Shown: positions 1 to 64,000 of the stretch, one piece after another | Numbering within the stretch: position 1 is the first letter of the stretch | Layout of the letters: each line of letters begins with the position of its first letter | Source: an uncultured Candidatus Bathyarchaeia archaeon | GTDB lineage: Archaea; Thermoproteota; Bathyarchaeia; Bathyarchaeales; Bathyarchaeaceae | NCBI GenBank assembly: GCA_964623205.1 | Contig: CAZUQX010000007.1 | Span: 12,665-76,664, forward strand | Direction: 5' to 3' | Length of the DNA stretch: 64,000 nucleotides | Translations under genes and position numbers: made by a program | The notes under the pieces: model-generated | Seen by the model: the letters and a program-made list of their open reading frames with translations, nothing else | Database searches by the model: none | Told to the model about the DNA's origin: nothing

Positions 1-623
1 TTAGAGAGGCTGGAATAGCAGTCGATGCTAGACTAGTTACTTTCGAAGACCCCGCTGAATACATACTCGAAGTAGTAAAGGATGAAGGATACGATTTAGT
101 GGTTATAGGAAATCGCGCCGAACACCAAGCAGAACGTTACTCTTTGGGAAGTATTAGCGAGAAAGTTGCAAGACATGCTGAAAGTCCTGTTCTCATTGTT
201 AAACGAAAACCAAAACCAAAACTTGGGAAAATACTCGTAGCAATCGATGGTTCCAAACATTCAGACAAAGCAATCGAATACGCTGTTCAGTTAACCAAAA
301 AATATGGCGCAAAATTGGCTTTGCTGCATGTGGAGGAAGACAAACTTATTCGTATAGGGGGACCGCAAGTCGTAGATTGTGTCGGGACAATCGGTGAATG
401 TATCCTAAAAGACGCCCAAACCAAAACCAAAGGAGTAGCATTTGAAAAGTTTCTGGAGCTCGGAAACCCCGCAGAAACAATAATCAAAATGGCAAAAAAA
501 GGAAACATTGACCTTATCATTGTGGGAAGTAGAGGATTAAGCAGCGTAAGAAGATTCTTGCTTGGCAGCGTCAGTGACGACATAAGCATGCATTCAAGGT
601 CTTCAGTACTAATAGTTAGATAA
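1..623 (+). CDS. Universal stress protein with tandem UspA domains; 5' end cut by window edge (frame enters at nt 3)
   Basis: The frame of ORF 99..623 stays open back to nt 3 (REAGIAVDARLVTFEDPAEYILEVVKDEGYDLVVIGNR...). This gives the tail of a first Usp domain (GSISEKVARHAESPVLIVK) followed by a complete second domain (KILVAIDGS...DLIIVGSRGLS...LLGSVSDDISMHSRSSVLIV). Confidence 0.8.
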   Translation, partial: REAGIAVDARLVTFEDPAEYILEVVKDEGYDLVVIGNRAEHQAERYSLGSISEKVARHAESPVLIVKRKPKPKLGKILVAIDGSKHSDKAIEYAVQLTKKYGAKLALLHVEEDKLIRIGGPQVVDCVGTIGECILKDAQTKTKGVAFEKFLELGNPAETIIKMAKKGNIDLIIVGSRGLSSVRRFLLGSVSDDISMHSRSSVLIVR

Positions 624-661
624 TGCTTCATAAAAGCGTTGAAGAAACTAACCGAGTTATA

Positions 662-1939
662 TCATGAAGTGTTTTGCACAGAGCTGGGCTGAAGATTTTG
701 GTATATTTGGAGTGTTTGTTCAGCAACTTTCTTCCAAGTGAAGTATTGTAAAACTCTTTCACGCCCATTTTTACCCCAATTTTTCGCCCGTTCAGGATTT
801 TCCAAAATTTCCTTCACGCCCCAAGCGATGTCGGTAGGGTTCTCACCATTTACATGAATCCCATTCTGATCCGGACCAGAATTTATGACCTGCTCCCGAA
901 AGCCGACGACGCCATGGGCTCCCACCACAACTGGTTTTGCCATTGACATAGCTTCTAGGCTCACGATACCAAAGGGCTCATAAACTGACGGAAAAATACA
1001 GACGTCAGAGGCAGCGTAGTGAAGAATCCTTTCTTCTTCAGGCACAAACTCGAACCGACAAACAACCTTGTCATTTATTCCCAATCTATTTGCCGTCTCA
1101 TCGATGTCCTTTTGTTCCTCTCCCTTACCTAAAATCACCAGTTTTGTCTTGGGATACTCCTCTAAAATTGTTGGCATCGCCTGAATTAGGTTCCTCACGC
1201 CCTTGACCCATGTTAGTCGCCCTAAGAAAAAGAGCATGCATTCGTCCTCTTTGATGCCATACTTGTCGCGTATTCGTTTAATGTCTCCTGAACTATACTT
1301 TGTGGGATCGTAACGTTCAGGATTTACTCCATTCCATACTACACTGATTTTTTCAGCAAGCCAACCATGCCGAATCAAATCCTCTCTCATTGCATGACTG
1401 ACGGTGATTATGCGGTCTGCAACTTGGGCAGTAGCTGATTCGAAGTGGGAAACAACTTCAGAGCCTTCATCTCCACTTCGACCAGACTCTGTGCTGTGAA
1501 CGTGAAAGACTACAGGTATTTCCGTTTCGTTTTTGATGATAATTCCCGCTATGCTGCTTAACCAGTCATGCACAGCCACTACATCAAATTTGTAGCCTTC
1601 CTTCTTGATCAGGTGATTGACGAGTTTTGTTGCACTAAGAACATTGTAAATGAAAATGTCGTTGAAGAATCTGATGTTTGCCCCCCACTTTCTCAAGTCC
1701 TCGGTGACAAACATTGGAAACACGTTACTCGCATCAGCAATTAAAGGTCGATGGACTTCCACGCCCTTTAGTACTTCTCTTGTCTTCAGATTGCCGGGAT
1801 TAAGTGTAAAAACTGTAACATCATGACCCATCTCAACGAATTCACGGGTTATGTATTCCGCGTATGTTCCCAAGCCGCCCACAAGCTTCGGTGGATATTC
1901 CCAAACTAAAAAACAGATTCTCAAAGGAAATCTTCTCAC
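662..1939 (-). CDS. GT-B glycosyltransferase (GT4/GT5-like), possible archaeal glycogen synthase
   Basis: 425 aa. N-terminal ICFLVWEYPPKLVGGLGTYA resembles the KVGGL motif of glycogen/starch synthases. C-terminal EPFGIVSLEAMSMAKPVV is an E-x7-E motif. Confidence 0.7.
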   Translation of the reverse strand: MRRFPLRICFLVWEYPPKLVGGLGTYAEYITREFVEMGHDVTVFTLNPGNLKTREVLKGVEVHRPLIADASNVFPMFVTEDLRKWGANIRFFNDIFIYNVLSATKLVNHLIKKEGYKFDVVAVHDWLSSIAGIIIKNETEIPVVFHVHSTESGRSGDEGSEVVSHFESATAQVADRIITVSHAMREDLIRHGWLAEKISVVWNGVNPERYDPTKYSSGDIKRIRDKYGIKEDECMLFFLGRLTWVKGVRNLIQAMPTILEEYPKTKLVILGKGEEQKDIDETANRLGINDKVVCRFEFVPEEERILHYAASDVCIFPSVYEPFGIVSLEAMSMAKPVVVGAHGVVGFREQVINSGPDQNGIHVNGENPTDIAWGVKEILENPERAKNWGKNGRERVLQYFTWKKVAEQTLQIYQNLQPSSVQNTS

Positions 1940-2043
1940 AAACAGTTTGTAGTTGGAATTTATATTGCTTTGCTGTTTAGGTGGACTAAAGTTTATTATT
2001 TGATTAGGACAATTTTGTAGTTGCTATTTGAAGAAGGAACCTG

Positions 2044-3231
2044 TTGATGGTAAGCACGGTTATGGTTTTAGCTGTGGTTCTTGGCACAGCCTTCTTGTTC
2101 AATGAATTATTCAAGAAGTTGAATATTCCTCCCGTGGTTGGTCAAATAATTGGAGGTTTAATCCTTGGAATTCCTCTTTTGAAGTCGTTGATTTTTCAAA
2201 GCCCAGTGGATACTGAAATTGTTGATTTGTTGGCTACCTTGGGAATCCTCTTTTTGCTGCTATTAGTTGGGCTTGAAATAGATATTGAGAAGATTCGGCA
2301 GAGTTCTAAAGAGGCTATTTTGATTTCTTTAAGTGCAGCTATGGTGCCCTTAATTTTAGGTTTTCTCTTTCTTAGAATTCTAGGTTATAGCGTATTTGCT
2401 TCGCTGGTGTTTGGTGGTGCTTTGTCAGTTACTGCAGAGGGCACAACAGTGAAGGTTTTGATGGATGCAAATGCGCTTAACACAAGGCTAGGGGCTGTAA
2501 TAGTCTCTGCTGGCGCAATCGACGACATTTTCGAGGTTCTATTCTTGAGCATGGTTACTATTGTTGGCTTTGGAGGAAGTGTACTTCAACTTGTTTATCT
2601 GCCTTTGGAATTCTTCGTTTTTGCAGTTATCGCTTTCCTCCTTTTTAGGCTGATTTCAAAGGTGCTACGAAAAGTCGAAAGAAGAGGAGATGACGTGGAA
2701 CTTTTTTCGCTGGTGATCATCTTTGTTTTGGTTATAGCTTCTTTGTCTGAGTTCCTCCAGATGGGCTACCTGCTAGGGGCTATGATTTCTGGTTTTTTAC
2801 TGCAGATTTCTCTGAAGCGTCTGCACAAGAAAGATGAAGAAGAAATAATCACAGCTACAAAACTTATCACTCTGGCTTTTGTAGTCCCTTTTTTCTTTGT
2901 GAACATCGGCTTAAACTTCAACTACGACTATCTGTTAGGAAATCTGCCTTTACTCACCTTTACAATTGCTATTGCCTTCCTTGGCAAGATAATAGGAACT
3001 CTAATCGTCAAACCATTCGTAAAGCTAAGTCTTAAACAGCTTTACCTTATTGGATGGGGTATGAATTCACGGGGAGCGGTTGAACTGGTGATTGCTCTAT
3101 TGGCGTTAAACTATGGATTGCTTACTCAAGAAGTCTTTTCAGCACTTGTTGCAATGGCGATTATAACTACGCTTGTGTTTCCCTTTGTTCTGCAACGTGA
3201 AATCAAAAAAAACCCGTCAGCTATGGATTAA
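2044..3231 (+). CDS. Cation:proton antiporter (CPA2 / Kef-type Na+/H+ exchanger family)
   Basis: 395 aa polytopic membrane protein. Motifs: VVGQIIGGLILG, LLLLVGLEIDIEKI, GAIDDIFEVLFL, MNSRGAVELVIA. Confidence 0.8.
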   Translation: MMVSTVMVLAVVLGTAFLFNELFKKLNIPPVVGQIIGGLILGIPLLKSLIFQSPVDTEIVDLLATLGILFLLLLVGLEIDIEKIRQSSKEAILISLSAAMVPLILGFLFLRILGYSVFASLVFGGALSVTAEGTTVKVLMDANALNTRLGAVIVSAGAIDDIFEVLFLSMVTIVGFGGSVLQLVYLPLEFFVFAVIAFLLFRLISKVLRKVERRGDDVELFSLVIIFVLVIASLSEFLQMGYLLGAMISGFLLQISLKRLHKKDEEEIITATKLITLAFVVPFFFVNIGLNFNYDYLLGNLPLLTFTIAIAFLGKIIGTLIVKPFVKLSLKQLYLIGWGMNSRGAVELVIALLALNYGLLTQEVFSALVAMAIITTLVFPFVLQREIKKNPSAMD

Positions 3232-3312
3232 TCGCGCAGTTTGCCAAATAATACTCTAAATTATGTTTAATAATAAATTTTAGACCAGTAGTGCTTGCAT
3301 GTTAAAGCTGAT

Positions 3313-3699
3313 TTACTTTTTTACTACAAGAACGTCGCAGCTTGCTTTGGAAACTACCTGTTTTGAAACGCTACCTAACAGGAAAGCTGCGGCACTACCT
3401 AGACCTCGACTGCCCACTACTATCAAATCAAAGTTCTCGTTTCTGGCAGTATCAACCAAAGCTCGTGAAGGCTTAGAACCAAGAATAGCGGTTAGACTGG
3501 CATCGATTTTTTCCTCTTCTAAAAGTTGCTTTGCTTTAATCTGAGTTTTTGTTGCTTTATCTTGATTTTCGGGTTTGTAAACTGTTATGACTTTCACGTG
3601 TCCTGAAAACTTTTTTGCGATACTAATTGCTTCCATAAGTGCCCATGTAGAGTAGGCTGAACCGTCGATTCCTACAATAATTCTCATTCTATCTTTCAT
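3313..3699 (-). CDS. Universal stress protein (single UspA domain)
   Basis: 128 aa. IIVGIDGS...DLIVVGSRGLGSAAAFLLGSVSKQVVSKASCDVLVV is the canonical Usp ATP-binding motif. Confidence 0.85.
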   Translation of the reverse strand: MKDRMRIIVGIDGSAYSTWALMEAISIAKKFSGHVKVITVYKPENQDKATKTQIKAKQLLEEEKIDASLTAILGSKPSRALVDTARNENFDLIVVGSRGLGSAAAFLLGSVSKQVVSKASCDVLVVKK

Positions 3700-3768
3700 A
3701 AAATTACCCCCGCGATCAATCCACGTTTTTTAACCGAACGGTTACTATTCATTAGTTCCAACCACGTT

Positions 3769-4962
3769 TTAATTTTTTCGATCTATTTTTGTATCCATAA
3801 GTCCTGGATTCCTTCGTATACCTCTAGCAAGAACTGGCGGAAAGATGAGGGTAGTTATTATACTCATTGCCACGAGGGCTGAAAAAACCTCTAGAGGAAT
3901 TAAACCATACTGTATTGCAACCAACGCAATCACCAACTCTGCCGCACCCCGAGAGTTCATTGCCCAACCTGTGTAGTAAAGCTGTTTCCAGCTCAGAGTA
4001 GAAACTGGCTTAACTATCAGAGTTCCTATCAGCTTTCCAAAAAAAGCAATAATCACGGTAGCTACGATGAGAGCAGTATTAGAGAAAAATGTGCTAAGAT
4101 CAAACGTTAACCCAACGTTAACAAAAAAAAACGGAACAATGAAACCCAAAGCAACAAGCTTGATAACGTTTATCATCTCCTTTTTGTGTCGTTTGCTGAT
4201 ACCTTTCAGTGATATCTGCAGGAGAAAACCTCCGAGAATAGCACCAATCAGATAGCCTACGTTCAAAGATTCAGAAAAAGCTGCAAGAACCAGAACAAAA
4301 ATCATGACTACAGAGAATAAACCGGTCTCTTCTCCTGGTATTTTATCCAAGTACTTCAGAGCCTTTGAAATTACTTTGAACGATATAAATGCAATTACGA
4401 GGAAAATTACCATTTCCACAGGAACCATAGCCAAATCTAATAAGCTTCCGCCCTTAGCAAAAATCACGACAAGGGACAAAAACAGAACTTCGAAGATGTC
4501 ATCAATAGCCCCCGCCGCAAGCATAACAGCACCCAAACGAGTGTTCAAACTATTCAACTCCATAAGTACCTTAACTTTTGTTCCTTCTGACGTAACCATC
4601 ATAGCTCCACCGAAAATCAATGCAGTCAAGAAACCATAACTTGGAAAAAGCGCCAAAATAAAGAAAAATCCAAGCGTGAAGGGGACGAGGGCAGAGCTAA
4701 GCGATACAAGAATTGAGTCTCTAGAGGTCTCCTTTATCTTTTCAATTTCAATTTCCAATCCAGCTAGAAAAAGAAGAAGCAATATCCCAAGTGTAGCCAA
4801 GAAATCAATTATTAACAATGCTGATCCATCGTCAAAAAGCAGATTCTTTAAGAGGGGAATTCCAAACAATAGCCCTGCGATGATTTGGCCAACCACTGAT
4901 GGCAAGCCAATTCTTTTGAAAAGTTCTCCAAATAGGAAAGCAATGACTAGAATGATGGGCAC
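3769..4962 (-). CDS. Cation:proton antiporter (CPA2), paralog of 2044..3231
   Basis: 397 aa, colinear with the 2044 protein: VVGQIIAGLLFG, LLLFLAGLEIEIEKI, GAIDDIFEVLFLS, MNSRGAAELVIA. Confidence 0.8.
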   Translation of the reverse strand: MPIILVIAFLFGELFKRIGLPSVVGQIIAGLLFGIPLLKNLLFDDGSALLIIDFLATLGILLLLFLAGLEIEIEKIKETSRDSILVSLSSALVPFTLGFFFILALFPSYGFLTALIFGGAMMVTSEGTKVKVLMELNSLNTRLGAVMLAAGAIDDIFEVLFLSLVVIFAKGGSLLDLAMVPVEMVIFLVIAFISFKVISKALKYLDKIPGEETGLFSVVMIFVLVLAAFSESLNVGYLIGAILGGFLLQISLKGISKRHKKEMINVIKLVALGFIVPFFFVNVGLTFDLSTFFSNTALIVATVIIAFFGKLIGTLIVKPVSTLSWKQLYYTGWAMNSRGAAELVIALVAIQYGLIPLEVFSALVAMSIITTLIFPPVLARGIRRNPGLMDTKIDRKN

Positions 4963-5094
4963 AATTGCTAGTATCTGCGTTTTTCATCCACCCAAAAACC
5001 AATTAGAACTTTCCTTAGATGCATTTTGGCATGCCTTATTTTCATGCTTGAAGGAAGAGAGCCAGATTTAAAGTTTCCGCATAAACCTATATAC

Positions 5095-5228
5095 ATGCGC
5101 GCGCAAGGTATGATGTTAAAAGTATCCCCAATTTTTAATTTATGGGCTGTATATTGAAATGAAGTCTTTTCTACGATTCTTAGTCTTTGAGATCATATTA
5201 AGTTCTAATTTGCCCCGTGCGCGCGCAT
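5095..5228. repeat. 11-bp GC-alternating inverted repeat pair (ATGCGCGCGCA / TGCGCGCGCAT) bracketing 112 bp of AT-rich spacer
   Basis: 5095-5105 ATGCGCGCGCA and 5218-5228 TGCGCGCGCAT are exact reverse complements. A third copy, TGCGCGCGCGCAT, lies at 54223-54235. All three are intergenic. Confidence 0.6.
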
Positions 5229-5357
5229 CTACGACAATGCTCAAAAGTTAGTTTAACATTTGTCCTGATTGTATATCAAAAATGGTAAATTATAAACTTT
5301 AATTGTGGTTATCAAGCTTTTTCCTTGAAAATCCGAGGGAACTGGAAAAAAGTTTGC

Positions 5358-6287
5358 CTAGATTCCTAAGATGAACAGCCAAATGTTCAGATAAACTATT
5401 GCACCGAGGGAGGAGATTAGGGTTAAAGAGGCTATGGTCTCTTTGTAGAAGTCGTATCGTTCGCTGAGAACTGAGAGAGAAACGGCAACAGGCATCCCAT
5501 GCATAAGCACCAACACTGACCTTGACATAGTTGGCAGATTGAACAGCATTAGAGTTAAGAAAGCTAAGGTTGGCAGAAAAATTATCCGTAGAAGACTTAA
5601 CCCAGAAGCCTTAGCTAAGCTTGTGTATTTCTTTCCGTAGAGAAAAGCCCCAAGCATGAAGACAGCTACTGCAGATGTGGTGCCTCCCAGCATATGCAAG
5701 GAAGTGTATATGGGAGAGGGAATCTCCACTCCAATAAGGGATACCAAAATGCCGGCAATGATTGAAATGATTAAAGGGTTTCGTGAAAGCCGGGTAGCAA
5801 CATGCTTTAATCCCTCCCATTTTGAAGCTTCCCCAAGCCTACACAACTCAAGCACCATGATGGAAATTGCTATCGCTACGATGCCGATGGAAGCCGCCGC
5901 CAAAGTAGCTAGATGCTCGCTCTGTTCTGAGGGAAAAGCAAAGGTTATGAAGGGTATGCCAAAGAAGGCGAGACTGCCAAAAACTGTGCTTAGAATGAGC
6001 AGATAGAGAGTATTTCTAGAGAACCTAAAGAGAAAGAAAAGCAGCACGTAAATCGCCACCACCCCAAGAACCGGGATGATCCCCGCAAAAATGAAACTCA
6101 AAGTCTCCCCGACAAAACTGGTCTCAGCCAAATCAACGAAAAACAAGGCTGGCAACGCAAAAAAGTACACATAAGCACTGAGCACCCGCTCGTCCCCCGA
6201 CTTCAAAAGACCAAATTTTCTCGAAAAGAACCCTATGCCAATTAAAAGAAGAATAGGAACGGATGTTCCGATCAGTGCGTCAGTCAT
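5358..6287 (-). CDS. AEC (auxin efflux carrier) family permease
   Basis: 309 aa with about 10 predicted TM segments. The size and the split 5+5 hydrophobic layout are typical of AEC/malate-permease-like transporters. Assigned by overall pattern only. Confidence 0.6.
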   Translation of the reverse strand: MTDALIGTSVPILLLIGIGFFSRKFGLLKSGDERVLSAYVYFFALPALFFVDLAETSFVGETLSFIFAGIIPVLGVVAIYVLLFFLFRFSRNTLYLLILSTVFGSLAFFGIPFITFAFPSEQSEHLATLAAASIGIVAIAISIMVLELCRLGEASKWEGLKHVATRLSRNPLIISIIAGILVSLIGVEIPSPIYTSLHMLGGTTSAVAVFMLGAFLYGKKYTSLAKASGLSLLRIIFLPTLAFLTLMLFNLPTMSRSVLVLMHGMPVAVSLSVLSERYDFYKETIASLTLISSLGAIVYLNIWLFILGI

Positions 6288-6419
6288 GCATGTCCCTCCA
6301 TCTAATTGATTTCTTGAAAAGATAAATGTTGCAATACAGAAGTGTGACTACTTCAATCACATCAATTTTGGAGAAAAACAGATAATCAACTGATCTGCTA
6401 AATTAGCGCGGGGAAAGCA

Positions 6420-7673
6420 ATGGTTAGTTTCAAGCAAGCTCTTCAGATACTTGAAGCAAAAGGAAAACTTGAACGTATTAGAGACGAGACTTCATTGCAT
6501 GAAATTCCTGACATAATAAGGAAGGCTGAAAAGGCTCTTCTTTTTGAGAATACTGGAACCGAATACTCGGTAGCCTCGAACATTTGTACGCGAGACAATT
6601 TCTGCACAATCTTCAGTATGAACTGGAAAGAAATTCAGGAAAAGGTAATATCCGCCCTCGATAATCCCCTAAAACCAGTCACAGTTGCTGAGAACCCCTT
6701 TAAGGAAGTCGAGCTTGACCTCGAAAAACTACCGATTCTGCAATATTACGCCTCTGACCCCGGACCCTACATTACCTCCAGCATCTTCGTCACAGAATGC
6801 GAAAAACGCAACCTCTCATATCACAGAATACTTGTCAAAGGAAAGAACATGGGCACAGCAAGAATCTGCCATCGCCACACATGGCAATGCTACATCAAAA
6901 ACAACAGAAACATTGACGTAGCAATCTGCATCGGGATGGACCCCGCCCTCTTATTCGCTGGAGCGATTTCCACCAAAGAGCCCATGGACGAAACTGAAAT
7001 CGCCGGCGGCTTTTACGGCGAACCAATAAAAATTGTAGAAATGGAGAATGGCATCTCCGTGCCTGCGGACACAGAAATTGTATTGCTTGGAAAGCTCACT
7101 TCAGAAGAGGGGACGGAAGGGCCGTTTGTCGATGTCACAGGCACATATGACTTGGTCAGACAACAACCAGTAGTTAAAATCACCAAGATACTGAGACAGA
7201 AAGAGAAACCAATTTACTATGCGCTCATTCCCGGAAGGGGCGAACACTCATTTCTAATGGGCTTCGGAAAGCTGCCCCTAATCTACAAAGAACTCAGAAA
7301 GGTCTGCAACGTCAAAGACTTAGCTTTCACGGACGGCGGAATTAATTGGCTTGGTTGTTCCGTGAGCATAGAGAAACAGAGCGATGAAGAGCCCAAAAAG
7401 ATAATCGAGACTGCCCTTGAGGCGCACAAGAGCTTAAAGCATGTCTTCGTGTTTGACGACGACATAAACCTCTCTGACCCCGAGGATGTACTCTGGGCAC
7501 TAACAACCAGATTCCAAGCCGACAAAGACATATACACTTATCCCAATTCTCTCGGTTCAAGCTTGGATCCCAGCTCCGAACCCGGAGAAGACAGAAGAAG
7601 AACATGCAAAGCAGGATTCGACTGCACAATCCCATTATCCAAGAACAAAAAGGATTTTGAGAAAGTTACCTGA
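6420..7673 (+). CDS. UbiD-family (prFMN-dependent) decarboxylase
   Basis: 417 aa. YHRILVKGKN, DVAICIGMDP and EGPFVDVTGTYD match the EGPFGE-x-TGYY type motif of UbiD enzymes. Confidence 0.8.
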   Translation: MVSFKQALQILEAKGKLERIRDETSLHEIPDIIRKAEKALLFENTGTEYSVASNICTRDNFCTIFSMNWKEIQEKVISALDNPLKPVTVAENPFKEVELDLEKLPILQYYASDPGPYITSSIFVTECEKRNLSYHRILVKGKNMGTARICHRHTWQCYIKNNRNIDVAICIGMDPALLFAGAISTKEPMDETEIAGGFYGEPIKIVEMENGISVPADTEIVLLGKLTSEEGTEGPFVDVTGTYDLVRQQPVVKITKILRQKEKPIYYALIPGRGEHSFLMGFGKLPLIYKELRKVCNVKDLAFTDGGINWLGCSVSIEKQSDEEPKKIIETALEAHKSLKHVFVFDDDINLSDPEDVLWALTTRFQADKDIYTYPNSLGSSLDPSSEPGEDRRRTCKAGFDCTIPLSKNKKDFEKVT

Positions 7674-7754
7674 GAAATGCGTCTACATGCGCACTTGAGA
7701 ACACTCGGCATTAACGAATCCAGAAAGTTACCCGTTTAGAAGCTAGCTGCTCCC

Positions 7755-9656
7755 TCAGGATAATGTCTCGTCTAGCCGTCTTTTCAGAATCCCGCTGACC
7801 ACTCCAGCTTTCACTCGCCCTCTAGCCTTCTTCATAATAATGCCCATTAATGGTGCAAAGGCACCCTTTCCCCGTGCCTCTATAAACTCGATGTTTCTCT
7901 CTATCACGTCATCTACCAGTTCCTCAAGTTCCTTCTGCGAAATCATCCCAAGCCCCAGACTCTTAAGAGCATCATTGGCAGTAAGTTCTTCATGGTTTGA
8001 AAGCCAAGTTAATAACTCGTGAATACTTTCCTTCGCAGTCTTTCCGGAGCCTATCAGGCTAAACAGTCCCCTGAACTGCTCGTCAGTAACGGCTTCAACG
8101 GTTATTCCGTCCCGTTTTAGTGCCTTCAAAGTTTCCGTCAACGCAACCGCAATAACCGTTGGAGAAACTTTCGTCTCTTTAGCCAAAGCCTCGAAGAGGC
8201 CAAGGTATTCAGAATCCAAAATCTGCTTAGCAAGCTTCCTATTGAGCCTATACTCCGCCATCAGACGCTTCCTCAGTTGCTCAGGTAATTCTGGAAGCTG
8301 ACCACACAATTCGTCAAGATATTTCTTTGTCAACTGAATTGGCGGAACATCAGTTTCAGGATACATGCGAGCAGCTCCAGGTCTCGGGCGCATATACTTT
8401 GTTGTTCCGTCAGGATTCGTTGCCCGGGTCTCTTCGGGAACACCATCTAGAGCTACTTTTGCTCGCTCAGTCACTGCTTTCAGAGCATCTGTTGCGTTTT
8501 CCAAGGTATCCGCCACGAAGACCACGGCGTCCATTGAATCCTTCTTTAAGAGTTTCCCGATTTGATTAATTTCTTCAACTGTTACGCCATAGGCAGGCAT
8601 TTCATCTGTGTGGAAGATTCCTCTAACCCTTCCCCAGAAACGGGCAATCCCAGCTAACTCAGCCCCAAGCCTCATGCTTAACGCCAACTCTCTCTTGAGG
8701 AGACCAGCAAATCCGGCAAGCCTGACGGCTAAGACAGGTTTGTTCTGTTTGATAGCTTTCGCGATTACTTTGCATTTTGTTTGCTTGAAGACGGAAGTAA
8801 CGTCGACAAAATCTTCGTTTATTTGTTCTTTCGTTACTCCTCGTTTCTTCAGTTCATCTCTTACTTCTAGGAGGCCAAGTTGACGATGAACCTCGTTCTC
8901 GATTACCTGAGAGACCAGCTCCAGTTCCTGAACGCCCTTTATCTCTATCAGAGCGCCGTCTCGTATGGAAACGTTCAGGTCCTGACGAATGGTTCCCAAC
9001 CCCCTCCTAACCCTGCGGGTCGCCCTCAGAATTCTTCCGATAGCGGAAGCAGTTTCTTCAGCCTCTTCTGGAGAATAGATGACTGGGGCTGTGGTAACTT
9101 CTATGAGGGGTATTCCAAGGCGGTCGATGCGGTAACGGATTAGCTGTCCCTCTTTTCCAGTTTTCCTAGCCGCATCTTCTTCAAGGCTAACATGCTGAAT
9201 GGGCACTTTCTTGCCTTTGATTGTGATCTCACCGTTTAATGCTACTACGCATGTTCGCTGGAACCCTGTTGTGTTTGAGCCATCTATGACTGTCTTGCGC
9301 ATGACATGAATCTCGTCCACCGGCTTCGCTTTCATCATGAGCGCTACTATGAGAGAGGTTTCCACCGCCTCTCTGTTGAGGTCATGGGGAGGTTCCTCAT
9401 CCATCTCCACAAGGCATGCGGTCTCGTTGTTAGCTTCGTACAGAATCTTCGTTCCCTTCTGAAACTCAAAGAGGGCTGCGGGATCAACCTGACCTAACTC
9501 GCTCTGGGTCGGCCTTAACCTTCTTAGGAAAGTGAACTCAGGCTCTTCCTTGAACAGTTGTGGCTCGCAGGAACAAAAGAGCTTCTCCCTAGTATCTAAT
9601 TGCTGATGAATCTCAAGTCCTGCCTTTAAACCAATTTTTGAATAGTTAACACCCAT
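7755..9656 (-). CDS. gatE: Glu-tRNA(Gln) amidotransferase subunit E
   Basis: 633 aa. N-terminal GLKAGLEIHQQLDT..KLFCSC, GatB/E-type core and C-terminal YqeY-like tail. It starts 10 nt downstream of gatD. Confidence 0.9.
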   Translation of the reverse strand: MGVNYSKIGLKAGLEIHQQLDTREKLFCSCEPQLFKEEPEFTFLRRLRPTQSELGQVDPAALFEFQKGTKILYEANNETACLVEMDEEPPHDLNREAVETSLIVALMMKAKPVDEIHVMRKTVIDGSNTTGFQRTCVVALNGEITIKGKKVPIQHVSLEEDAARKTGKEGQLIRYRIDRLGIPLIEVTTAPVIYSPEEAEETASAIGRILRATRRVRRGLGTIRQDLNVSIRDGALIEIKGVQELELVSQVIENEVHRQLGLLEVRDELKKRGVTKEQINEDFVDVTSVFKQTKCKVIAKAIKQNKPVLAVRLAGFAGLLKRELALSMRLGAELAGIARFWGRVRGIFHTDEMPAYGVTVEEINQIGKLLKKDSMDAVVFVADTLENATDALKAVTERAKVALDGVPEETRATNPDGTTKYMRPRPGAARMYPETDVPPIQLTKKYLDELCGQLPELPEQLRKRLMAEYRLNRKLAKQILDSEYLGLFEALAKETKVSPTVIAVALTETLKALKRDGITVEAVTDEQFRGLFSLIGSGKTAKESIHELLTWLSNHEELTANDALKSLGLGMISQKELEELVDDVIERNIEFIEARGKGAFAPLMGIIMKKARGRVKAGVVSGILKRRLDETLS

Positions 9657-9666
9657 GCCGTTTTCC

Positions 9667-10998
9667 TCAGTATCCTATTCCTTCGTGAAGGGTTCTGGGC
9701 GATATTTCATTGGCTATATTTTCTTTGAGAATCTTCTTTGCCTCTTCAGTTTTGGTTGTTTGGCCGAGGGTCCACATTAGTTTCACGAGGGCTGTTTCAG
9801 GAAGCATATCTTCTAGTGAGAGAACTCCCATGGCTAGGAGGTCTCTGCCCTGATCGTAAACGTTCATGTCTAAGCGTCCCCAGATGCACTGGGAAGTCAT
9901 GGCAACAACCACATCCTTTTCAATAGCCCTCTGAATGGCTGAAAAACAGTAGTTTCCCACATGACCCAGTCCAGTGCCCTCGAGTATTATTCCTCTATAG
10001 GCATTCTCAACATACCAATCTATGATCTGGGGGTTCAGGTCTGGATGAAACTTGACTAGGGCGACTCTCTCGTTGAAAGTTGGTTTCAGGTTTAGTTTTC
10101 GCTTAGGATCCCGTTTCCTGTAGTTTTTGATTAGCATTGTGATCTTATTGTCTTCCACTCTGGCTAGAGGCGATTCGTTTATGGATTTGAAGGTGTCTCT
10201 GCGGCTTGTGTGACATTTTCGTACCTTGCTTCCTCTGTGAAAAACTATTGATTTGTCTGAAACCGTTTCATGCATGGCAACCACAACCTCTGCGAAAGGA
10301 GCATTTGCAGCAGCTCTTACGGCTCCCAACAAGTTGGTTGCAGCATCTGAACTGGGGCGATCCGCTGACCTTTGGGAAGCCACCATTATCACGGGCACCG
10401 GCAGGTCTTGAAGAGCAAAACTCAAAGCCGCAGCGGTATATCCTAAGGTGTCGGTTCCATGAGCCACCACAACTCCGGCTACGCCATTTTTGATATGTTT
10501 GGCAACGGTTTTGGCAGTTTTAATCCAGTGTTTTGATGTGATGTTTTCGCTGTAGACGCTGAAGAGAATCTCTGTGTCCACCACGGCTATCTCTGAGAGT
10601 TCCGGAACCACGCTGTAGAGGTCGCTTGCAGAGAGGGCTGGACGCACTCCTCCTGTTCTGTAGTCAACTCGGCTGGCTATGGTGCCTCCGGTGCTAACGA
10701 TAGCTACCTTAGGCAATCCTTTCTTGTGTTTTGGAAGAGGCGGAGGCGTGAATGTTGGTTTGACTCCCTCCCCAACCTTTTCTATCCGTGTTGTGGACTC
10801 GATGCGGACTCCGACGTTGTAGCCGCTCTTCAGTTTGATTATAATGTGCTTTTCGTCCCCAAACTCTGATCTGGGAATAAGAATGCCTTCCCAGTTTTCC
10901 CCGTCTTTGGTGACGCGGATCACATCTCCGATTTCGGCCCCCACCTTCTTCAAAAACTTTAATGCTTGGCCTCTATAGCCCGGAAACTCCTCACTCAA
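9667..10998 (-). CDS. gatD: Glu-tRNA(Gln) amidotransferase subunit D (asparaginase-like)
   Basis: 443 aa. STGGTIAS and HGTDTLGYTAAALSF are asparaginase signatures. An N-terminal GatD-specific domain is present. Confidence 0.9.
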   Translation of the reverse strand: MSEEFPGYRGQALKFLKKVGAEIGDVIRVTKDGENWEGILIPRSEFGDEKHIIIKLKSGYNVGVRIESTTRIEKVGEGVKPTFTPPPLPKHKKGLPKVAIVSTGGTIASRVDYRTGGVRPALSASDLYSVVPELSEIAVVDTEILFSVYSENITSKHWIKTAKTVAKHIKNGVAGVVVAHGTDTLGYTAAALSFALQDLPVPVIMVASQRSADRPSSDAATNLLGAVRAAANAPFAEVVVAMHETVSDKSIVFHRGSKVRKCHTSRRDTFKSINESPLARVEDNKITMLIKNYRKRDPKRKLNLKPTFNERVALVKFHPDLNPQIIDWYVENAYRGIILEGTGLGHVGNYCFSAIQRAIEKDVVVAMTSQCIWGRLDMNVYDQGRDLLAMGVLSLEDMLPETALVKLMWTLGQTTKTEEAKKILKENIANEISPRTLHEGIGY

Positions 10999-11078
10999 GC
11001 CCGTTTTCTCCTCTTCATCCCTTCAGATACACTTACTGAAAACATCTTCCAATTACTTGGACCTGTTTATTAAAAGCT

Positions 11079-12668
11079 TTAGCTGAGATGTTTGGAGACG
11101 TATGGTCCGTCGTAGTCGTAGCCGAAGCGCCTGTAATATTGTTTTGTTCCAAGAGCGCTTGTAACAACAATCTTGTTTCGTTTGTAGTCTTCCAGAGCGA
11201 TTCGTTCAGCTTCAGACAAAAGAATATTTCCATAGCCTTTGTGTTGCCACGCCTTAGCTAGATGTCTTCCAACAGGAACCAAGGGACCGTACACCCGGAG
11301 TTCACGAACTATCGCTGTGGTTTCAGGAAGAATTTCTGGTCTCCAGGCTTTGTCTGACGGAATGCGTAATCGTATGTAACCAACCAAAACATCATTAACA
11401 GGGTCCTCAGCAGAAATGAAAAGCTCTTCGCCCTCAGAAGCCTCTTCTGTGACTGTTCGAATCTCAATTTTGTCTGGGTCAGGCTTTACTTTGTCGTTCA
11501 GCCATCTGTGCCCCACTTCCCTGCATCTTATGCATCGGCATCGCATCCCTTCTTCATTGAGTCTTTCCTGAACAATTTGCCTGAGGTTGCTGCGGTTCAC
11601 TCCCGCCTCAATCAGATAGGCGGGTATGTCCCTCTGAACCCTCATAATCCTGACCCAAGGAGGAAGTATCTTCTTTGCCTCCACGATTAGCTGAGCCGCC
11701 TCCTCTGTGCTGTAAGGGCGATATTCTCCCTTCTTCCACCAGCTGTAAACCTTGGTTCCTTCAAGAACTAGACAGGGATAAATTTTGATCATGTCCGGCT
11801 TGAACGAAGGATTTGAGAATATCTCCTGAAAGCCTTTTAGGTCACGTTCGAAGCTTGAGCCGGGTAAGCCGGGCATAAGGTGATAAACTATCTTCAAGCC
11901 AGCGTCCTTCAGCGTGCGGGTGGCTTCTATGACGTCCTGAATTCGGTGGCTTCTGTTAACCCGCTCGTAGATGTCGTCATAAATGTTCTGGACTCCCAGT
12001 TCTACTCGGGTTACGCCCATGGAGAGCATATGGTTAATATGTTCTTTTTTTGCCCAGTCTGGCCTTGTTTCAACGGTAATTCCGACGTTGCGAATTCTAC
12101 TGGTCTCAGCCTCTCTTTTCGCTTCTTCCAGAGAAGCCGATTCTGTTTCAGTGACGGCGTTCAAGCATTGCCTAACAAAATTTTCTTGGTAGTCTAGGGG
12201 CGTGCTAGGGAAGGTTCCGCCCATTATGATGAGTTCCACTTTGTCAACCTGGTGTCCTATGGCCTCCAGCTGTTCGATTCGCTTTTTAACCTGCTCGTAG
12301 GGGCTATACTCGTTTTGTATCCCTCTCATGGCAGCGGGTTCATGACCTGTATAGCTTTGGGGAACACCGTAAGATGGACCGCCGGGGCAGTAGGCGCATG
12401 GTTCTTCTTGGGGGCAAGGGAAGGGTTCTGTCATTACAGCGACTATGGTTACTCCGGAGATTGTGCGAACAATCTTTCTTCGGAGGATAGGGAGCAGTTT
12501 GGCTCTCTCTTCAGGTTTGAGAAGGCGTATTATATTGGAGTTGGAGGGAACTTTTCCTAGGCTGTGTTCTCCGGCAACCTTTATCTTAACATAGTCGACA
12601 TCCCTCTTTGTGGGGTTGGGAATCTCCATTAGACGTTGAATGATCGCTCTGTAGGCGTCTCCGCTCAT
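11079..12668 (-). CDS. elp3: Elp3-type radical SAM / GNAT tRNA U34 modification enzyme
   Basis: 529 aa. A Cys-rich radical SAM region (PCPQEEPCAYCPGG) is followed by a C-terminal GNAT (WQHKGYGNILLSEAERIA). Confidence 0.85.
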   Translation of the reverse strand: MSGDAYRAIIQRLMEIPNPTKRDVDYVKIKVAGEHSLGKVPSNSNIIRLLKPEERAKLLPILRRKIVRTISGVTIVAVMTEPFPCPQEEPCAYCPGGPSYGVPQSYTGHEPAAMRGIQNEYSPYEQVKKRIEQLEAIGHQVDKVELIIMGGTFPSTPLDYQENFVRQCLNAVTETESASLEEAKREAETSRIRNVGITVETRPDWAKKEHINHMLSMGVTRVELGVQNIYDDIYERVNRSHRIQDVIEATRTLKDAGLKIVYHLMPGLPGSSFERDLKGFQEIFSNPSFKPDMIKIYPCLVLEGTKVYSWWKKGEYRPYSTEEAAQLIVEAKKILPPWVRIMRVQRDIPAYLIEAGVNRSNLRQIVQERLNEEGMRCRCIRCREVGHRWLNDKVKPDPDKIEIRTVTEEASEGEELFISAEDPVNDVLVGYIRLRIPSDKAWRPEILPETTAIVRELRVYGPLVPVGRHLAKAWQHKGYGNILLSEAERIALEDYKRNKIVVTSALGTKQYYRRFGYDYDGPYVSKHLS

Positions 12669-12711
12669 CAGTTTTCATCTACAAAATATGCATGAAAGCT
12701 TTTAGATAAGT

Positions 12712-13281
12712 CTACACCTCTTCCTGAAGGTTTGTGCATATCACAACATGCCCTTTCAGGCGCTCACCAGTCTTCAGAGTGGATACTTTTAACCGTGCCC
12801 GCTTAAGGAGGTTAGCGAAGCTGTCCGTCGTGAACTTCTTTTTCAGTCCAGTTACGACGAAGAGTGCTTCAGGTTTACTGACTCGTTTCATTTCCAAGAT
12901 AGTTTTCGTGGGGTTCGGCATGTTTTGTAGGAGAGTTATAGCGAAGACTCGGTCAAAGATGTGGCTTGGGAAGGGCGTATTGTCTGCGTCTGCACAGATA
13001 AGTCCTGTATTAGACAGGCTTTTCATGCGTTTTTTTGCTTCTTGAAGAAGTTTTGAAGAGATGTCTAGTCCCACAAGGAGGTTGGTTGTCTCGTTGATGT
13101 GTTGAAAGAGGAATCCTGTTCCGCATCCCATATCGAGGACAAGATCGTTTGACCCGAGCTCCATGCTGTTTAAGGCGTCTTCTATTTTGGCATTCTGTTC
13201 CTCCAGGTATTGGGCATCATAAACCTTGGCTTGATGGTCGTAGTGACGCATAGTTCTGCGCTTTTCGTTCCATTCCCGCAT
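12712..13281 (-). CDS. Class I SAM-dependent methyltransferase
   Basis: 189 aa. VLDMGCGTG motif I, LVGLDIS motif II, and FDRVFAITLLQNMPNP. Confidence 0.75.
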   Translation of the reverse strand: MREWNEKRRTMRHYDHQAKVYDAQYLEEQNAKIEDALNSMELGSNDLVLDMGCGTGFLFQHINETTNLLVGLDISSKLLQEAKKRMKSLSNTGLICADADNTPFPSHIFDRVFAITLLQNMPNPTKTILEMKRVSKPEALFVVTGLKKKFTTDSFANLLKRARLKVSTLKTGERLKGHVVICTNLQEEV

Positions 13282-13335
13282 GCTTCTCAGAAGTTTTATC
13301 TATGTTCACACTTCTAAAGATTGTTGGCGGTCTAA

Positions 13336-14121
13336 ATGCCCAGCCATAAACCAGTCATTACACTAGAAAATCCAAGTGTCGAGCAGGCAGCCAAATTCAT
13401 CAGAGAGGCTGTTTCGGAGCGGAAGGCTGTGATTCTGGTAGGTAACTGCTGGGTAGACTACAAGGGACGGGCAAGCTCAAAACTGGAGCCCGGAGAGCGC
13501 ATTGTTTTGATCAAGGAGGACGGTTCAGTTTTGGTTCACCGACCAGTAGGTTACGAGCCTGTTAACTGGCAGCCCGCCGGATGCCTATTTCAAATCCGTG
13601 CCATCGGAGATATTCTGCGGGTTCGAGCTAGCCGCAGGAAACCCTCCGAGTCGGTTAGTATATCTTTCGATTGTGTTTACCTTCTTTCCGCTATGAGCTT
13701 GGTTGACCGGGGAGAATTTTCTCTTCACGCCAGTGAGGGGGACATGCAGAGGGCGATTCTGATGGATCCATCAATTTTGGAATCTGGGTTCGAGCCCATC
13801 TCTTATGAGAAGAAGGTTGAGCCCGGGTTTGTGGATGTGTATGGTGTCGACAGAGATGGAAAGCTTGTGGTTGTGGAGATCAAACGAAAGACTGCTGGAA
13901 GGGATGCAGCATTACAGCTGGCGAAGTATGTTGACTTCATCAAGACAACCGTGAACAGGGAAATTAGGGGCGTCCTTGTGGCTCCTCGCCTAGCTAAAGG
14001 CGTTCAGAGACTGCTGGCTACTTTGGGACTTGAGTTTAAAGCCTTGGCACCTAAGAAATGTGCGGAGACCTTGCGAAGATCAGAGACCCGTAAACTTGCA
14101 GATTTTTTTGTGAAAAAGTAA
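13336..14121 (+). CDS. nucS: Endonuclease NucS (EndoMS)
   Basis: 261 aa. The C-terminal RecB-like nuclease has VDVYGVDRDGKLVVVEIKRK (D...E-x-K). The N-terminal half-barrel domain length fits NucS. Confidence 0.85.
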   Translation: MPSHKPVITLENPSVEQAAKFIREAVSERKAVILVGNCWVDYKGRASSKLEPGERIVLIKEDGSVLVHRPVGYEPVNWQPAGCLFQIRAIGDILRVRASRRKPSESVSISFDCVYLLSAMSLVDRGEFSLHASEGDMQRAILMDPSILESGFEPISYEKKVEPGFVDVYGVDRDGKLVVVEIKRKTAGRDAALQLAKYVDFIKTTVNREIRGVLVAPRLAKGVQRLLATLGLEFKALAPKKCAETLRRSETRKLADFFVKK

Positions 14122-14151
14122 CTTCTTGCAAGAGATTTTCCAACAATTTTG

Positions 14152-14475
14152 TTATCTTACGTAGTACGGGCTCTTGCTTTTTTTCATCTTACTTAGAACG
14201 TTGACTAGAACAAAGTCAAAGTCTTTGCCCCATAAGAGCCATCGTAAACCGTGGTAGAAGCGTAGGTATTCCACTCCTCTTCGGGTGGTTTGATAGAAAT
14301 TCTCGCTTTCTTTCTTCACACTTACCAGTTTCAATGCCACTATGGCGGGCATGTATTTTTCGAGGCTGTCCCTGTCTAAGTCACATCCTACTATGATTTC
14401 CGATTCCTTGGAGCCCAAAGTGGCTACCCGTAGGATGTCAGCGACAACATCAAACTCCTTTCTCTTCTCCGTCAT
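14152..14475 (-). CDS. Small winged-helix DNA-binding protein
   Basis: 107 aa. VADILRVATLGSKESEII...SLEKYMPAIVALKLV...YQTTRRGVEYL is a wHTH pattern. Paralog of 14585..14929. Confidence 0.5.
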   Translation of the reverse strand: MTEKRKEFDVVADILRVATLGSKESEIIVGCDLDRDSLEKYMPAIVALKLVSVKKESENFYQTTRRGVEYLRFYHGLRWLLWGKDFDFVLVNVLSKMKKSKSPYYVR

Positions 14476-14584
14476 CGAAGCACCGCCTGGGCAACTTCAA
14501 ATCTAGACGCTAGACAATTTTAATGATTATTTCAAATACGGTAATATGCCAAAGACGATAGAAGAAACCTCTAGTCGAGCAGTC

Positions 14585-14929
14585 CTAGCTTACGTAAAAC
14601 GGATGATTCTCCTTCCCTTTCATCTTTCCTAGAAGGCGCATCAAGAGGAAATCGTTGTCCTTGCCCAATAGAAGCCATCTCAGCTTATGATAAGTGTTGA
14701 GGAAATCTAATCCTTTCTTGGTTGTTCGATAGCGCATCTCATCTTTATCTTCCATAGTCAGCAGATTCAATTCTGCTAGAGCTGATAGATAATTGTCCAA
14801 AGCCGTGGAATCCAACTTGCATCGGTCCATAATCTCGCCTTCCTTAGAGCCTTTGGCTGCCACTCGCAAGATTTCCGCAATGACCTTAACTTCGTCTTTT
14901 CTTCCCGTCTTAAAGCACCACCATAGCAC
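14585..14929 (-). CDS. Small winged-helix DNA-binding protein (paralog)
   Basis: 114 aa, colinear with the 14152 protein, including the shared tail LRWLLLGKDNDF...GKMKGK..PFYV. Confidence 0.5.
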   Translation of the reverse strand: MLWWCFKTGRKDEVKVIAEILRVAAKGSKEGEIMDRCKLDSTALDNYLSALAELNLLTMEDKDEMRYRTTKKGLDFLNTYHKLRWLLLGKDNDFLLMRLLGKMKGKENHPFYVS

Positions 14930-15282
14930 TATTGTTTATTGAACATGATTGACTTGTAGGCATTTTAATGGTTATTTCAGTTCCGCCAATAATGAACTAA
15001 CAGATAGTAAAAAATTCTAGAACACAACGCATTTCAAATTAGAACAGCATAACAACGCAACATCAGGAACATAATTTCTGAAAAACACCTATTTCTTGAA
15101 GTAATCTGTGATAATTGCTGTCCAGAACATAAGAAACTAGAGCAGACGACATTAAAATCCCTCGGCTACGAAGAAAATTGGCTTAGTCAAGGTTTCTTGA
15201 CTAAACGAATAACGCATCGATTATATTTTTGGTCAAGATTTCTTGACAAAAACACTTTTCTGTTCTATTAAGTAGTGTATTA

Positions 15283-16350
15283 TTGGTGCCCATGTTGGGA
15301 GATAGACGGGCAACTCTCCTTGTATTTCTGGTTCTCTGTTGCATATTGGTTAGTATGCCTAACATTATCGTAGTTAAGGCAGCTGAGGATTCTTGGGCAA
15401 CTATGGAGCCAATGCCTACGGCTAGGAGTAGTCTTGGGGTTGCTGTTGTGGATGGTAAGATTTATGGTATTGGAGGTTTCAATGGCAGTTTTCTGGGCAC
15501 TAACGAGATGTATGATCCTGCTACAGATACGTGGGTGACAAAAACGCCAATGCCAACGCCTAGATGCAATTTCGCCATTGCTGTTCATCAAAATAAAATA
15601 TTCGTCATAGGAGGAACTATAGGTCCAATGGTTGATACAGGGGTGAACGAGGTTTATGATACTATAACGGACACTTGGGAAACCAAAAGTGGCATGTCAG
15701 TGACAAGAAAGGGATCATGTGCAAACGTTGTTAATGACAAAATATATCTGATAGGCGGTGTACAAACGGGGATCCCGCCTTTTCGTGTTACCGGTGAAAC
15801 CAGAGTTTATCACATTTCAAATGATTCTTGGACCACCAATACACCCATACCAACTCCTGTTTCTAATTACGCATCTGCAGTCAGCGACAATAAAGTATAC
15901 ATAATTAGCGGTCATTTAGATTCAGGCACTGATTGTAACTTGACTCAAATTTATGAGCCTGCAACTGACACGTGGAGTTACGGCACGCCTCTTCCTGTTG
16001 CTATTTTTGGGGCATCTGCAGGAGCTACTTCTGGCGTCTTGGCTCCAAAACGATTCCATTTGCTATATTGGGATATTCAGTATGTTTATGACCCCGAAAA
16101 CTCCACATGGACTAGCGGCACTCCAATGTTAACCGCTCGTTATGGCGCAGGGGTCGCAGTGGTAAATGATGAAATATACGTCATTGGCGGATCCGACGGT
16201 GAAACTTACCGAAACGAGAATGAAAAATATACTCCAGCAGGCTATATCCCAGAGTTTCCATCATGGATAATTCTACCACTATTTTTAGTTATCATGTTAT
16301 TTGCAATAATCATCAGAACGAAAATATTCGCTGATTCTTCTCTGAAATAG
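15283..16350 (+). CDS. Secreted Kelch-repeat beta-propeller protein with PEF-CTERM-type C-terminal sorting signal
   Basis: N-terminal signal/TM (LLVFLVLCCILV). About 6-7 repeats of W...MP..R......KIY.IGG. C-terminus YIPEFPSWIILPLFLVIMLFAIIIRTKIF has P-E-F, a TM helix and basic residues. Confidence 0.75.
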   Translation: MVPMLGDRRATLLVFLVLCCILVSMPNIIVVKAAEDSWATMEPMPTARSSLGVAVVDGKIYGIGGFNGSFLGTNEMYDPATDTWVTKTPMPTPRCNFAIAVHQNKIFVIGGTIGPMVDTGVNEVYDTITDTWETKSGMSVTRKGSCANVVNDKIYLIGGVQTGIPPFRVTGETRVYHISNDSWTTNTPIPTPVSNYASAVSDNKVYIISGHLDSGTDCNLTQIYEPATDTWSYGTPLPVAIFGASAGATSGVLAPKRFHLLYWDIQYVYDPENSTWTSGTPMLTARYGAGVAVVNDEIYVIGGSDGETYRNENEKYTPAGYIPEFPSWIILPLFLVIMLFAIIIRTKIFADSSLK

Positions 16351-17703
16351 AGCGTTCCTTAGTAGGCTGCTTCTCTCTATCCATTGTTTCATTGGAATCT
16401 GAAACTGGTTGGCGATGCGGTTCAAAGCTTCATTCAATGTGTTGTATTTTAGCGGTCTTTGCCTGAGGGCGTTTCTCACGTTCTCTCTCACCTGCCAGAC
16501 TCCCACGGGCATGATATAGCCGGGATGCGCCTCTCTCAAAACAACTACCAATGCTTGTCTTCGTTCCTTCATGAGCAACTCTCCAACTGCTAGACGAGCT
16601 GCATAATAGCAGCCTCCAATGCTGGCGTAGGTGGTGCGACCGCCAAAACCTTCCCAATCTGAACACATGACAACATATCTGTCGCTGGGATTCCAAACTG
16701 TACCCGGATACCAAGCTTCCATCGCCTCATAACTCCAGACTCTCGGCATCATCAAAATCTCAAATTTATTGTCCAGATAGCGAGACTCATAGACACGATA
16801 CTCGTTAATTTCAGGAAAAGTCTTAATCTTTTTCATCATATCTTTGGAGATGATGCTGTCCACAGCTGTTATGCTCCAGCGGGTGGGAACCAAGCGTCTC
16901 TGCTCCTTCATTCCAAAGGCGCCCACGCTAAAAGCCCGCTGAATCTTTGTAACTAACGTTCCCTTCTGGAATAGAGTTGTAACGGCTTCGGATGCCTTCA
17001 GGTCATCGTCGAAGTAAGCTTTCTCGATGTGGTGGTCCCACCGAGAGTTTGAGAGCTTCATATTCCTGAGGAGAGCGGAGGGTCCGAAAGGTTGAATCTG
17101 ACTATCAAGAACAAGCGTCTGGGTAGGCTTCTTCTTGAGGGACAATTCAACATCAACTGGATTAATCGACAACGCCAGATCAATTGTCTGATCCATCATC
17201 TTCCCTGCCTCCTCGAACTTTTTCACATTAACTCTGTGCTTTCCTCTTACGAGCAAGGAGCGAAAGCCCACAATTTCATCAATTGACTTTCCAAACCAGA
17301 ATTCGGGTAGGTCATAGAGGCTCGTGTCTTCATGAATTGGAGGAACGAGAGGTCCTGCATAAACGTAAGGATAACCGATTCGACCCACAAAGACCCCGGG
17401 TGGGCAAGCTCCATCCAAATCAGTGCCCTGAAGAAGAGGTGCGGTTTTGAAGTAAGAACGGAACCTGACAACAAGAGGACATCTGGTTTTGCCGCATAGG
17501 AACTTGCCACCTTTGCATGCTGCGCATAGGCTCTTTCCTCGGGCTTTCGTCACCAGCTGGTCTTTGCTGTAGTTTAGGTCTGCGGCGAGGCTGTGATCAT
17601 CTAGAAGCTCCAGAACCCATGGGTTATCCTTCAAAGAAGGCTTGGGTTTCCTCACCTGCCCTATAACTTTGGCGTTTCTCTTTCCTCCAGTTAGTCTTCT
17701 CAT
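16297..17703 (-). CDS. Nre-family (archaeal DNA repair-associated, DUF650/DUF651-like) protein
   Basis: 468 aa. N-terminal Cys cluster CAACKGGKFLCGKTRCP. Size and layout match my recollection of archaeal Nre proteins. The 3' end overlaps the convergent Kelch gene by 54 nt. Confidence 0.55.
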   Translation of the reverse strand: MRRLTGGKRNAKVIGQVRKPKPSLKDNPWVLELLDDHSLAADLNYSKDQLVTKARGKSLCAACKGGKFLCGKTRCPLVVRFRSYFKTAPLLQGTDLDGACPPGVFVGRIGYPYVYAGPLVPPIHEDTSLYDLPEFWFGKSIDEIVGFRSLLVRGKHRVNVKKFEEAGKMMDQTIDLALSINPVDVELSLKKKPTQTLVLDSQIQPFGPSALLRNMKLSNSRWDHHIEKAYFDDDLKASEAVTTLFQKGTLVTKIQRAFSVGAFGMKEQRRLVPTRWSITAVDSIISKDMMKKIKTFPEINEYRVYESRYLDNKFEILMMPRVWSYEAMEAWYPGTVWNPSDRYVVMCSDWEGFGGRTTYASIGGCYYAARLAVGELLMKERRQALVVVLREAHPGYIMPVGVWQVRENVRNALRQRPLKYNTLNEALNRIANQFQIPMKQWIERSSLLRNALFQRRISEYFRSDDYCK

Positions 17704-17958
17704 CTCTGCTCCGCCGGAAAAGATCTGTGATAAGTTTGTTAACGAAGTTAGAAATTCTTTTCTATTCCCCCAACAAATTTTGCCATTTCGACTTGGGTTA
17801 TCGGTTTTTCATGTTTTGTTTCTGATGAGTTGTGTGTGTCTGATTCTGATACCTGCATATTTGTTATATATGAATGGAGAGAATGTATGAAATAGTAAGA
17901 AACCAGACATTATGCCAGCACCCAACACCTGCAAAAAATTCACAGGAGTTAAGACTCA

Positions 17959-18708
17959 ATGATCGTAACGCTCCACTCGTACAAGGGCGGAACAGGAAAG
18001 ACCCTGCTATCCGTGAATTTGGCAATGATTTTAGCCGACAAAGGCAAAAGGGTTTGTCTACTAGATTTAGATCTTCGAGCACCAAGCCTCAACTCTACAT
18101 TCAAAAACGACAAGAAATACTGGCTAAATGACTACCTGAACCGAGCCTGCGAGATCGACAGTGTTCTAACAGACTGCACTCCCAGATATATAAAAAAGGG
18201 AAAATTGTTTGTTGGTTTGGCAGACCCTTCAACAGAAGCTATTCGGGAGATGACATCCAAGGACAGAAAATGGGGAATGGAAGCATTAGGCAGACTGCTA
18301 TCTCTCAAAAACTCTCTCACTAACGATATGAATTTTGATTATGTGATATGTGACTCCAGCCCAGGACTTCAGTACTCATCCATCAACGCCATCGTCGCAG
18401 CCGACATAGTACTAGTAGTAACCTCCATAGACAAGTCGGATGTGGAAGGAACCCAGAGGATGATACATGACCTCTACGACCTCTACGAAAAGAAGACAGG
18501 AATCATAGTTAACAAAGTTCCAGACTCCATCTTATTAGGAAGAATTCCCCTCAAACTCGACCCACACCAGTTACCCATCATCGACCTCATTCCCTGTTCC
18601 TGCGACGTACTCCAATCAGGAGGAGAATACCTTTTCGCTTTTGAAAAAACAGAACATCCCGTAACATACACATTAAGGAAAATAGCCGCGAAAATCGAAC
18701 ACATCTAA
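17959..18708 (+). CDS. MinD/ParA-family P-loop ATPase
   Basis: 249 aa. Deviant Walker A SYKGGTGKT, Walker B-like YVICDSSPG. Confidence 0.8.
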   Translation: MIVTLHSYKGGTGKTLLSVNLAMILADKGKRVCLLDLDLRAPSLNSTFKNDKKYWLNDYLNRACEIDSVLTDCTPRYIKKGKLFVGLADPSTEAIREMTSKDRKWGMEALGRLLSLKNSLTNDMNFDYVICDSSPGLQYSSINAIVAADIVLVVTSIDKSDVEGTQRMIHDLYDLYEKKTGIIVNKVPDSILLGRIPLKLDPHQLPIIDLIPCSCDVLQSGGEYLFAFEKTEHPVTYTLRKIAAKIEHI

Positions 18709-18986
18709 AAAAGTTACCGCCCAAATATAAGGTGACGAAGCGCCAGGTTATCATGGAATCTGAATAAGGAACCGCAGGATTACAAATCTGCTATAGGTTC
18801 TTGTGCCTCTTTTGAAGTTCCAGGCGCATGTGGAGTTCTAATCCAAAACTCCTAAAGCCCATGGATAATTGACCTCTAGGAAATTTTAAGTTAAACCTTT
18901 GAAGGAAAGACAGGGGCGTAATTTCCAGAGGTTAGTGCAGTGTCCTTTCAAATTGAAGTTAAATCTTTAAGTTTCCTATGACATAG

Positions 18987-19691
<705 letters not shown>

Positions 19692-20239
19692 TCTATAAGA
19701 CCGCAGAAAAATGCGGATCATAAAAAACCCCAAGGGTTTGTGGTAATGTAGCGTTTCTTGTTGTATTCGCGTCATTTTCGTCATTTTGTGTCATATCTTA
19801 CGAAAAGATTTATATGTTAGTTTATGATATATTGCTATATATGATATGTCTTAAAAAAGACATATTGTATATGAGTTAAACAGAAGAACTGTAAAACAAA
19901 GCTACAGGGAGGTGAAAGTTACATGAAAAGAATATTTACAACCAATTGGTATTTACACAGAGCGTATTTCCCATCTAACACTCCAAGGCACGAAGCCAAG
20001 AATTGAAAGTTAAAGAAAGGTTTCCATAAATTTCTTCTTAATGTAAAAAAGAGAATTATTCATCTTCAAAATGCTAACAGGTTCTTGATTTATTCATATC
20101 GTGAAGAGTTCTTTTCAGGTCTAAAAGATGGTTCCTCTGTTTATAGTCAAGTTATTGCAAAAGGCCGTGTGCAAATCCATAAAGATGTTAAAATCATGAG
20201 TAAAGTTCAGTAATTCGATTGTAGTTTTTGAGCTTAGGC

Positions 20240-20331
20240 GGGATTGACAACCTTTATATCTTCTGTTCTGGCTTCATTCCCTTCTAACGGGATTAAATCA
20301 GTTGACCTTAACAGACCTTAAGGGATTGACA
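20240..20331 (+). promoter_or_regulatory. Repeated GGGATTGACA / GGGATT..GTTGAC motifs plus TATA-like box upstream of the DUF89-glycogen gene string
   Basis: GGGATTGACA occurs at 20240-20249, followed by CCTTTATATC, and again at 20322-20331. GGGATTaaatcaGTTGAC occurs at about 20288-20307. Confidence 0.3.
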
Positions 20332-20332
20332 G

Positions 20333-21214
20333 TTGAACATTGAACTTAGATGTATCTCATGCATTCTAAATCGTGGCTACCTAGAAATTCAAGAATCCAT
20401 AGACGACCCATCACTCCAATTCAAAACTATGTCAGCTCTCCTGCGTTTCTTAGCCGAGGAATTCAAACCAACAGCCAATCCCGCCTATTTAGGCACAAAA
20501 CGAGACAGGTTGATAAGAGAGATAACTGGCAACCTTGACCCATTCAAAAAAAAGAAGCAGATTAGCAACCAAAAAGCTCTAGAAACTCTTCCTCTGGCAA
20601 AGAGTCTAGTCTCAAAAGAGACTTCAACGGAATTACGATTTAGGAAGGCTTGTCTCTCCGCCATCGTCGGCAACATCATGGAATTCGACCTCCCAGACAA
20701 CCCCTTCAAGTTCACAGACCTCGAGAAGCTGATTCAGCAAGCCGAAAACGATCTGGCTATAGATGAGATTCCCCAAATCTTCAACAAAACAAAGAAGGCA
20801 AAACGTATTCTTTACTTAACCGACAACGCCGGAGAAATAGCCTTCGACACGCTGCTTGTCCAAGAACTGAAAAATCTAGGTGCCCATGTCATAGTGGCAG
20901 TTAAGAGTGGTCCGATACTCAACGATGCCACCATGGAAGACGCCCAAATCGTTGGAATGGACAAAGTGGCAGACGAAGTAATCACCACAGGCTCGGACTC
21001 GGTTGGTTTGTTTCCCGAAGAATGTTCTAGCGAGTTCCTAAACATTTACAATTCGGTGGATTTTGTGGTGGCGAAAGGCATGGGTTACGCTGAGACCCTT
21101 ACAGAACTTCAGCTTCCAGTTCCGCATGCTTTACTGTTGCGAACAAAGTGTTGTACGGTAGCTAATCACCTTAATGTGGATACAGGGAAAAACGTTGCTA
21201 AGATTCTATTCTGA
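20333..21214 (+). CDS. DUF89 / ARMT1-like damage-control phosphatase family protein
   Basis: 293 aa. N-terminal CISC, and LYLTDNAGEIAFDTLLV (the DNAGE motif typical of DUF89). TTG start per the ORF track. Confidence 0.7.
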   Translation: MNIELRCISCILNRGYLEIQESIDDPSLQFKTMSALLRFLAEEFKPTANPAYLGTKRDRLIREITGNLDPFKKKKQISNQKALETLPLAKSLVSKETSTELRFRKACLSAIVGNIMEFDLPDNPFKFTDLEKLIQQAENDLAIDEIPQIFNKTKKAKRILYLTDNAGEIAFDTLLVQELKNLGAHVIVAVKSGPILNDATMEDAQIVGMDKVADEVITTGSDSVGLFPEECSSEFLNIYNSVDFVVAKGMGYAETLTELQLPVPHALLLRTKCCTVANHLNVDTGKNVAKILF

Positions 21215-21234
21215 TCCCGCAGGATGTAACAGAA

Positions 21235-23328
21235 GTGGATTTGCCTAGAATACGTCTTGGACGGAGTGTTCTCTCTAATGTCAATGAGGCTCTTCGAAGA
21301 GAATGGCTTGTAACCAACGGGTTAGGCGGATACGCTTCCTCGACTATTTTGGGAATTAACACCAGAAAATATCATGGTCTCCTCGTTGCAGCATTTAATC
21401 CTCCAGTAAATCGCTGGGTTCTGCTGACAAAGCTTGACGAAGAAATTAAAATCGGAAATAGACTCTACGCCCTAGGGGCTAACGAGTTCAGGGACGTCAT
21501 ATACCCTGAAGGATACCGTTTTCTCTCTAACTTCGTCCTCAACCCCCTCCCAACTTACAATTACGCTGTGGAAGGTGTTAGCCTTCAAAAGACGATTTTC
21601 ATGCCCCAAGGAAAAAACGCGACCATAGTAATCTACGAAGTCTCCAATCCATTAGACGAAAAGATATCTATCCACATCTCACCACTCGTCAATTCAAGGC
21701 ACATCTACCACATAACGAACAAGAACATGTTACCGTGGAGATTTTTTCAGAAGCGCTTCAGACAAGGCGTGATAATAGAGCCCTCCGATCCGATATCCTC
21801 TCTGATCCTGTCCTCAGGCAATGACGAATCTTTCGTGGAGGAGAATTGGTGGGTTGAGAAAATATTCTTCAGGACAGATGCCTCCAGAAATGAAAGCAGT
21901 ATCGACGACTACTTTAGACCAGGATTTTTCCGGTTTTCTGTCGATTCGAAAGAAAAGAAGAAATTTTATGTCCTTGCTGCAGCTGGAAAAAGCGAGGCGG
22001 AAGCCCAGAATCTTTATACATCCCTTGGCAAAGGTAAGGAATACATCGATCGGTTGCTTCGGCAGGAGTTAGAGCGCCGAGAAGGTTTGTTAAAAAAGTT
22101 CCAGGAACGCCACGCTGACTTAGAAATGGCGGAGTGGTTGAAGTGGCTCACCCAGGCGGCAGTCTCTTTCATTGTGAAGAGAGCCTCAACCGGAAAGAAG
22201 TCTGTTATTGCTGGTTACCCGTGGTTTGATGATTGGGGAAGGGATTCCCTCATTTCTCTGCCTGGGCTAACGCTTGTCACTGGGAGGTTTGAGGATGCAC
22301 AGGAGATTTTGTTGACTTTTAAGCACTATTGTAAAAACGGTGTCATCCCCAATCGTTTCTCGGACACGGCTGAAGATGCACCAATCTACAACACGGTGGA
22401 CGCCACCTTGTGGTTCTTCAACGCTGTTCTTCAATACCTCAAGTATACTGGTGATTTTGAATTTGTTCGAGAAAATTTGTGGGAAACATTGAATGAGATC
22501 GTTGAGTATCACATTAAAGGCACCATCTTTGCCATTCACATGGAAGAAGATGGATTGATTGTGCATGGTCCACAACTGACTTGGATGGACGCTGCTACAA
22601 TTGACCGTTTTGTTACGCCAAGAGGGGGGAAGGCAGTTGAGATCCAAGCCTTGTGGTATAACGCCCTGAAAACCATGCAGTTGCTAGCAGAAAATTTCAA
22701 TTATGGAGATAAAGCAGAAGAATATTACAGCATGGCTGAAAAAGTTAGAAAAAGTTTTTCAGAAAAGTTTTGGAACCCCAAGAAAGAATACCTCTTCGAT
22801 GTAGTATCTGAGCATGGCACTGACCCATCGTTAAGACCGAATCAGGTGATTGCTGCCTCGTTGGACTTTCCTATTCTTGACAGTGGAAAAGGGGAGAAGG
22901 TCGTTGAGATAGTCTGGAAAAAACTGTGGGGCAGTTACGGGCTTAAAACTCTCCCTAACGATGATCCACGATATATAGGCGAATACATCGGTGATCGTGG
23001 TCATCGCGATAGTGCATATCACAACGGCACGGTTTGGGCGTGGCTTATCGGCCCCTTCACCACAGCTTTCTTAAAGACTAAAAATCACGAAACACGTTGG
23101 CGAAACTTTGCCTTCAAAAGGTTTCTTCAACCTCTCTTCTGTGAAGAAATTTACCGAGGTGGCTTAGGAACGGTTAGCGAAATCTTTGATGGTGATGAGC
23201 CGCACATTACCAGAGGTTGTATTTCTCAGGCTTGGAGCGTAGCTGAGCCATTAAGAGCCTACGTTGAGGACGTAGCTTTGAAGAGACCTCCCCATGAAAG
23301 AGAAATTCTAAATACTCGTACATATTAG
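21235..23328 (+). CDS. Archaeal-type glycogen debranching enzyme (amylo-alpha-1,6-glucosidase, GDE_C)
   Basis: 697 aa. N-terminal EWLVTNGLGGYASSTI..NTRKYHGLL, and C-terminal (alpha/alpha)6 motifs GYPWFDDWGRDSLISLPG, TWMDA, YHNGTVWAWLIGPF. Confidence 0.85.
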   Translation: MDLPRIRLGRSVLSNVNEALRREWLVTNGLGGYASSTILGINTRKYHGLLVAAFNPPVNRWVLLTKLDEEIKIGNRLYALGANEFRDVIYPEGYRFLSNFVLNPLPTYNYAVEGVSLQKTIFMPQGKNATIVIYEVSNPLDEKISIHISPLVNSRHIYHITNKNMLPWRFFQKRFRQGVIIEPSDPISSLILSSGNDESFVEENWWVEKIFFRTDASRNESSIDDYFRPGFFRFSVDSKEKKKFYVLAAAGKSEAEAQNLYTSLGKGKEYIDRLLRQELERREGLLKKFQERHADLEMAEWLKWLTQAAVSFIVKRASTGKKSVIAGYPWFDDWGRDSLISLPGLTLVTGRFEDAQEILLTFKHYCKNGVIPNRFSDTAEDAPIYNTVDATLWFFNAVLQYLKYTGDFEFVRENLWETLNEIVEYHIKGTIFAIHMEEDGLIVHGPQLTWMDAATIDRFVTPRGGKAVEIQALWYNALKTMQLLAENFNYGDKAEEYYSMAEKVRKSFSEKFWNPKKEYLFDVVSEHGTDPSLRPNQVIAASLDFPILDSGKGEKVVEIVWKKLWGSYGLKTLPNDDPRYIGEYIGDRGHRDSAYHNGTVWAWLIGPFTTAFLKTKNHETRWRNFAFKRFLQPLFCEEIYRGGLGTVSEIFDGDEPHITRGCISQAWSVAEPLRAYVEDVALKRPPHEREILNTRTY

Positions 23329-23437
23329 TAAATAAGAAATTTTAAAAAAGGCGAGGAATAACCTTTTTCTTCCTGAAGTCATTAATACAACATGGAACTT
23401 TAGTAACTTAGGTAGTTTTAGAGAAGGTAATGAAAAG

Positions 23438-24199
23438 ATGGTTAAAGAAACAGGCGGAGCATCTAAAAGGATGTTTATCACTGGACTTATCATCGTACTT
23501 CTTGTTTCCCTTGCACTTTCAACATTAATTGCTAGTCAATGGGCTGTTGGACCACAGGGTCCACTAGGACCACAAGGAGAAGAAGGACCCACAGGGGACA
23601 CAGGACCACAAGGAGAAACTGGACCACAAGGACCACAAGGAATACAGGGACCAACAGGAGCTACAGGACCACAAGGAGAAGAAGGACCTACAGGGGACAC
23701 AGGACCACAAGGAGAAACTGGACCACAAGGAGCCACCGGACCACAAGGACCACAGGGAGAGCAAGGCATTGGATTTGAACCCCAAAGCCGCATTTCAGTT
23801 CCAGCAACAGCATTCATATGCCTTGATACCCAGTACGAATTCAACCCGTTTGTATTAAGAAATGATCTGTCCATACCGCTCAATTTTGTCGCACCACTTC
23901 AACTCCCCCATGGAACCACCATCACAGACGTTACTTTCTATTGGTATGATAATGGTACTGATGTTATCGATTTTTCTTTGGTTAGGTATGAGCGGGTTCA
24001 GGCTTACACAATGGGCTCTTGTTCTTCTCCTTCCACGGAACTGGTAGGAGATGGTTCCTCTTCTCCTGTTGCTATAAGCTTTGAAACCGTCGACAACAGC
24101 CAGTACGTTTACTACTTGCATGTCTATATTCCTGCTTCCCTTACAGAAGGGGAATACATGTTCTATTATGCAATTATAGAATATGAATTTCCAGCATAA
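23438..24199 (+). CDS. Membrane-anchored collagen-like (G-X-Y)24 repeat protein with about 140-aa C-terminal globular domain
   Basis: N-terminal TM helix ([20 protein letters not shown]). There are 24 uninterrupted Gly-X-Y triplets at nt 23549-23764 ([24 protein letters not shown]...). The C-terminal domain has no motif I recognise. Confidence 0.8.
23576..23731 (+). repeat. Near-perfect 57-bp direct repeat (99-bp period) inside the collagen-like region
   Basis: 23576-23632 and 23675-23731 (GGAGAAGAAGGACC[C/T]ACAGGGGACACAGGACCACAAGGAGAAACTGGACCACAAGGA) differ at one position. Confidence 0.85.
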
Positions 24200-24467
24200 A
24201 CACCAGAGATACAATCCCCACTCTTTCTCTGCATTTTTCTTCTTGCCCGAAAACTTACGTATGGAAATACTGTAAATCTCGTGTGAATGTAGCATTCTAA
24301 AATTTTAAAAGTAGAAGACAATGCAGAATTTCTTGGGAGACTTGTGGAAACGGTTTGGTGAATGGCCTAACCAAAAGGATAAACTTAGATAATGCGTGTA
24401 CCGCCTAATGAGTTGGATTACATATGACTCTTACAACTACATGGGTTCAAATGAATAGTGGTCAACC

Positions 24468-26066
24468 ATGACAGATGTTTGTCTAATGTTTGAGGTTCAT
24501 CAGCCATTCAGGTTGAACCGTAATTTTCACTCTGACCTGCTGTCTAAAGGAAAAGTAACAAAAAAGGAGCTTTTTGACCTCTATTTTGACAACGGACTTA
24601 ACCGTTACATTTTCGAGAGAGCCGCAAGGAAATGTTACTTTCCAGCAAACAGCATAATCTTAGAACAGATTGAACAATGCAAGAGAGAACGGAAAAAGTT
24701 CAAGGTAACTTACGGGATATCCGGAGTCTTCCTTGAACAGTGTGAACGATGGAACCCAGACCTCATCGAATCCTTCAAACAACTCGCAGAAACCGGCTGC
24801 GTCGAATTCATGAATGAAACATACTACCACTCGTTGGCTAGCCTTCACGGAACAGATCGCTCAGAATTTGTGGAACAGGTTGAAATGCATCGTCAGCTCA
24901 TGAAGGACCTCTTCAATTATGAACCACAGGTTATCGAAAACACTGAGTTACTATACAACAACGCCATAGCTAAGACAATGGAGGGAATGGGTTACAACGG
25001 CACAGTTACAGAAGGCATTGAGAGGCTTATCTGGGGAAGAAGCCCCAACTACGTCTACAAAGCCAAAAACTCTAACCTCCGCGTGTTACTCCGCAACTAC
25101 CGCCTCTCCGACGACATAGGATTCCGCTTCTCCTCAAATTGGTGGAGCGAATATCCTCTAGACGCAACCAAATACGCCCGGTGGCTAGCCGCAACCCAAG
25201 GACAGGTGATTGTTCTTTTCGTTGACTACGAAACATTTGGGGAGCACCACTGGTCAGAATCTGGAATTCACGAATTCTTAAGATGGCTACCAAGCGAAGT
25301 GAACAAATGGCACAACCTTCACTGGCAAACTCCCTCCGAAGTCATTAAGAGGCACGCTCCAGTCGGTGAAATCGACGTTCATGAATACAACACCGTCTCG
25401 TGGGCTGACATTGAACGAGACCCCAGCGCGTGGATTGGCAATCCAATGCAGAACATTTGTTATGACTCTTTGAAGGAACTTGAACCGTTGGTGAAAGGAA
25501 TCGGCGACAAAGAGCTTATTCGTCTGTGGCGGTACCTCCAGATGAGTGACCACCTGTATTACCTCAGCATAAAGGGAGGAGGACCTGGAGACGTACACAA
25601 CTACTTCAGTCCCATGGGCAGTCCGGTAGAAGCCTTTGCGGTATACTCACGAATCCTCTCCGACCTCGAAGCCAGAATCCTCGTAGAACTAGAAAAACCA
25701 GAACTGGCAGCAAAGAGGATGCTGAGGCGGCTTCCAGCTGGAATGGGATTCACCTTCTCTTACGACTTTGCTCGCTCCTCTGGTTTAACAGTTCACAGCT
25801 TAAACGAATTTTATTCAACACTGAAGACCATTGACCTTAGCTCTATTCGGTTTCATGTGGAAAAAGGAGATTTCGAACGCTGGCTACGCCAAGTTGTCGG
25901 CGAAAACAAACTAGCTGATGAGATGGCAAAAATCAGTAGGGCAAGCAAAAAGCTGAAAGGGGAAGCATTACGCAAGAAAGTTCTTGCTGCAACTGAAAGA
26001 AGAATAAAACAATTGAAAGGAATTACTAATGAAGGCTCTACCCGTTTAAAGGCAAAGGAAGGCTAG
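24468..26066 (+). CDS. GH57-family alpha-glucan-active enzyme (alpha-amylase/glucanotransferase type) with extra C-terminal about 90-aa module
   Basis: 532 aa. N-terminal MFEVHQPFRL and DYETFGEHHW fit GH57. C-terminal residues about 427-516 are homologous to the C-terminus of the 29453..30007 protein. Confidence 0.8.
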   Translation: MTDVCLMFEVHQPFRLNRNFHSDLLSKGKVTKKELFDLYFDNGLNRYIFERAARKCYFPANSIILEQIEQCKRERKKFKVTYGISGVFLEQCERWNPDLIESFKQLAETGCVEFMNETYYHSLASLHGTDRSEFVEQVEMHRQLMKDLFNYEPQVIENTELLYNNAIAKTMEGMGYNGTVTEGIERLIWGRSPNYVYKAKNSNLRVLLRNYRLSDDIGFRFSSNWWSEYPLDATKYARWLAATQGQVIVLFVDYETFGEHHWSESGIHEFLRWLPSEVNKWHNLHWQTPSEVIKRHAPVGEIDVHEYNTVSWADIERDPSAWIGNPMQNICYDSLKELEPLVKGIGDKELIRLWRYLQMSDHLYYLSIKGGGPGDVHNYFSPMGSPVEAFAVYSRILSDLEARILVELEKPELAAKRMLRRLPAGMGFTFSYDFARSSGLTVHSLNEFYSTLKTIDLSSIRFHVEKGDFERWLRQVVGENKLADEMAKISRASKKLKGEALRKKVLAATERRIKQLKGITNEGSTRLKAKEG

Positions 26067-26094
26067 AAATGGCTTGGTTAACAACGAAGAGTAG

Positions 26095-27885
26095 GTGCAA
26101 GTAGAGAGGCTTTTGATTATGATTAGAGATCCTGTCTGCGGGCTACCATTAAATGAGACCAATACAGAATTCAAGGCTGAAGTGAGGGGAAGAACATACC
26201 ATTTCTGCGGTGAATACTGCAAACGCGCCTTCCTGCGGGGAAAGAGAATAGCCTACTTCTCCATGGAAATCGGATTGAACAACGATTTTCACACCTACAG
26301 TGGAGGTTTAGGAGTATTAGCTGGTGACATGATAAAATCCAGCGCTGACCTTAAGATACCGTTAGTAGGAGTCACTCTCGTCAGCAGGAAGGGGTACCTA
26401 AGACAGGAGCTTAGAGACGGAAAACAGATCGAGTATCCGGACGAGTGGATGCCGTCCAAATTAATGACTGAATTGCCAACTCAAGTCGAGTTGAATATAC
26501 AGAATCGAAAAGTCAGAGTAAAAGCTTGGCTTCATGATTACCAGAGTCCCACAGGAGGATTGGTTCCTGTCCTATTTCTTGACACAGACGTCGAAGGTAA
26601 CACCCCCGAAGATAAGGAGATTACTTCTTTCCTGTATGGTGGCGACGAGAGGTACCGGTTGAAGCAGGAGATCGTCTTGGGAATTGGCGGGGTAAAAATG
26701 CTTGAAGCCGCTGGCTTCAGAATAGGAAAGTATCACATGAACGAGGGGCATTCTTGTCTCCTCACGTTGGAGTTGTTGGCAAGGAACGGTATGGAGCTGG
26801 ATGAGGTGAGAGATCTTTGCATATTCACCACTCATACTCCAGTAGAGGCGGGTCACGACAAGTTCTCGTATGATCTTGTCCAAGAAATGTTGGGTGAAAT
26901 GATTCCTCTGAAAACCATGAAGAAACTTGGAGGAGAAGATCGGCTGAATATGACGCGTCTGGCACTTAACTTAAGCAAATATGTGAACGGCGTTGCTAAA
27001 AGACATAAAGAGTTTTCCTTAACCTTATTCCCAGGTTACAACATCACAGCCATAACTAACGGTGTCCACTCTTTCACATGGACCTGTGAGAGTTTCAGAA
27101 GGCTTTTTGACAAGTATCTGCCGGGATGGGCTAACGAACCTGAATTGTTGGTGAGGGTAGACAGCATCCCCGACGGGGAGATCTGGCGGGCTCATATGGC
27201 GGCGAAAGAGGCTCTAATACGTTATGTTCGTGAATTATCAGGTCTCCGATTTGATAGCGACGTGCTTACTTTTGGTTTTGCTCGAAGATCCACCGGCTAC
27301 AAAAGACCAAGTCTGCTATTCTCAAACATAAAGAGACTTGAAGAAATCAACAAGGTGGGAAAGATTCAAGTTGTTTATGCGGGCAAAGCTCATCCCAAGG
27401 ATTGGATGGGGAAACGGTTAATCGAAGAGATTCATGAGATGAAAGAGAATCTGAAGGGTCTGATGAAGATTGTCTATTTAGAAAATTATGATCTGCAGAT
27501 GGCGGCTAAGCTTACTTCGGGTGTAGATGTCTGGTTGAATACTCCTCTCCCACCTTTTGAGGCTTCTGGCACAAGCGGGATGAAGGCAGCCCATAATGGG
27601 GTGATAAATTTCAGTGTCTTGGATGGTTGGTGGGTGGAGGGTTGTGTTGAGGGTGTCACGGGTTGGGCTATTGGGCCTTCTCCAAAAGAAAACTTGGAAG
27701 AGGCGGATAGGAGATATCGGGAGGTCACAGAATTATACAGTAAATTGGAGTATGTGGTTGTCCCCAAATTCTACCGAAATAGGGATGATTGGATACGAAT
27801 GATGGAGAACTCGATTGGAAAGGTTGCCTACTACTTCAACAGCCACAGAATGATGCGAAGATACGCATCAGAAGCCTACCTGTAA
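26095..27885 (+). CDS. Alpha-glucan (glycogen/maltodextrin) phosphorylase, short GT35 type, with N-terminal YHS-type metal-binding domain
   Basis: YFSMEIGL...YSGGLGVLAGD, VNGVAKRH, TNGVH and EASGTSGMKAAHNG (the PLP-lysine region) fit GT35. The N-terminus DPVCGLPLNETNTEFKAEVRGRTYHFCGEYCKRAF is a YHS pattern. The probable true start is the ATG at 26119. Confidence 0.85.
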   Translation: MQVERLLIMIRDPVCGLPLNETNTEFKAEVRGRTYHFCGEYCKRAFLRGKRIAYFSMEIGLNNDFHTYSGGLGVLAGDMIKSSADLKIPLVGVTLVSRKGYLRQELRDGKQIEYPDEWMPSKLMTELPTQVELNIQNRKVRVKAWLHDYQSPTGGLVPVLFLDTDVEGNTPEDKEITSFLYGGDERYRLKQEIVLGIGGVKMLEAAGFRIGKYHMNEGHSCLLTLELLARNGMELDEVRDLCIFTTHTPVEAGHDKFSYDLVQEMLGEMIPLKTMKKLGGEDRLNMTRLALNLSKYVNGVAKRHKEFSLTLFPGYNITAITNGVHSFTWTCESFRRLFDKYLPGWANEPELLVRVDSIPDGEIWRAHMAAKEALIRYVRELSGLRFDSDVLTFGFARRSTGYKRPSLLFSNIKRLEEINKVGKIQVVYAGKAHPKDWMGKRLIEEIHEMKENLKGLMKIVYLENYDLQMAAKLTSGVDVWLNTPLPPFEASGTSGMKAAHNGVINFSVLDGWWVEGCVEGVTGWAIGPSPKENLEEADRRYREVTELYSKLEYVVVPKFYRNRDDWIRMMENSIGKVAYYFNSHRMMRRYASEAYL

Positions 27886-27953
27886 ATATACCAAAAAGCT
27901 TTGGAAAAGAAAGTGTCTATTTTTCTCGTTTTATGCAAGCAATTCCTTGGAGG

Positions 27954-28097
27954 CTATTTCGTAAATTTACTTCGATTTCTCTTGAATTTCTTTTTGCATT
28001 TAACACTGCAGAAATAATATTTTTCTCCATCATGAGTGATTTTATATTTAGCTGTCTTTTCGTTTAGAACGACGCCACAGACTGGATCTCTAGGCAT
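27954..28097 (-). CDS. 47-aa stand-alone YHS-domain mini-protein (not in supplied ORF track)
   Basis: My own translation of the minus strand gives MPRDPVCGVVLNEKTAKYKITHDGEKYYFCSVKCKKKFKRNRSKFTK. ATG is at 28097-28095 and the stop at 27956-27954. The YHS consensus DPVCG...YYFCS..C is present. Confidence 0.6.
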   Translation of the reverse strand: MPRDPVCGVVLNEKTAKYKITHDGEKYYFCSVKCKKKFKRNRSKFTK

Positions 28098-28330
28098 AAT
28101 CTTTCATCACTCAATAGATGAGGAATTCTATATAAGACTGTTGTATAGACTGCGAATATTCGTTAGAAGAGAAGCCTGAAGATTAGTTGAATAGTTGGGT
28201 ATTGTATTTTCGTTTCTTCAAGTAACCGATGGTTTTATATGAACGATAATACATATGAGAAATACTTCATAAAAAGCTAGGTAAAAGAGAACTCAAAGCA
28301 ACATTAGGATAAACAAAGAGGGATGTAATT

Positions 28331-28651
28331 ATGAAAAAGGGATTAAGTGAAACCTGTTACAGGTTCTTTGTGAATTTGTCGAATCCTACAAGATTAGCTG
28401 CATTAGAAAAGTTGATGAAAAAGCCGATGAGTGTAACTGAGCTCGCTGATTCTCTTGGGCAAGAACAGAGCATGATCTCACATAACCTTAAACCACTACT
28501 AGACTGCAATTTCGTTTACATCAAGAGACAGGGAAAGAAACGAGTTTATTCTGCCAATCAAGAAACTATCGGTGCACTCTTCAAAGCAGTTGAGAATCAC
28601 GCCAACAAATTCTGTCCAACAGGCGGAAAGTGCCTCATAAGAGGAAATTAA
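28331..28651 (+). CDS. ArsR/SmtB-family winged-helix transcriptional regulator
   Basis: 106 aa. LSNPTRLAALEKLMKKPMSVTELADSLGQEQSMISHNLKPLLDCNFV is the ArsR HTH pattern. Confidence 0.8.
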   Translation: MKKGLSETCYRFFVNLSNPTRLAALEKLMKKPMSVTELADSLGQEQSMISHNLKPLLDCNFVYIKRQGKKRVYSANQETIGALFKAVENHANKFCPTGGKCLIRGN

Positions 28652-28687
28652 GGGCAATTTTGCAATGGTTACAATAGGTGATAATTC

Positions 28688-29020
28688 ATGAAACAGGATA
28701 TTAAGGAGATTTCTGCCCAACCAGTAAGGCTGCTAGACATGGTAGACTATCAGGAAGGCTCTGTGGTAAGTCGAACAGTAATTGACAAAGAGACAGGAAC
28801 GGTAACCCTATTCGCCTTCGATGAAGGCCAGGGACTAAGTGAACATACGGCGCCCTTCGACGCTTTAGTTCATACACTAGACGGCGAAGCTGAAGTTACA
28901 ATATCTGGAAAAACATTTCCGTTGAAGAAGGGAGAAATGGTGATAATGCCAGCCAATCAACCGCATGCCTTGAAGGCAACTGAGAGATTCAAAATTATTC
29001 TAACAATGATATGGTCATAA
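28688..29020 (+). CDS. Cupin-domain protein
   Basis: 110 aa. GQGLSEHTAPFDALVHTLDGEAEVTISGK...GEMVIMPANQPHAL carries the two cupin motifs. Confidence 0.75.
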   Translation: MKQDIKEISAQPVRLLDMVDYQEGSVVSRTVIDKETGTVTLFAFDEGQGLSEHTAPFDALVHTLDGEAEVTISGKTFPLKKGEMVIMPANQPHALKATERFKIILTMIWS

Positions 29021-29063
29021 TAATTGCAGCAGATAAAAAAGTGAGAGATTATTGTTAGAAGGG

Positions 29064-29372
29064 TTATGGAACTAACTCAACTTTCTCTATTTCTGGCACT
29101 CGTTTCTTTATGCAATTTATGACTCCCCATTGTAGGGTCATAGCTGACATTGGGCATCCGTTGCAGGCTCCCTTAAGTTTCACCTTAGCGACGCCGTTCT
29201 CTATATCCACAAGTTCGATATCTCCGCCGTCAGCCTGTAATTGAGGTCTCACTTCTTCAATGCATTGTGCCACTTGTTCCTTAATCGTCTTTGTCATGGA
29301 TAACAATCCCTTAAATAACAAAATAAAAATCAAACTAATAAAGATGCTGCGTGCTTTAAAGCCGAAGTTCAC
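29064..29372 (-). CDS. NifU-like (Nfu C-terminal domain) Fe-S cluster protein; true start probably the ATG at 29297
   Basis: VRPQLQADGGDIELVDIENGVAKVKLKGACNGCPMSAMTL is the Nfu CxxC motif. The first 25 ORF-track codons look like a spurious extension. Confidence 0.75.
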   Translation of the reverse strand: MNFGFKARSIFISLIFILLFKGLLSMTKTIKEQVAQCIEEVRPQLQADGGDIELVDIENGVAKVKLKGACNGCPMSAMTLQWGVINCIKKRVPEIEKVELVP

Positions 29373-29452
29373 GAACCCACAACAACGATTCTTGTTCCAG
29401 TCACAAAAACCGAATAAAATAATAATCGGGAAAAACGATTATTCTCTGGAAC

Positions 29453-30007
29453 GTGCAGAAGATGAGTGCGAGCAAAATCAGGGGAAAGATTTTGGTAGTG
29501 TTGTGGGCTGCTGGAAAGCCGATTACCCTTCAAGGGATAGCTGAAAAAGTAGGATTAAATTCATCCTCAACAATGGGATACGTGCTAGGTCTCATAAAAG
29601 CAAAATACGTTTCTGTGCCTCAGAAACATTCCTACGCCATAACAAATCTGGGCAAACAAGCGTTAGGGCTGCCAAAAGTAGACAAGAAACTGGTATCGAA
29701 CATTCTGAGTCCCGTCTCCATAGAAAGAGCCTTCCATTTCTACTATGATCTCAATCAGTACTCTGGCATTCATGCAGACAGCCTCCAAGATTTCGTTGAA
29801 AAAATCCAAGCGGTCGATTTGAAGTCCATCGAATTCCATATTCCACGAAAAGACTTTGAACTTTGGATTCGCTCGCTGGGAGACCTAGAACTCTCCAAGA
29901 AGTTAGAATTGCTGCGAATGGCACAGTTGTCTGGAGAAAGCCTCAGAAAAGAGCTCTACGAAACCATTAAGTCCAGATGCGAAGAACTGACGAGGCTTTC
30001 CCTCTAA
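29453..30007 (+). CDS. wHTH protein fused to the same about 90-aa module found at the C-terminus of the GH57 enzyme
   Basis: N-terminal RGKILVVLWAAGKPITLQGIAEKVGLNSSSTMGYVLGLIKAKYV is wHTH-like. Residues about 92-184 (FHFYYDL..SG....SLQDFVEKIQAVDLKSIEFHIPRKDFELWIRSLGD) align with GH57 residues 427-516. Confidence 0.55.
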   Translation: MQKMSASKIRGKILVVLWAAGKPITLQGIAEKVGLNSSSTMGYVLGLIKAKYVSVPQKHSYAITNLGKQALGLPKVDKKLVSNILSPVSIERAFHFYYDLNQYSGIHADSLQDFVEKIQAVDLKSIEFHIPRKDFELWIRSLGDLELSKKLELLRMAQLSGESLRKELYETIKSRCEELTRLSL

Positions 30008-30096
30008 AGAGTGCAAATAACTGCAACTGCTTTCAAGCGCGCAATCTTTTAGAATATGTAGGCGGTTCTATCAAACGAAGAAAAAAGGGGAAAGAG

Positions 30097-31224
30097 TTAG
30101 GAGTCCACCTTCACGAACCTCTTCTTCAACTTTTCCAAGACCTTTGGTAACGTAGTATATTCCATAGCATGAGAACTCAGACGCGCAGGCTCAAATTCTC
30201 CCATGCGACGAAGAACCGCGGCGTACTCTATTGCTTCTCGCCGAGCTAGATCAAAGGCTGGGTCCTCAAACAGGTCGCTTATCAGGGGCTCGCCGTTGTC
30301 GTCGCTGACAATCATCCCGTTGCCGACCTGAAAGCCGAGAGCCACAATCCGCGGGGGGCCATCAAAGACGGTGCATCGACTATCCTTCAAGCCCACAGGC
30401 ATGAGTGGACCCCAGTGACTCCCGCGCATCCACCCTTCCACGAAATAGCTGTGCATGTATGGAGCAAGAACCTCCCCAAGCGCTGGCAAGCCGTGCTGAG
30501 ACCTTACAATCGAGACAGGATCATCCTTTCCCACGTATTTACCTGCAATCAACGACAGTCTTGTTATGCTCGTGGCGCCGCATATCAGGTTATCTCTAGC
30601 TCGCCGCACATGCGAGACTACGTAACGCTCAGGCGTCCCTATCAAGGCTATCAACTCGTACATCTCTTCGGGACACTTCAAAATTACCTTCTTGTTTTCT
30701 ATCACGTCAAGAACCTCAAACTTAAAGCCCCCTATCATACTCGGGTCAATCACAAGGCCTGCAGTGTTGCTCGGGTCTCCAAATATTTTGAACATGGGAA
30801 AATTGAAGGCGCCGGGTTCAGTTTTGTCGGCAGCGAAGACAACTATTGGGTCTGAGCCGCGTTCCTCGATTTCCATCTCAGCTACGCCAGGGCCCATCCC
30901 CCGTATGTTTCCGCTAAAAGCCGTTTTTAGAAGATCCTGTCCTGCACCATAGAGTTTGAGAACTTTTGCTTTGTTGGCAGCTTCTTGGAAAATTTTCCAT
31001 GCCAGTTTGTGGATTTCGAGGTTGCTTTCTCCTTTCTGGTGTACCATGAGGAGTTCAAGGTCGTCCCCTGCGTTGAATACATAATAGCTGTTGATAAGTC
31101 CCTTATTTTGTGCTTCTTGTAACCGTTTTTTTCCAATATCAATGAGAGGCTTAGGCACTATGTGGTGCCCAGCTAGTGACCCTACATCAGCTTTAATAAT
31201 CGAAATAGTAGTTTTTTCCGTCAT
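30097..31224 (-). CDS. fbp: Fructose-1,6-bisphosphate aldolase/phosphatase (class V FBPase)
   Basis: 375 aa. N-terminal ISIIKADVGSLAGHH plus overall colinearity with archaeal FBPA/P. Confidence 0.9.
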   Translation of the reverse strand: MTEKTTISIIKADVGSLAGHHIVPKPLIDIGKKRLQEAQNKGLINSYYVFNAGDDLELLMVHQKGESNLEIHKLAWKIFQEAANKAKVLKLYGAGQDLLKTAFSGNIRGMGPGVAEMEIEERGSDPIVVFAADKTEPGAFNFPMFKIFGDPSNTAGLVIDPSMIGGFKFEVLDVIENKKVILKCPEEMYELIALIGTPERYVVSHVRRARDNLICGATSITRLSLIAGKYVGKDDPVSIVRSQHGLPALGEVLAPYMHSYFVEGWMRGSHWGPLMPVGLKDSRCTVFDGPPRIVALGFQVGNGMIVSDDNGEPLISDLFEDPAFDLARREAIEYAAVLRRMGEFEPARLSSHAMEYTTLPKVLEKLKKRFVKVDS

Positions 31225-31404
31225 TCTACCCCTACACCCTTCGTACTAGCCTTTCTAGTGTGACGGTCTTAAAAGATCTCCCTAACAACCCCGCCGTCTT
31301 GTTCCAGTAACAACCACTTCAGGCAAGATAAGAGACAAACTTCAATAAAACCCGTGTTTACATATGTTCTCAACTGCTAATCCCCAGAAGAGAGGAAACG
31401 AAGA

Positions 31405-32256
31405 ATGAAGATCGTATTCTCGCAAAAATGTCTGGAGTACAGTTGGCCTGGACACATCGAAAGACCTGAACGAGTTAGAAAAGCGCTTGAACTCCTAGAA
31501 AGGCAATATGATTTCCTGGAGCCTAAGCCAGCTTCACGGGAAGACCTATTGAGGGTTCACACCAGAGAATACGTTGACTTGATCGAGACTGCAGAGGCTG
31601 GAAGCTACTTGGATGGGGACACACCAGTGCCTGAAAACATCTACGAGTATGCTCGTCTTTCTGCTGGTGCAACGGTGTTGGCTGCCAAGGAAAAGGGGTT
31701 TTCTTTCATGAGACCTCCGGGTCATCATGCTGGCAGAAACGGTAGAACCTTGGGAGTAGCAACCTTGGGCTTCTGTTACTTCAACAACATCGCAGTAGCT
31801 ACCAGAAAACTGGGCGTACCCACCTTGATTCTGGACATTGACGGACATCATGGAAACGGGACTCAAGAGGTTTTCCAAGGAGACCCCAAAGTTACATTCA
31901 TCTCCTTGCATAGGTCCCCCACCTATCCGGGAACAGGTCTTAGGTCGCATGGTAACTGTTTGAATTTTCCTTTGTCGTATCCTGCTGGTGATTCGTTATA
32001 TCTGGAGACTTTGCAGAAAGCGTTGAATCAGGTAGAAATGGCAAATATCGAGTTGGTTGGGATTTCAGCGGGTTTTGATGCTCACCAAGGAGACTTGGCT
32101 TCGTTGGGTTTGACACCTGAGGGATACCGAGAGATTGGAAAAAGGGTGGGAGCCTTAGAGAAGCCAGTCTTCGGTGTGCTAGAAGGGGGTTACATAAGCG
32201 AATTCGTAGGCAGAGACGTGCATGAACTCATCCAAGGAATCGAAGAGAAGCACTGA
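31405..32256 (+). CDS. Histone deacetylase-family (AcuC/acetylpolyamine amidohydrolase-like) Zn hydrolase
   Basis: 283 aa. RPPGHHA, ILDIDGHHGNGTQ, GFDAH and EGGY motifs. Confidence 0.8.
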   Translation: MKIVFSQKCLEYSWPGHIERPERVRKALELLERQYDFLEPKPASREDLLRVHTREYVDLIETAEAGSYLDGDTPVPENIYEYARLSAGATVLAAKEKGFSFMRPPGHHAGRNGRTLGVATLGFCYFNNIAVATRKLGVPTLILDIDGHHGNGTQEVFQGDPKVTFISLHRSPTYPGTGLRSHGNCLNFPLSYPAGDSLYLETLQKALNQVEMANIELVGISAGFDAHQGDLASLGLTPEGYREIGKRVGALEKPVFGVLEGGYISEFVGRDVHELIQGIEEKH

Positions 32257-32297
32257 AAACTCAACTCCATGCAGATTAGGAGACTAATAACAGCGTA

Positions 32298-32317
32298 TTG
32301 TTGAAAACATCCAACTA
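32298..32317 (+). repeat. attL-like site: core TTGTTGAAAA + inner arm CATCCAACTA
   Basis: Read directly: 32298-32307 is the core and 32308-32317 is the arm. The arm is the exact reverse complement of 49129-49138. Confidence 0.65.
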
Positions 32318-32414
32318 TTTGTTTGATTTTCTGTTTGGGATTTCATCTCTTTCACCAAAACGGTTCTTAGGTATCTCTAAGCTTATTTAAATTATTCGAA
32401 AGGGCTTTTTACAA

Positions 32415-33785
32415 TTATTCTGCAGGTTCATAAGATTTCCAGAAATGGAGTGTGTTCCCTGCCTTCTTGATAATATCATTATATGTTAATACTTCCACAT
32501 TATGAAAGCTCTCTTTCAATAGCGTTAGTTTCTCTTTTTGAACTTTTGTTAGTCTTGTTCCAGAAAGTGCTCCTATTACGGCTATTCCCTTTGAATTATA
32601 ACCCAATGATGTTTGTTCAATATAATAATCAACAGCTTGATTTATACCATCGTATACTTTCTTTGATAACGTGCCATCCTTATTGAATATCGGGTCATTT
32701 GCTTCTTCAAGTTCGATTAAAACACATTTGTCTAATCCATCGATACGTTCAATTATGAAATCCGCATGTTTTCTTTTGCCGATTTTTGTGTCTCCTGTTA
32801 GTTTTCCATCTGGAGTAATGTCTGAAAGGATTTTCTTGTCGAAATATTCTATACCTAAAAGCCAATAATCTTTTGCTAGCAGTTTATGTATAGCTTTTTC
32901 ATCTTTTTTCACAGAATCTTGGTGTCTTTTAATTTGTTTTTTAAATTTCCTTAAACTTCTCTGCAGTTTTTCATATCTGTCCATCATTTTGGACATTTCT
33001 GGTAGTTTCTTAATTATTTTGTTCTGGTCTCTCCTTGATAATTTAGAAAGTTGTTTAATGAAAAGTCGAGATACTTTAGATTTTAGAAGTGAATTTAATA
33101 ATTCCCCAACCTCTTCTTCACCAAGTTTCTCTATCACTTCAATGAACGTTTTGAGTTGTATTTTTGGAGCTTTGGGTTTGAGTTTCACATACTCCTTAAT
33201 AATTTCTGTCCCTAACGGTGAGTGCTCCAAGGCTTTTTTCAATTTCATTTTTTGTTCGGCAGTCATTCTGTCAAATTCTTTAATCAGATTCTCCAAAATG
33301 TTGTAATATGAATTTTTCAGTTCATTAACCAATGCATTTGGGGATTTACCTTTAAAGAAATGCTGCGGAACTTTTTTAGAAAAATCACCCCAAATTTTAT
33401 GGGAATACTTATTTAGCCTTAATTCATTAACGGCAGAATCTATTTTCTTGCCGTATTTGACATAAACATCAAAATTAATTTTAACCCAATTTTTCCCATT
33501 TTCCGTGGTTTTATAATAGGGTGCAAAGTGTTTTCCCTTGAAAAAAAGCAATTCAAAATTTTCTAATCCATCATATTCCTTTTTCATGCAGCTTAACATG
33601 TGTCTCAATTTGGTGAAACCGTATTTAATCCAATTCTCTTTCTCTTCTTTTGAGGGTCTAAATGCAAAGTAAATTTCTTTCTCCTTCAAATCGTCATAAA
33701 ATCTCCATTGTGTGCCACAACAAAATTTGTCGATTACTTGAAATTCAGGTGATGCGGGAACGCTTTTTAATTGTTTATCAATCAT
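32415..33785 (-). CDS. Shedu-like (DUF4263-type PD-(D/E)xK nuclease) defence protein with long helical N-terminal region
   Basis: 456 aa. The C-terminal part reads KAIHKLLAKDYWLLGIEYFDKK...KRKHADFIIERIDGLDKCVLIELEEAN...INQAVDYY...IAVIG. This follows the DUF4263 pattern as I remember it (pwLlG...Dfl....vivE.K...Q...Y). Confidence 0.55.
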   Translation of the reverse strand: MIDKQLKSVPASPEFQVIDKFCCGTQWRFYDDLKEKEIYFAFRPSKEEKENWIKYGFTKLRHMLSCMKKEYDGLENFELLFFKGKHFAPYYKTTENGKNWVKINFDVYVKYGKKIDSAVNELRLNKYSHKIWGDFSKKVPQHFFKGKSPNALVNELKNSYYNILENLIKEFDRMTAEQKMKLKKALEHSPLGTEIIKEYVKLKPKAPKIQLKTFIEVIEKLGEEEVGELLNSLLKSKVSRLFIKQLSKLSRRDQNKIIKKLPEMSKMMDRYEKLQRSLRKFKKQIKRHQDSVKKDEKAIHKLLAKDYWLLGIEYFDKKILSDITPDGKLTGDTKIGKRKHADFIIERIDGLDKCVLIELEEANDPIFNKDGTLSKKVYDGINQAVDYYIEQTSLGYNSKGIAVIGALSGTRLTKVQKEKLTLLKESFHNVEVLTYNDIIKKAGNTLHFWKSYEPAE

Positions 33786-33829
33786 TTATGTCGGATTCCA
33801 TCTAAACTATCCAATCATTGTGAAGTGAC

Positions 33830-34342
33830 TCAACCACGATTTTTATCAACCTCGTATTCTGCCTCTCCCTCTTCGACTCCTTTCCTCGCCTTTTCATATG
33901 CTTCTCTGGGAATTTGAAGTGAATTCTGATTTAGTTCGTTTCTAAGACATGAAAATTCCTTCAGGATTTTAGTTAGTTTATCAATCGAGCTTTCATTAAC
34001 AATATCAATCTCTCGGAATATTCTCACTCTGTTTCTCAGCGAATTGTATTTGTTGCCAGCATCTTGATGCGAACAGGTTTTTTCATTGGGATTAAGAAAT
34101 GTAATAATTGCTGTTAGTGCAGCAACGACAATAGCCATGAAAGCAGTAATGATTTCATGATAGGAAAATTGTGTTAGGGCTGAGACTCCAGAAAGTGCAG
34201 CCAATACTACTGCGGGCAAACCCAAATATCGGTGAATATTTCGCCATTTGTTTGCAGCTTCAAAATGTCCTTTTGCCGAATATAGGCAATCTTCTTCTAT
34301 TCTTTTCGCCTCATCAACAATCTTTGCTTTCAGGTCTACCAT
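33830..34342 (-). CDS. SLATT-type 2TM effector-like protein
   Basis: 170 aa. An N-terminal helix (YSAKGHFEAANKW) is followed by two TM helices (LGLPAVVLAALSGVSAL / ITAFMAIVVAALTAIITFL) and a helical tail (HQDAGNKYNSLRNRVRIF). Its start lies 11 nt after the stop of the upstream NTase gene, with GAGGT between them. Confidence 0.6.
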   Translation of the reverse strand: MVDLKAKIVDEAKRIEEDCLYSAKGHFEAANKWRNIHRYLGLPAVVLAALSGVSALTQFSYHEIITAFMAIVVAALTAIITFLNPNEKTCSHQDAGNKYNSLRNRVRIFREIDIVNESSIDKLTKILKEFSCLRNELNQNSLQIPREAYEKARKGVEEGEAEYEVDKNRG

Positions 34343-34353
34343 TTTACTACCTC

Positions 34354-35286
34354 TTAATAATATGAAGGAAAATGAGAATCAAAAACTAGGTTCCACCAGT
34401 AGAAAGCGTCAGAAATCTTTTCATTTTTTTCGGTTTCTCTCGCCTTATTTGCACGAATCAAAGCAGTTTGCAATTTTGAATATGCCTCTTGTTTTTGTGC
34501 TTCAGTTTGGCAAGCAGGAATAACCCCTGATATTCCCATTGGGTCTTGAATTCCTGCAAGACTATTACTATACAATTGGCTGAGGATTTTTCTAACATCA
34601 TATGAATACTCAATATAATCCTCACCAGAGGCGTATTTTGTTACACGTAATTCAAGGTAAAAAGATGAAATAGGAACGTTTCTAAAATACTTCCAAGCCT
34701 TTAAGAATCTAACAAGAGGTTTAACCTTGTAACCTTTCTCTTTATTAACATAAGTAACCCATGAATTATGGGCTTTTGGGGAAGAGTTCATCCATCCTCC
34801 ATTCCCATCGGGAATTTCGTAGATGTTATAGCCATTACTGCTTGTTTTGATGAAATCCGCAGGAACAACCTCAGTTGATTCTGAGGCATCTCTTCCAAAT
34901 GGAACCCAAACGGCAGGTGTTCTTACCGAAACGCCTGTATTTGGAAATCTAACATCAAGGGCATTCCGCATCTTACGAAGAGTTGTAAGGGAGTTTTCAT
35001 TTAAATTGCCTGATGGTATAACAGCGAAATAATCGACATCGCTATAACCACGAATACTGGTTGCATTCCCAAATGACCCTGTTTTGAAAAAATGTGTCAT
35101 TCCAAAGCTTGATACAAGACATGCTTTTATTGAATCACGATGTCCCTTTGCAGCCTCCGATTCTGTCAAAGTTGGCGTAAGACGACTATGAAATTCTTTA
35201 AATCCTTCTTCAACGGTCTTAGCCAAATCCTCACAACTCCGATAGTTTTTTCTTGAAGTAAAATATGAAGAATGGAACGCCACCAA
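34354..35286 (-). CDS. SMODS / CD-NTase-like minimal nucleotidyltransferase (putative second-messenger synthase); start uncertain
   Basis: TGSFGNATSIRGYSDVDYFAVIP (G-S...D-x-D), TEVVPADF (third acidic residue), W..SSPKAH and RFLKAWKYF...SSFYLEL. The ORF-track start is a TTG that overlaps the upstream small ORF. An alternative TTG at 35226 lies just after that ORF's stop. Confidence 0.65.
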   Translation of the reverse strand: MVAFHSSYFTSRKNYRSCEDLAKTVEEGFKEFHSRLTPTLTESEAAKGHRDSIKACLVSSFGMTHFFKTGSFGNATSIRGYSDVDYFAVIPSGNLNENSLTTLRKMRNALDVRFPNTGVSVRTPAVWVPFGRDASESTEVVPADFIKTSSNGYNIYEIPDGNGGWMNSSPKAHNSWVTYVNKEKGYKVKPLVRFLKAWKYFRNVPISSFYLELRVTKYASGEDYIEYSYDVRKILSQLYSNSLAGIQDPMGISGVIPACQTEAQKQEAYSKLQTALIRANKARETEKNEKISDAFYWWNLVFDSHFPSYY

Positions 35287-35431
35287 TTCCAGTAAAGATT
35301 ATCCTGAAAGTTTCGTTATTAAGATAGAGTAAGGAATCAATTACGCTGGCTGTTGCGTAAATCCCGATGATAGCGATTATTGGTATAACAAAGAAGTCTT
35401 TAATCGCCTTTTCAACTCTGTCTTCGCCCAT
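35231..35431 (-). CDS. 66-aa two-TM peptide, first gene of the cassette
   Basis: ATG at 35431 is preceded by GGAGGAG (complement of 35438-35444) with a 6-nt spacer. There are two hydrophobic helices (FFVIPIIAIIGIYATASVI, IIFTGIGGVPFFIFYF). Confidence 0.45.
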   Translation of the reverse strand: MGEDRVEKAIKDFFVIPIIAIIGIYATASVIDSLLYLNNETFRIIFTGIGGVPFFIFYFKKKLSEL

Positions 35432-35437
35432 GTAATT

Positions 35438-35485
35438 CTCCTCCTGATGATAGTTTGTTTAATATTTTGTAGCGATATATTTAAA
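35438..35485 (-). promoter_or_regulatory. SD (GGAGGAG) and TATA-like box (TTTAAATATAT on minus strand) upstream of the 4-gene cassette
   Basis: 35475-35485 ATATATTTAAA lies about 45-55 nt upstream of the ATG at 35431, inside a 187-bp AT-rich gap after the RM gene. Confidence 0.35.
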
Positions 35486-35618
35486 TGTTTGGACATAAAT
35501 ATTAAATTACTCTTTGTTATCAACTGGATTTTTGGTAATTGGCTTTTGAGTTAAACTACCCAAAGAAAAAGAAACATATGGAGAGAGTCAAATGAAACTG
35601 CTAACTCTGAAATGAAAA

Positions 35619-38345
35619 TCATAGATTTCCTTCGATAATCCTTTGCTCTTTCTCGGTTATTCCATAAATCTTGTAAACCAGCTCGTCAATTTGGCAGTTA
35701 ATTTTGTCCATTTCCTTCTCAAGTCTAGCCCGTTCATCTGTCATTTTGTCACCAATTTGGTTTACACGAGCTTTGAGAGACAGCATCCTATTAACAAGTT
35801 GTATTAATGTTTGTTCAGATTCTTGAGCAACTTTTATCGGAAGTTCTTCCAGAAACTTAGTTCTATACCTCAAATAGCCTCCACCCATATGCATACCACC
35901 AAATAATACAAAATAAACAAAAGAAACCAGTTTTGAATTGAGCAAGCCGAGAATATATTCTAATGAAGTGTTTTCATTTTTCAATACCCCAAAATAAACT
36001 CCGCCTTGTGGTATTCTCTTCTCATAATCCATGGTAGCAGTTATTCTTAACGCATCTTCAGCGATGACAATTTTTCTTTTTAAACTGTTTACATACCTTT
36101 TTGATGTTGTGCTTATGACTTTTTTTAAGTTATTTTTTGTTATATAGCTGCCTTTGCTAATTGAACTGTATCTATCGAATTGATATTGTTTCAAAATTTC
36201 GAAATCATTAACAATGTTCTCTTCTAATGTTGTTGGTATTCTTAGCCCTTCAGAAATCTTAAGGTATTTTGATAATTTATCGCATTTTCTCAGTAATTTT
36301 ATAACAATGTCAAATTGTTCTTGGCTAATATTAATTGGGAAGATTTTTGAAGGCAAAACTTCCAAATCCCTTCGTGTTAGCCAATAATTTACAAAATTTT
36401 TATTTAAGAATTCATCACGTGTTGATACCGAACCGATATTAATCCTTTTTACATTTTTTCCCTTTGTAAGAAAAAGAAGAACTGGATAATTTGCAGCCTC
36501 TTTAAAAATATCTAAATGGCTAACACTTATAATTGTGCAATGGCTTGAATTCTTTACAATAATTTCCCTCAGTTTTTCAGCAGAACTGGCAGCACAAAAT
36601 TTGTTCGGCAAGATGAAGCCACATTTCCCACCTTCTTGCAACCACTTGAAAACGCTTTCAATAAACAAATAGTAGATGTCGTATTTTCCATAAGCTGAAC
36701 TAAAAACATCTTTCCAATATGTTTTTTCAACAATTTTTAGGTTATCTACTCTAACATACGGTGGATTTCCGATAACAACATCAAATCCTCCTTCTTTCAT
36801 TATGTCATCGAATTCATCTTCCCATCGAAAAGCTATGTTGCCTGCAATATTTTCATCGTCAATTATCGAGTTTCCCCGCCTGATGCTTTCTTCCAGTAAT
36901 GGTAATCTATGTCCCTTCTCAGCTATTTTGAGTAATAGATTGAGTTGTGCAATTTCAACTGCCTGTTTGTCTAAATCGACACCAAAAATATTGTCTTGGA
37001 GAATTTTTGCCTTTTTTGTAAATGGAATATCAATTTTTTGTTTGTCCAACTGAGTTTGACTATAATCCTTGATATTTTTCTTATAATATTCATCGAAAAT
37101 ATCGAATGCTTTAATCAGGAAGCTACCTGAGCCACAAGCAGGGTCTAATACTCTAATTTCTTCTACGTTGACTTTCTTTTTTTCCAGAATTTTGCCTAGA
37201 GTATTCCTAACGATGTAATCAACGATGTAGGTTGGAGTGTAGTAAATTCCCTGTTCTTTTCTATGTATCCCATTTTTGGTGACTCTTGCTCTTTTTGCAG
37301 TCTTTTTCAAAATGTGACTTAAGTATTGCTCATAGATGTTACCTAAAACGTCAGCATCGATTACTGAAAAATCGTAAGAAATAGAGAAATACTTCTCTTT
37401 TGTGAAATACAACCCCTTTATTATTTCAGATAATATTTCGTTATCAATTTCTAGTTGGTCACACAAATGTTTAGTAAATATCTTGCTGTCATAGTGTTCA
37501 TCAAAGTAACTGAAAATCTCTCTGAGACCTTTTACTAATTTTCCTCTGCCTCTGCTTCTCCATTCCCTTAATTTTGAAATCAAAAGTTTTTCTTCAAGCT
37601 CTTTGTCTTCACAATTTCGAATAAAAATAAGCCTGTCTAAGATTCTTTGAACTGACTCGTCCAACTCTTCTTTTGACAACTTTTCTTTTACGTTTAATTT
37701 CGTTATGCTCTTTGTGAGCATTCTTCTATATTTTGTAAAGTCCTCAAGAAGTTGCTCATCTATGGATGCTTTCTTAGTCTTTTTACTCCGTCTTTCTGCT
37801 GTTTCATCTAACAAACCTTTTTCGAAACTTTCTTTCGACAAAAGCCATAATTCATCAAATCTTTCAAGAAAATCGTCATACGTGATGGTTGTAAAATGGC
37901 TCTGTAAATAGTTAGCTGCCTTCCACTCAGCATTAAGAATTTTCACAGCTTCAAAATCTGTAAGAACTGCCCATGTGCAACCTTTATGCCATGCATAGCT
38001 GATTGCCTGCTCAAAATACTCTTCTTTATCCAAATCTGCTTTTAGTGACTTTGCTTCTAGGTAGAATTTTGGAATTCCATCAATTCTGAAACCATAATCC
38101 ACACGCTTTTTAGAAATTGTTTCTTCGGCAGTAACCTCTTTGGAATCTTGAAAATTCCAACCTAGTGCACGAAATAAAGGTTGAATGAAACCAATTTTAG
38201 TCATCTCTTCATTGTATTCTTTGACTCTATTTTCCTCTACAACTTTGTTGTATTTTTCTACAAGTTCTGCGATTTCGCTTCGAGCTTTTTCTTTGTCCAT
38301 TGTGGATACTAATTTTGTGGTTTCGATTATAACTTTTTGGGGCAT
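35619..38345 (-). CDS. Type IIG restriction endonuclease / N6-adenine DNA methyltransferase fusion (Eco57I-like)
   Basis: 908 aa. The N-terminal PD-ExK nuclease is of HsdR-N type (VDYGFRIDG..FYLEAKS). Methyltransferase motifs are VLDPACGSGSFL (motif I) and VVIGNPPYV (motif IV). The C-terminal specificity region ends in KIYGITEKEQRIIE. Confidence 0.85.
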   Translation of the reverse strand: MPQKVIIETTKLVSTMDKEKARSEIAELVEKYNKVVEENRVKEYNEEMTKIGFIQPLFRALGWNFQDSKEVTAEETISKKRVDYGFRIDGIPKFYLEAKSLKADLDKEEYFEQAISYAWHKGCTWAVLTDFEAVKILNAEWKAANYLQSHFTTITYDDFLERFDELWLLSKESFEKGLLDETAERRSKKTKKASIDEQLLEDFTKYRRMLTKSITKLNVKEKLSKEELDESVQRILDRLIFIRNCEDKELEEKLLISKLREWRSRGRGKLVKGLREIFSYFDEHYDSKIFTKHLCDQLEIDNEILSEIIKGLYFTKEKYFSISYDFSVIDADVLGNIYEQYLSHILKKTAKRARVTKNGIHRKEQGIYYTPTYIVDYIVRNTLGKILEKKKVNVEEIRVLDPACGSGSFLIKAFDIFDEYYKKNIKDYSQTQLDKQKIDIPFTKKAKILQDNIFGVDLDKQAVEIAQLNLLLKIAEKGHRLPLLEESIRRGNSIIDDENIAGNIAFRWEDEFDDIMKEGGFDVVIGNPPYVRVDNLKIVEKTYWKDVFSSAYGKYDIYYLFIESVFKWLQEGGKCGFILPNKFCAASSAEKLREIIVKNSSHCTIISVSHLDIFKEAANYPVLLFLTKGKNVKRINIGSVSTRDEFLNKNFVNYWLTRRDLEVLPSKIFPINISQEQFDIVIKLLRKCDKLSKYLKISEGLRIPTTLEENIVNDFEILKQYQFDRYSSISKGSYITKNNLKKVISTTSKRYVNSLKRKIVIAEDALRITATMDYEKRIPQGGVYFGVLKNENTSLEYILGLLNSKLVSFVYFVLFGGMHMGGGYLRYRTKFLEELPIKVAQESEQTLIQLVNRMLSLKARVNQIGDKMTDERARLEKEMDKINCQIDELVYKIYGITEKEQRIIEGNL

Positions 38346-38747
38346 CTTAGTTAGTCACTTATCTCCCCTACCTTTTTTCGTTGAATCTGATTCTGCATAG
38401 CTATTCCAAAAATCATCTTTTGTTGGAAAGCGGTTTCAAAAGTGTTATTAAGATGGTCAAGTGCGATTATTTTGGGGGTTGACTGAGGATACTGCCTTCT
38501 TAGGAAGTGCATATATCACACCAACTCAGTCATTTCCCCCATATGAATAAGCATTTTCTGTAAAAATTCTCTGATTCTTTCGGTGTCCAGAAAATCGTCC
38601 TTATGTAGGCTTATGTAAATATCCATTTTTTGTGACTTTTTAAGATTTTTAGCGGTTAATTTTGACGAAAAACAAAAAATATTGGTTTTTTAGGCTTTAT
38701 GGATAGTTTTATATGCTGTTTGACCCTAGTTTCTTGCGGTGTGATGT

Positions 38748-39003
38748 ATGCAAAAGAAAAATAAGGGCAAAATTAGCGGAGCGTTGAGGCTGGTTTTTTT
38801 GCTATCTAGCCTCAAAGTTACGTTTCAAAAATTTTGGAGGGTCAAAGCTGTCTAGTTTTTCACGGAAGCATTACAGAGCCATAGCTGAGATAATCCGAAA
38901 CGCTGAAACAAAATATCAGGTAGCTCAAGATTTAGCTGAGATGTTCGCAGCAGATAACTACCGATTCGACTACCAGAAATTCTTCAAGGCTTGCAATTTG
39001 TAG
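38748..39003 (+). pseudogene. Small ORF interrupted by a +1 frame change at a T7 run (frameshifted gene, slippery site or sequencing artefact)
   Basis: The ATG at 38748 opens MQKKNKGKISGALRLVF... The run at 38794-38800 is TTTTTTT. The +1 frame continues without any ATG/GTG/TTG start as ...SSFSRKHYRAIAEIIRNAETKYQVAQDLAEMFAADNYRFDYQKFFKACNL, ending at TAG 39001-39003. Confidence 0.3.
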
Positions 39004-39013
39004 AGGCTTAAAA

Positions 39014-39169
39014 ATGAAGATGCAGATTTTCAAATACAAAGTTAACCGTAGTATGAAAAAGTGTCTGCTAATCGGCATCGAAAAACCAAACAAAGTTGTT
39101 CTGGTTCACATAGGAAAAGTGTTCAAACCCTTAGACGCACAGCGAATAATAGAGCAATGCAAAAGGTGA
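39014..39169 (+). CDS. 51-aa hypothetical protein (below ORF-track cutoff)
   Basis: My own translation: MKMQIFKYKVNRSMKKCLLIGIEKPNKVVLVHIGKVFKPLDAQRIIEQCKR. It ends 4 nt before the TTG start of the ATPase ORF. Confidence 0.3.
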   Translation: MKMQIFKYKVNRSMKKCLLIGIEKPNKVVLVHIGKVFKPLDAQRIIEQCKR

Positions 39170-39173
39170 AAAG

Positions 39174-40448
39174 TTGGTTACGCCAACCAGAGAGCAAATT
39201 ATAGCTTATGCTTTAGAAAAGTGGCACATGGACGAAGCAAGAATGGGCAATCCAGCCTTCGACATTGAACCCGAACTGAGCGAACTGAAAGAAGAGGGTT
39301 ATTTGAGTCTCGCACAATCTGAACTGATGCGAAACCCAAATCTTGACGAATGGGACGCATATAATGAACGCCTAGATAATCTTCAGAAAACTTTGGAAAA
39401 AGAGCAACAAAACGATGTTAATACAAAAACGGTATTAGATGACATCCTCAATTTTGACGATTTGCTTTTGATTGCCAATAAGGGACAGGGAAAAACAAAC
39501 GCTTTGAAGGTCATAAGCTCAGAATTGCGAAAAATTCCAGATACTAGGGTAATAATCTTTGAGACCTTCCCCAAATTCTGCCTAGAATTCGAGGCTATTC
39601 CCTTCATTAAAATACATGATACCGATGTAACAGAAACAGGGCATACGGTAGACATAGAGAGCTACTTCTTGAGACATGAAAGAGACTACACAGTAAAGCG
39701 GGGACACGAAATAAGAGAAGCTCTAGGCAAGAATAGGGACTTAATCTTCACGCTAGAAATAACCGATATTGAAAGAATCGCATTTTTCGTTTACAGCATT
39801 GTTCAATATTTCTACCGTAGGGCATACCTTCGATTATACAAAGGCTATGAGAAAAGAGAAAAGGTAGTTTTCGTTATCGAAGAATCGCAAAATGTCTTTG
39901 ATTCTAGCACAATTTCAAAGAAGCTCTTCAACAGATTGCGGAAAATTTTCTCTGAAGCTAGAAACTTGGATTTGCATTTTATCATGTGCAGTCAACGACT
40001 CCAAGACCTCAACACCAAGATAAGGGGAAGAACTCGTTTAATGTTGGGAAATGTAAGCCTAGACGACTACGAATTGAAAGTTAGACGGTTGCTCAGAAAT
40101 AGCAAACACAAAACTGACATACTAAACTTTGAAAGGGGAACCTTTCTTTATTCAGCTACGGACAAAATAATCAAATTCCCATTATTTGAGACCACAGAGA
40201 AACCCTATGAACTAAACTACAAAGCCGAACCAAAACAAAAAATTGAACCACAAGAAGAGATTAGACACATGAAAAGGAAAAAGCCGAGCCGATGGCAAAA
40301 GCTGAAAGGCTTCCTAAAATTCTGGTCTTGGGGATACGATATTCCAGAGTATCCAAAAGGAAACAGAATCAAAGAAAACAGCTTTGAGGACGAGGACGAA
40401 GAAGACACAGCTTTTGGCGTTCCCATCGATATGTTAGAAGAAGACTAG
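39174..40448 (+). CDS. P-loop NTPase (FtsK/HerA- or plasmid/virus packaging-like ATPase), acidic C-terminal tail
   Basis: 424 aa. Walker A LLIANKGQGKTN, Walker B KVVFVIEESQNVF, then HFIMCSQRLQDL. The C-terminus is EDEDEEDTAFGVPIDMLEED. Confidence 0.55.
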   Translation: MVTPTREQIIAYALEKWHMDEARMGNPAFDIEPELSELKEEGYLSLAQSELMRNPNLDEWDAYNERLDNLQKTLEKEQQNDVNTKTVLDDILNFDDLLLIANKGQGKTNALKVISSELRKIPDTRVIIFETFPKFCLEFEAIPFIKIHDTDVTETGHTVDIESYFLRHERDYTVKRGHEIREALGKNRDLIFTLEITDIERIAFFVYSIVQYFYRRAYLRLYKGYEKREKVVFVIEESQNVFDSSTISKKLFNRLRKIFSEARNLDLHFIMCSQRLQDLNTKIRGRTRLMLGNVSLDDYELKVRRLLRNSKHKTDILNFERGTFLYSATDKIIKFPLFETTEKPYELNYKAEPKQKIEPQEEIRHMKRKKPSRWQKLKGFLKFWSWGYDIPEYPKGNRIKENSFEDEDEEDTAFGVPIDMLEED

Positions 40449-40498
40449 CTAGTTAATTCTTGGTATGTATTGGCGGTTCATAACTTTAAAGACACTGT

Positions 40499-40729
40499 AT
40501 GAGATTTGATAGTATTATGAAAGCCAAGAAGCAAACTTCAAATCCATTACTTACGCAAACAAATCAATGTTGTAAGGGTTTTCTTCAGAATCAGGTAAAC
40601 GTTCTACAAGCTATAAGAAACACACTAGAAGAATACACTAAGGAAGAAGTCATAAAACACATTGACCAAATACTGAATTATTACGAACAAAAAATTGAAG
40701 AACTCCCCAAACCAAAGTCAACGACCTGA
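40499..40729 (+). CDS. Hypothetical 76-aa protein
   Basis: ORF only; no recognisable motif. Confidence 0.3.
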   Translation: MRFDSIMKAKKQTSNPLLTQTNQCCKGFLQNQVNVLQAIRNTLEEYTKEEVIKHIDQILNYYEQKIEELPKPKSTT

Positions 40730-41311
40730 ACTTGCGTTTTGGATTAGAATAAAGAAAATAAGCGATACTCCGAGTTTAAATCAAAAGTTTTAGTGCCATC
40801 ACAAATAACTAAACAGTATCGCTTAATCATCTCACATATCCCCACCCTCTTTCATTTTTTTGATTTTTTGAAAGCCTATCTCTAAAAATTGGCAACATAC
40901 CCGAAAACCACAAGCTAACCATTAATCCAACATTAGAGGCATTTTAACTGAGAAATATTCTATAAAAATACTCTATAAGAAATCTAGAGGATTCGAACAA
41001 AATTCTCTTGAAAAATAGCTTGAGCCTTAATGCTTTCTCAAAGACTCTCCAAAAATCCTAGCTTTAATTATATCCTTATGTGAGCTTATGAGGGGGGGGC
41101 TTTTTGTTTGTGTCTCTCATTTTTTCTTAAAAGAAGCTGTATCCTGCCCTCTCTTTCATAAATTCTAGTTATGTTCCAAGTCAGTTAATCTTATTTTCCG
41201 TCAATCAAAACTAAGCTATGGCATAGAATAAACTACAACCAGATACACAGCCCTTTTTCTTTGTTCCATAACTAATTTTTTTATCATGTGCTGAAATTTT
41301 TATTGTTGAAT

Positions 41312-41341
41312 TAGTTGGATGTTGTTAGTAAGTTCCAACAA
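41312..41341 (+). repeat. Internal degenerate attP-like site (24/30 identical to the attP reconstructed from the island ends)
   Basis: TAGTTGGATG-TTGTTAGTAA-GTTCCAACAA compared with the predicted TAGTTGGATG-TTGTTGAAAA-CATCCAACTA. A core-like TTGTTGAA also sits at 41303-41310. Confidence 0.5.
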
Positions 41342-41557
41342 AAAGTTGGGTTTTTTATCCTGTGATGGGTTTAGTTAATCGTCATTTATTGTTAAAATTG
41401 ATAGATTTTTCGCATGTTTTGTAGCAATAATGCAACAATTTAATGAGAAAACACTCCCAGAACGTCCTGACCCCTTCTACTAACTGCATAAACAATACAC
41501 AAAACATAGTCTATCGGTTTCGGTTGGAGTAAAAAATATGTTCAAATTGGCTAGGGC

Positions 41558-41586
41558 ATATACATTGTCACGGTATATACATTGTC
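41558..41586 (+). promoter_or_regulatory. Tandem ATATACATTGTC repeats (17-bp period) about 100 bp upstream of the TIR-like gene
   Basis: 41558-41569 and 41575-41586 are identical 12-mers. They are followed by TTTGTAG repeats. Confidence 0.4.
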
Positions 41587-41683
41587 GTTTTTTTGTAGCG
41601 TTTCTTTGTAGTGTGTAGTTTATTGGTTTTCGTTAGGACAATAATCTTATGAATTGCATTGTCCCAATTGTAACTGATTCAGA

Positions 41684-42583
41684 ATGCCTTTCTATCACGT
41701 TAGGATAACCAAGAAAAGCAGAACAACAAACGACAGGCTTGCATTAGACCTCTCCAAAGATGAATTGATGGCGAGAATCGTTAATCCTTTCTTAGAAGGA
41801 AAAACATTCATGTGTGGTGGGGAGCCGATTGACCCTTTTGATGTTGCTGTAATTCACATCAATGAAACAGAAAGAAAATCTGCTGACCTAATTCCTGAAA
41901 TCAAAGCTGAGAGAGCAAGGTCTAGAGTTGCTGTGGCAATTTCTAATGAGTGGTATGTTACTAAGAAGGGGAAAGATGTGACTAGAGAGTTGATTACTCA
42001 TCCTCCAAAAAAGCAAGAAACTGTGAAAGTTACTGTTGAACTGAGTAAAAACGTGTTTATTGTTCATGGCAGAGACCATGAGCCAATGAAAGAGCTAAAA
42101 ACAATGCTCTTGGAATTTGGTCTCAACCCTATTGTTCTTCATGAACAACCAAGCGGAAGCAGAACAATTGTAGAAAAATTAGAGAAATATTCTGATGTTG
42201 GTTACGCTTTTGTGATTTTAACTCCAGAAGATGTTGGATGTTTGAAAAATAAAATTAGGGAAAAGATAAACTCAGTTCTTAAACTTACTGAAGACAAAAA
42301 ACCAAGGTCTTTGATAGCTGACATTCATTCTATAGGAGTAATACGTGCTTATATGCATGAAATGAATGCATATCTTAGTCCTAGAGCCCGTCAAAATGTT
42401 GTTTTGGAGTTTGGCTATTTCATGGGCTTGTTGAGTCGTGACCGAGTTTGTTGTTTGCTTAAAGGAGACGTAGAAAAGCCCTCAGACATGCACGGAATAG
42501 TATACGTTCCTTTCAAGGATTCTGTTGAAGAAAGACGCAGTATGATAATTAAGGAACTTAAAGAAGCTGGTTTTGAACTTTAA
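41684..42583 (+). CDS. TIR-like domain protein (Cap12/PycTIR-type predicted nucleotide-binding/NADase effector) with unknown about 120-aa N-terminal domain
   Basis: The C-terminal half reads NVFIVHGRDHEPMKELKTMLLEFGLNPIVLHEQ...YAFVILTPEDVG...ARQNVVLEFGYFMGLLSRDRVCCLLKGDVEKPSDMHGIVYV. This matches my memory of the TIR-like family pattern (fIvHG.d...a.vllTpDD...aRqNV.fElGyf...PSD..G..y). Confidence 0.65.
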   Translation: MPFYHVRITKKSRTTNDRLALDLSKDELMARIVNPFLEGKTFMCGGEPIDPFDVAVIHINETERKSADLIPEIKAERARSRVAVAISNEWYVTKKGKDVTRELITHPPKKQETVKVTVELSKNVFIVHGRDHEPMKELKTMLLEFGLNPIVLHEQPSGSRTIVEKLEKYSDVGYAFVILTPEDVGCLKNKIREKINSVLKLTEDKKPRSLIADIHSIGVIRAYMHEMNAYLSPRARQNVVLEFGYFMGLLSRDRVCCLLKGDVEKPSDMHGIVYVPFKDSVEERRSMIIKELKEAGFEL

Positions 42584-42589
42584 AAGTGA

Positions 42590-42871
42590 TTAGGCTTTTC
42601 CCCTTGAAATTAATCTTCTTGCTATGCCTATCGTGTTTAAGGCTACATTTTCCGTGCACAAAAATTCGTCCATGAAATCGTCTTTTACTTCTGCTATCAG
42701 TTCTTGAACCTGTTCTATTAGTATCCACTCTTCTGGGTCTGAGATGTTTTGCTTCTCGGAAATGATTCCATATTTGTTTTCGTATTCATCCATGAGTTTC
42801 AGGTAATTTTTTATTGTGCCCCTATGGTTCGCAAGTATCCATTCGATTTTTTTTCGTCTAGTCTGTGGCAT
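42590..42871 (-). CDS. Hypothetical 93-aa protein (last gene of a 3-gene minus-strand unit)
   Basis: ORF only. It starts 12 nt downstream of the 42884 gene. Confidence 0.4.
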   Translation of the reverse strand: MPQTRRKKIEWILANHRGTIKNYLKLMDEYENKYGIISEKQNISDPEEWILIEQVQELIAEVKDDFMDEFLCTENVALNTIGIARRLISRGKA

Positions 42872-42883
42872 ATCATTTTTTCC

Positions 42884-43234
42884 TCATGGTATTTTTGGCG
42901 ATAGTTGTTTTCTTAATTTGCATAACTTTTCAATTGTTTCTCGGTCATGTGTTCGGATTAGGCTCTTGTCTATGAGGGCAACTAAGCCATGTTTCAAAAT
43001 CTCTTCTAAGCTGTATGCGTCATAGAACTTTTTGATTTCATTTGCGTAAATGAGTGTTTCAGTTGAAATTCTGATTGATGTGCCCGATTTTTTGGCTAAC
43101 TTTAGCGGTTCTGTGGCGAACTCGACCTTTTCTGGTTTAACTAAATTCAAAGCTTCTAGCGGAATTTCCAGTTTGAGAGGAACTGACTTTTTGCCTTTCA
43201 GTCGCTTATCGTCAGGTTTTATCAGTTCTGTCAT
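42884..43234 (-). CDS. Hypothetical 116-aa protein
   Basis: Its start overlaps the stop of the upstream gene by 4 nt (43231-43234), which suggests translational coupling. Confidence 0.4.
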   Translation of the reverse strand: MTELIKPDDKRLKGKKSVPLKLEIPLEALNLVKPEKVEFATEPLKLAKKSGTSIRISTETLIYANEIKKFYDAYSLEEILKHGLVALIDKSLIRTHDRETIEKLCKLRKQLSPKIP

Positions 43235-44022
43235 GGTCTCAATCCTCTCTGAATGATTGTTGTTCCGCTTTTTGCTTCAATCAATGCATTGTAGGCTTTG
43301 ACTTCCTCAACATATTTTTTGAATTCTTTAAACAGTTTTTCTGCCTTTTGTATCGTTTTTTCGTTGTATGCTATTGTCTCCTTTTCTTCTTTGGTTATTC
43401 GCTTATTGTATTGCATAATTTTCTTATTTTGTTCCTCAACTTTTTTGAAAAATTGTTTCGCTTCTTTGATTGTTTTAAGAGTTTCAGATTTTTTGTTTTC
43501 AGTTTCTTCAACAAATTTGAGAACTTTTTTTAAAAGCTCTTTGACCTGTTTTTTTCGACTCTTCTCAAGAGCCAAAATCTTATCCTGTTTCTCTCTGACC
43601 CGTTGCATCCAATCATGAAAATTTTGGATTAGGTCTTTTCTTGTTTCAGCGTCCTTTCTGGTTTGTTCCAGCAAACAGTTCTGAAACACATCTACAAAGG
43701 TTTTGAAATTTTGTAATTGGTCTAAGTATTTGGCACGGATTTCCTCATTCAATTCTCTGGTTTCTTGTTCGTCTTCTGCGTGTTGTTGCCTTAAAGCATC
43801 AATTTCGTCCAAAATTATTGACTCAATATCTTCTAACTGTTCTTTCATGGTTTCCTGAAAACTTTTTTTCCGTAGGCTTCTCTGTCCAGCTAACCAACTT
43901 GAAGCCCTCCCCAAATCAACCTCTTCCGATTCGACTGATTCGTTTTCTTCTTCAATTTCTTCCGAATCGATTTCTTCGCTTTTCAATTTTTTTAGGTAAG
44001 CCTCCATCTTTTTGTTCGTCAA
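43231..44022 (-). CDS. 263-aa highly charged coiled-coil protein
   Basis: An acidic N-terminus (EEIDSEEIEEENESVESEE) is followed by E/K/Q-rich heptad-like sequence throughout. Confidence 0.5.
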   Translation of the reverse strand: MTNKKMEAYLKKLKSEEIDSEEIEEENESVESEEVDLGRASSWLAGQRSLRKKSFQETMKEQLEDIESIILDEIDALRQQHAEDEQETRELNEEIRAKYLDQLQNFKTFVDVFQNCLLEQTRKDAETRKDLIQNFHDWMQRVREKQDKILALEKSRKKQVKELLKKVLKFVEETENKKSETLKTIKEAKQFFKKVEEQNKKIMQYNKRITKEEKETIAYNEKTIQKAEKLFKEFKKYVEEVKAYNALIEAKSGTTIIQRGLRP

Positions 44023-44053
44023 ATTGAATTCCTCATTCTTTGCATGCAGTTTG

Positions 44054-44082
44054 TATACATATATTATACATAATTATACATA
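44054..44082. promoter_or_regulatory. Three direct TATACATA boxes at 11/10-bp spacing in a divergent promoter region
   Basis: The boxes are at 44054-44061, 44065-44072 and 44075-44082. CACGTGAT at 44227-44234 and the 10-bp palindrome ATCACGTGAT at 44268-44277 lie downstream. Confidence 0.4.
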
Positions 44083-44229
44083 TAAGTTTTATTGTTAATA
44101 CAAGAAGAATATATGTGTGAATCAACATAATATATTGTGTTTCATAGACACCAGAATTTGAAACGTTTCTAGGTAAAAAGGGAACATCCAAATTCCTTCT
44201 TTTCTTTTAACAAAAATTCTTATCAGCAC

Positions 44230-45108
44230 GTGATTAAAACATTTTTTGTCAAATATTTTTTTATTTCATCACGTGATAACAAAAAAAGCATAAACGATAC
44301 CTTTATAACGAACTTAACGAATACATTTCATGATAAAATGGATTGGCGGAACATGACCGATATTGAAGAAAAAGCTGTTGGAATTGCTGAAATTATTTGG
44401 CATGACCGATATTTTCGAAAAGGATTCTTTAGACAATTTTACGATTGCCTTCATGAAGCCCTTAAGATTTGTGACCAAAAATATCCTCAAAGTCAGTTGG
44501 ATTCTTTCAGGATTGCTGTTCCGAAATGGCGATTCAAACGGGAAATCCAATTAGCTAATGATTGTTATCGACTTTTCAAAATCCATAATTCCCTAGAAGA
44601 TAGAAAGAAAATGAGACATACGAGATATTTTTGGTTCATGGACGGAATTTCTAAGAAGCGAACTGAGCTTGATTGTTGGGATACGGTTAGAGTTTTTGAC
44701 GGTCAAATTTTGCCGTGTGGTTCCTGTTGCATAATTGAATCTCCCCATTTTATGCAACTGAAAGCAAAGAAAACGGATACATTAACTCAATTAATTGTTC
44801 ATGAAATCGTAGATGCCTTAGAATCAAAGGATTGCTGTAGGTTACAAGAAGAAACCAAGAAACGAAACTCGTGTGCTAATGGCTATAAATCCCATGAAAA
44901 ACACCACGACCAAATCATACTCGCAGAGCAATGGCTCTATAACCGATTCCATAAAAAGAGACCCGATTACTACACACCATTCGAAGACGAACAGTTACGA
45001 ATCCTATATCCGAAAGCCTCTAGAGAGACACTTGAAAAAGAATTGAAATTCCGTTCTTGGAAGTCTATCCGCTCAAGAGCTTACGACTTGGGAATAAAAA
45101 GAATTTGA
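44230..45108 (+). CDS. Hypothetical protein with C-terminal Myb/SANT-like helix region; true start probably the ATG at 44338
   Basis: The ORF-track GTG start runs through the CACGTGAT palindromes. The first Met (MDWRNMTDIEEK) is codon 37. The C-terminus is LRILYPKASRETLEKELKFRSWKSIRSRAYDLGI. Confidence 0.45.
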   Translation: MIKTFFVKYFFISSRDNKKSINDTFITNLTNTFHDKMDWRNMTDIEEKAVGIAEIIWHDRYFRKGFFRQFYDCLHEALKICDQKYPQSQLDSFRIAVPKWRFKREIQLANDCYRLFKIHNSLEDRKKMRHTRYFWFMDGISKKRTELDCWDTVRVFDGQILPCGSCCIIESPHFMQLKAKKTDTLTQLIVHEIVDALESKDCCRLQEETKKRNSCANGYKSHEKHHDQIILAEQWLYNRFHKKRPDYYTPFEDEQLRILYPKASRETLEKELKFRSWKSIRSRAYDLGIKRI

Positions 45109-45193
45109 GAATCTTCAATCTAGCCTTTATATATCAAAACGCATGGGGAAACGCATGATTCCAAAATTAGCCAAAAAGGAGGTGTGACAAATA

Positions 45194-46288
45194 TTGACAC
45201 AATCCAGTAAGTCAGTTAATCAATCCAAAAATACGCATGATAATAACCATAAATCACAATATACTATAAAAAAGTCCAAACATCAAACTAGACCTACCCT
45301 TAGACCTCTCCAAACTTATAAAAACATGATAGAAAAACATTGTAAACCCTTTAATTTGGCTTGGTTGGATTCTGGAATTGATTATCTAATAACCTGTATC
45401 GACAACTACGATTTTACGCATGATTTTTCTTTGACCCAGAAGGAAATCCCAGAACTTAAAGATGTGCTACGGCTCATGATTGTTAGAGGGATGTATGTCA
45501 GGTCTCTTGACGTGGTAAATAAACTTAAAATCTCTAGAAGAACCGCACAAAAATATCTTCTAAGACTTTGTAAATTAAGATGGTGTATGCGTGGTCGTTG
45601 GGTAACGTATAACGACATAAATCCATTCCTGCAATTTCTGATTTACCTTTCTCCAAAAAAGATGGGGCAGCTCATACATTTCTTCGCTCCTAGGCAGGTC
45701 GATTTGTTGAACCTCTTATCATACTCACTCTTGGAAGCTATAGATGAAAAAGTTAATGATGTCAAATTCATTTGGAGTCAAAAAGAACCAGATTTTGGCA
45801 ATGACTATTTTCCGTCCCTTCAGCATATTGGAAAATTCTATCCATATTTCAACGGAACGGTTCAAATTAAAGCCGAAACAGAAAGCCGAGATTATTATTC
45901 GACCCTTCCGTATAACATCCATTGGACGGGAAGGAATTCTCACATTACCCTTCCAATTCCCTTCAAATTCTATGGAGTTCAAGATGTTGGATACTCATCC
46001 AAAATTAACAAGCTGAAAGTCCATTTCGACAATTCGATAACAGTTGGGATTCCTTTAGGGTCTGCCAGTTATTCAAGTCGAAAATTACTAAATGAATGGG
46101 GACTAAAGCATTGGAGCGATATGGCAAATAGCTTTATGAACAAATACTGGAAAAACGAATATGTAGAGACCTTTAATTTCCAAACCCATGAAGAGATAAT
46201 AAAGAATAGATTACTCTACAAAGCAATCCCGATTAAACAGGTATCACAAAAGACATTTCTCTTAAAGCAATGTCTAGCTGAGATATAA
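45194..46288 (+). CDS. Hypothetical 364-aa protein with putative wHTH (possible replication/partition-type function)
   Basis: LKISRRTAQKYLLRLCKLRW is an HTH-like stretch. There are no enzymatic motifs. Confidence 0.4.
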   Translation: MTQSSKSVNQSKNTHDNNHKSQYTIKKSKHQTRPTLRPLQTYKNMIEKHCKPFNLAWLDSGIDYLITCIDNYDFTHDFSLTQKEIPELKDVLRLMIVRGMYVRSLDVVNKLKISRRTAQKYLLRLCKLRWCMRGRWVTYNDINPFLQFLIYLSPKKMGQLIHFFAPRQVDLLNLLSYSLLEAIDEKVNDVKFIWSQKEPDFGNDYFPSLQHIGKFYPYFNGTVQIKAETESRDYYSTLPYNIHWTGRNSHITLPIPFKFYGVQDVGYSSKINKLKVHFDNSITVGIPLGSASYSSRKLLNEWGLKHWSDMANSFMNKYWKNEYVETFNFQTHEEIIKNRLLYKAIPIKQVSQKTFLLKQCLAEI

Positions 46289-46389
46289 GTTCATTTTCTA
46301 TTCAAAAACCACTCTTTCTCAATTTCATTATGCGATATTGTAAACAAAATGTAAAAACTTATAAGTAAGTTTATACATATATTTATTAG

Positions 46390-46638
46390 ATGATAAAAAT
46401 GCAGCATAAATATGCATTCATAAGAATAAGAAAAGAAACAAAGGAAAAGCTTGATACATGGGCAAAAATTTGTGACAAGAAATTGATTAACATGCTAGAT
46501 GAAATCATAGACGCTTATCGGGACACTATTCTAATCAGCAACATCAATCGTTTACTAAACAGTCCAAACGCAGACGATGTTTTCTATGTCGCTAACGAAG
46601 TCGCTAAATCAATCATTAAGAGGGATAACAATGACTGA
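46390..46638 (+). CDS. Small possible ribbon-helix-helix protein
   Basis: AFIRIRKETKEKLDTWAKICDKKLINMLDEIIDAY has a beta-strand plus two-helix pattern. A TATACATA box at 46372-46379 suggests a leaderless start at ATG 46399. Confidence 0.4.
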   Translation: MIKMQHKYAFIRIRKETKEKLDTWAKICDKKLINMLDEIIDAYRDTILISNINRLLNSPNADDVFYVANEVAKSIIKRDNND

Positions 46639-47341
46639 ACCAATTTGTGAAAATTGTGGAAAGCCATTAAACGAATGTCAATGCGAAGAACCAAAGATTT
46701 CAGTTTCAAAAGCTAGAGAGCCTGACAGGATTGTCAGAATTGAATCTGTGCAAGTCCCTAGTAAAGAAGAGTTTGAGAAGGTCAAAAAACAAAAAGAGGA
46801 TTATGAACGAATTATCGCACTTCAGGCTGAAAAAAGCTTCAGAGACGAGCTTTCAGAATTTTTGTCTCAAGTAGATGACGATGAAAAACGGGAAGCAATT
46901 GAGAAAATGATTGACAACGACCCAGAAAGGTTAGAAAATGCTAAAATGATGACTTCAATTCTGGAACAGGCAATTCATGCTGGTGGTGGTCGAGTTACTG
47001 GAAGAAGAATGCCTAGCGGAAAAGCCTCATTGCCTCAAAATAATTCAGGTTTTTCAGACAGTTACAAAGAATACGTTGATACGTTGTATGAAACTCTCAA
47101 AGACCCAAGTAAATCTGACCTAGAAAAAGAATCAGCAAATCAGATGCTTGACCAATTGTTCGGTGAAATGGTGAAAGGACTTCGTGTAGCTAAAGGAAAA
47201 TATGGTCATGCCGTGCCATCATACCAAGTTACGGAGTGTCCTAACTGTCGCTTGTTGCTTACTGGAGAACGGGGCGAAGAAATCGATTATTGTCCTCGCT
47301 GTGGATGGCAGAAATACGTGAAGTCTGCGAGACGGGCTTAG
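46631..47341 (+). CDS. Zinc-ribbon protein (Cys pairs at both termini)
   Basis: The ATG at 46631 overlaps the upstream stop (ATGACTGA). N-terminal CENCGKPLNECQC and C-terminal CPNCRLLL...CPRCGW. The ORF track lists 46577 as an upstream alternative start. Confidence 0.5.
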   Translation: MTEPICENCGKPLNECQCEEPKISVSKAREPDRIVRIESVQVPSKEEFEKVKKQKEDYERIIALQAEKSFRDELSEFLSQVDDDEKREAIEKMIDNDPERLENAKMMTSILEQAIHAGGGRVTGRRMPSGKASLPQNNSGFSDSYKEYVDTLYETLKDPSKSDLEKESANQMLDQLFGEMVKGLRVAKGKYGHAVPSYQVTECPNCRLLLTGERGEEIDYCPRCGWQKYVKSARRA

Positions 47342-47380
47342 GCTGTTTTTTATGCCTACCGTCTTAGCCATCATGGATTA

Positions 47381-47827
47381 ATGGATGGAAGAAAAATGCT
47401 AAGAAAAAAGAAAGTTAGTCTCGTCTTGTCTGTTGCCCTTTCTGACAGGGAAACATTCAAAGTTCTACCTGACAAGAAGCAACAAAAGAACATCTACGAC
47501 AGAGTTCGCAATAGGCTAGTTCGTCAGGGAGTAGAGGACGATTTACTGCAAACTAGATTAATTGCTGAAATCCGTTCTGAACTCTTTAAACTTCAACCCA
47601 AATTCAACCCAAAATCTTCTGAATCCGAAATTCAAAGCAATAAAGAATCATTTTTTGACAGAAATTTTAGAATTAGAGGTTTTGACGTTTGGAGCGAACA
47701 CGAAGAGTCTATAGACCCAATTCAGCAACTTCAGGACAATTACAATCGAACCGTAGAAGAGGGATTCAGAGATGTTTTCTGTCCTATCTGTCATTGCGAA
47801 AAATCTTGCTGTCGATGTCACGAATAA
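47381..47827 (+). CDS. Hypothetical 148-aa protein with Cys-rich C-terminus
   Basis: The C-terminus is CPICHCEKSCCRCHE. Confidence 0.4.
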   Translation: MDGRKMLRKKKVSLVLSVALSDRETFKVLPDKKQQKNIYDRVRNRLVRQGVEDDLLQTRLIAEIRSELFKLQPKFNPKSSESEIQSNKESFFDRNFRIRGFDVWSEHEESIDPIQQLQDNYNRTVEEGFRDVFCPICHCEKSCCRCHE

Positions 47828-47843
47828 AAAAAGTGGAAGAAGA

Positions 47844-49124
47844 TTATTCTTCCGCTTGCTTTTTCTCTAGTTTCTTAATTACGCCTTTGTAGTCAGCCAA
47901 CAGGTCTAAAGCTGGTTGAACTTGTGTCTGCAAATCAAAAATTGTCTGTTTTGCTTCGGACAGTTCTTTTTGCTGATTATTGGTGGTTTCTTGAAGTAAA
48001 TCCACTCTTGTCTTAAATGCAGAGTTTTCCCTCTCAATCTGCTGAATAGCCTCCTTCATTTTCTCTATTTGTTCCTGTTGATTCTGCCTAGTTTTTCCTG
48101 ATATATCTCCATTGAGAGACAAATTCTTGTAAGCCAAACGAAAGATTTTCTCAGCTTGGTCTTCCAGTTCTTCGTATGTCATGTCAGAAACGCTTACAGA
48201 TTTTGCACAGATTATTTTCGCCATGTCTTTATCTATTCGTCTTAATCTGCTGAAAGTGAATTTTCGGATACAATGAAATCTAACTCTCTTTTTCCCGATG
48301 TTGATGTTTGCTTTAGTTACTAATCTTCGAAGTTTTTTGTTTAATCCTTCATTTGAGATGGGTTTGTCTGGTTTGCTGTTGCACCAGATGTATTTTGGGA
48401 GTTTTCCTTTTTTCTTTTCCAGCACCTTCAAGTATGCATTAACACTTTCTATGGCTTCAGGAGTCAAAAATGAGATTGGCTGAATTCCTGTTTTTTGTCG
48501 TGGCTGACCTATCCATTTGGCAAAGTCTAAGCCTCTCTGTTTAGCATCATCAATAATCTCTCTAAGTTTCTGTGCCTCTATCCTAAGAAAATCCTTGCTT
48601 CCCTGTCCATAGCTAACCGCCAATGAAATCAATGCTTTTTCTGCGACATCTCCAAAATGGAACATCTTGCGTAAATCGTCTTGACTGAATCGATATTCAT
48701 CTTGTGGCATCTGAGTAGGTGCAAAAGAATCCATTACGCCTTCTATTGCTTTACAATTTTGATGATAAAACGCTAATACTGCACTCCCCATTTCATTGCA
48801 ATAGTTTGTTGAATATGGTTTGTTGCTTTTTGGATTAATCTGCTTTCTGAACCAGTTATAGAACTCGATTATTCGGTTAGAAATGTCTCTTTCCCATTCA
48901 TCCAAGTTGTTGAGCATTTTTTCCTGTTTATATTCTTCAATCAATTGTTCTGGGGTCTTGTCAGTCCAGAAACAGTATTTCTTAAATCTGCTCGAATGGC
49001 TCCGCTTCGTAGATTCTTTGCATCTAGGAAAATACTTGAGGTAGTCAGCGTTTTTCTTGCTAATCATTTCTGGTTTTTGGTTTTCTTCATATTCTGTTTT
49101 AGGGTTTATGGATTCAAAATCCAA
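47844..49124 (-). CDS. Tyrosine recombinase / integrase with about 90-aa C-terminal coiled-coil extension
   Basis: 426 aa. VRFHCIRKFTFS (H-x-x-R) is followed by AKSVSVSDMTYEE (candidate catalytic Tyr). The N-terminal region resembles a SAM-like core-binding domain. TTG start per the ORF track. The gene abuts the attR-like site. Confidence 0.7.
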   Translation of the reverse strand: MDFESINPKTEYEENQKPEMISKKNADYLKYFPRCKESTKRSHSSRFKKYCFWTDKTPEQLIEEYKQEKMLNNLDEWERDISNRIIEFYNWFRKQINPKSNKPYSTNYCNEMGSAVLAFYHQNCKAIEGVMDSFAPTQMPQDEYRFSQDDLRKMFHFGDVAEKALISLAVSYGQGSKDFLRIEAQKLREIIDDAKQRGLDFAKWIGQPRQKTGIQPISFLTPEAIESVNAYLKVLEKKKGKLPKYIWCNSKPDKPISNEGLNKKLRRLVTKANINIGKKRVRFHCIRKFTFSRLRRIDKDMAKIICAKSVSVSDMTYEELEDQAEKIFRLAYKNLSLNGDISGKTRQNQQEQIEKMKEAIQQIERENSAFKTRVDLLQETTNNQQKELSEAKQTIFDLQTQVQPALDLLADYKGVIKKLEKKQAEE

Positions 49125-49128
49125 CTTG

Positions 49129-49148
49129 TAGTTGGATGTTGTTGAAAA
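49129..49148 (+). repeat. attR-like site: inner arm TAGTTGGATG + core TTGTTGAAAA
   Basis: Read directly. It lies 5 bp outside the integrase ORF start. The adjacent 49121-49135 CCAACTtgtAGTTGG is itself a 6-bp-arm palindrome. Confidence 0.65.
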
Positions 49149-49237
49149 TAAGCTTTTTCCAGAAAAACCAAGCGAACCATGAACTCCACTTAGAATAGAA
49201 GGTTAAAGGTTTTTAGCTTTAGCCTGTTTAAGTTACA

Positions 49238-49759
49238 GTGGAATGGGAAGGATTGTCCATGGGCAAGTTTACAGTAATTTCTGCTAAAATACCTGATGAG
49301 GTGTACAAGGAACTCGCTCTTCGTATCCCTGAAGGGGAAAGAAGCACATTCATTCGGGAAGCCATACTGGAGAAACTGGAAAAGACTCCGCGACCAGACA
49401 AGATTCTAGGGTTGGAACAGAAAGTCACCAAGCTGGAAAACGAAGTTAACAAAATAAAAGATTGGCTAGCCAAGCTTGAAGTTCTTACCCACGAAGAGGG
49501 AAAAGTAAATCCTCATATCTTCTGCATCGACGAGTTTGACAACAAAATCGTGGATTACCTTCTCGATAATAGAGGAGCCACAACCACCGAGCTTGCGGAG
49601 TTTCTGGGAACGAATCGCTGGTTTGTTCTTAACCGCCTCAGAAAAATTGAGAAATCATCCAAGAAGCAACTTGGAAAATCCATCATATTCTATTACTCTG
49701 GAGAAAGAACGGGAAAAAGAAAAGCTTGGTGGATAAGTGAAGACCTAATTGAAACATGA
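49238..49759 (+). CDS. Ribbon-helix-helix + winged-helix transcriptional regulator
   Basis: KFTVISAKIPDEVYKELALRIPEGERSTFIREAILEKL is a CopG/RHH pattern. C-terminal IVDYLLDNRGATTTELAEFLGTNRWFVLNRLRKI is wHTH-like. The likely start is the ATG at 49259. Confidence 0.6.
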   Translation: MEWEGLSMGKFTVISAKIPDEVYKELALRIPEGERSTFIREAILEKLEKTPRPDKILGLEQKVTKLENEVNKIKDWLAKLEVLTHEEGKVNPHIFCIDEFDNKIVDYLLDNRGATTTELAEFLGTNRWFVLNRLRKIEKSSKKQLGKSIIFYYSGERTGKRKAWWISEDLIET

Positions 49760-49801
49760 CCCGCCTTAATCGACAAAGATTTTAAGTATGTTCGCTGACA
49801 T

Positions 49802-50056
49802 GTGGCTGTGGGGTTGAAGGATATGTCAGAACTTGTAAAAGCCTATATCCTTGCTAACGTAAAACGTGGAGCCGAACACAAGGTTGCCCTGAAGATTAAG
49901 AAGATGAAAGAAATCACGGAAGTCCTTGTTACCTATGGACTCTGGGACATAATCGCCCGCATCGAAGCTGAAAGTTTAGGGCATCTCGACAAGATCATCA
50001 CTGATATACGGCAGATTGAAGAGATCGAGCAGACCACCACGCTCATAGGCTCCTAA
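49802..50056 (+). CDS. Stand-alone Lrp/AsnC-type ligand-binding (RAM) domain protein
   Basis: 84 aa. AYILANVKRG...EVLVTYGLWDIIARIEAESLGHLDKIITDIRQIEEIEQTTTLI has the RAM-domain beta-alpha-beta-beta-alpha-beta pattern. Confidence 0.6.
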   Translation: MAVGLKDMSELVKAYILANVKRGAEHKVALKIKKMKEITEVLVTYGLWDIIARIEAESLGHLDKIITDIRQIEEIEQTTTLIGS

Positions 50057-50138
50057 AAAGTCTCGAATACACGTCCTTGCAGAGACGTAAAGGCAACAAA
50101 GCTTAATTTACACAAAGACTCTGGAAGAGTGAAAAGTA

Positions 50139-50243
50139 GGGCCCGTAGCCCAGACAGGATTAAGGCGTCGAACCATCCCACAGGGAAGGTGCGCAAGCCT
50201 CCGGAGCCGGAAACCCGGGGTTCAAATCCCCGCGGGCCCGCCA
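50139..50243 (+). tRNA. tRNA-Arg (anticodon CCG at 50201-50203) with 26-nt intron at 50171-50196 (position 29/30) and encoded CCA
   Basis: Folded by hand. Acceptor GGGCCCG/CGGGCCC, D stem GCC/GGC, T arm CGGGG-TTCAAAT-CCCCG, discriminator G, then CCA. After intron removal the anticodon arm is TCGGC-CTCCGGA-GCCGG. BHB motif around the intron (4-bp helix 50165-50168/50191-50194, 3-nt bulges 50169-50171 and 50195-50197). A TATA-like TTAATTTA box sits at 50103-50110. Confidence 0.85.
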
Positions 50244-50259
50244 AAAGGAAGAAAACAGA

Positions 50260-52206
50260 ATGGCTACAGTTAACCCCTTCAAGGAATTCCATGATGACTG
50301 CGAGACCGCTTTAAAGGATGCCCTCAACAAGCTACATCCCAATTTTATCTTGCCATTTATGCTGCTTGAAATCCCGCCTAACCTCGAATTCGGTGAATTG
50401 GCAACCTCGGTATGCTTCGAGATTGCCAAGCAAACTGGAAAGAAAGCTAGGAATATAGCGGAGGAAACCGTGCAAACAATAGATGTTAGCGGTTTTCCGT
50501 TGATTCAATCAGTTGAGGCTGCTGGGGCAGGATACATCAATTTTCACGTAAACTCTGAAAAGTTCTTCCGTTTAACCCTTGAATCCGCCAGAGCCCTCGA
50601 TCGGGAATATGGATACGTTAAAACTTCTGAGCCGAAAACGATTATGCTCGAACATACCAGCGTCAATCCCATCCATCCAATCCACATAGGACAGGCAAGG
50701 AACCCGATGTTGGGCGATGCCCTAGCCCGCATCCTAACGGAACACGGACACACGGTCTCAAGGCATTATTATGTGGACGATGTTGGCCGCCAGAGCGCTG
50801 TCATAGCCTACGGATACACTAAACTTGGGAGGCCGAAGCCCCAAGGAAAGCCTGACAGTTTCATAGGCGCAATCTATGCGGTTACAAGTTGCATAATGGA
50901 GATTCAGCGTCTCAAGAAAGCGGTTGAAACAGCAAAGAAGCTTGAGACCCAAGAAATTTCGAAGCTACAGAGGGAACTGGATGATTGGGCCTCAGTTGCG
51001 GCAGACCTAGAAAAGAGATTCCCCGAAATCTTCACTCGCCTCCTAGACGAAATCAGCAGGGACAGCGACCCTGAAGAACAGGTGAGCAACCTAATACGTG
51101 GATACGAGGCGGGCAGAGAAGATGCGAAGCAGCTACTCAGGGAGGTCTGTCAACTCTGTCTCAGAGGATTCAGAGAAACCCTCGGCAGAGTTGGAGTCAT
51201 CATCGATTCTTGGGACTGGGAGAGCGACCTAATCTGGAACGACGACGTCAACCGTGTCCTCGACGAACTAAAGACAACCCCCTATGTTTTCCAGTTGGGA
51301 GGAGTTTTAGAATTTGATGCAGAAAAAGTTGCTCACGACCTTGATCTCAAAAAGGCGTTGGGTCTGAGCGATGACCATGAGCTATCTTCCCTGACTCTCG
51401 TGAGGGCTGACGGAACCACCCTCTACACAACGAGAGATATTGCCTATCATCTGTGGAAGTTTCAGAGAGCTGAATGCGTCATCAACGTGATCGGCATGGA
51501 ACAGAGTCTTCCCCAGCTGCAGTTGAAACTTGCTTTGAGTGCTCTTGGTCACGTGGATTACATAACAAAACTAACTCACTTTGCCTACAATCTCGTGAGC
51601 CTTCCGGGGTACCGGATGTCAAGCCGCAGAGGTCGCTACGTCACCCTCGACGAGGTTATGGATGGAGCAGCCGAGCGGGCTTACGAAGAAGTTACGAAAC
51701 GTTCTCCTCACCTGTCTGATGAAGAGAAGAGGCAGATTTCAGAATTCGTGGGAAAAGGAGCAGTCAAATATGCTCTCGTTGAAGTGGATCCAACAAAACC
51801 TGTTGTCTTTACTTGGGACAGGGTGCTAGACTTTGAGAAGAACAGTGCCCCCTACATTCAGTATTCGCACGCTAGAGCCCAAAGCATCCTGAAGAAAGCA
51901 TCTAGAGAACCTGAAAACGCTGACTACTCAATTCTAGCAGACCCAATGGAACGGGATATAGTGCTGACTTTAGCTCGTTTTCCTGAGGTCTTCGTGGATG
52001 CTGCAGAGAATCTCCGACCAAACGCCATAGCGGACTATGCCAACAGGTTAGCTGACAAGTTCAACAGGTTCTACACTAAACTGCCAGTTATAAAAGCCGA
52101 GTCACGTGAACTAAGCGACGCTAGACTCGCCCTTGTGGACGCTACGAGAATAGTTCTTCGAAATGCCCTGAAACTCTTGGGAATAGAGGCGCCAGAGAGA
52201 ATGTAA
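50260..52206 (+). CDS. argS: Arginyl-tRNA synthetase
   Basis: 648 aa. Class I HIGH-like motif SVNPIHPIHIGQARN, MSSRRG (KMSKS-like), and a DALR anticodon-binding C-terminus (YIQYSHARAQSIL...). Confidence 0.9.
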   Translation: MATVNPFKEFHDDCETALKDALNKLHPNFILPFMLLEIPPNLEFGELATSVCFEIAKQTGKKARNIAEETVQTIDVSGFPLIQSVEAAGAGYINFHVNSEKFFRLTLESARALDREYGYVKTSEPKTIMLEHTSVNPIHPIHIGQARNPMLGDALARILTEHGHTVSRHYYVDDVGRQSAVIAYGYTKLGRPKPQGKPDSFIGAIYAVTSCIMEIQRLKKAVETAKKLETQEISKLQRELDDWASVAADLEKRFPEIFTRLLDEISRDSDPEEQVSNLIRGYEAGREDAKQLLREVCQLCLRGFRETLGRVGVIIDSWDWESDLIWNDDVNRVLDELKTTPYVFQLGGVLEFDAEKVAHDLDLKKALGLSDDHELSSLTLVRADGTTLYTTRDIAYHLWKFQRAECVINVIGMEQSLPQLQLKLALSALGHVDYITKLTHFAYNLVSLPGYRMSSRRGRYVTLDEVMDGAAERAYEEVTKRSPHLSDEEKRQISEFVGKGAVKYALVEVDPTKPVVFTWDRVLDFEKNSAPYIQYSHARAQSILKKASREPENADYSILADPMERDIVLTLARFPEVFVDAAENLRPNAIADYANRLADKFNRFYTKLPVIKAESRELSDARLALVDATRIVLRNALKLLGIEAPERM

Positions 52207-52276
52207 ACTCTTCTCTATGCAGCATGCGAAAAACACAAATTGCTAAAGCGAGAAAATATATTCTTGAGGCTTTTGT

Positions 52277-52564
52277 ATGCCCATGTATATTCTTCTTTCA
52301 ACCCTTACGCCTGAGGGACGGAAGACAATCAAGAAGAAGGCTGAACGAATAAGAGAAGTTAACAAGGAAATCGAGGCTTTTGGCGCCAAAGTTATTTCCC
52401 AATACGCAACTTTGGGACCCTACGACTTCGTTAACATCGTGGAAGCCCCAGACAATAAGGCAATTACTCGTGTATCTCTGGAACTTGGGTCCCGTGGAAC
52501 CATTGAGATCATGAGTTTGCCAGCCATGACCGTCAACGAATTCATCGCCATGGCAAAAGAGTGA
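52277..52564 (+). CDS. GYD-domain protein
   Basis: 95 aa. MYILLSTLTPEGRKTI...ATLGPYDFVNIVEAPDN is the GYD family pattern. Confidence 0.75.
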   Translation: MPMYILLSTLTPEGRKTIKKKAERIREVNKEIEAFGAKVISQYATLGPYDFVNIVEAPDNKAITRVSLELGSRGTIEIMSLPAMTVNEFIAMAKE

Positions 52565-52672
52565 ATCCATATCTTCCCTTCTTTTTTTGAGAATGTTTTA
52601 GCAAATTTTATTAGATGTTACACAGAGGGTTTTCGTAAAGACCAAGTTGACACGGATAGGCCGCTATGTGTT

Positions 52673-53365
52673 TTGGTGGAGGAGAGCTGGTATCTGCAAG
52701 GTTTTGATTTAGGAAGAGAGTTGCTCAAGTGGATAGCGATTGTAACGATGACTGTAGACCATGTTGGAGTAATCCTGTATCCTGAGTTTACGGTTCTGCG
52801 AATTATCGGCAGGCTCTCTTTTCCCTTATTCGCCTATCTGCTGATACTGGGGATGGAAAGCACAAGTAATCTGCGTAACTATTTCATTCGCCTTTTCCTT
52901 TTCGCTTTGATTTCTCAGGTTCCCTTCTTTCTAGCCCTTGACTATGAACCCTTTGGATACCTGAATATCTTCTTCACGCTCTCTTTTGGTCTCTTATTTG
53001 TCCATTATTTCAAAAAGACTTCTGTATATGCAATCGTTCCTATGTTTGCCTCCTTCATTCTACCCATCGATTACAGCGTCTATGGCTTAGCTATGATAGG
53101 CTGCATGTACATCCTGAAGGAGGACACAAAGTTTGGCGTTGCTGCGTTGGTTTTGCTTAACGTGTTGTTTTTGGTGCCATGGAATTCCCAATTTCTCTCC
53201 ATCTTGGCAATACCGTTAATTCTTCTTCACAAAAACGGTTACTTGAAGATAAAGAGAGAAACTGCTGAAAAAGCTACCATTCCTCTGTGGAGAAAATACT
53301 ATTTCTACGTCTACTACCCCCTCCACCTAGGCCTGCTTTACCTAATAAAAACAAATTTCTTCTAA
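52673..53365 (+). CDS. TraX-family membrane protein
   Basis: 230 aa, polytopic. LKWIAIVTMTVDHVGVILYP is the typical TraX N-terminal motif. Confidence 0.65.
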   Translation: MVEESWYLQGFDLGRELLKWIAIVTMTVDHVGVILYPEFTVLRIIGRLSFPLFAYLLILGMESTSNLRNYFIRLFLFALISQVPFFLALDYEPFGYLNIFFTLSFGLLFVHYFKKTSVYAIVPMFASFILPIDYSVYGLAMIGCMYILKEDTKFGVAALVLLNVLFLVPWNSQFLSILAIPLILLHKNGYLKIKRETAEKATIPLWRKYYFYVYYPLHLGLLYLIKTNFF

Positions 53366-53643
53366 TCACTTATAACAAACTATTTCTCGGCGTGCATAAA
53401 ATTCTTGTACAGATATGTAACCTCTATTCTTGTATGGTTGTTATCGAGCTCCAGTTTTTCTTTGGTTTACTTTCTTGTGAAATCCTAAGTATCATATAGA
53501 ACATTATTCTAGAAAATTTCTCATTATGATATAGTTGATTCTTCTAAGACAAATTTTAAATTCGAAATGAAATTAATGTAGATAATATATCCCCTTCATA
53601 AGCAAATAGAATACCGAGAGAAAAGATAGGTGAAGATGTAACA

Positions 53644-54189
53644 ATGCTAAGAAAGAAACTTTTCGCTGCAATCATTGGGCTGGCTATGCTTTCAGTAACT
53701 GGTCTTGCGGCGTTGAACGACACTTGGACAAGCTGTAGCATTTCAATGCACGCTAGTACTGCTTCAACTGCAAGCCTTGGACAATGGGAAGATTGTTTGC
53801 TGACGACACCCTTGGATACTTATGATTGGGGCGGTGTTGCTCAGGGAGAAACCTATCAGCTTGAATACTACATCAGGAACACCGGCACCGTTGGCTTATA
53901 CATCACATATCTACCTACTGATGTAGACTTGGGTGACCCTCAAATAGCAATGACCATTGCCGTGAAGGTTATCGAGTGGGGAAACGTTCCATGCCAAATG
54001 TTCGAAGTAGATTATGATTATGACCAAATGTTCAATGTGCTGCCAGAGAAAGATGCAGCTAATCCGGGTCAGGGCTATTTCCTTGGTCCAGGCAAAATCG
54101 CAAAGCTCCGCGTAGAACTGACAGTTACCTCTGTAATCGCTGGAGGAACCTATGATTTCGTATTCGCAATCCACGGATGCAACATATAG
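53644..54189 (+). CDS. Secreted hypothetical protein (signal peptide, beta-rich)
   Basis: N-terminal MLRKKLFAAIIGLAMLSVTGLAA. No enzymatic motif. Confidence 0.5.
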   Translation: MLRKKLFAAIIGLAMLSVTGLAALNDTWTSCSISMHASTASTASLGQWEDCLLTTPLDTYDWGGVAQGETYQLEYYIRNTGTVGLYITYLPTDVDLGDPQIAMTIAVKVIEWGNVPCQMFEVDYDYDQMFNVLPEKDAANPGQGYFLGPGKIAKLRVELTVTSVIAGGTYDFVFAIHGCNI

Positions 54190-54448
54190 GCTCGCGCAGG
54201 AATAACAGGACTTATTAAAGCTTGCGCGCGCGCATTTTATCGTCTGCTCTGATTTATTGTGTTCCAGACAGTAATAAAAACGTATTATTTCTAACAGGAC
54301 GCCTTGCAACAAAAGACTCGGGAGAGAAGCTGAATATACCTCTTCGAAGCGACACTTCGGGATAATCCCATCGAACATCGTCGAAGTTTAGGACAACATC
54401 AAGAAATTGGGGGAGAAAACAAAACGGAGACAGCTTGGACCATCATGA

Positions 54449-55684
54449 TTACAGAATGAAGGGAATTACAACAATCATCAGCAACACCCAAACCAAAGTG
54501 AGCGTCACTGCAATAGTTATTCGCGAAACATTTTTTTCGTCCACTCTTCGACCCAGAATTCTCTTCAAAGAAATGTCAAACATACGCCCTCCATCCAGAG
54601 GATAAATTGGCAAAGCATTGAATACAGCAACATTCACGTTAACAAACCACAACCAAAAGAGGACGTTCGCCAAAACATGCCACTGTGCCCCCAGCCCATG
54701 CGTGTAAAAAGGCACCAAAGAATCCGAAAAAGGCACTGCCCCAGGAGCCAAATCTGGCGGAATCAAGTATAAAGTAAGTGTTTCAGGAGTCAATGTCAGA
54801 TATGATTTTGGCACGCGCGTATAATCAAACAATCTCACACCCATGAATGTGTGTTCTTCAAACTCGATTAAATTCAAGGATGTGGAAAACTGGTCATCCC
54901 ACATTTCGCCTCTAGCTACTGTCACCTGCAGTACGTCCCCTGGATTCTTTCCATCAATTAAGGCACTCAATTGTTCTCTACTACTAATCTGGACATTGTC
55001 TATTGAAACGATTACGTCTTCAGCCAGCAACCCTGCCTCATCAGCCGGCATACCTTCTATAACATCCGAAACATATACGCCATCAACCACTGGAGTCAAG
55101 CTGCTAACAATAACCAGAACACTGAGCATGCACACTACGGCTACAACGATATTTCCGCCAACCCCCGCTGCCAAAACTCTCAAAGAATCTTTAGCTTTCG
55201 CTTTTGCTAACTGCTTCTCGTCAACATCTACAAAAGCACCAATGGGAATAATTAGAAAGAAAAAGAGACCGCTGGACTTAACTCTTAATCCACGATTTCT
55301 CGCTATAATTCCATGGGCTCCTTCGTGAACCACAATTGCACAAATTATTGCGATCCACCCATACAATATGGGAAGAAAAGGGTTAATTCCCGGTATCAGC
55401 AGGTAAGCTCCAAGACCCACTTCACGCGTTACCTCTCTAGCAGCAGGAGCCCATAACAAAGTAAATAGGCTGCCACAGATCAGGTAAAGTCCAATGCCTG
55501 CCACAATTGGCACAATAATGAGGGCAACCCAAGAAAGCAATCGTGATGCTCGAAGGGACCCCAGCTTATCCAAAACGCCATTGAACATCCGTGTCCTAAC
55601 AGCCACTAGAGGGAAAACAAATTTGATTCTAGGCTGCTCAGCTTCCTCAGCTTCAGCTTCCGGTCCAGTCAACGAATCCACCAA
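54449..55684 (-). CDS. Site-2 protease family (M50) membrane metalloprotease with PDZ domain
   Basis: VHEGAHGIIA (HExxH), a PDZ-like stretch (GMPADEAGLLAEDVIVSIDN) and NALPIYPLDGGR. Confidence 0.8.
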   Translation of the reverse strand: MVDSLTGPEAEAEEAEQPRIKFVFPLVAVRTRMFNGVLDKLGSLRASRLLSWVALIIVPIVAGIGLYLICGSLFTLLWAPAAREVTREVGLGAYLLIPGINPFLPILYGWIAIICAIVVHEGAHGIIARNRGLRVKSSGLFFFLIIPIGAFVDVDEKQLAKAKAKDSLRVLAAGVGGNIVVAVVCMLSVLVIVSSLTPVVDGVYVSDVIEGMPADEAGLLAEDVIVSIDNVQISSREQLSALIDGKNPGDVLQVTVARGEMWDDQFSTSLNLIEFEEHTFMGVRLFDYTRVPKSYLTLTPETLTLYLIPPDLAPGAVPFSDSLVPFYTHGLGAQWHVLANVLFWLWFVNVNVAVFNALPIYPLDGGRMFDISLKRILGRRVDEKNVSRITIAVTLTLVWVLLMIVVIPFIL

Positions 55685-56212
55685 ACGTTCAGCCCTTTAA
55701 CTAACGCTTCTTCTAAATCATTAATGTTTAGCTAAAAAACGTGAACCAGAAAGATGGTAATGCCTCAAGGGCTATTCGTTTTGTAGCACGCAGTCGAGAC
55801 ACTATAAGGAATCACAGGTATCAGTATAACAAAATCTGTGGCAGTCATCTCGGTTCCTATGGGGCACCCCTCTCACTATTTTCCCATTCAGGTCAATTCG
55901 AAAACCTTGCATACAAACTTCATCCTCTTTGAGTTTTACAACCTTTTTCTTCCCATCATTCAAATCGAGGATACCCATTTCAACTTCTTGAACTAACATT
56001 TTTCATTCATTCAAACCAATGCCAAACTAAAGTTTAAAAATATTTTATATTATGAATAAAGATTTCAAATGAGTATGAAAAATTAAACTTTACCCAGATC
56101 CAAAAGGGTTACAGTTTTTGAAATCCCAGTTATCCAGACTTTTTCACAGCATATTGTTTCCGGAAAGCTCTTCAATCAAAACAGGACACAATATCAGCGG
56201 AAGGAAGCTCTA

Positions 56213-57478
56213 ATGGCTGACGGAAAGGAAACGGAACAAGGAACCGATCGCTTGGTTGTCTTCGATGTGGAAGGGATTCTTATACCGAAGAATCGTTATC
56301 TCCTCTTCGAGATATCACGCAAAGTGCGATTTTGGGGCTTTATAAGAACTCTAGCATTAGGATTTCTCTATGAAATTGGACTATTATCCCTAGAATCCGC
56401 CCTGCGAAGAATCTATATGATGCTCAAAGATTTCAGAACGGAAGAGGTCCTTCAACTCCACAAGAAGATACCTCTGATGCCCGGCGCTGAAGAAGTCTTC
56501 AAAAGATTAAACGCGAATGGATATAAGACAGCGTTAATAAGTTCAGGTCTCCCCACCCTTTTCGTGAAAGACCTGGCCATGAGACTGAAAGCTGACTACG
56601 CCTTCGGTCTGAACCTAGAGATAGTTAACGAACGTTTGACAGGTGTCATAGGGGGCGACGTTCTAAAATCTGGCGGCAAAGCAGTTGTGTTGAAAAGAAT
56701 ACTTGAAAAAGAAGGCTTAAACCCCCAAAATTGCATCATGGTCGCTGATGACCGAAACAACCTTCCCATGTTTCCCCTATGTAAATTAAGGATAGGCTAC
56801 AACCCCGATTTTGTTCTGAGCGCCAAATCCGACTTCGTGACAAGAGGCGAGCTAACAGAAATCGTACCCCTCATAACCGGAGAAAACCCGCAAGTTGTTC
56901 ATCCTCCCATATCAAGAAGCCGTGGTCTCCGAGAAACAATGCACATGAGCAGCTTTTTGCTGTCCTTCATTTCCATATACTTCACAGGAAATATCCTACT
57001 GGCTTCGGTGATACTTCTCGTAACCGTGCTCTACACCCTATCCGAGGTCGCCAGAATTCGCGGAATCAACATTCCCATTCTCTCCTCAATAACATGGAAC
57101 GCAGCCAACAAACCGGAACTCTACGAATTTGCAACATCCCCCATCCTTTTTGCCCTAGGCATAGCAATCTCCCTCCTCATCTTCCCAGCGCCTATACGTT
57201 ACGTAGCCATCACAGTACTCACCCTAGGCGACGGATTCGCCCACATCTTTGGAATGAAGTTTGGAAACATCCGTCTTCCCTTCAACAAAGGAAAGAATCT
57301 GGAAGGCACAATCTTCGGTTTCCTCTTTGCCTTCTTTGCAGCATTGATTTTTGTTGACCCGGTAAAAGCTTTGATTGGCGCCGCCGTTGGAATGATAATG
57401 GAAGGACTCCCCCTTCCGGTCAACGATAACCTAACCATGCCCTTAGCTTCTGGACTAGTACTCACCCTGATTTCGTAA
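56213..57478 (+). CDS. Fusion protein: HAD-IB (phosphoserine phosphatase-like) domain + CTP-dependent polyprenol (dolichol/phytol) kinase-like membrane domain
   Basis: N-terminal LVVFDVEGILIP (motif I variant D-x-E), ALISSG and MVADDRNNLPMF. C-terminal TM domain with TLGDGFAHIFGMKFGNIRLPFNKGKNLEGTIFGF. Confidence 0.6.
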   Translation: MADGKETEQGTDRLVVFDVEGILIPKNRYLLFEISRKVRFWGFIRTLALGFLYEIGLLSLESALRRIYMMLKDFRTEEVLQLHKKIPLMPGAEEVFKRLNANGYKTALISSGLPTLFVKDLAMRLKADYAFGLNLEIVNERLTGVIGGDVLKSGGKAVVLKRILEKEGLNPQNCIMVADDRNNLPMFPLCKLRIGYNPDFVLSAKSDFVTRGELTEIVPLITGENPQVVHPPISRSRGLRETMHMSSFLLSFISIYFTGNILLASVILLVTVLYTLSEVARIRGINIPILSSITWNAANKPELYEFATSPILFALGIAISLLIFPAPIRYVAITVLTLGDGFAHIFGMKFGNIRLPFNKGKNLEGTIFGFLFAFFAALIFVDPVKALIGAAVGMIMEGLPLPVNDNLTMPLASGLVLTLIS

Positions 57479-57587
57479 GGCAGAACGGGTTGTTACGATA
57501 GAATTAAAAGATTGCAAGTTATCATATAGTAACGACACGACAAATTGATAGCATGTAACAGAATTGATCTAATGGAGTTTTCTCTGC

Positions 57588-58193
57588 TTGGCAGAATTCG
57601 GTAAAATTGAGTATAGACCCATCTCTGTTCGCGAAGCCCTCACTGAAATGAAGGATGTGTCAGAGATAATGATTGATTTGGCATATTCGGCAGCCCTTTT
57701 CAACAGCCATGAACTCGCGGAAGAGGTTTTGGAACTCGAAAAACGCGTGGACTACCTAGCATACATACTAGACATGAACACGATGCTGGCAGCTAGGGAC
57801 GCAGAAGACGCTCAGCACCTCACCGCTGTGACAAACGTAGCTGCTGCCACCAACAAGATCTCGGACGCAGCTGCTGACATAGCGACTATTGTTCTCAAAG
57901 AGATAGGAATACATCCAATCGTTCGGAAGGCCTTCGAAAAAGTTGAGGAACGACTGGCACGAGCAATAGTTGAACCTAATTCGATTCTTGTAAACAAGAA
58001 ACTTGGAGACCTAGAATTAGCCGCCAAGATAGGGGTTGATGTAATAGCTATTCGACGGCAAAAAGAGTGGACCATAGACCCAAGCGACGAGGAGAGGATT
58101 ATGGAGCGCGATGTGTTAATCGTCAGAGGGGCACCGCATGGCGTTGATGAACTGAAAGCCCTAGCCGCGGCTAAACTAAAGGAGATGGAATGA
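57588..58193 (+). CDS. PhoU-like + TrkA-C (RCK_C) domain regulatory protein
   Basis: 201 aa. An N-terminal helical PhoU-like half is followed by a C-terminal TrkA-C pattern (LGDLELAAKIGVDVIAIRR...ERDVLIVRG). Confidence 0.6.
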   Translation: MAEFGKIEYRPISVREALTEMKDVSEIMIDLAYSAALFNSHELAEEVLELEKRVDYLAYILDMNTMLAARDAEDAQHLTAVTNVAAATNKISDAAADIATIVLKEIGIHPIVRKAFEKVEERLARAIVEPNSILVNKKLGDLELAAKIGVDVIAIRRQKEWTIDPSDEERIMERDVLIVRGAPHGVDELKALAAAKLKEME

Positions 58194-58206
58194 GGGAATA
58201 GCCAAA

Positions 58207-58809
58207 GTGGGATTAACTGAGAAACATTTCAAGAAGATCGTTGACAAACTTGTGTTTCTGAAGGACACCTCTGAACTTATGATAGACCTCGCATACTCCT
58301 CGCTCCTTCTCAACAGTCGAGCGTTAGCTGAGGAAGTTGAAGCCCTAGAAAAGCACATGGATGATCTCCACACGGACTTTGAGCTGCTAGTTTTGTCTAG
58401 TGGCTTCAAACCTGAAGAATCCAAAGATTTTCTCGGTTTAATAAGGTTGGGAGTAGTCACAGAGGAAATTGCGGATGCAGCTATGGAAATCGCTGATGTC
58501 GTGTTGCGAGGGCTGGAACCCCATCCCATCCTGAGACTGGTTATAGAGGAAGCTGAAGAGACTGTAACTCGGGTTACCGTTTCAGAGAGTTCTCCGTTGG
58601 TGGGAAAGAAAATTCGAGAAGCCCAAATTCAAGAGGAGACGGGTATGTGGGTGCTGGTCATCCGAAGAGGGAAATATTGGTTGCGGCCTCGTCCTGACAC
58701 AATAATTAAGGCAGGCGATGTTTTAATTGCTGCAGGTTATGCTGAGGGAGAGGCTGACTTTGAGGCCTTGGCTTCTGGTGGTACAGAGCCAGTTATAGAA
58801 GAGTCTTAG
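58207..58809 (+). CDS. PhoU-like + TrkA-C domain regulatory protein (paralog)
   Basis: 200 aa, colinear with the 57588 protein (MIDLAYSSLLLNS..., VGKKIREAQIQEETGMWVLVIRR...GDVLIAAG). Confidence 0.6.
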   Translation: MGLTEKHFKKIVDKLVFLKDTSELMIDLAYSSLLLNSRALAEEVEALEKHMDDLHTDFELLVLSSGFKPEESKDFLGLIRLGVVTEEIADAAMEIADVVLRGLEPHPILRLVIEEAEETVTRVTVSESSPLVGKKIREAQIQEETGMWVLVIRRGKYWLRPRPDTIIKAGDVLIAAGYAEGEADFEALASGGTEPVIEES

Positions 58810-58824
58810 AGCCAGTTCGAACCT

Positions 58825-60066
58825 TCAGGCGATAAGGGCTAGTGCTACCAGAACAGCGGCGGTTGTCACGGTGTCCGCTAAGGAGCTTTCTATGGGTATT
58901 ACAAAATTATCTGGGTTCCAACCTCTTCTGTAAGTAAAAATTGCTACGGCATAGGCTATAAAAACCATAACTGAGACAGCAAATATGTTTGTAGTTAAGA
59001 GTTGACTAGCGAATATCAGTAGGTCTCCTAGTGTTTTTACACCGCTAATGAAAGAGGATAACATCACATAGATTACAAACATTATTATCGACGCTAACCA
59101 TGCTCCACCTATCTCGTTTATATGCTGTTTTATGGAGGAGAAAGAGGGTTTAGCTAGACCCAGAGCGAGTTTTGTTGTGGCGGTTGATCCTATTATAGAG
59201 CCCACTCCTCCCACCGTAGTGATTATCGCTGGATAGACAGCATATATCTTCCTTCCGCTGCCCGTGACGCCGCTGATTTTTGTGATAAAAGAACCTGTAA
59301 CGTTAACAATCAACGTCACAAATACCAGAGTTAAAAGAAATTCTCTGATTGTCGCGGCAAACTTTGTTTCACTAAAATTTTTGACCAGAATGTAGACCAC
59401 AAAGAAAATGAAAATTATGTCAAGTATCCAAATCAGGTAGCGCCCAACTGAACCAAGCATAAAGAAGAGGCTCAAACTAAGAACGTAACATATGGTGCTA
59501 ATTATATCAGAAATTGTGGACGTTACAGGATATACAATGATATCTGGGTCCAGCCCTCGTCTGAAGGAAAGAACTGAAAACACCATCGTTAGGGGAGAGA
59601 CAAACACCACTGACAAAGAAATGGTTGCTGTAATTACTGTCAATAACTGAATAAAATCTAGTATTGTGGCCTTCCAGAGAAATATGCCGAATATCCAGGT
59701 TCCGGTCCCTACGCTTATGCCGCTTATAAGAGCTAGCGTAACTACTGCCCGGAGAAGGAGATTAAAGTCTTTCGTGTTTTTGGTGAAGCTGGCTTTGATG
59801 GTTCCTAAGTGCAAGCCGGTGCCTAGGTGTCCACTAAAGAGACCGCCTACGGCACCCCTGATACTCAGAATTCCCGGGAAAAGGAATAGTGCCCATGGTG
59901 CCTCGTTTATGGATAAGACATTAAAATAAAAAATAAGGAGAGTTCCAGTTAGCAATCCAAATATATCAAATGAGAAGGATAAAAGGGACTGGCCTAGGCT
60001 GGCTTTCAGCTTCGTTAATGACAGGGTTCCGGCTATGTTGGTCTTCGTCATCGCCTTCACTTCCAT
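58825..60066 (-). CDS. MgtE-like divalent cation transporter, duplicated membrane domain (SLC41-like, no cytosolic sensor domains)
   Basis: 413 aa. Two homologous halves each carry the P-D motif region (GLDPDIIVYPVTSTISDIIST and GWNPDNFVIPIESSLADTVTT). Confidence 0.7.
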   Translation of the reverse strand: MEVKAMTKTNIAGTLSLTKLKASLGQSLLSFSFDIFGLLTGTLLIFYFNVLSINEAPWALFLFPGILSIRGAVGGLFSGHLGTGLHLGTIKASFTKNTKDFNLLLRAVVTLALISGISVGTGTWIFGIFLWKATILDFIQLLTVITATISLSVVFVSPLTMVFSVLSFRRGLDPDIIVYPVTSTISDIISTICYVLSLSLFFMLGSVGRYLIWILDIIFIFFVVYILVKNFSETKFAATIREFLLTLVFVTLIVNVTGSFITKISGVTGSGRKIYAVYPAIITTVGGVGSIIGSTATTKLALGLAKPSFSSIKQHINEIGGAWLASIIMFVIYVMLSSFISGVKTLGDLLIFASQLLTTNIFAVSVMVFIAYAVAIFTYRRGWNPDNFVIPIESSLADTVTTAAVLVALALIA

Positions 60067-60444
60067 CCATCCAGCTTGGCCTCCGAGTTTTTGATATCAT
60101 GCTTTTTGCAGTGATGCGGAGCGTACGGCCGGGTATGTAGAGTTCTTGATCCATCTCTGGATCGGCAGTCGTCTGTAACGCTAACACCGCTTTTTGTCGC
60201 TCCTTCTACGACTAAGACTCGACAACAGCCCTTAAAGGCTTTTTGTCCAACCTTTCCAGATAATCCCGAAAGTTATGGCAGAACCAAAGGAACTAATTAG
60301 AATATTATGAGAAAAGAATGCGCCTTAGACACTTCCGTTAAGCGTTTACATTCATGAGGTTTTATGGGCTCCGCTAACCTCACCCGTTCACTGCCGTTTG
60401 GCACATCAGAAAAAATGTCCGCTAGGTGTCTAGGAGCCTTTAGA

Positions 60445-61386
60445 TTACAGTTTTTTCATGTTGAGGCTCTTCATCAGATCCCTTTTTCTGTTTCTCACCG
60501 TAACTTCGGTTACGTCTGCCGCTTTAGCGAGGCGGCTCTGTGTTATCTTCTCTTTTTTCAGTTTGGATGCAATGTAGAGTGCTGCTGCCGCTAGTCCAGA
60601 AGGGTCTTTCCCTGTGGTAGCATACTTCCTCTTAGCCTCTCCTATTAGTTTGATGGCTAATCCCTCAACTTCACTGGAGACTCTAGCTTTCTCAGCTACC
60701 TTTGTAACATAGTCGGTCGGGTCGTCTATGGGCATCCGCATCTCCAGGTTCCTAACTATAACGCCGTAAGATCGTGCAATCTCTTTTTGGGTCCTCTGAC
60801 TGGCTTCCGCTATCTCCTTCAGAGTTCTAGGAAGCTTTGTGAATCTAACGGCTGCGTATAGGGCTCCAGCCACCATTCCTCCAATGCTGCGTCCCCGAAC
60901 CAAGCCTTCGTTCAAAGTCTTTCGGTAGATTATTGATGCCATGTCGACCACTGAGGAGGGCATGTGAAGTATTTCGGAGAGGCGTTGGAGTTCGCTTAGG
61001 GCTAGCATGAGATTTCTGCTCTGGGAGGCATGGACTTTCGAGCGCATCTGCCATCTTCTGAGGCGCCACATCTGTTGCTTGACTTTTGGCGATAGGGGGC
61101 GACCGAAGGCGTCCTTTTCTACGCGGATGACTGTGGACAAACCTTTGTCGTAGTGTGAATATTTGATCGGGGTTCCGGCTCTTGCTCTGGCGTCTCTTTC
61201 TTGGGCGGTGAAGGCTCTCCATTCGGCTCCTTGGCTTGGGATGTCCTCTTGGATTACTAGACCGCAGCGGCCGCAGACGTATTCTCCCATCTCTAAATCG
61301 ACAATTATGTTAGTGCTCCCGCACTCTGGGCACCTAACAGTAACTATTTGCTCTGACACAATATAACATCCAGTTTGTGTAACCAC
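60445..61386 (-). CDS. tfb: Transcription initiation factor IIB (TFB)
   Basis: N-terminal Zn ribbon CPECGS...CGRCG, B-reader/linker and two cyclin-fold repeats (GRSIGGMVAGALYAA..., AAAALYIASKL...). Confidence 0.9.
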   Translation of the reverse strand: MVTQTGCYIVSEQIVTVRCPECGSTNIIVDLEMGEYVCGRCGLVIQEDIPSQGAEWRAFTAQERDARARAGTPIKYSHYDKGLSTVIRVEKDAFGRPLSPKVKQQMWRLRRWQMRSKVHASQSRNLMLALSELQRLSEILHMPSSVVDMASIIYRKTLNEGLVRGRSIGGMVAGALYAAVRFTKLPRTLKEIAEASQRTQKEIARSYGVIVRNLEMRMPIDDPTDYVTKVAEKARVSSEVEGLAIKLIGEAKRKYATTGKDPSGLAAAALYIASKLKKEKITQSRLAKAADVTEVTVRNRKRDLMKSLNMKKL

Positions 61387-61557
61387 TTATAATGTGGGCA
61401 AGCTAATATTTAAATATGACGTATGTCATATAACATCTCTCCGATCGCCGAATAAAAAAACAGCACGATAAAACAATAAAAAGCCACTCAGAATTTTTCT
61501 GATGCTTTTGACAAGACTTATCTTACCTGATTTCTAAAAGGATTAAATGCGATCAAG

Positions 61558-62991
61558 ATGAAGTTCTCGTTCATAAATCCAAGCCCCCCTTCAGAATCAA
61601 TGTATATGGTTCCAACAGCGTGGCCCCCTCTAGGAATTCTGTATTGTGCGGGAGTCCTAAAGGAGGGGGGAATTGAGGTTTCTCTACTCGACCAACCCGC
61701 TAAAGGTTTCTCATTGGATCAAACAGTGAATTGGGTGAAAAAAGAGGGCCCAGACATCATAGGTTTCTCAGTTTTGCTCAGCGCTGCGAAGGAGGCTCCA
61801 AAGATTGCTGAACGCGTTAAAGTGGAAAATCCCAATATAACAGTAGTCTTTGGGAGCCATCATGCAACTTTCAACGCTGGGAGAATTCTTAAGAAATATC
61901 CTTTTGTGGACATTGTGGTTAGGGGGGAGGGCGAGCACACGAGCCTCGAGATTGCGAGGTGTTTAGAAAAACATAGAGACCTTGACAAAATTGAAGGGAT
62001 AACCTTCAGGAAAAATGGTAGAATCGTCTCTAACCCTGACAGACCATTGAATAAAGATGTGGATGCTCTTCCCTTCCCTGATCGCAATCTTGCAGGGGTC
62101 CAATACGTTTCCGCAATCTTTGGAGCTAAAATCAACACCAAAAAGTTTACCACTATCCTCTCATCCCGTGGGTGTCCCTTCAACTGCAGTTTCTGTGGAA
62201 TCAGAAAGTTCACTCGGAGAGCTTGGAGACCTCGATCAGTTGAGAACGTTATGGCAGAACTAGAGTATCTGCAGAGCGAAGGCTATGAACAATTTCTCTT
62301 TGCAGATGACAACTTTACCCTTGACGCTAAGAGAGTGTCAAAGCTTTGCCGAAGCATAAAGAAGGAAGGGATGGACATCGAGTGGTTCTGCGATTCGCGA
62401 GTGGATCACGTCAGTTATGACATGTTCAGAGAGATGGCGAAGACCGGATGCAGATGCCTCTTCTTTGGGATAGAGAGTGCCAATCAAAGGATTTTAGACT
62501 ATTACAAGAAAGGCATCACCCCAGAACAGACAGAAAAGGCAGTCCGCAAGGCCAGAAGGGCTGGCATAGACATAATCGTGGGTTCCTTTATCGTGGGGGC
62601 TCCTGACGAAACCCAGCGGGAGATCATAAACACGTTGCAGTTCGCAAACAAATTGGACATTGATGTGCCTGACGTCAACATTCTAGGGGCTCATGTGGGA
62701 ACGGACATATGGAATGATCTTGTGGCGAAGGGGCTTCTGAACGAGGAGAAACAGTGGGAGGATGAGGTCTGTATTCCCAGAGATTTGCCAACTCCTGTTC
62801 CCTACGAAGAGGTGAGGTCGCTCATATTCGAGTACTTCCGAGCTTTCTATCTCAATCCAAAACAATTGTTGACGGAGTTGTTGAGAATTTCAAAGAGCAG
62901 TTTCAGGATAGCTGCTGTCATACAAAACCTGGTTGGTTTTCCCCAATTAATTGAGACTCTGACTCGAGCAATCAGGCGAGACGAAAACTGA
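61558..62991 (+). CDS. B12-binding-domain radical SAM enzyme
   Basis: N-terminal B12-binding-like domain (PDIIGFSVL). Radical SAM cluster motif SSRGCPFNCSFCG (CxxxCxxC). Confidence 0.8.
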   Translation: MKFSFINPSPPSESMYMVPTAWPPLGILYCAGVLKEGGIEVSLLDQPAKGFSLDQTVNWVKKEGPDIIGFSVLLSAAKEAPKIAERVKVENPNITVVFGSHHATFNAGRILKKYPFVDIVVRGEGEHTSLEIARCLEKHRDLDKIEGITFRKNGRIVSNPDRPLNKDVDALPFPDRNLAGVQYVSAIFGAKINTKKFTTILSSRGCPFNCSFCGIRKFTRRAWRPRSVENVMAELEYLQSEGYEQFLFADDNFTLDAKRVSKLCRSIKKEGMDIEWFCDSRVDHVSYDMFREMAKTGCRCLFFGIESANQRILDYYKKGITPEQTEKAVRKARRAGIDIIVGSFIVGAPDETQREIINTLQFANKLDIDVPDVNILGAHVGTDIWNDLVAKGLLNEEKQWEDEVCIPRDLPTPVPYEEVRSLIFEYFRAFYLNPKQLLTELLRISKSSFRIAAVIQNLVGFPQLIETLTRAIRRDEN

Positions 62992-63051
62992 AAAGCTGAT
63001 AAGTAAAATAGTAGTTCGACTGAATATTTGTGTAGTTTGGGGAAAAGGCTC

Positions 63052-64000
63052 ATGTCGCAGGGAAACGAAAGCGCCAGAAAAGAGATTGAGATATTGAGGA
63101 TTTTGAGCGAGTTTGATAGTCCTGTGGGTTCAACATTACTCAAGCGGGAGTTAAGAAAAAGAGGTTTTCTTCTCAGCGAAAGAACTGTTAGATACCACCT
63201 TCTCCTGTTAGAGGCAAAAGGCTTCGTGTTAGGGCACAATCGAAGAGGAAGAACAATAACCCCGAAGGGTCTTGAGGAACTGAGCAGAGCCCTAGCCTCT
63301 CAAAGGCTCGGTTTCACCACAACCCGGTTTATGTCCTTAGCCTATTCGGCGACCTATGACCCCGCCGTAGACTCGGGAACGGTTGTTGCGAATGTGTCAA
63401 TTTTGGATAAGCGTCTTCGTGACAAAACTTTGGAGACTGTGAAAGCTCTGCACAGGATGAATCTATTGTCAGCACCATACATCAAACTGCTGGACGAAAA
63501 TGAAGAATACTGTGACATACATGTTCCTAAGGGAAAGATTGCGCTCTTCACAGTCTGCAACTTAACCATAGATGGCATTCTAATCCACTCGGGAATCCCC
63601 CTGTCTTTTGAATGTGGTGGTCTTGTTCAAGTGGTAAATCGTAAACCCATCCGGTTCGCGGAAATAGTCTCCTACGAAGGAACCACTATACCGCCCCTAG
63701 AAGTGTTCGTATACAATAAGACGACTTCCATCACAAGAATATTGAAAACCGGGTCAGGGATGATACTGGCGACCTTGAGGGAGATACCTGCGGAAGCGAG
63801 GGAGAAGACAGTTAAGATTCTTGAAGGTCAAAAGAAAAAGGGGTGGGGAGGAATTCTGGTTTTGGGAGAGCCTAATGAGCCGATACTTGGAGTACCGATA
63901 GGCATGGACAGATTCGGCGTATGCATGGTTGGCGGCATCGTCCCCGCAGCAGCCATGGCAGAGGAAGGAGCACAAATTGTCACCGCAGCCCCCCACTGCT
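63052..64000 (+). CDS. nrpR: NrpR-like regulator (wHTH + NrpR/DUF128-type domains); 3' end beyond window
   Basis: Not in the ORF track because no stop falls inside the window. My own translation from ATG 63052 gives MSQGNESARKEIEILRILSEFDSPVGSTLLKRELRKRGFLLSERTVRYHLLLLEAKGFV...GRTITPKGLEEL. The frame is then open to nt 64000. Confidence 0.6.
   Translation, partial: MSQGNESARKEIEILRILSEFDSPVGSTLLKRELRKRGFLLSERTVRYHLLLLEAKGFVLGHNRRGRTITPKGLEELSRALASQRLGFTTTRFMSLAYSATYDPAVDSGTVVANVSILDKRLRDKTLETVKALHRMNLLSAPYIKLLDENEEYCDIHVPKGKIALFTVCNLTIDGILIHSGIPLSFECGGLVQVVNRKPIRFAEIVSYEGTTIPPLEVFVYNKTTSITRILKTGSGMILATLREIPAEAREKTVKILEGQKKKGWGGILVLGEPNEPILGVPIGMDRFGVCMVGGIVPAAAMAEEGAQIVTAAPHC

Follow-up and report, generated by a model that had tools for sequence, protein, structure and literature searches.

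The window, that is, the whole 64,000-nucleotide stretch of uncultured Bathyarchaeia DNA that we analysed, carries on its forward strand a complete gene for a small collagen-like, putative surface protein (Table 1). The encoded protein begins with a short basic tail, continues with one hydrophobic helix and a run of G-X-Y triplets, and ends in a C-terminal domain of ~141 amino acids that we call the head. Pfam searches recognised a debranching enzyme (GDE) gene upstream and, downstream, a GH57 and a phosphorylase-like gene. Together with the ORF list, these matches confirmed the placement between the debranching enzyme and GH57 genes, on the same strand, that had been reported in an earlier sequence-only reading of this locus. 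The intergenic leader contains AT-rich, TATA-like elements and a Shine-Dalgarno-like motif, which may serve as promoter and ribosome-binding site, respectively, and the T-rich tract that follows the stop codon is possibly an archaeal oligo-T termination signal. A scan for sigma-70 promoters and hairpin terminators, which is made for bacteria and was set aside as inapplicable to archaea, found no bacterial-type hairpin terminator. Two antisense ORFs on the minus strand (23536-23883 and 23564-23785) were discarded as mirror images of the G-X-Y codons and not genes. The window also holds the archaeal marker genes Nre, NucS and class V FBPase.

Table 1. Features of the collagen-like gene and its flanks (positions within the window).
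Feature	Position	Strand	Basis or remark
GDE_N/GDE_C debranching enzyme	21235-23328	+	Pfam
Intergenic leader	23330..23437	+	Read from sequence
TATA-like AT-rich elements	TTTTAAAAAA 23340-23349; TTAATA near 23382	+	Putative promoter role
Shine-Dalgarno-like GAAGGT	23423-23428	+	9 nt before ATG; putative ribosome-binding site
CDS, collagen-like putative surface protein, complete	23438..24199	+	ATG start, 253 aa plus stop; ORF list
N-terminal tail, residues 1-11 (K3, K10, R11)	23438..23470	+	Sequence; predicted cytoplasmic by positive-inside rule
Single hydrophobic helix, residues 12-33	23471..23536	+	Kyte-Doolittle; read as uncleaved signal anchor
Collagen-like region, residues 38-112	23549..23773	+	25 uninterrupted G-X-Y triplets; Pfam Collagen
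Duplicated 66-nt block, copy 1 (22 residues)	23567..23632	+	65/66 identity to copy 2
Duplicated 66-nt block, copy 2	23666..23731	+	65/66 identity to copy 1
C-terminal head domain, residues 113-253	23774..24196	+	Predicted eight-strand jelly-roll beta-sandwich; large family outside Pfam, NCBIfam, PHROGs and PDB sequences
T-rich tract after stop (TTTTT at 24234-24238)	24222..24245	+	Sequence; putative terminator
GH57	24468-26066	+	Pfam
Phosphorylase-like	26095-27885	+	Pfam

This ORF is a genuine coding gene under purifying selection, since the dN/dS ratio of the head domain is 0.10 (calculated against the related locus L003), the changes in stalk length are in frame and the architecture is kept in all collagen-type homologues. 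An NCBI-derived collection contained a 100% identical protein (P0172), and homologues occur in Bathyarchaeia metagenome-assembled genomes (MAGs). Together with the archaeal marker genes of the window, these homologues speak for an archaeal, Bathyarchaeia-type origin.

The hydrophobic helix stood out in the Kyte-Doolittle profile, with a maximum 19-residue mean of 2.65 at residues 13-31, in agreement with the single N-terminal transmembrane (TM) helix proposed earlier. Basic residues flank it on the N-terminal side only, within a tail that is kept in close relatives, and a hydrophobic segment of ~20-24 residues lies 0-6 residues ahead of the first triplet in at least 25 related loci. The hydrophobic span and the charge bias on its N-terminal side suggest a type II single-pass signal anchor, by which the protein would be retained in the membrane with its C-terminal part outside.

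The collagen-like region matches the Pfam family PF01391 (Collagen) with an E-value of 6.4e-15 and a score of 55.1 bits, the cutoff of the family being 27.2. The 24 uninterrupted triplets previously counted at nt 23549-23764 are indeed present, and they become 25 if the following GIG (23765-23773) is included. Proline occupies the X position in 14 of these 25 triplets, and 12 of them have Gln and 9 have Thr at the Y position; the stalk is acidic, with 7 Glu, 2 Asp and no Lys or Arg. Its QGP, TGP and TGA triplets agree with those over-represented in archaeal collagen-like proteins, which have already been catalogued in bulk (PMC11923368), so that the earlier statement that such repeats are uncommon in archaea has to be qualified. 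The stability of a triple helix made of these chains is uncertain because Lys/Glu or Lys/Asp salt-bridge triplets are absent and hydroxyproline is not expected.

Tandem Repeats Finder detected in the stalk a period of 99 nt with 2.1 copies and 88% matches. The 99-nt period had thus been correctly identified in the sequence-only reading, whereas the length given there for the duplicated segment (57 bp, 56/57 identical) was too short, the two copies being of 66 nt each and differing at a single position. The block is not doubled in two relatives that are 83-92% identical (P0001 and P0002); the duplication is therefore lineage-specific, and the recent expansion that had been proposed holds. The number of triplets ranges from 10 to 34 among the related loci, always through in-frame changes, and the out-of-frame length variation of a non-coding satellite was not encountered in them. 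At the collagen triple helix rise of 0.286 nm per residue, the stalk would measure ~21 nm if triple-helical, and those of its relatives, with 7-34 triplets, between 6 and 29 nm.

The head had been described as a cysteine-containing domain of about 140 aa with no recognisable motif. Its size was accurate, but its two cysteines are not conserved, being replaced by Ser in an 83%-identical relative and absent from distant homologues, and cysteines or a disulfide were discarded as a feature of the domain. As for recognisable motifs, the description is right for curated libraries: no Pfam, NCBIfam or PHROG model matched over the head in searches with the head alone, with 8 full-length homologues and with 28 alignment members, and none of the CBM Pfam families matched the 28 members at E<=1. 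PDB sequences yielded only noise (E>=0.09) with head profiles built from 5 and 28 members, and no C1q, TNF or BclA C-terminal profile from Pfam, NCBIfam or PDB sequences matched the head alone or the 28-member profile. It needs qualifying, however, since the head belongs to a large family. A word-indexed search had returned 4 relatives, as if the head were an orphan, and this was overturned by an exhaustive profile search, which retrieved 3068 representative proteins carrying the head, 598 of them at E<=1e-10; these representatives are clusters at 50% identity, so that the family has at least this size. The family alignment revealed several motifs (SIPAxAF, QLPHGxTxT, TFYWYD, LxR, VDNSxYxY and IEYxY). 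In these proteins, the head is C-terminal to collagen regions (mostly in Bathyarchaeia) or to dockerin-like plus coiled-coil, tail-fibre-like, LamG and peptidase C25 regions, and its bacterial carriers include secreted three-copy proteins. Since all of them carry signal peptides or TM anchors, the members of the family appear to be extracellular.

Structure prediction of the head with AlphaFold, based on an alignment of 5 sequences, gave a model of moderate confidence (pLDDT 76.6, pTM 0.74) with 8 strands, against ten in the jelly-roll of TNF/C1q protomers. The strands are predicted to form a jelly-roll beta-sandwich, the kind of fold, lectin/CBM-like or TNF/C1q-like, that had been anticipated. 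The best Foldseek match of this predicted head was the domain III of Cry toxins (Cry11Ba, TMq 0.62-0.67), followed by CBM35 and CBM36 (TMq 0.47-0.56), with E-values of 2e-4 to 2e-3 for these Cry domain III and CBM matches; CBM6 and CBM61 were also matched. TNF-like structures, namely the Pgp3 C-terminal domain and Eiger TNF, matched more weakly (TMq 0.37-0.47), and viral C1q and BclB-C proteins were among the weaker matches in BFVD. For the predicted model, all these are generic beta-sandwich matches (TM 0.4-0.67) and they pinpoint no ligand.

Collagen stalks are trimeric by nature, and the architectures found in the family make a trimeric head plausible as well. Among 261 collected family proteins, the head is present as one copy in 200, as three tandem copies in 46 and as two in 15, never as more than three; proteins with two copies mostly stem from truncated gene calls or have a third copy that is degenerate. 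The three-copy protein P0006 was modelled as one compact unit (pLDDT 89.9, pTM 0.87). When this model was compared by Foldseek to look for a TNF/C1q-like pseudo-trimer, APRIL-BAFF and C1q, both in single-chain form, were among the matches, but their superposition (global TM ~0.18) was too poor to speak for a TNF-like three-fold packing. Comparing the tandem copies by their place in the protein showed no clear position-specific conservation, with values of 0.30-0.32 between copies at the same position and of 0.285-0.294 between those at different ones. The folding of collagen nucleates at the C-terminus (PMC11923368), which fits a C-terminal trimerising head.

We propose that the gene encodes a trimeric, type II-anchored surface fibre of a Bathyarchaeia-type archaeon, with a distal binding head and a stalk of adjustable length, and that its location among glycogen genes is accidental; we assign to this reading a probability of roughly 0.6. 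The N-terminal helix would insert into the membrane in the type II manner, leaving the basic tail inside the cell and the remainder of the protein outside it, and three chains would join via their C-terminal beta-sandwich domains. With the joined heads as nucleus, the 25 G-X-Y triplets would then zip up to form a triple helix of ~21 nm, so that the trimeric head would be kept at approximately one archaeal S-layer distance from the membrane. Function would reside in the head, which is most likely a module for binding (adhesin or lectin-like), and the stalk would be an adjustable spacer, which in-frame duplication or deletion of repeats would lengthen or shorten. In this scheme, trimerisation, membrane topology and retention, the ligand and any glycosylation are what we infer. 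A broader idea, which we put forward only tentatively and with considerable doubt, is that the ~140-aa head might represent a large family of extracellular binding modules with three-fold assembly, either as trimers or as pseudo-trimers within a single chain, found in archaea and bacteria and placed outside Pfam, NCBIfam, PHROGs and PDB sequences. In prokaryotes, these modules would correspond in function to the C1q/TNF heads and would sit on interchangeable collagen, coiled-coil or beta-fibre stalks.

Other explanations account for part of these observations. The hydrophobic helix might be a cleaved Sec signal peptide, in which case a soluble collagen-like trimer would be secreted and its stalk and head would be freed or remain non-covalently bound to the envelope, in the manner of C1q or adiponectin. 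Small residues after the hydrophobic core provide a potential signal-peptidase site (between S and Q in ..STLIASQW and between S and T in ..SSAISVGVST of relatives), and cleavable signal peptides with AQA motifs are clear in other members of the head family. However, a hydrophobic stretch of 20-24 residues reaching a hydropathy of 2.65 is more typical of a membrane span, and the AxA motif of the dockerin-type members is absent from the collagen-type ones, which have no other anchoring module either. In addition, all other architectures of the family carry, at the end opposite the head, some means of attachment, be it a dockerin-like repeat, a TM helix or a large body, and we consider the secretion of a soluble trimer unlikely. 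Alternatively, the protein could be a structural part of the envelope instead of an adhesin, its stalk tethering the membrane to the S-layer or sheath, or its heads forming a lattice, with the cell's own envelope as partner. The length of the stalk (~21 nm, 6-29 nm in relatives) is within the range of archaeal pseudoperiplasmic spacing, which covers such stalk lengths, the gene is single-copy in a chromosomal housekeeping context, and the head is under strong purifying selection, whereas adhesins commonly show diversifying selection. Nevertheless, both the length and the type of stalk differ widely among close lineages, whereas a spacer with a fixed architectural role would not be expected to vary in this way, and the presence of the head on secreted bacterial three-copy proteins and on peptidase C25/LamG fusions points to a general binding module. 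A structural role of this kind is, in our opinion, highly unlikely.

The location of the gene had been taken as a hint of a role in glucan binding. The protein would then belong to the glycogen cluster as a fibre that binds or captures extracellular glucan and feeds it into the pathway of the debranching enzyme, GH57 and phosphorylase, and its position on the same strand between the GDE and GH57 genes, together with a predicted head fold resembling CBM35, 36, 6 and 61, would speak for it, as would the GDE-gene-GH57 order repeated in a related metagenome contig (L016). However, this synteny is not conserved: tblastn searches with the GDE, GH57 and phosphorylase of the window detected glycogen genes adjoining the collagen-like gene in only two of 33 related loci, which are close relatives (head 83-85% identical), and one of them, L003, matches GDE only and already has a radical-SAM gene at the place of GH57, the other, L016, matching GDE and GH57. 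The distant members are found among unrelated housekeeping genes (eIF-1A, ribosomal proteins, RNase P, TBP/Alba, carbamoyl-phosphate synthase and similar), and 9 longer related loci likewise have chromosomal housekeeping neighbours. The gene is set apart from its neighbours by 109 and 268 nt of intergenic DNA containing the TATA-like elements and the T-rich tract, which points to a transcription unit of its own. Moreover, no N-terminal hydrophobic segment or signal sequence was found in GDE, GH57 or phosphorylase, so that these enzymes were read as cytoplasmic and acting on intracellular glycogen, and the likeness of the head to CBMs is generic (TM ~0.5) with no CBM Pfam sequence match. The position between glycogen genes looks like a lineage-specific accident of gene order, a tempting neighbourhood-based function is thereby removed as unsupported, and we give a glucan-capturing fibre a very slim chance. 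Even less probable, and indeed hard to credit, is a virus- or prophage-derived fibre, such as a tail- or turret-fibre remnant, residing in the chromosome. PHROG tail-fibre families match the protein with E-values down to 2e-27, phage and giant-virus collagen, C1q and BclB-like proteins are among its BFVD fold matches, and two related loci contain an integrase fragment downstream (L007) or a faint integrase match ~8 kb away (L001). However, the PHROG matches are confined to residues ~36-121, essentially to the G-X-Y repeats, the head alone reaching at best E=0.093. Pattern-limited scans of 2.9 million IMG/VR contigs with two pattern sets, and tblastn searches of 50,697 GenBank phage genomes (INPHARED) with two queries, found no relatives of the head. 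Likewise, neither the window nor any of the related loci has capsid, portal, terminase or tail genes close to the collagen-like gene, and the locus shows neither a G+C anomaly nor a flanking tRNA.

Bathyarchaeia are among the most abundant uncultured archaea in sediments, and their cell surface is, to our knowledge, almost entirely uncharacterised. If the broader idea of three-fold binding heads is true, their collagen-like proteins would be, as far as our literature search reached, the first described membrane-anchored collagens of archaea, acting as surface receptors or adhesins with a stalk length tuned via repeat expansion. Such conserved fibres with a defined head would offer a handle on the Bathyarchaeia surface, as antibody targets, landmarks for cryo-electron tomography or baits in ligand screens. 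The head itself is a candidate new domain family, with at least 3068 clusters and without a counterpart in Pfam, NCBIfam, PHROGs or the PDB. That it occurs on four kinds of stalk, and also as exactly three copies in tandem, suggests that it is a trimeric module for binding in general. The archaeal stalks, hydroxyproline-free, rich in Gln and Thr and poor in salt bridges, may also be of interest for the collagen-folding and biomaterials field.

Several known systems resemble this protein in part. BclA, from the exosporium nap of Bacillus anthracis/cereus, and the other Bcl proteins have the same order of parts, with an N-terminal attachment, a variable collagen-like region and a C-terminal beta-sandwich tip. 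They also resemble it in their Thr-rich Y position, their globular distal domain of ~130-150 aa and a repeat-number polymorphism that alters filament length, and BclA-type collagen needs no hydroxyproline (PMC8968730). However, BclA is held to the exosporium basal layer by an N-terminal targeting motif and not by a membrane helix, its head has been proven to be a trimer of the C1q/TNF-like kind whereas the archaeal head matches TNF-like folds weakly (TMq 0.37-0.47), and the host here is an archaeon without spores. The streptococcal Scl1/Scl2 and the Legionella Lcl are also prokaryotic surface proteins with a collagen-like stalk projecting a globular domain, although Scl is built the other way round, its variable head being N-terminal and its LPXTG anchor C-terminal. 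The NCBIfam models of the Scl/Lcl type match only the G-X-Y region of the archaeal protein (E-values of 1e-14 to 1e-16, 53-59 bits against cutoffs of 325-500). Cry domain III and CBM6/35/36, to which the predicted head is structurally closest, are receptor- or glycan-binding beta-sandwiches (galactose-binding-domain-like), but with a sequence identity of 7-15% and no profile-level match, their likeness is one of common fold and not of family.

In animals, ectodysplasin-A, the collagens XIII, XVII, XXIII and XXV, and MARCO/SR-A combine a cytoplasmic N-tail, a signal-anchor helix and an extracellular triple helix, and ectodysplasin-A has a C-terminal jelly-roll trimer as its binding head. According to hydropathy and Pfam, the archaeal protein would follow the same topology and logic. 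It differs from these collagenous type II proteins in its far smaller size (253 aa) and in having neither a furin site nor an N-terminal coiled-coil trimerisation motif, and homology between them is not detectable. The likeness between this archaeal protein and the animal membrane collagens is almost certainly convergent.

Direct reading of the DNA bore out the 24 unbroken Gly-X-Y triplets that the sequence-only reading had described between a membrane helix and a C-terminal domain, and that observation as a whole was confirmed. The hydropathy maximum of the N-terminal segment was 2.65 (Kyte-Doolittle, 19-residue mean, residues 13–31), and a 25th triplet, GIG, extends the collagen-like region to nt 23773. 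Pro occupies the X position in 14 of the 25 triplets, and Gln and Thr the Y position in 12 and 9 of them, respectively; charged residues amount to 7 Glu and 2 Asp with 0 Lys and 0 Arg, and the stalk is devoid of Lys-Glu/Asp salt bridges and, presumably, of hydroxyproline. The Pfam Collagen model (PF01391) matched the protein with E=6.4e-15. Tandem Repeats Finder detected a 99-nt period in the stalk DNA; the internal duplication, reported earlier as 57 nt, stood as such but proved slightly longer. Two antisense ORFs over the repeat (115 and 73 aa), Pro/Cys/Gly-rich or Ser/Leu/Trp-rich, could be miscalled as genes; we rejected them as mirror images of the G-X-Y codons, an artefact of codon periodicity.

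Features of the collagen-like gene and of other loci in the window
Feature	Position	Strand	Basis or remark
Collagen-like ORF	23438-24199	+	ATG start, 253 aa
N-tail, polar and basic	residues 1-11	+	read from sequence
Strongly hydrophobic segment	residues 12-33	+	Kyte-Doolittle
Gly-X-Y region, uninterrupted	residue 38 / nt 23549 to 23764	+	24 triplets, read from sequence
Near-perfect internal duplicate, 66 nt	23567-23632 vs 23666-23731	+	65/66 identical
Antisense ORFs over the repeat	23536-23883; 23564-23785	-	rejected as genes
Kelch-repeat protein	15283-16350	+	
GH57 enzyme	24468-26066	+	DUF5752 at C-terminus
Phosphorylase-like protein	26095-27885	+	N-terminal YHS domain
47-aa ORF	27954-28097	-	
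184-aa ORF	29453-30007		DUF5752
Defence island	32415-38345	-	compact
Shedu-like protein	32415-33785	-	SduA_C
SLATT_4 effector	33830-34342	-	two TM helices
SMODS nucleotidyltransferase	34354-35286	-	adjoins SLATT_4 effector
Type IIG restriction-modification enzyme	35619-38345	-	Eco57I/MmeI-like

A 100% identical protein (P0172) was present on a 100-kb contig of an NCBI-derived collection. The window gene and its relative at locus L003, compared over the C-terminal domain (144 codons), gave dS 0.83, dN 0.086 and dN/dS 0.10. Across at least 25 related loci, the triplet number ranged from 10 to 34, in frame without exception, and the hydrophobic segment always ended 0–6 residues ahead of the first triplet. 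The duplicated stalk block was missing in relatives 83–92% identical, so that its expansion is recent and lineage-specific. Together, the identical protein, the dN/dS, the in-frame triplet variation and the lineage-specificity of the block exclude the non-coding satellite that had been put forward as an alternative, and the collagen-like ORF is, judged from these comparisons, a real gene. In a Bathyarchaeota chromosome (bin490, CP070714.1; locus L007, 9599–10440), the collagen-type homologue is split over two frames, with a masked run of N within the repeat, and is followed by an integrase-like fragment and an SMC-like ATPase; the split probably reflects faulty assembly of the G-X-Y region. 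At locus L011, too, an SMC_N gene is found downstream of the homologue.

The C-terminal domain (hereafter, the head) had no match in Pfam, NCBIfam or PHROGs when searched alone; the curated libraries returned nothing for it in eight full-length homologues or in any of the 28 members of the family alignment, and no PDB sequence matched two head profiles. A word-indexed search recovered only four relatives. When 1.84 billion cluster representatives were searched exhaustively with a HMMER profile, 3068 matched at E<=1e-3; of these, 598 reached E<=1e-10 and 46 reached E<=1e-30. The head therefore belongs to a large family outside Pfam, NCBIfam, PHROGs and the PDB, which we regard as the most interesting aspect of this protein. 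All source names that we saw for its members were 'hypothetical protein'. The alignment revealed the motifs SIPAAAF, APVQLPHGATVT, TFYWYD, LxR, SSGxxGxGS, ATVDNSxYxY, LP and IEYxY; the two Cys of the window's head are not conserved.

Head-bearing proteins had six architectures: (a) TM helix, collagen and head (200–290 aa), mostly in Bathyarchaeia or Thermoproteota MAGs but also in a Dehalococcoidia group; (b) the head immediately after a TM helix; (c) signal peptide, a single dockerin-like EF-hand repeat (DxNDDGxIDIxD), heptad-rich segment and head; (d) a long tail-fibre-like, LamG-containing or peptidase C25-containing body with the head at its end; (e) signal peptide, head and C-terminal TM helix; and (f) three heads in tandem, in secreted proteins about 500 aa long. 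The head is C-terminal, at the distal end, in almost every architecture, with the attachment device opposite, the exception being type (e), where the TM helix is C-terminal to it. Among 261 collected proteins, 200 carried one head, 15 two and 46 three, and none more than three; those with two were mostly N-terminally truncated gene calls or had a degenerate third copy. The three-head proteins (P0006–P0154) share a conserved YLPxxxK tail at their end. In a rough neighbour-joining tree of heads, built without support values, collagen stalks occurred on at least three separate subclades and the window's subclade was interleaved with dockerin-type proteins, which suggests that stalks have been exchanged as modules. 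In this sister architecture (P0033, P0045, P0060, P0070, P0075 and P0101; loci L018 and L022), one EF-hand repeat (YDPWxDxNDDGxIDIxD...GTPINKT) and a heptad-rich segment stand in place of collagen.

AlphaFold2 modelled the window's head as an eight-strand beta-sandwich (5-sequence alignment; pLDDT 76.6, pTM 0.74). Foldseek placed domain III of Cry toxins (Cry4Ba, Cry5B, Cry11A/B) at the top of the PDB matches (TMq up to 0.67), followed by CBM36, CBM61, CBM35, CBM6 and CBM15 (about 0.47–0.56) and, more weakly, by the TNF-like Pgp3 C-terminal domain and Eiger TNF (0.37–0.47). The matches among predicted viral structures (TMq 0.4–0.63) comprised uncharacterised proteins of phages and the C1q, BclB-C and collagen proteins of giant viruses. 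The structure prediction that had been proposed as a check therefore indicates a jelly-roll sandwich of broad lectin/CBM or TNF type, these matches not telling the two apart. The three-copy member P0006 was modelled with pLDDT 89.9 and pTM 0.87 (38-sequence alignment), which indicates a confidently packed, compact three-domain unit; superposed globally on single-chain APRIL-BAFF or single-chain C1q, it fitted poorly (TM about 0.18), which gave no confirmation of a TNF-like three-fold packing.

The window is archaeal chromosome, with Nre, NucS, a MinD/ParA-like ATPase, triose-phosphate isomerase, a class V FBP aldolase/phosphatase and the defence island; we found neither tRNA nor virion genes in it, and no G+C anomaly at the collagen-like gene. 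The Kelch-repeat beta-propeller protein, which starts with a signal-like segment and ends in a hydrophobic anchor, is also predicted to lie at the surface of this archaeon. A phage origin might be suspected from PHROG tail-fibre matches with E down to 2e-27. These were limited to residues ~36–121, the repeats, and the best PHROG match of the head alone had E=0.093. Two tblastn searches of 50,697 GenBank phage genomes found no head relative, nor did two scans of IMG/VR, which were pattern-based and may have missed relatives there. The other alternative raised beforehand, a prophage carrying a phage-fibre head, is thus not supported.

Pfam matches upheld the same-strand placement among glycogen genes: a GDE_N/GDE_C debranching enzyme (GDE), the GH57 enzyme and the phosphorylase-like protein. 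The hint of a glucan-related role drawn from it is not supported. The three enzymes lack an N-terminal hydrophobic segment and, consequently, should act inside the cell. The gaps from GDE to the collagen-like gene (109 nt, with TATA-like AT-rich elements and a Shine-Dalgarno-like GAAGGT) and from there to GH57 (268 nt, with a T-rich tract and another TATA-like element) suggest an independent transcription unit. Searching with the window's glycogen proteins (tblastn), we found glycogen genes nearby in only 2 of 33 related loci: L016 (head 85% identical) has GDE, collagen-like gene and GH57 in the same order, and L003 (head 83%, GDE 75%) has GDE, the collagen-like gene and then a radical-SAM gene on the opposite strand. 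More distant members neighbour eIF-1A and a C1 peptidase (L001), methionine aminopeptidase (L006), carbamoyl-phosphate synthase (L007), RNase P and ribosomal proteins (L009), TBP and Alba (L011), an NYN nuclease (L012) or OMP decarboxylase (L014), with no neighbour conserved across these loci. The glycogen association amounts to a shallow, lineage-specific arrangement of genes. Within the glycogen genes, the fusion of a metal-binding YHS domain to a glucan phosphorylase is unusual, and the 47-aa ORF just 3' of that gene resembles a free-standing YHS/TRASH-type zinc-ribbon peptide. The 184-aa ORF has a winged-helix-like N-terminus (DUF7347); this DUF5752 ORF may be a regulator or partner common to the glycogen genes.

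A three-part protein is under selection, and its head comes from a family that caps stalks of several types at their distal end. These observations partly support the trimeric surface stalk with a binding head predicted by the sequence-only reading, which is plausible; we infer the trimer and the ligand. By the positive-inside rule, the N-terminal helix would be a type II signal anchor. Three heads would associate and nucleate zipper-like folding of the triple helix from C to N, the direction reported for collagens (PMC11923368). A stalk of ~21 nm (75 residues x 0.286 nm) would place the head roughly at S-layer distance, and its length would be tuned by in-frame gain and loss of repeats. The head might bind a ligand, possibly a glycan given its CBM/Cry-III-like fold. 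N-x-T sequons (ITNVT) occur in many homologues; a speculative possibility is that they and the Thr at Y positions carry glycans, as BclA does (PMC8968730).

In layout, the window protein resembles BclA, with its N-terminal attachment, Thr-rich variable collagen region and C-terminal beta-sandwich tip, and animal type II collagenous membrane proteins such as ectodysplasin-A. Sequence tests for both families were negative, fold comparison, with its weak TNF-like matches, spoke neither for nor against membership, and it does not appear to be a member of either; it belongs, more broadly, to the prokaryotic collagen-like proteins (PF01391). A 2022 review of these proteins does not mention archaea (PMC8968730), and a 2025 survey gave bulk counts of collagen-like domains in archaea, with enrichment in QGP, TGP and TGA (PMC11923368), also seen in the window protein. 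We searched the literature for a characterised archaeal member and found none. The protein described here is best viewed as a predicted archaeal membrane-anchored collagen-like fibre.

Follow-up and report, generated by a model that had tools for sequence, protein, structure and literature searches.

How did an AT-rich block of 16,831 bp come to lie between two adjacent host genes in a Bathyarchaeia chromosome, with both of its ends marked by the same short repeat? The block spans positions 32308-49138 of the window, that is, of the whole stretch of 64,000 nucleotides analyzed here. We consider it very probable that it is a mobile element that entered by conservative site-specific recombination carried out by its own tyrosine integrase. 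A preliminary description had proposed a site-specifically integrated element with attL and attR, a reading that is supported here by empty sites in related genomes, by the identity of the recombinase and by the att sites of related elements.

Boundaries and att sites of the element

The same 10-mer, TTGTTGAAAA, is present at 32298-32307 (attL core) and at 49139-49148 (attR core), read on the plus strand in both cases. On the island side, CATCCAACTA directly follows the left copy (32308-32317), and TAGTTGGATG (49129-49138) directly precedes the right copy. As reported earlier, these two arms are exact reverse complements; further out, their pairing is imperfect. The integrase-distal P' arm at the left end (32308-32335, plus strand) reads CATCCAACTA followed by TTT-GTTTGAT, which gives an exact box plus a degenerate, inverted one. 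The integrase-adjacent P arm at the right end (49116-49138, plus strand) reads AAAATCCAACT-TGT-AGTTGGATG, comprising two inverted boxes, and is conserved in the related loci L081, L117 and L118.

The center of the rebuilt attP, TAGTTGGATGTT-GTTGAA-AACATCCAACTA, is a perfect 12-6-12 arrangement, in which the palindrome enters the "core" by two bases. Beyond this center the palindrome is imperfect; it reaches about 28 nt on either side, pairs at 22 of 28 positions and holds two ATCCAAC-type boxes on each side, four in all. Thus, of the palindromic 10-10-10 attP put forward previously, the palindromic site stands and the geometry does not.

Within the window, the combination of a direct repeat with inner inverted arms (10+10) occurs a single time. 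Markov simulations in which the AT-rich compartment was kept separate gave a mean of 0.03 instances per window, so that the arrangement is unlikely to have arisen by chance, though about 10 times less so than the earlier estimate of 0.004 implied. GC content is 35.6% within the island and 44.6% outside it. A three-segment maximum-likelihood fit placed the change points at 32274 and 49291, which are 24 nt and 143 nt off the repeats and near the breakpoints at 32.3 and 49.15 kb for which a composition profile had been suggested. The island sequence is 100% identical to the independent Logan contig L120. This contig, the sole other assembly of the strain, is continuous through attR and thus gives no sign of an empty-site subpopulation. 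The exact attP was not found in viral_contigs, and neither a circular junction nor an excised form was found. Mobility of the element at the present day is inferred.

The host target site and its unoccupied form

The left flank of the element is a host gene of the histone-deacetylase (HDAC) family (31405-32256, plus strand; Pfam PF00850, E 1e-55), the orthologs of which are 87-60% identical in 80 Bathyarchaeia loci. To the right lie a host wHTH regulator gene (49259-49759, plus strand; Pfam HTH_24, a weak match) and the gene for arginine-tRNA ligase (50260-52206, plus strand; NCBIfam NF002446, E 2e-207). The latter, syntenic in L001-L003, marks the right flank as core chromosome. The wHTH gene directly follows the HDAC gene in L001 (CP070820, Ca. 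Bathyarchaeum sp.), L002 and L006. The intergenic sequence of these three genomes reads ...TTAGGAGACTAATA-N7/8-ATTGTTGAAAAC-N4-TTTTT..., and their flanks align base for base with those of the window. The empty site predicted to lie between the HDAC and wHTH genes is therefore present, with a single TTGTTGAAAA, in genomes that belong to other species (80-87% protein identity) and not to the same strain. Homologs of the island genes were absent from all 80 related loci.

The attB lies within a conserved terminator-like motif of about 60 nt that starts about 20 nt past the HDAC stop codon. The left half of this motif (32275-32297, plus strand), consisting of the hairpin-like ATTAGGAGACTAAT and a spacer of 8-9 nt, begins 19 nt past the stop codon and is conserved where the site is empty (L001, L002 and L006). 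The right half, TAAGC-TTTTTCCAGAAAAACCAAG (49149-49175, plus strand), can be aligned to what follows the core in the same three genomes. Insertion at this attB breaks no gene and leaves the promoter of the downstream wHTH gene intact. Although a nearby tRNA had been mentioned as the gene not used for insertion, ARAGORN and Rfam detect none anywhere in the window.

The integrase and its relatives

The gene beside attR (47844-49067, minus strand) encodes a divergent tyrosine recombinase of 407 amino acids from its likely ATG, as judged by its catalytic residues and modeled fold, in agreement with the initial assignment. In an alignment of homologs, R152, K211, R287 and Y317 are invariant and H284 nearly so (numbering of the ORF starting at TTG). 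The AF2 model (pLDDT 87.7) has archaeal XerA, IntI, lambda Int, XerH, Tn1549 Int and Cre as its top Foldseek matches and ends in a C-terminal coiled-coil helix of 80-90 amino acids. Counting against the assignment, the Pfam PF00589 score of 24.4 bits is under the cut-off of 27.1. Moreover, a sequence comparison of the integrase-family profile with solved structures found no recombinase. Among the deposited phage and plasmid records that were searched, the integrase has no counterpart. The mechanically called ORF begins at TTG 49124, and it is from this start that an arm-to-gene spacing of 5 bp had been derived. Homologs begin at ATG 49067, and residues 1-18 of the long TTG ORF are unstructured in the model, so that translation probably starts at ATG 49067, about 62 nt from the arm.

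Integrases that are 69-70% identical to that of the island are encoded in L081/L082, L117 and L118. Ahead of each of these integrase genes we found TTTTCAACAA-CATCCAACTA-N2/3-AGTTGGAT, with att joined to the same T-rich host half-motif and with different neighboring genes. In P0001, P0002, P0003 and P0006, gene calls read through the site as ...FSTTSNYKLDF, which shows that conservation of the site is at the level of DNA. For subgroup-2 integrases, the element junction is positioned about 22 bp upstream within the same target motif.

Taken as a mechanism, the free element would carry the attP [ATCCAACT-TGT-AGTTGGAT]G-TTGTTGAAAA-C[ATCCAACT-ATTT-GTTTGAT], with its inverted boxes, possibly all four of them, bound by integrase monomers. 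These monomers would pair attP with the chromosomal attB, the two sharing no more than the 10-bp TTGTTGAAAA. Strand exchange would occur inside TTGTTGAAAA, a 6-nt stagger around GTTGAA being the most likely arrangement, which places the probable crossover region at 32300-32305. Two observations count against integration in this manner: by our reading the attB arms are weakly similar to the attP arms, and no excision factor was identified for the element.

Cargo genes and an internal att-like site

Judged by profile matches, the cargo is mostly defense. The left end carries a Shedu-like gene with an SduA C-terminal nuclease domain (32415-33785, minus strand; Pfam PF14082, E 1.6e-11; PADLOC SduA, E 1e-8). 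It is followed by a two-gene CBASS (33830-35286, minus strand; PADLOC; Pfam SMODS and SLATT_4) composed of a two-transmembrane (2TM) SLATT effector (33830-34342, minus strand; PADLOC E 4e-66) and an oligonucleotide cyclase (34354-35286, minus strand; PADLOC E 5e-116). A type IIG restriction-modification enzyme of Eco57I/MmeI-like type (35619-38345, minus strand; Pfam Eco57I, E 6e-41; PADLOC REase_MTase_IIG, E 3e-131) has homologs in the related elements L087, L104 and L085. Further right is a TIR-domain defense gene of the PDC-S35 / CAP12-Pycsar TIR type (41684-42583, plus strand; Pfam PF10137, E 1e-32; PADLOC PDC-S35, E 1e-62).

The model of a HerA/FtsK-type P-loop ATPase (39174-40448, plus strand; AF2 pLDDT 75.7) has HerA, STIV B204 and FtsK as top Foldseek matches, and candidate roles are DNA translocation, packaging or defense; a copy that is 79.5% identical is located beside a subgroup-2 integrase in L091. 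Seven ORFs (42590-47341) have no assigned function and no significant match in Pfam, PHROGs, NCBIfam or PADLOC. One of them encodes a zinc-ribbon protein of 254 amino acids (46577-47341) with homologs in L086-L088. Convergent with the integrase gene is an ORF of 148 amino acids with a Cys-rich C terminus (47381-47827, plus strand), the product of which may be an accessory factor and is 42-62% identical to proteins encoded beside the integrase gene in L085, L086, L087 and L097.

Between the ATPase and TIR genes lies a repeat-rich non-coding region of 950 bp (40730-41683) with several short tandem repeats and a duplication of 74-86 nt. It is partly conserved in L087 and is possibly an origin or a regulatory region. 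It contains a third, degenerate copy of the site (41312-41341) as part of the sequence TAGTTGGATGTT-GTTAGT-AAGTTCCAACAA-AAA-GTTGGGT (41312-41360, plus strand), which matches attR at 17 of 20 positions where 0.03 such matches are expected. The left arm of this attP-like site is a full match (12 of 12 positions) and the right arm a partial one (9 of 12), and its TCCAACAAAAAGTTGG is shared exactly, over 16 nt, with the integrase-proximal arm of L084.

Alternative origins of the block

This internal site raises the question of whether the block is two elements fused by tandem integration at one attB or by attP x attP recombination. The site at 41312-41360 would then be a decayed middle att, and the left half, with the Shedu-like, CBASS, restriction-modification and ATPase genes, would have lost its own integrase. 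We regard this as unlikely, though as the strongest of the alternatives, and it would refine rather than replace integration by the element's own integrase. The close match to attR, the identity shared with L084 and the location in a non-coding gap fit a fusion, and elements with tyrosine recombinases are known to occur in tandem arrays (PMC6563490). However, L087, which has a subgroup-2 integrase, is collinear with the island to the left and to the right of this site, and its version of this region is homologous but degenerate. The ATPase of the supposed left half is found with related integrases in the same elements (L088-L091), and the GC contents of the two halves are alike (35.0% and 36.3%). 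The position of the site within a local duplication amid short repeats is more like that of an origin or operator array.

A cut-and-paste transposon or casposon-like element would explain CATCCAACTA...TAGTTGGATG as terminal inverted repeats and the 10-bp TTGTTGAAAA as a target-site duplication from staggered cutting. Inverted ends abutting a short direct repeat are exactly how a transposon insertion looks, an empty site with one 10-mer is compatible with both models, and related archaea are known to harbor casposons that have terminal inverted repeats and target-site duplications (PMC6563490). Yet no DDE transposase, Cas1 or other transposase was detected in the island by Pfam, PHROGs, NCBIfam or PADLOC, and its sole recombinase is the tyrosine integrase beside one end. 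Relatives that inserted independently, into other genomes and among other genes, all carry exactly this 10-mer. In addition, the internal site has both arms around a core-like 10-mer, as one would expect from an attP but not from transposon ends. A transposon origin is thus very improbable.

Some bacterial elements exploit host Xer recombinases. Similarly, host XerA could recombine the element at a dif-like site, leaving the element's own recombinase for another use such as multimer resolution at the internal site. The solved folds nearest to the integrase are those of archaeal XerA, and the 12-6-12 geometry is akin to the 11-6-11 of dif (PMC8371274). We give this possibility very little weight, since the target motif recurs at 23 separate positions across 1.52 Mb of loci and hence is not a unique terminus site. 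Moreover, the box sequence changes together with the integrase clade, the junction differs for subgroup 2, and in every relative the boxes lie directly ahead of the element's own integrase gene.

Coincidental repeats flanking a block that arrived otherwise, for example by homologous recombination in the flanks, are effectively excluded: although one such arrangement arose in 3 of 100 simulated windows, the repeats match the GC change points, the synteny break relative to the three empty sites (L001, L002 and L006) and the site conserved ahead of related integrase genes.

Comparison with known systems

The short, intergenic att site has precedents among archaeal elements, for which sites of 8-14 bp and targets between genes have been described (PMC8371274, PMC6563490). 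Cryptic integrated elements of Thaumarchaeota have att direct repeats down to 8 bp (median 17 bp), about one-fifth of them are intergenic, their genes are mosaic without recognizable hallmark genes of viruses or conjugation, and some of the elements form tandem arrays (Krupovic et al. 2019, PMC6563490). The island shares with them a tyrosine integrase located at the end, a short direct-repeat att, an intergenic target and mosaic content without such hallmarks, a likeness of organization. It differs in its Bathyarchaeia host, its four-box attP with a perfect 12-6-12 palindrome, its repeated terminator-like target motif and its mostly defensive cargo. As with pNOB8-type integrases, and again in organization, integration leaves the gene uninterrupted, with attP located outside it. 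By contrast, pNOB8-type att sites are typically 40-50 bp and in tRNA genes (PMC8371274), whereas that of the island measures 10 bp and lies between genes.

Among solved structures, the Xer recombinases (archaeal XerA; bacterial XerC/D and XerH) have the closest folds, and two inverted arms around a 6-nt spacer are common to the island site and to dif, in which cleavage occurs at the spacer edges (PMC8371274). Unlike Xer, the island recombinase is encoded on a mobile element, inserts that element into the chromosome and has the additional C-terminal coiled coil; its attB shares the core only, and the host site is multicopy. Cre/loxP and Flp/FRT, to which the preliminary description likened the site, also use two inverted binding sites and a short asymmetric spacer that sets orientation. 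The lox and FRT sites are 13-8-13 with identical partner sites, whereas attB and attP of the island are unlike beyond the core, and a further pair of boxes lies outside the first. Several unrelated defense systems on one element, at a host locus that carries other insertions in related genomes, recall the hotspot defense islands on integrative elements. The island differs from these in its archaeal (Bathyarchaeia) host and in the single-base resolution of its boundaries.

In conclusion, given the unoccupied site in three related species, what we describe is a clean, though conventional, mobile element of an archaeal group that has received little study. It is part of a mosaic family of elements in Bathyarchaeia, the members of which have in common the integrase, its 148-amino-acid neighbor, the zinc-ribbon protein and the HerA/FtsK-type ATPase.

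Boundaries of the Element and Its Empty Site

At its left end, the AT-rich island (32308-49138) is preceded by the 10-nt attL core TTGTTGAAAA (32298-32307) and opens with the arm CATCCAACTA; at its right end, the arm TAGTTGGATG (49129-49138) is followed by a second copy of TTGTTGAAAA, the attR core (49139-49148). Both arms lie on the island side and are exact reverse complements of each other, and the sequence thus reads at both ends exactly as given in the preliminary description. This combination of a 10-nt direct repeat and 10-nt inverted arms just inside it is found only once in the window. Markov simulations in which the AT-rich block was modelled separately give an expectation of 0.03 such arrangements per window, which is less improbable than the 0.004 estimated earlier, and it is unlikely that the repeats and arms arose by chance. 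A three-segment likelihood fit placed the GC breakpoints at 32274 and 49291 (35.6% GC inside, 44.6% outside), in agreement with the breakpoints anticipated near 32.3 and 49.15 kb.

Orthologues of the HDAC-family gene that flanks the island on the left (31405..32256, + strand) were found at 80 Bathyarchaeia loci, which identifies the host as a Bathyarchaeon close to Ca. Bathyarchaeum. None of these 80 loci contains a homologue of any island protein. In three of them (L001, which is CP070820 of Ca. Bathyarchaeum sp., L002 and L006), the HDAC gene is directly followed by the wHTH gene that flanks the island on the right (49259..49759, + strand in the window); the next small gene and the arginine-tRNA ligase gene also follow in L001 and L002, and the L006 contig stops within the wHTH gene. 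The intergenic sequence of all three aligns to the two flanks of the window joined at a single TTGTTGAAAA (in L006, ...TTAGGAGACTAATAACAGCTGATTGTTGAAAACAGCCTTTTTTCAAAAAAACCAAG...), and an empty attB in the strain of the window would read ...GACTAATAACAGCGTA-TTGTTGAAAA-TAAGCTTTTTCCAGAAAAACC... The direct repeat present at each end of the island is thus represented by one copy at the empty site, which lies between the two genes where it had been predicted, in related species (80-87% protein identity) other than the strain of the window. Exact-protein look-ups seeking an island-free copy of the same strain returned no record for the HDAC ORF or for P0100, and found the wHTH protein solely on an island-bearing Logan contig. 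This contig, L120 (SRR14802572_15617), is the only other assembly of the strain, is independent of the window and is 100% identical to window positions 32280-49966. It starts within the host hairpin, 18 nt before the attL core, and is continuous through attR. It gives no hint of an empty-site variant, and its break may result from a repeated k-mer of a multi-copy host motif rather than from such a variant.

Other relatives carry different inserts of 1-9 kb, or repeated copies of this motif, between the HDAC and wHTH genes, which marks the locus as a variable spot. The inserts in L003, L016 and L025 contain genes for EamA transporters and a glycosyltransferase as well as an IS element. They lack a related integrase and are evidence for variability of the locus, not for use of the integrase described here. 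Two or three whole-motif copies at the same locus (L016 10872-17800, L025 10861-14175 and L004 10861-14170) flank EamA transporter and glycosyltransferase genes together with an IS element that has a DDE transposase, and no related integrase is present there; two of the copies in L025 are just 82 bp apart.

The preliminary description had also mentioned a nearby tRNA. ARAGORN and Rfam detected no tRNA in the whole window, and no tRNA or other RNA family was called at or near the site (Rfam at gathering threshold and at E<=1), and a tRNA was therefore rejected as the insertion target. The sequence GGATTTGAACCCC, which looks like a tRNA T-arm read in complement, is conserved between window positions 23773-23790 and L002 2536. 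Neither program called a tRNA there, and this sequence may be what had been taken for one.

Structure of the Attachment Site

Joining the island ends would yield the junction ...AAAATCCAACTTGTAGTTGGATG-TTGTTGAAAA-CATCCAACTATTTGTTTGATTTT... The rebuilt attP is palindromic, as proposed earlier, but its geometry is not 10-10-10: the palindrome extends two bases into the repeat to give a perfect 12-6-12 site, TAGTTGGATGTT-GTTGAA-AACATCCAACTA. An imperfect outer extension, with 22/28 positions paired per side, defines two ATCCAAC-type boxes on each side. Xer/dif sites have an 11-6-11 layout with cleavage at the spacer edges (PMC8371274). Based on the similar spacer and arm lengths, we infer that strand exchange would involve a 6-nt overlap at GTTGAA.

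Sites of similar structure accompany related integrases. In L081/L082, L117 and L118 (integrases 69-70% identical), TTTTCAACAA-CATCCAACTA-N2/3-AGTTGGAT precedes the integrase gene and abuts the same T-rich host half-motif, with different neighbouring host genes. L084 (integrase 63% identical) contains the host hairpin and ...TTGAAAA-CATCCAAC-AAAAA-GTTGGAT running into the integrase gene, which is located at the opposite junction with respect to the host motif; L084 appears to be inserted in reverse relative to its integrase gene. On the 188-kb contig L115 (integrase 59% identical), an AT-rich block of about 7 kb is visible, and att repeats were not found. The exact attP pattern was absent from viral_contigs, and an arms-only pattern gave one match there, about the chance expectation, in an unrelated long hairpin (L119).

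A degenerate attP-like site, TAGTTGGATGTT-GTTAGT-AAGTTCCAACAA-AAA-GTTGGGT, is located within the island at 41312-41360. It matches attR at 17/20 positions, with 0.03 such matches expected, and is identical to the arm in L084 over 16 bases. The site lies within a non-coding region of 950 bp (40730-41683) that contains a duplication of 74-86 nt and other short repeats, among them three tandem-repeat pairs of 13-15 nt (41555-41586, 40953-40978 and 41586-41611). The site or region may serve as an origin or as an operator array, or may be the relic of an att site. Given its resemblance to attR, it could be the decayed middle att of a tandem or fused pair of elements. Against this, the related element in L087 extends across the homologous region, and the immediate setting of the site is a local duplication amid other short repeats. 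As judged from these sequence features, a binding site with a regulatory role or linked to an origin is no less likely than a decayed middle att. Rfam also gives a weak match to the AgvB sRNA (41533-41598, - strand; E 0.033), whose 27 bits fall short of the gathering score of 56; it coincides in part with the tandem repeats and probably arose by chance.

The Integrase

The gene beside attR (47844..49067, - strand) had been described as a tyrosine-recombinase ORF, an assignment now borne out by its catalytic residues and predicted fold. Across 37 aligned family members, R152, K211, R287 and Y317 never vary and H284 is kept in at least 90%, and the pattern R...K...H-x-x-R...(H/W)...Y of tyrosine recombinases is present. 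K308 appears to occupy the usual position of the second His/Trp, as read from the alignment and not from a structural superposition. The match to PF00589 (Phage_integrase; 24.4 bits, E 2.9e-5) falls under the gathering score of 27.1. There was no sequence match of the integrase to solved structures, and the family profile revealed no recombinase among PDB sequences. By contrast with this sequence divergence, the AF2 model (pLDDT 87.7) matches the two-domain tyrosine recombinase fold, with a helical core-binding domain and a catalytic domain: Foldseek against the PDB retrieved XerA (5hxy, E 3e-7), IntI (2a3v), lambda Int (1p7d), XerH (5jjv), Tn1549 Int and Cre, in alignments of about 270-370 columns each. 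Predicted fold and residues thus support placing this divergent family in the tyrosine recombinase superfamily.

The distance of 5 bp between arm and ORF reported earlier refers to a mechanical ORF starting at TTG 49124. Homologues begin at ATG 49067, and the mechanical ORF is disordered over its first 18 residues, so the gene likely begins about 62 nt from the arm. The ORF is intact after integration, and the att arm is upstream of the gene. Automated calls for P0001, P0002, P0003 and P0006 (on L118, L117 and other contigs) begin upstream of the true start and translate the att site and host flank (...KRLFSTTSNYKLDF...), the site itself being read as FSTTSNYKLDF; these over-long calls are an annotation artefact that records the att sequence.

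The C terminus (residues about 344-425; 47844-48100, - strand) is predicted to form one long helix of 80-90 residues, which is unusual in this enzyme class. It is present but variable throughout the family, and its PDB matches are coiled-coil proteins only. It might help to bring sites together or to form tetramers. A profile search of 1.84 billion representative proteins identified 1,344 relatives at E<=0.001, 107 of them at E<=1e-30, which we read as a small, divergent family. No relatives were found in IMG/VR, nor by tblastn in deposited phage and plasmid record collections.

A Repeated Host Motif as Target

The attB core lies inside a conserved host motif of about 60 nt, (C)AT-ATTAGGAGACTAATA-N7/8-ATTGTTGAAAAC-N4-TTTTTTCTGAAAAACCAAG, in which a hairpin, ATTAGGAGACTAAT, is followed by an N8 spacer, ATTGTTGAAAAC, N4 and TTTTTTCTGAAAAACCAAG, with a T-run, CTG and an A-run after ATTGTTGAAAAC. 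The single copy in the window is split by the island (32275-32307 and 49149-49175). We found 23 distinct copies in 1.52 Mb of fetched Bathyarchaeia loci, including those at L001 10873, L002 10865 and 19387, L016 10872, 12343 and 17779, L025 351, 14070 and 14152, L024 2555 and 9016, and L088 2194 and 9359. The motif is usually located 14-25 nt past a stop codon, that of the HDAC gene and, elsewhere, those of EamA transporter genes. From its sequence, it would be a terminator-like or protein-binding DNA motif. We rejected a CRISPR-like repeat or small RNA because there is no Rfam match, the hairpin varies without compensatory changes and the spacing of copies is irregular.

Elements with integrases of a second subgroup of this family (45-48% identical; L085-L092, L095 and L109) are joined to host sequence at the hairpin, a point some 22 bp upstream of the crossover in the window, as ...GTTTTGTTTGCTCCT|ATTAGGAGCCTAAT-N8-ATTGTTGAAAAC... 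The junctions (L085 113-126, L088 9359, L091 1891-1904, L092 1616-1629, L095 43-56 and L109 113-126) form the palindrome GCTCCTA-T-TAGGAGC; these junctions represent one end of each element. Within one family, the subgroup of the window appears to use TTGTTGAAAA and subgroup 2 the hairpin upstream. In L092 (1616-7376), a subgroup-2 integrase gene lies by an inverted motif copy, 2.6 kb from the arginine-tRNA ligase gene, and the wHTH gene is absent, which points to either a rearrangement or a small remnant of an element.

Given the nearly perfect symmetry of attP, orientation would be set by the 6-nt spacer alone. We tentatively propose, while considering it somewhat doubtful as a whole, that the target is a dispersed, terminator-like motif of about 60 nt that closely follows many stop codons in Bathyarchaeum genomes, at which the subgroups cross over at different points and the spacer alone sets orientation.

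Cargo and Related Elements

The left part of the island encodes a Shedu-like protein (SduA, 1e-8), a two-gene CBASS (cyclase 5e-116, 2TM effector 4e-66), a type IIG restriction-modification enzyme (3e-131) and a HerA/FtsK-type ATPase. These are followed by the repeat-rich non-coding region, a TIR defence gene (PDC-S35, 1e-62), seven unannotated ORFs, a 148-aa ORF and the integrase gene. Several independent defence systems are thus clustered, as in a defence island. No capsid or conjugation genes were recognised in the island, with its seven ORFs that carry no annotation.

The ATPase (39174-40448) is predicted to have a HerA/FtsK fold with an N-terminal helical domain and occurs in several related elements; the copy in L091 is 79.5% identical. 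It has 161 homologues without names, one of them in a Heimdallarchaeota MAG. The modelled fold resembles the STIV B204 packaging ATPase as much as HerA and FtsK, and membership of the HerA/FtsK superfamily would fit transfer, packaging and defence alike. The only terminase-type match in PHROGs was a weak P-loop match of this ATPase (E 6e-6). Related elements also share the 148-aa ORF, a zinc-ribbon protein and versions of the restriction-modification and TIR genes, and L087 and the island are collinear at several places along their length. The 148-aa ORF (47381-47827) has a Cys-rich C terminus, CPICHCEKSCCRCHE, and in related elements (42-62% identity) is always convergent with the integrase gene; its product may act as an accessory factor or a directionality factor. 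As a whole, the element is best regarded as cryptic and integrated, with defence genes as cargo, and resembles those catalogued in Thaumarchaeota (PMC6563490).

Discussion

The repeats, the single-core empty sites, the recombinase and the conserved sites of relatives support the earlier proposal of a site-specifically integrated element with attL and attR. As judged from the integrated state, it would have entered by a canonical tyrosine-recombinase mechanism with a short att site. The main rival, a transposon with terminal inverted repeats and a target-site duplication, or a casposon, would account for inverted arms inside a direct repeat. However, a DDE transposase or Cas1-type casposase is absent from the scanned island ORFs of at least 50 aa, and a transposon leaves unexplained both the identical 10-mer at independent insertions and the attP-like internal site. 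Use of the host XerA recombinase is unlikely. Dimer resolution by Xer/dif involves a host-encoded recombinase and one chromosomal 11-6-11 dif site, and the likeness is confined to site geometry and fold; here, the gene lies inside the AT-rich island and is missing at the same locus in relatives, and the host motif is multi-copy.

Among archaeal integrases, those of the SSV type have attP within the gene, which is split on integration. Here, by contrast, the ORF is intact with the arm 62 nt upstream of its likely start, and the left end of the island contains the 3' end of another gene, without an integrase fragment. The whole integrase gene after integration is reminiscent of the pNOB8 type; however, comparing att features and not phylogeny, pNOB8-type att sites of 40-50 bp usually lie in a tRNA gene, whereas the att site here is 10 bp and intergenic.

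Bathyarchaeia, which abound in sediments, have to our knowledge no genetic system, and few of their mobile elements have been described. In the literature we found, these are viruses (PMC10541130), and a 2021 review of archaeal tyrosine recombinases mentions Bathyarchaea once, for a eukaryotic-type TopoIB and not for integrases (PMC8371274).

In conclusion, the integration mechanism is conventional. What is new lies in the details: the family of the integrase, the group to which the host belongs, a symmetric attP with four boxes and a target motif that recurs. The integrase, with its compact, fully specified attP (30-56 bp) and an attB of about 60 nt, might become an integration tool for this lineage. 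The island provides a base-resolved case of bacterial-type defence (CBASS, Shedu-like, type IIG restriction-modification and TIR) on an archaeal integrative element, and it directs attention to a conserved intergenic motif, present in repeated copies, into which insertions are drawn. If the tentative proposal of a dispersed target is true, elements that carry defence genes would be able to land at each copy of the motif, in an archaeal counterpart of mobile elements aimed at repeated host sequences.

What the first reader, a model, noticed from the sequence alone, without database searches (positions are those of the whole stretch)
32415..33785. Shedu-like (DUF4263) nuclease directly downstream of the SMODS-SLATT pair, with a non-canonical catalytic motif
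Seen in sequence. The 456-aa protein starts 44 nt after the SLATT stop on the same strand. Its C-terminal region reads DYWLLGIEYFDKK...HADFIIERIDGLDKCVLIELEEAN...INQAVDYY. This follows the DUF4263/Shedu PD-(D/E)xK layout, but the position where E-x-K is expected reads E-L-E-E, so there is no lysine. The N-terminal about 300 aa are lysine-rich helical sequence with no motif I recognise. Inference, alternative one: an independent Shedu variant is stacked in a defence island. Alternative two: it is a fourth component of the upstream signalling cassette, with a nuclease effector alongside a pore effector. Co-transcription would be unusual, and the altered triad raises the question of whether it is catalytically active or a sensor.
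Basis: partly seen in the sequence, partly recalled or inferred. Interest (0 to 1): 0.55.

Follow-up and report, generated by a model that had tools for sequence, protein, structure and literature searches.

The report
Archaeal Shedu nuclease lacking catalytic lysine
This gene is a stand-alone Shedu-type antiviral nuclease from a small, mostly archaeal clade in which the usual catalytic lysine is always a glutamate, and it merely sits next to, rather than belongs to, the neighbouring CBASS signalling system.

Summary
A 456-aa ORF lies at 32415-33785 (-), 44 nt after the SLATT stop. It matches Pfam SduA_C/DUF4263 (45 bits, cutoff 27). Its AlphaFold model's best PDB matches are E. coli and B. 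cereus Shedu.

Motif III reads E358-L-E360. Position 360 is Glu in 59/59 members of this small family and Lys in 13/15 of the nearest canonical DUF4263 relatives. Motif I (E296), II (D342) and IV (Q383, with Y387) are all kept. No family-specific conserved Lys or Arg was found. The site is therefore BamHI-like (E/D/E/E) and under selection, so it is probably active, but this is not proven.

The link to CBASS is not supported. None of about 25 other family loci has a cyclase or SLATT gene nearby. None of four loci of close cyclase homologues has a Shedu gene. The cyclase has about 2000 close homologues; the Shedu family has about 24 clusters.

The gene lies at the edge of a 17-kb low-GC island with an integrase. 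That island also carries a type IIG R-M enzyme, a type I CBASS and a TIR protein.

One family member (L050) is translationally coupled to a homologue of that IIG enzyme. This lead is unresolved.

Verdict: a variant of a known kind, of modest interest.

The parts
32415..33785 (-). Shedu (SduA) family gene, 456 aa
   Evidence: ORF. Pfam SduA_C, 45 bits. 47 full-length homologues. Foldseek top hits are 8ps4 and 8ti9.
33258..33785 (-). N-terminal alpha/beta domain (aa 1-176), presumed sensor or regulatory domain
   Evidence: AF2 model has pLDDT 89.3 and pTM 0.81. No significant PDB or viral fold match. Homologues of this region occur only within this family.
32916..33257 (-). Helical linker region (aa 177-290)
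   Evidence: AF2 predicts all-helical structure. Confidence is low for aa 182-261. A long helix at aa 262-290 has high confidence.
32418..32915 (-). DUF4263 / PD-(D/E)xK-fold nuclease domain (aa 291-456). Motif I is E296, II is D342, III is E358/E360, IV is Q383 with Y387.
   Evidence: Pfam match spans aa 294-438. Conservation is shown. TMt is 0.63 to the B. cereus Shedu nuclease domain.
32706..32714 (-). Codons GAA-CTT-GAA encoding motif III, E358-L359-E360. Glu stands where canonical Shedu has Lys.
   Evidence: Sequence. Position 360 is E in 59/59 family members and K in 13/15 distant relatives. Pairwise register confirmed.
33786..33829 (-). 44-nt intergenic gap between SLATT and Shedu
   Evidence: No terminator-like or sigma-70-like site. 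No T-run and no Shine-Dalgarno motif. A weak TATA-like AGTTTAGATG sits at -24..-15. No stable RNA structure, z = -0.32.
33830..34342 (-). CBASS 2TM/SLATT_4 effector (neighbouring system, not part of Shedu)
   Evidence: Pfam SLATT_4. PADLOC 2TM effector, E = 3.8e-66. NCBIfam SLATT_4, 144 bits.
34354..35226 (-). CBASS CD-NTase (SMODS), 290 aa, starting at TTG 35226
   Evidence: Pfam SMODS. PADLOC cyclase, E = 5e-116. The NCBI protein of 290 aa is 100% identical.
35619..38345 (-). Type IIG restriction-modification enzyme, 908 aa
   Evidence: Pfam HSDR_N + N6_Mtase + Eco57I + TaqI_C. PADLOC REase_MTase_IIG, E = 3e-131. A 52.6%-identical homologue sits directly upstream of a family member in L050.
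47844..49124 (-). Integrase at the far end of the low-GC island (about 32.3-49.2 kb) whose near end is the Shedu gene
   Evidence: Pfam Phage_integrase, 24.4 bits, just under the 27.1 cutoff. GC profile. GC3 is 0.28-0.43 for island genes and 0.48-0.53 for flanking host genes.

Best explanation
The gene encodes a stand-alone, single-gene Shedu (SduA) antiviral nuclease with the 'type I' architecture. That architecture is an N-terminal alpha/beta sensor domain of unknown fold, a long helical linker and a C-terminal DUF4263 nuclease domain. It belongs to a small, mostly archaeal clade in which the motif III lysine has been replaced by glutamate, while motif I Glu, motif II Asp, motif III Glu and motif IV Gln/Tyr are kept. 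This gives a BamHI-like all-acidic (E/D/E/E) metal-binding site. By analogy with the solved Shedu enzymes (inferred), it would oligomerise through the nuclease domains. It would be held inactive by the N-terminal region and would cut or nick invading DNA once that region senses an infection cue. It is not part of the neighbouring type I CBASS (cyclase plus 2TM effector). The two systems, a type IIG R-M enzyme and a TIR protein are simply stacked in a 17-kb integrase-bearing low-GC island. Read-through transcription from the CBASS operon is possible but is not needed for function.
For: Identity: Pfam SduA_C at 45 bits. Foldseek top hits are E. coli SduA 8ps4 (E = 1.4e-5) and B. cereus Shedu 8ti9 (TMt 0.63). 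NCBI names two homologues as Shedu SduA domain proteins. Motif spacing is E296-D342-E358/E360-Q383, against B. cereus E204-D249-E264/K266-Q295 (Gu et al. bioRxiv 10.1101/2023.08.10.552793). Selection on the site: E296, E358, E360, Q383 and Y387 are in 59/59 members and D342 in 58/59, across a family that diverges to about 33% identity. Precedent for activity: BamHI and OkrAI use E/D/E/E with two metals, and Lys is replaced by E, Q or N in several active restriction enzymes (PMC3025578, PMC4081073). Interchangeability: P0175 (E-L-E) and P0201 (E-F-K) share the same N-terminal domain of about 170 aa. Both pass the Pfam SduA_C cutoff. Independence from CBASS: about 25 other non-redundant family loci have no cyclase or SLATT gene by phmmer or tblastn within 5-10 kb, and no neighbour recurs across family loci apart from the IIG shared with L050 and four unrelated two-locus pairs. 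Four loci of close cyclase homologues lack SduA_C. The cyclase has 1979 homologues at E <= 1e-30, the few carrying source names being bacterial. The Shedu nuclease domain has only 45 representatives among 1.84 billion. Homologues elsewhere stand alone, with a TATA-like element about 22-30 nt upstream of the ATG. Their contexts are prophages, integrase islands and defence islands.
Against: No biochemical data exist for any E-x-E Shedu. In EcoRI and EcoRV a K-to-E change abolishes activity, and in BamHI the reverse E113K change does the same. Activity therefore depends on a co-adapted site that I could not inspect at atomic level, because the tools give no coordinates or residue-level superposition. 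The 44-nt gap has no terminator-like element, so co-transcription with CBASS is plausible. The middle region, aa 182-261, is poorly modelled. The sensed signal is unknown because the N-terminal fold matches nothing solved.
Confidence: 0.65

Rival explanations
1. The E-x-E clade is a catalytically dead or repurposed Shedu. It would act as a DNA- or metal-binding sensor or scaffold rather than a nuclease.
For: The motif III lysine is absent, and no family-specific conserved Lys or Arg replaces it. K-to-E changes abolish activity in EcoRI and EcoRV.
Against: All other catalytic residues are invariant across 59 sequences down to about 33% identity. Two further acidic or polar residues, N363 and D364, are fixed in the family. 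That pattern indicates a maintained metal site, not decay. BamHI and OkrAI are fully active with E/D/E/E. The same N-terminal domain is found on either the E-x-E or the E-x-K nuclease module.
Confidence: 0.17
2. The gene is a functional fourth component of the upstream CBASS operon. It would be a nuclease effector acting alongside the SLATT pore and be activated by the cyclase product.
For: It is on the same strand with only a 44-nt gap and no terminator-like site. GC3 is similar to that of the CBASS genes, at 0.28-0.30.
Against: None of about 25 other family loci has a cyclase or SLATT gene. None of 4 loci of close cyclase homologues has SduA_C. Cyclase plus 2TM effector is already a complete type I CBASS by the PADLOC models. 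There is no SAVED, STING or other nucleotide-sensor domain by Pfam or fold search. The family sizes differ by about two orders of magnitude.
Confidence: 0.04
3. The gene is functionally tied to the type IIG R-M enzyme 1.8 kb upstream. In this view an IIG-Shedu pair is the ancestral module, and the CBASS cassette was inserted between the two genes in this genome.
For: In L050 a homologue of the window's IIG (52.6% identical over 631 aligned positions) ends in a stop codon that overlaps the start of a 375-aa family member carrying FIELEDIKD. In the nearest canonical DUF4263 lineages, N6-adenine methyltransferase genes overlap the nuclease gene (L017, L018, L020, L025). Other family members sit beside type I R-M genes (L012) or beside Vsr and C5-methyltransferase genes (L008).
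Against: The IIG neighbour appears in only 2 of about 26 family loci. Most members have unrelated neighbours. L082 and L083, from the same subclade as L050, have no IIG. The two Shedu proteins share only about 30% identity. R-M genes are common in defence islands anyway. GC3 does not mark the CBASS cassette as a separate insertion.
Confidence: 0.1

Closest known systems
Shedu / SduA (Pfam PF14082 SduA_C, DUF4263): B. cereus B4264 Shedu (PDB 8TI8/8TI9) and E. coli SduA (PDB 8PS4)
   Same: It shares the C-terminal DUF4263 PD-(D/E)xK-fold domain by profile and by fold. Motifs I, II and IV and the first Glu of motif III are kept with matching spacing. The layout of N-terminal domain, helical linker and C-terminal nuclease is the same. 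It is a single gene without a conserved partner and lies in defence islands and mobile elements.
   Different: The motif III Lys (K266 in B. cereus) is Glu in every member, and the next residue is usually acidic too, where relatives have Arg or Lys. N363 and D364 are fixed in this family only. The N-terminal domain matches neither the E. coli clamp domain, nor the B. cereus sPC4/Whirly domain, nor any other solved structure. The family is almost entirely archaeal: Bathyarchaeia, Nitrosopumilus, Aenigmatarchaeota, Thaumarchaeota.
BamHI / OkrAI type II restriction endonucleases (PD-(D/E)xK superfamily with an E/D/E/E active site)
   Same: The catalytic constellation is the same: a helix Glu, a strand-2 Asp and E-x-E on strand 3 in place of E-x-K (PMC3025578). 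This is an established precedent for an active two-metal site without the lysine (PMC4081073).
   Different: There is no detectable sequence or specific fold relationship beyond the shared superfamily core; BamHI is not among the Foldseek hits. BamHI is a sequence-specific dimeric restriction enzyme with a partner methyltransferase. The resemblance is convergent chemistry, not family membership.
Other SduA_C lineages with a variant motif III (P0190 LIELESPTD, P0193 VEIEDPKKK, P0195/P0198 VEIEKP)
   Same: All are bona fide SduA_C proteins, at 67-70 bits, with Glu at the position of the catalytic Lys.
   Different: They have different N-terminal regions and only about 33-39% identity in the nuclease domain. 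Some carry a Lys one residue later (E-I-E-K), which this family lacks.
Type I CBASS (CD-NTase plus 2TM/SLATT effector)
   Same: The relationship is physical adjacency on the same strand only.
   Different: The Shedu gene has no co-occurrence with CD-NTases elsewhere and no nucleotide-sensor domain.
KELShedu two-component system (KELA DNA-binding protein plus KELB DUF4263 nuclease; PMC12577705)
   Same: It has a DUF4263 nuclease and shows that some Shedu systems have a second gene.
   Different: No conserved upstream or downstream partner gene exists in this family.

Membership tests
Shedu / SduA (PF14082, DUF4263) | SduA_C/DUF4263 domain detected by the family profile above the curated cutoff | tested here: met
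   Pfam PF14082, E = 1.6e-11, 45 bits against a cutoff of 27, profile positions 2-158 of 159. PADLOC SduA models down to 1.2e-8.
Shedu / SduA (PF14082, DUF4263) | Fold of the nuclease domain matches solved SduA structures | tested here: met
   Foldseek top 8 hits are all Shedu: 8ps4_A at E = 1.4e-5, and 8ti9 with TMt 0.59-0.64. No residue-level superposition was available.
Shedu / SduA (PF14082, DUF4263) | PD-(D/E)xK motifs I (Glu), II (Asp) and IV (Gln) | tested here: met
   E296 in 59/59, D342 in 58/59 and Q383 in 59/59 members, shared with canonical relatives. Spacing matches B. cereus E204/D249/Q295.
Shedu / SduA (PF14082, DUF4263) | Motif III E-x-K, the catalytic lysine (K266 in B. cereus) | tested here: not met
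   E358 is present, but position 360 is Glu in 59/59 family members against Lys in 13/15 nearest canonical relatives. No family-specific conserved Lys or Arg was found. This is a conserved catalytic residue of the characterised members, not the criterion that defines the Pfam family. I therefore file the gene as a divergent variant.
Shedu / SduA (PF14082, DUF4263) | Type I architecture: variable N-terminal regulatory domain, helical linker, C-terminal nuclease | tested here: met
   AF2 models, compared with the E. coli SduA description.
Shedu / SduA (PF14082, DUF4263) | Single-gene system with no obligatory partner, found in defence islands or mobile elements | tested here: met
   No neighbour family recurs across 24 clustered loci, except the IIG in 2. 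Contexts include R-M, AIPR, OLD, DUF2326, integrases and a prophage.
Shedu / SduA (PF14082, DUF4263) | Homotetramer or octamer assembly, metal-dependent DNA cleavage and antiviral protection | not testable with these tools
   These need biochemistry and infection assays.
CBASS accessory or effector gene | Recurrent genomic co-occurrence with a CD-NTase | tested here: not met
   None of about 25 other family loci has one. None of 4 cyclase-homologue loci has SduA_C.
CBASS accessory or effector gene | A cyclic-nucleotide sensing domain (SAVED, STING, etc.) fused to the effector | tested here: not met
   No Pfam domain in aa 1-290 passes its cutoff. The N-terminal model has no significant PDB match.
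CBASS accessory or effector gene | Co-transcription with, and dependence on, the cyclase | not testable with these tools
   The gap lacks terminator-like sites, but this needs RNA-seq or RT-PCR and genetics.
BamHI-like E/D/E/E PD-(D/E)xK nucleases (mechanistic class, not a homology family) | Glu at the third catalytic position together with Glu (helix), Asp and Glu | tested here: met
   E296, D342, E358 and E360 correspond to BamHI E77, D94, E111 and E113. Equivalent geometry was not tested.

The most novel reading that the evidence does not exclude
The E-x-E clade could be a mechanistically distinct branch of Shedu. It would carry an all-acidic, BamHI-like two-metal site, with the extra fixed N363/D364. 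Its activity or licensing might be tied to adenine methylation systems. An IIG-Shedu operon, as in L050 with overlapping stop and start codons, would be the ancestral module, and here it would have been split by insertion of a CBASS cassette. That would make it a composite R-M/Shedu defence rather than a classical stand-alone Shedu.
Probability: 0.12. Interest if true: 0.55.

Novelty: new variant of a known kind. Interest (0 to 1): 0.3.

Why it matters
Both solved Shedu enzymes carry the canonical D...E-x-K site, and the mechanistic work I read describes B. cereus Shedu as having all the standard PD-(D/E)xK motifs. A clade that has fixed Glu at the lysine position while keeping every other catalytic residue suggests the DUF4263 core tolerates a BamHI-type site, provided these proteins prove active. 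It also offers a natural test of what the lysine does in Shedu. The clade extends Shedu into archaea (Bathyarchaeia, Nitrosopumilus, DPANN) and adds an uncharacterised sensor domain. In practice, the analysis shows that tight same-strand adjacency to CBASS is defence-island stacking here, not a new four-gene CBASS. That is a useful caution for operon-based annotation of defence systems.

Tried and rejected
(1) Sequence searches against PDB gave only weak matches confined to the C-terminal 'ILTYDD' region of 8ps4. This held for the protein, the family profile and a canonical relative. Residue-level equivalence to K266 therefore rests on bridging alignments and motif spacing, not on a direct alignment or superposition.
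(2) NCBIfam has no model for this protein.
(3) I looked for a compensating lysine. The only basic positions conserved in the family but not in relatives are 392 and 419. Position 392 is K/R in 52/59 members, but the window's own protein has Thr there. Position 419 is R/K in 53/59. K/R399 is shared with canonical Shedu. None is a convincing replacement.
(4) The N-terminal domain gave no significant PDB or viral fold match. Sub-threshold hits to zincin, SprT or M61-like peptidases have TM <= 0.3, and there is no HExxH motif, so I rejected that lead.
(5) GC3 does not distinguish the CBASS genes from Shedu or IIG, so it says nothing about an insertion.
(6) An att-site search at the island borders found only 10-mers, about what chance gives, although two lie side by side.
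(7) The sigma-70 promoter scan does not apply to an archaeon and found nothing in the gap. The RNA fold of the gap is unremarkable.
(8) The upstream gene in L082 is not an IIG fragment.
(9) The host organism could not be named, because the cluster look-up returned no names. It is archaeal-like on the basis of FBP aldolase/phosphatase.
Full report
OBSERVATION. The window has an ATG-initiated ORF of 456 aa at 32415-33785 on the minus strand. The identical protein is called in NCBI and Logan assemblies. The upstream ORF on the same strand (33830-34342) is a SLATT_4/2TM CBASS effector. Before it lies a CD-NTase/SMODS gene. The gap between the SLATT stop and the Shedu ATG is 33786-33829, which is 44 nt.

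IDENTITY. Pfam SduA_C (PF14082, formerly DUF4263) matches aa 294-438 over essentially the whole profile. The match has E = 1.6e-11 and 45 bits against a cutoff of 27. Several PADLOC SduA models also hit. An AlphaFold2 model built on 44 homologues has mean pLDDT 76.7, with high confidence in aa 10-120 and 270-450. Its eight best PDB matches are all Shedu structures. They are E. coli SduA 8ps4 (E = 1.4e-5) and B. cereus Shedu 8ti8/8ti9, with TM-score 0.59-0.64 normalised to the B. cereus nuclease domain. Two homologues are named 'Shedu anti-phage system protein SduA domain-containing protein' by NCBI. The gene is therefore a Shedu-family protein.

THE MOTIF. Gu et al. give the B. cereus catalytic residues as motif I E204, motif II D249, motif III E264/K266 and motif IV Q295 (bioRxiv 10.1101/2023.08.10.552793). 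The window protein has E296, D342, E358/E360 and Q383 (plus Y387) with nearly the same spacing.
- The register at motif III is secure. The closest canonical DUF4263 relatives align without gaps across it (E = 3e-23): window 'DFIIERIDGLDKCVLIELEEANDPIFNKDG' against L017 'DFYVEKYDGY--ADIIEIKRCNEDLFNKNG'.
- I aligned 59 family members with 15 distant relatives. Position 360 is Glu in 59/59 family members and Lys in 13/15 relatives.
- E296, E358, Q383 and Y387 are invariant in both sets. D342 is present in 58/59 family members and 15/15 relatives.
- N363 (57/59) and D364 (58/59) are fixed only in the family.
- I found no family-specific conserved Lys or Arg that could replace the missing lysine. 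Position 392 is K/R in 52/59 members, but it is Thr in the window protein. K/R399 is shared with canonical Shedu.
- The tools return no coordinates, so I could not check whether a lysine reaches the site in three dimensions.

IS E-x-E UNUSUAL? Within Shedu it is a clade character, not a private mutation. All 41 family ORFs in the fetched loci have E-[LIF]-E, and so do all family representatives. Other bona fide SduA_C lineages, at 67-70 bits, also carry Glu there. Examples are P0190 (LIELESPTD), P0193 (VEIEDPKKK) and P0195/P0198 (VEIEKP, with a Lys one residue later).

Within the wider PD-(D/E)xK superfamily the variant is established. BamHI (E77, D94, E111, E113) and OkrAI are active two-metal enzymes with Glu at this position. 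Lys is replaced by Gln in BglII and NotI and by Asn in MspI (PMC3025578, PMC4081073). The same paper notes that E113K disables BamHI and that K-to-E disables EcoRI and EcoRV. The two site types are thus not interchangeable by a single substitution. An E-x-E Shedu must have a co-adapted site.

All the other catalytic residues stay invariant across a family that diverges to about 33% identity, which argues for a maintained site. In addition, P0175 (E-L-E) and P0201 (E-F-K) share one N-terminal domain of about 170 aa on different nuclease variants. I therefore judge the enzyme probably active, at about 0.6-0.65. This is inference only.

ARCHITECTURE. A separate model of aa 1-176 is confident, with pLDDT 89.3 and pTM 0.81. 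It has no significant match in PDB (best E = 0.09) or in the viral structure library. TM-scores are at most 0.3, with weak zincin/SprT-like hits and no HExxH motif. Homologues of aa 1-284 occur only inside this family. Residues about 177-290 are helical and poorly modelled for aa 182-261, ending in a long confident helix. This layout is that of E. coli SduA: an N-terminal domain, a helical linker and DUF4263. It falls in the unclassified 'Type 1X' category of Gu et al..

FAMILY SIZE AND HOSTS. A full HMMER scan of 1.84 billion cluster representatives with the nuclease domain found only 45 proteins at E <= 1e-3. About 24 of these belong to the family. Named hosts are Bathyarchaeia, Nitrosopumilus, Thaumarchaeota and Aenigmatarchaeota MAGs. 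Gu et al. counted only 47 archaeal Shedu among 7,687.

RELATION TO CBASS. I fetched 77 loci around family members and relatives from genome, metagenome and viral collections. Apart from the window's own locus, none holds a homologue of the window's cyclase, SLATT or 66-aa ORF, by tblastn at E <= 1e-3 or phmmer at E <= 0.01. I clustered the neighbours within 5 kb in 24 non-redundant family loci. The only neighbour shared with the window is the IIG enzyme, in L050. Two further family loci also lack CBASS.

The reverse survey agrees. The cyclase has 1979 homologues at E <= 1e-30, the listed ones at 58-77% identity, and the few that carry source names are bacterial. Four of their loci show cyclase-SLATT or cyclase-4TM pairs and no SduA_C. 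Cyclase plus 2TM effector is by itself a complete type I CBASS according to the PADLOC models. The Shedu protein has no nucleotide-sensor domain. The 'fourth component' reading is therefore not supported.

TRANSCRIPTION. The gap contains no terminator-like hairpin or T-run, no Shine-Dalgarno motif and no notable RNA structure. Family members elsewhere are preceded by 80-150 nt intergenic regions, with TATA-like CTTAAnAAG elements about 22-30 nt before the ATG. That is consistent with own promoters and short leaders. The window has a weaker AGTTTAGATG at -24..-15. Read-through from the CBASS operon and an own promoter are both possible. Sequence alone cannot decide between them.

SETTING. The gene is the first gene of a low-GC island, about 32.3-49.2 kb, with GC 0.33-0.39 against 0.45-0.49 in the flanks. 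GC3 is 0.28-0.43 in the island and 0.48-0.53 in the flanking host genes. The island ends with an integrase at 47844-49124, whose Pfam score is marginal. It also carries:
- the type I CBASS;
- a 908-aa type IIG R-M enzyme at 35619-38345;
- a CAP12/Pycsar-type TIR protein at 41684-42583.
The flanking genes are host housekeeping genes: an HDAC-like gene, FBP aldolase/phosphatase and ArgRS. Other family members lie in a prophage or viral contig (L002/L077) and in an integrase-flanked island with Vsr and C5 methyltransferases (L008). Others sit next to type I R-M (L012), AIPR (L032), an OLD nuclease (L014) or DUF2326 (L013).

AN UNRESOLVED LEAD. In L050, a homologue of the window's IIG enzyme has the same domain order and is 52.6% identical over 631 aligned positions. 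Its stop codon overlaps the start of a 375-aa family member carrying FIELEDIKD. In the nearest canonical DUF4263 lineages, N6-adenine methyltransferase genes overlap the nuclease gene (L017, L018, L020, L025). This raises the possibility that IIG-Shedu is an older module split here by the CBASS cassette. However, only 2 of about 26 family loci show it. Relatives of the L050 protein do not, and composition does not mark the CBASS genes as foreign to their neighbours. I give this reading about 0.1.

VERDICT. The gene is a divergent member of the Shedu family, from a mostly archaeal clade with a fixed BamHI-like E-x-E motif III and an uncharacterised N-terminal domain. It is most likely an independent single-gene defence system stacked beside CBASS and a type IIG R-M enzyme in a mobile island. 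It is a new variant of a known kind, and interest is modest (0.3). The decisive work is biochemical: activity of the wild type and of E360 mutants, plus a residue-level structural superposition.

Noticed in passing
window 35231-35431 (-) and 35226-35286: A 66-aa hydrophobic ORF has its own TATA-like element and AGGAGG upstream. It ends 2 nt before the real TTG start (35226) of the cyclase. The 310-aa 'long' cyclase ORF overlaps it and is probably an over-extension. NCBI calls the cyclase at 290 aa, and the PADLOC profile starts at aa 22. The small ORF was not seen upstream of four cyclase homologues.
   Followed up: partly
L050 1305-5296 (Ga0209211_10000418): A type IIG R-M enzyme is 52.6% identical to the window's enzyme at 35619-38345. 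Its stop codon overlaps the start of a 375-aa E-x-E Shedu family member, which suggests translational coupling.
   Followed up: partly
L017 8004-10708; L018 3330-6043; L020 9803-12119; L025 7818-10480: In the nearest canonical (E-x-K) DUF4263 lineages the nuclease gene overlaps an N6-adenine methyltransferase gene. These are HSDR_N_2+N6_Mtase or HsdM-like. They look like two-gene R-M-type operons, or like insertions into type I R-M loci.
   Followed up: partly
P0175 vs P0201 (protein representatives): Two proteins share a nearly identical N-terminal region of about 170 aa. One carries the E-L-E nuclease module with the family's helical middle region, and the other a canonical E-F-K module. This indicates domain shuffling between the two nuclease variants.
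   Followed up: no
window 32298-32317 and 49117-49148: Both borders of the low-GC island carry TTGTTGAAAA next to the 10-mer CATCCAACTA / TAGTTGGATG, which is inverted between the two sides. On the right side it is part of a hairpin, ATCCAACT-tg-TAGTTGGAT. These may be att or terminal-repeat remnants. A single 10-mer match is expected by chance.
   Followed up: partly
window 41684-42583 (+): A CAP12/Pycsar-effector-type TIR domain protein (Pfam 112.7 bits) has no cyclase next to it. It may be an orphan effector or part of an unrecognised system in the same island.
   Followed up: no
window 39174-40448 (+): A 424-aa protein has a P-loop (GQGKTN) and only weak AAA hits. It lies between the IIG enzyme and the TIR gene, and its function is unknown.
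   Followed up: no
L002 / L077 (IMGVR_UViG_3300050645_000218): A 67%-identical family member sits beside portal, capsid (Linocin_M18-like) and other virion genes on a contig classed as viral. This is a virus- or provirus-borne Shedu.
   Followed up: no
L083 3264-6224: Two SduA_C genes (334 aa and 407 aa) lie in tandem on one strand, with an overlapping 247-aa gene between them, next to an archaeal histone-fold gene.
   Followed up: no
L079 1-4867: A locus of a close cyclase homologue carries two SMODS genes in tandem. A type IIG enzyme with the same domain order as the window's lies about 3.5 kb away, so IIG and this CBASS clade co-occur at least twice.
   Followed up: no
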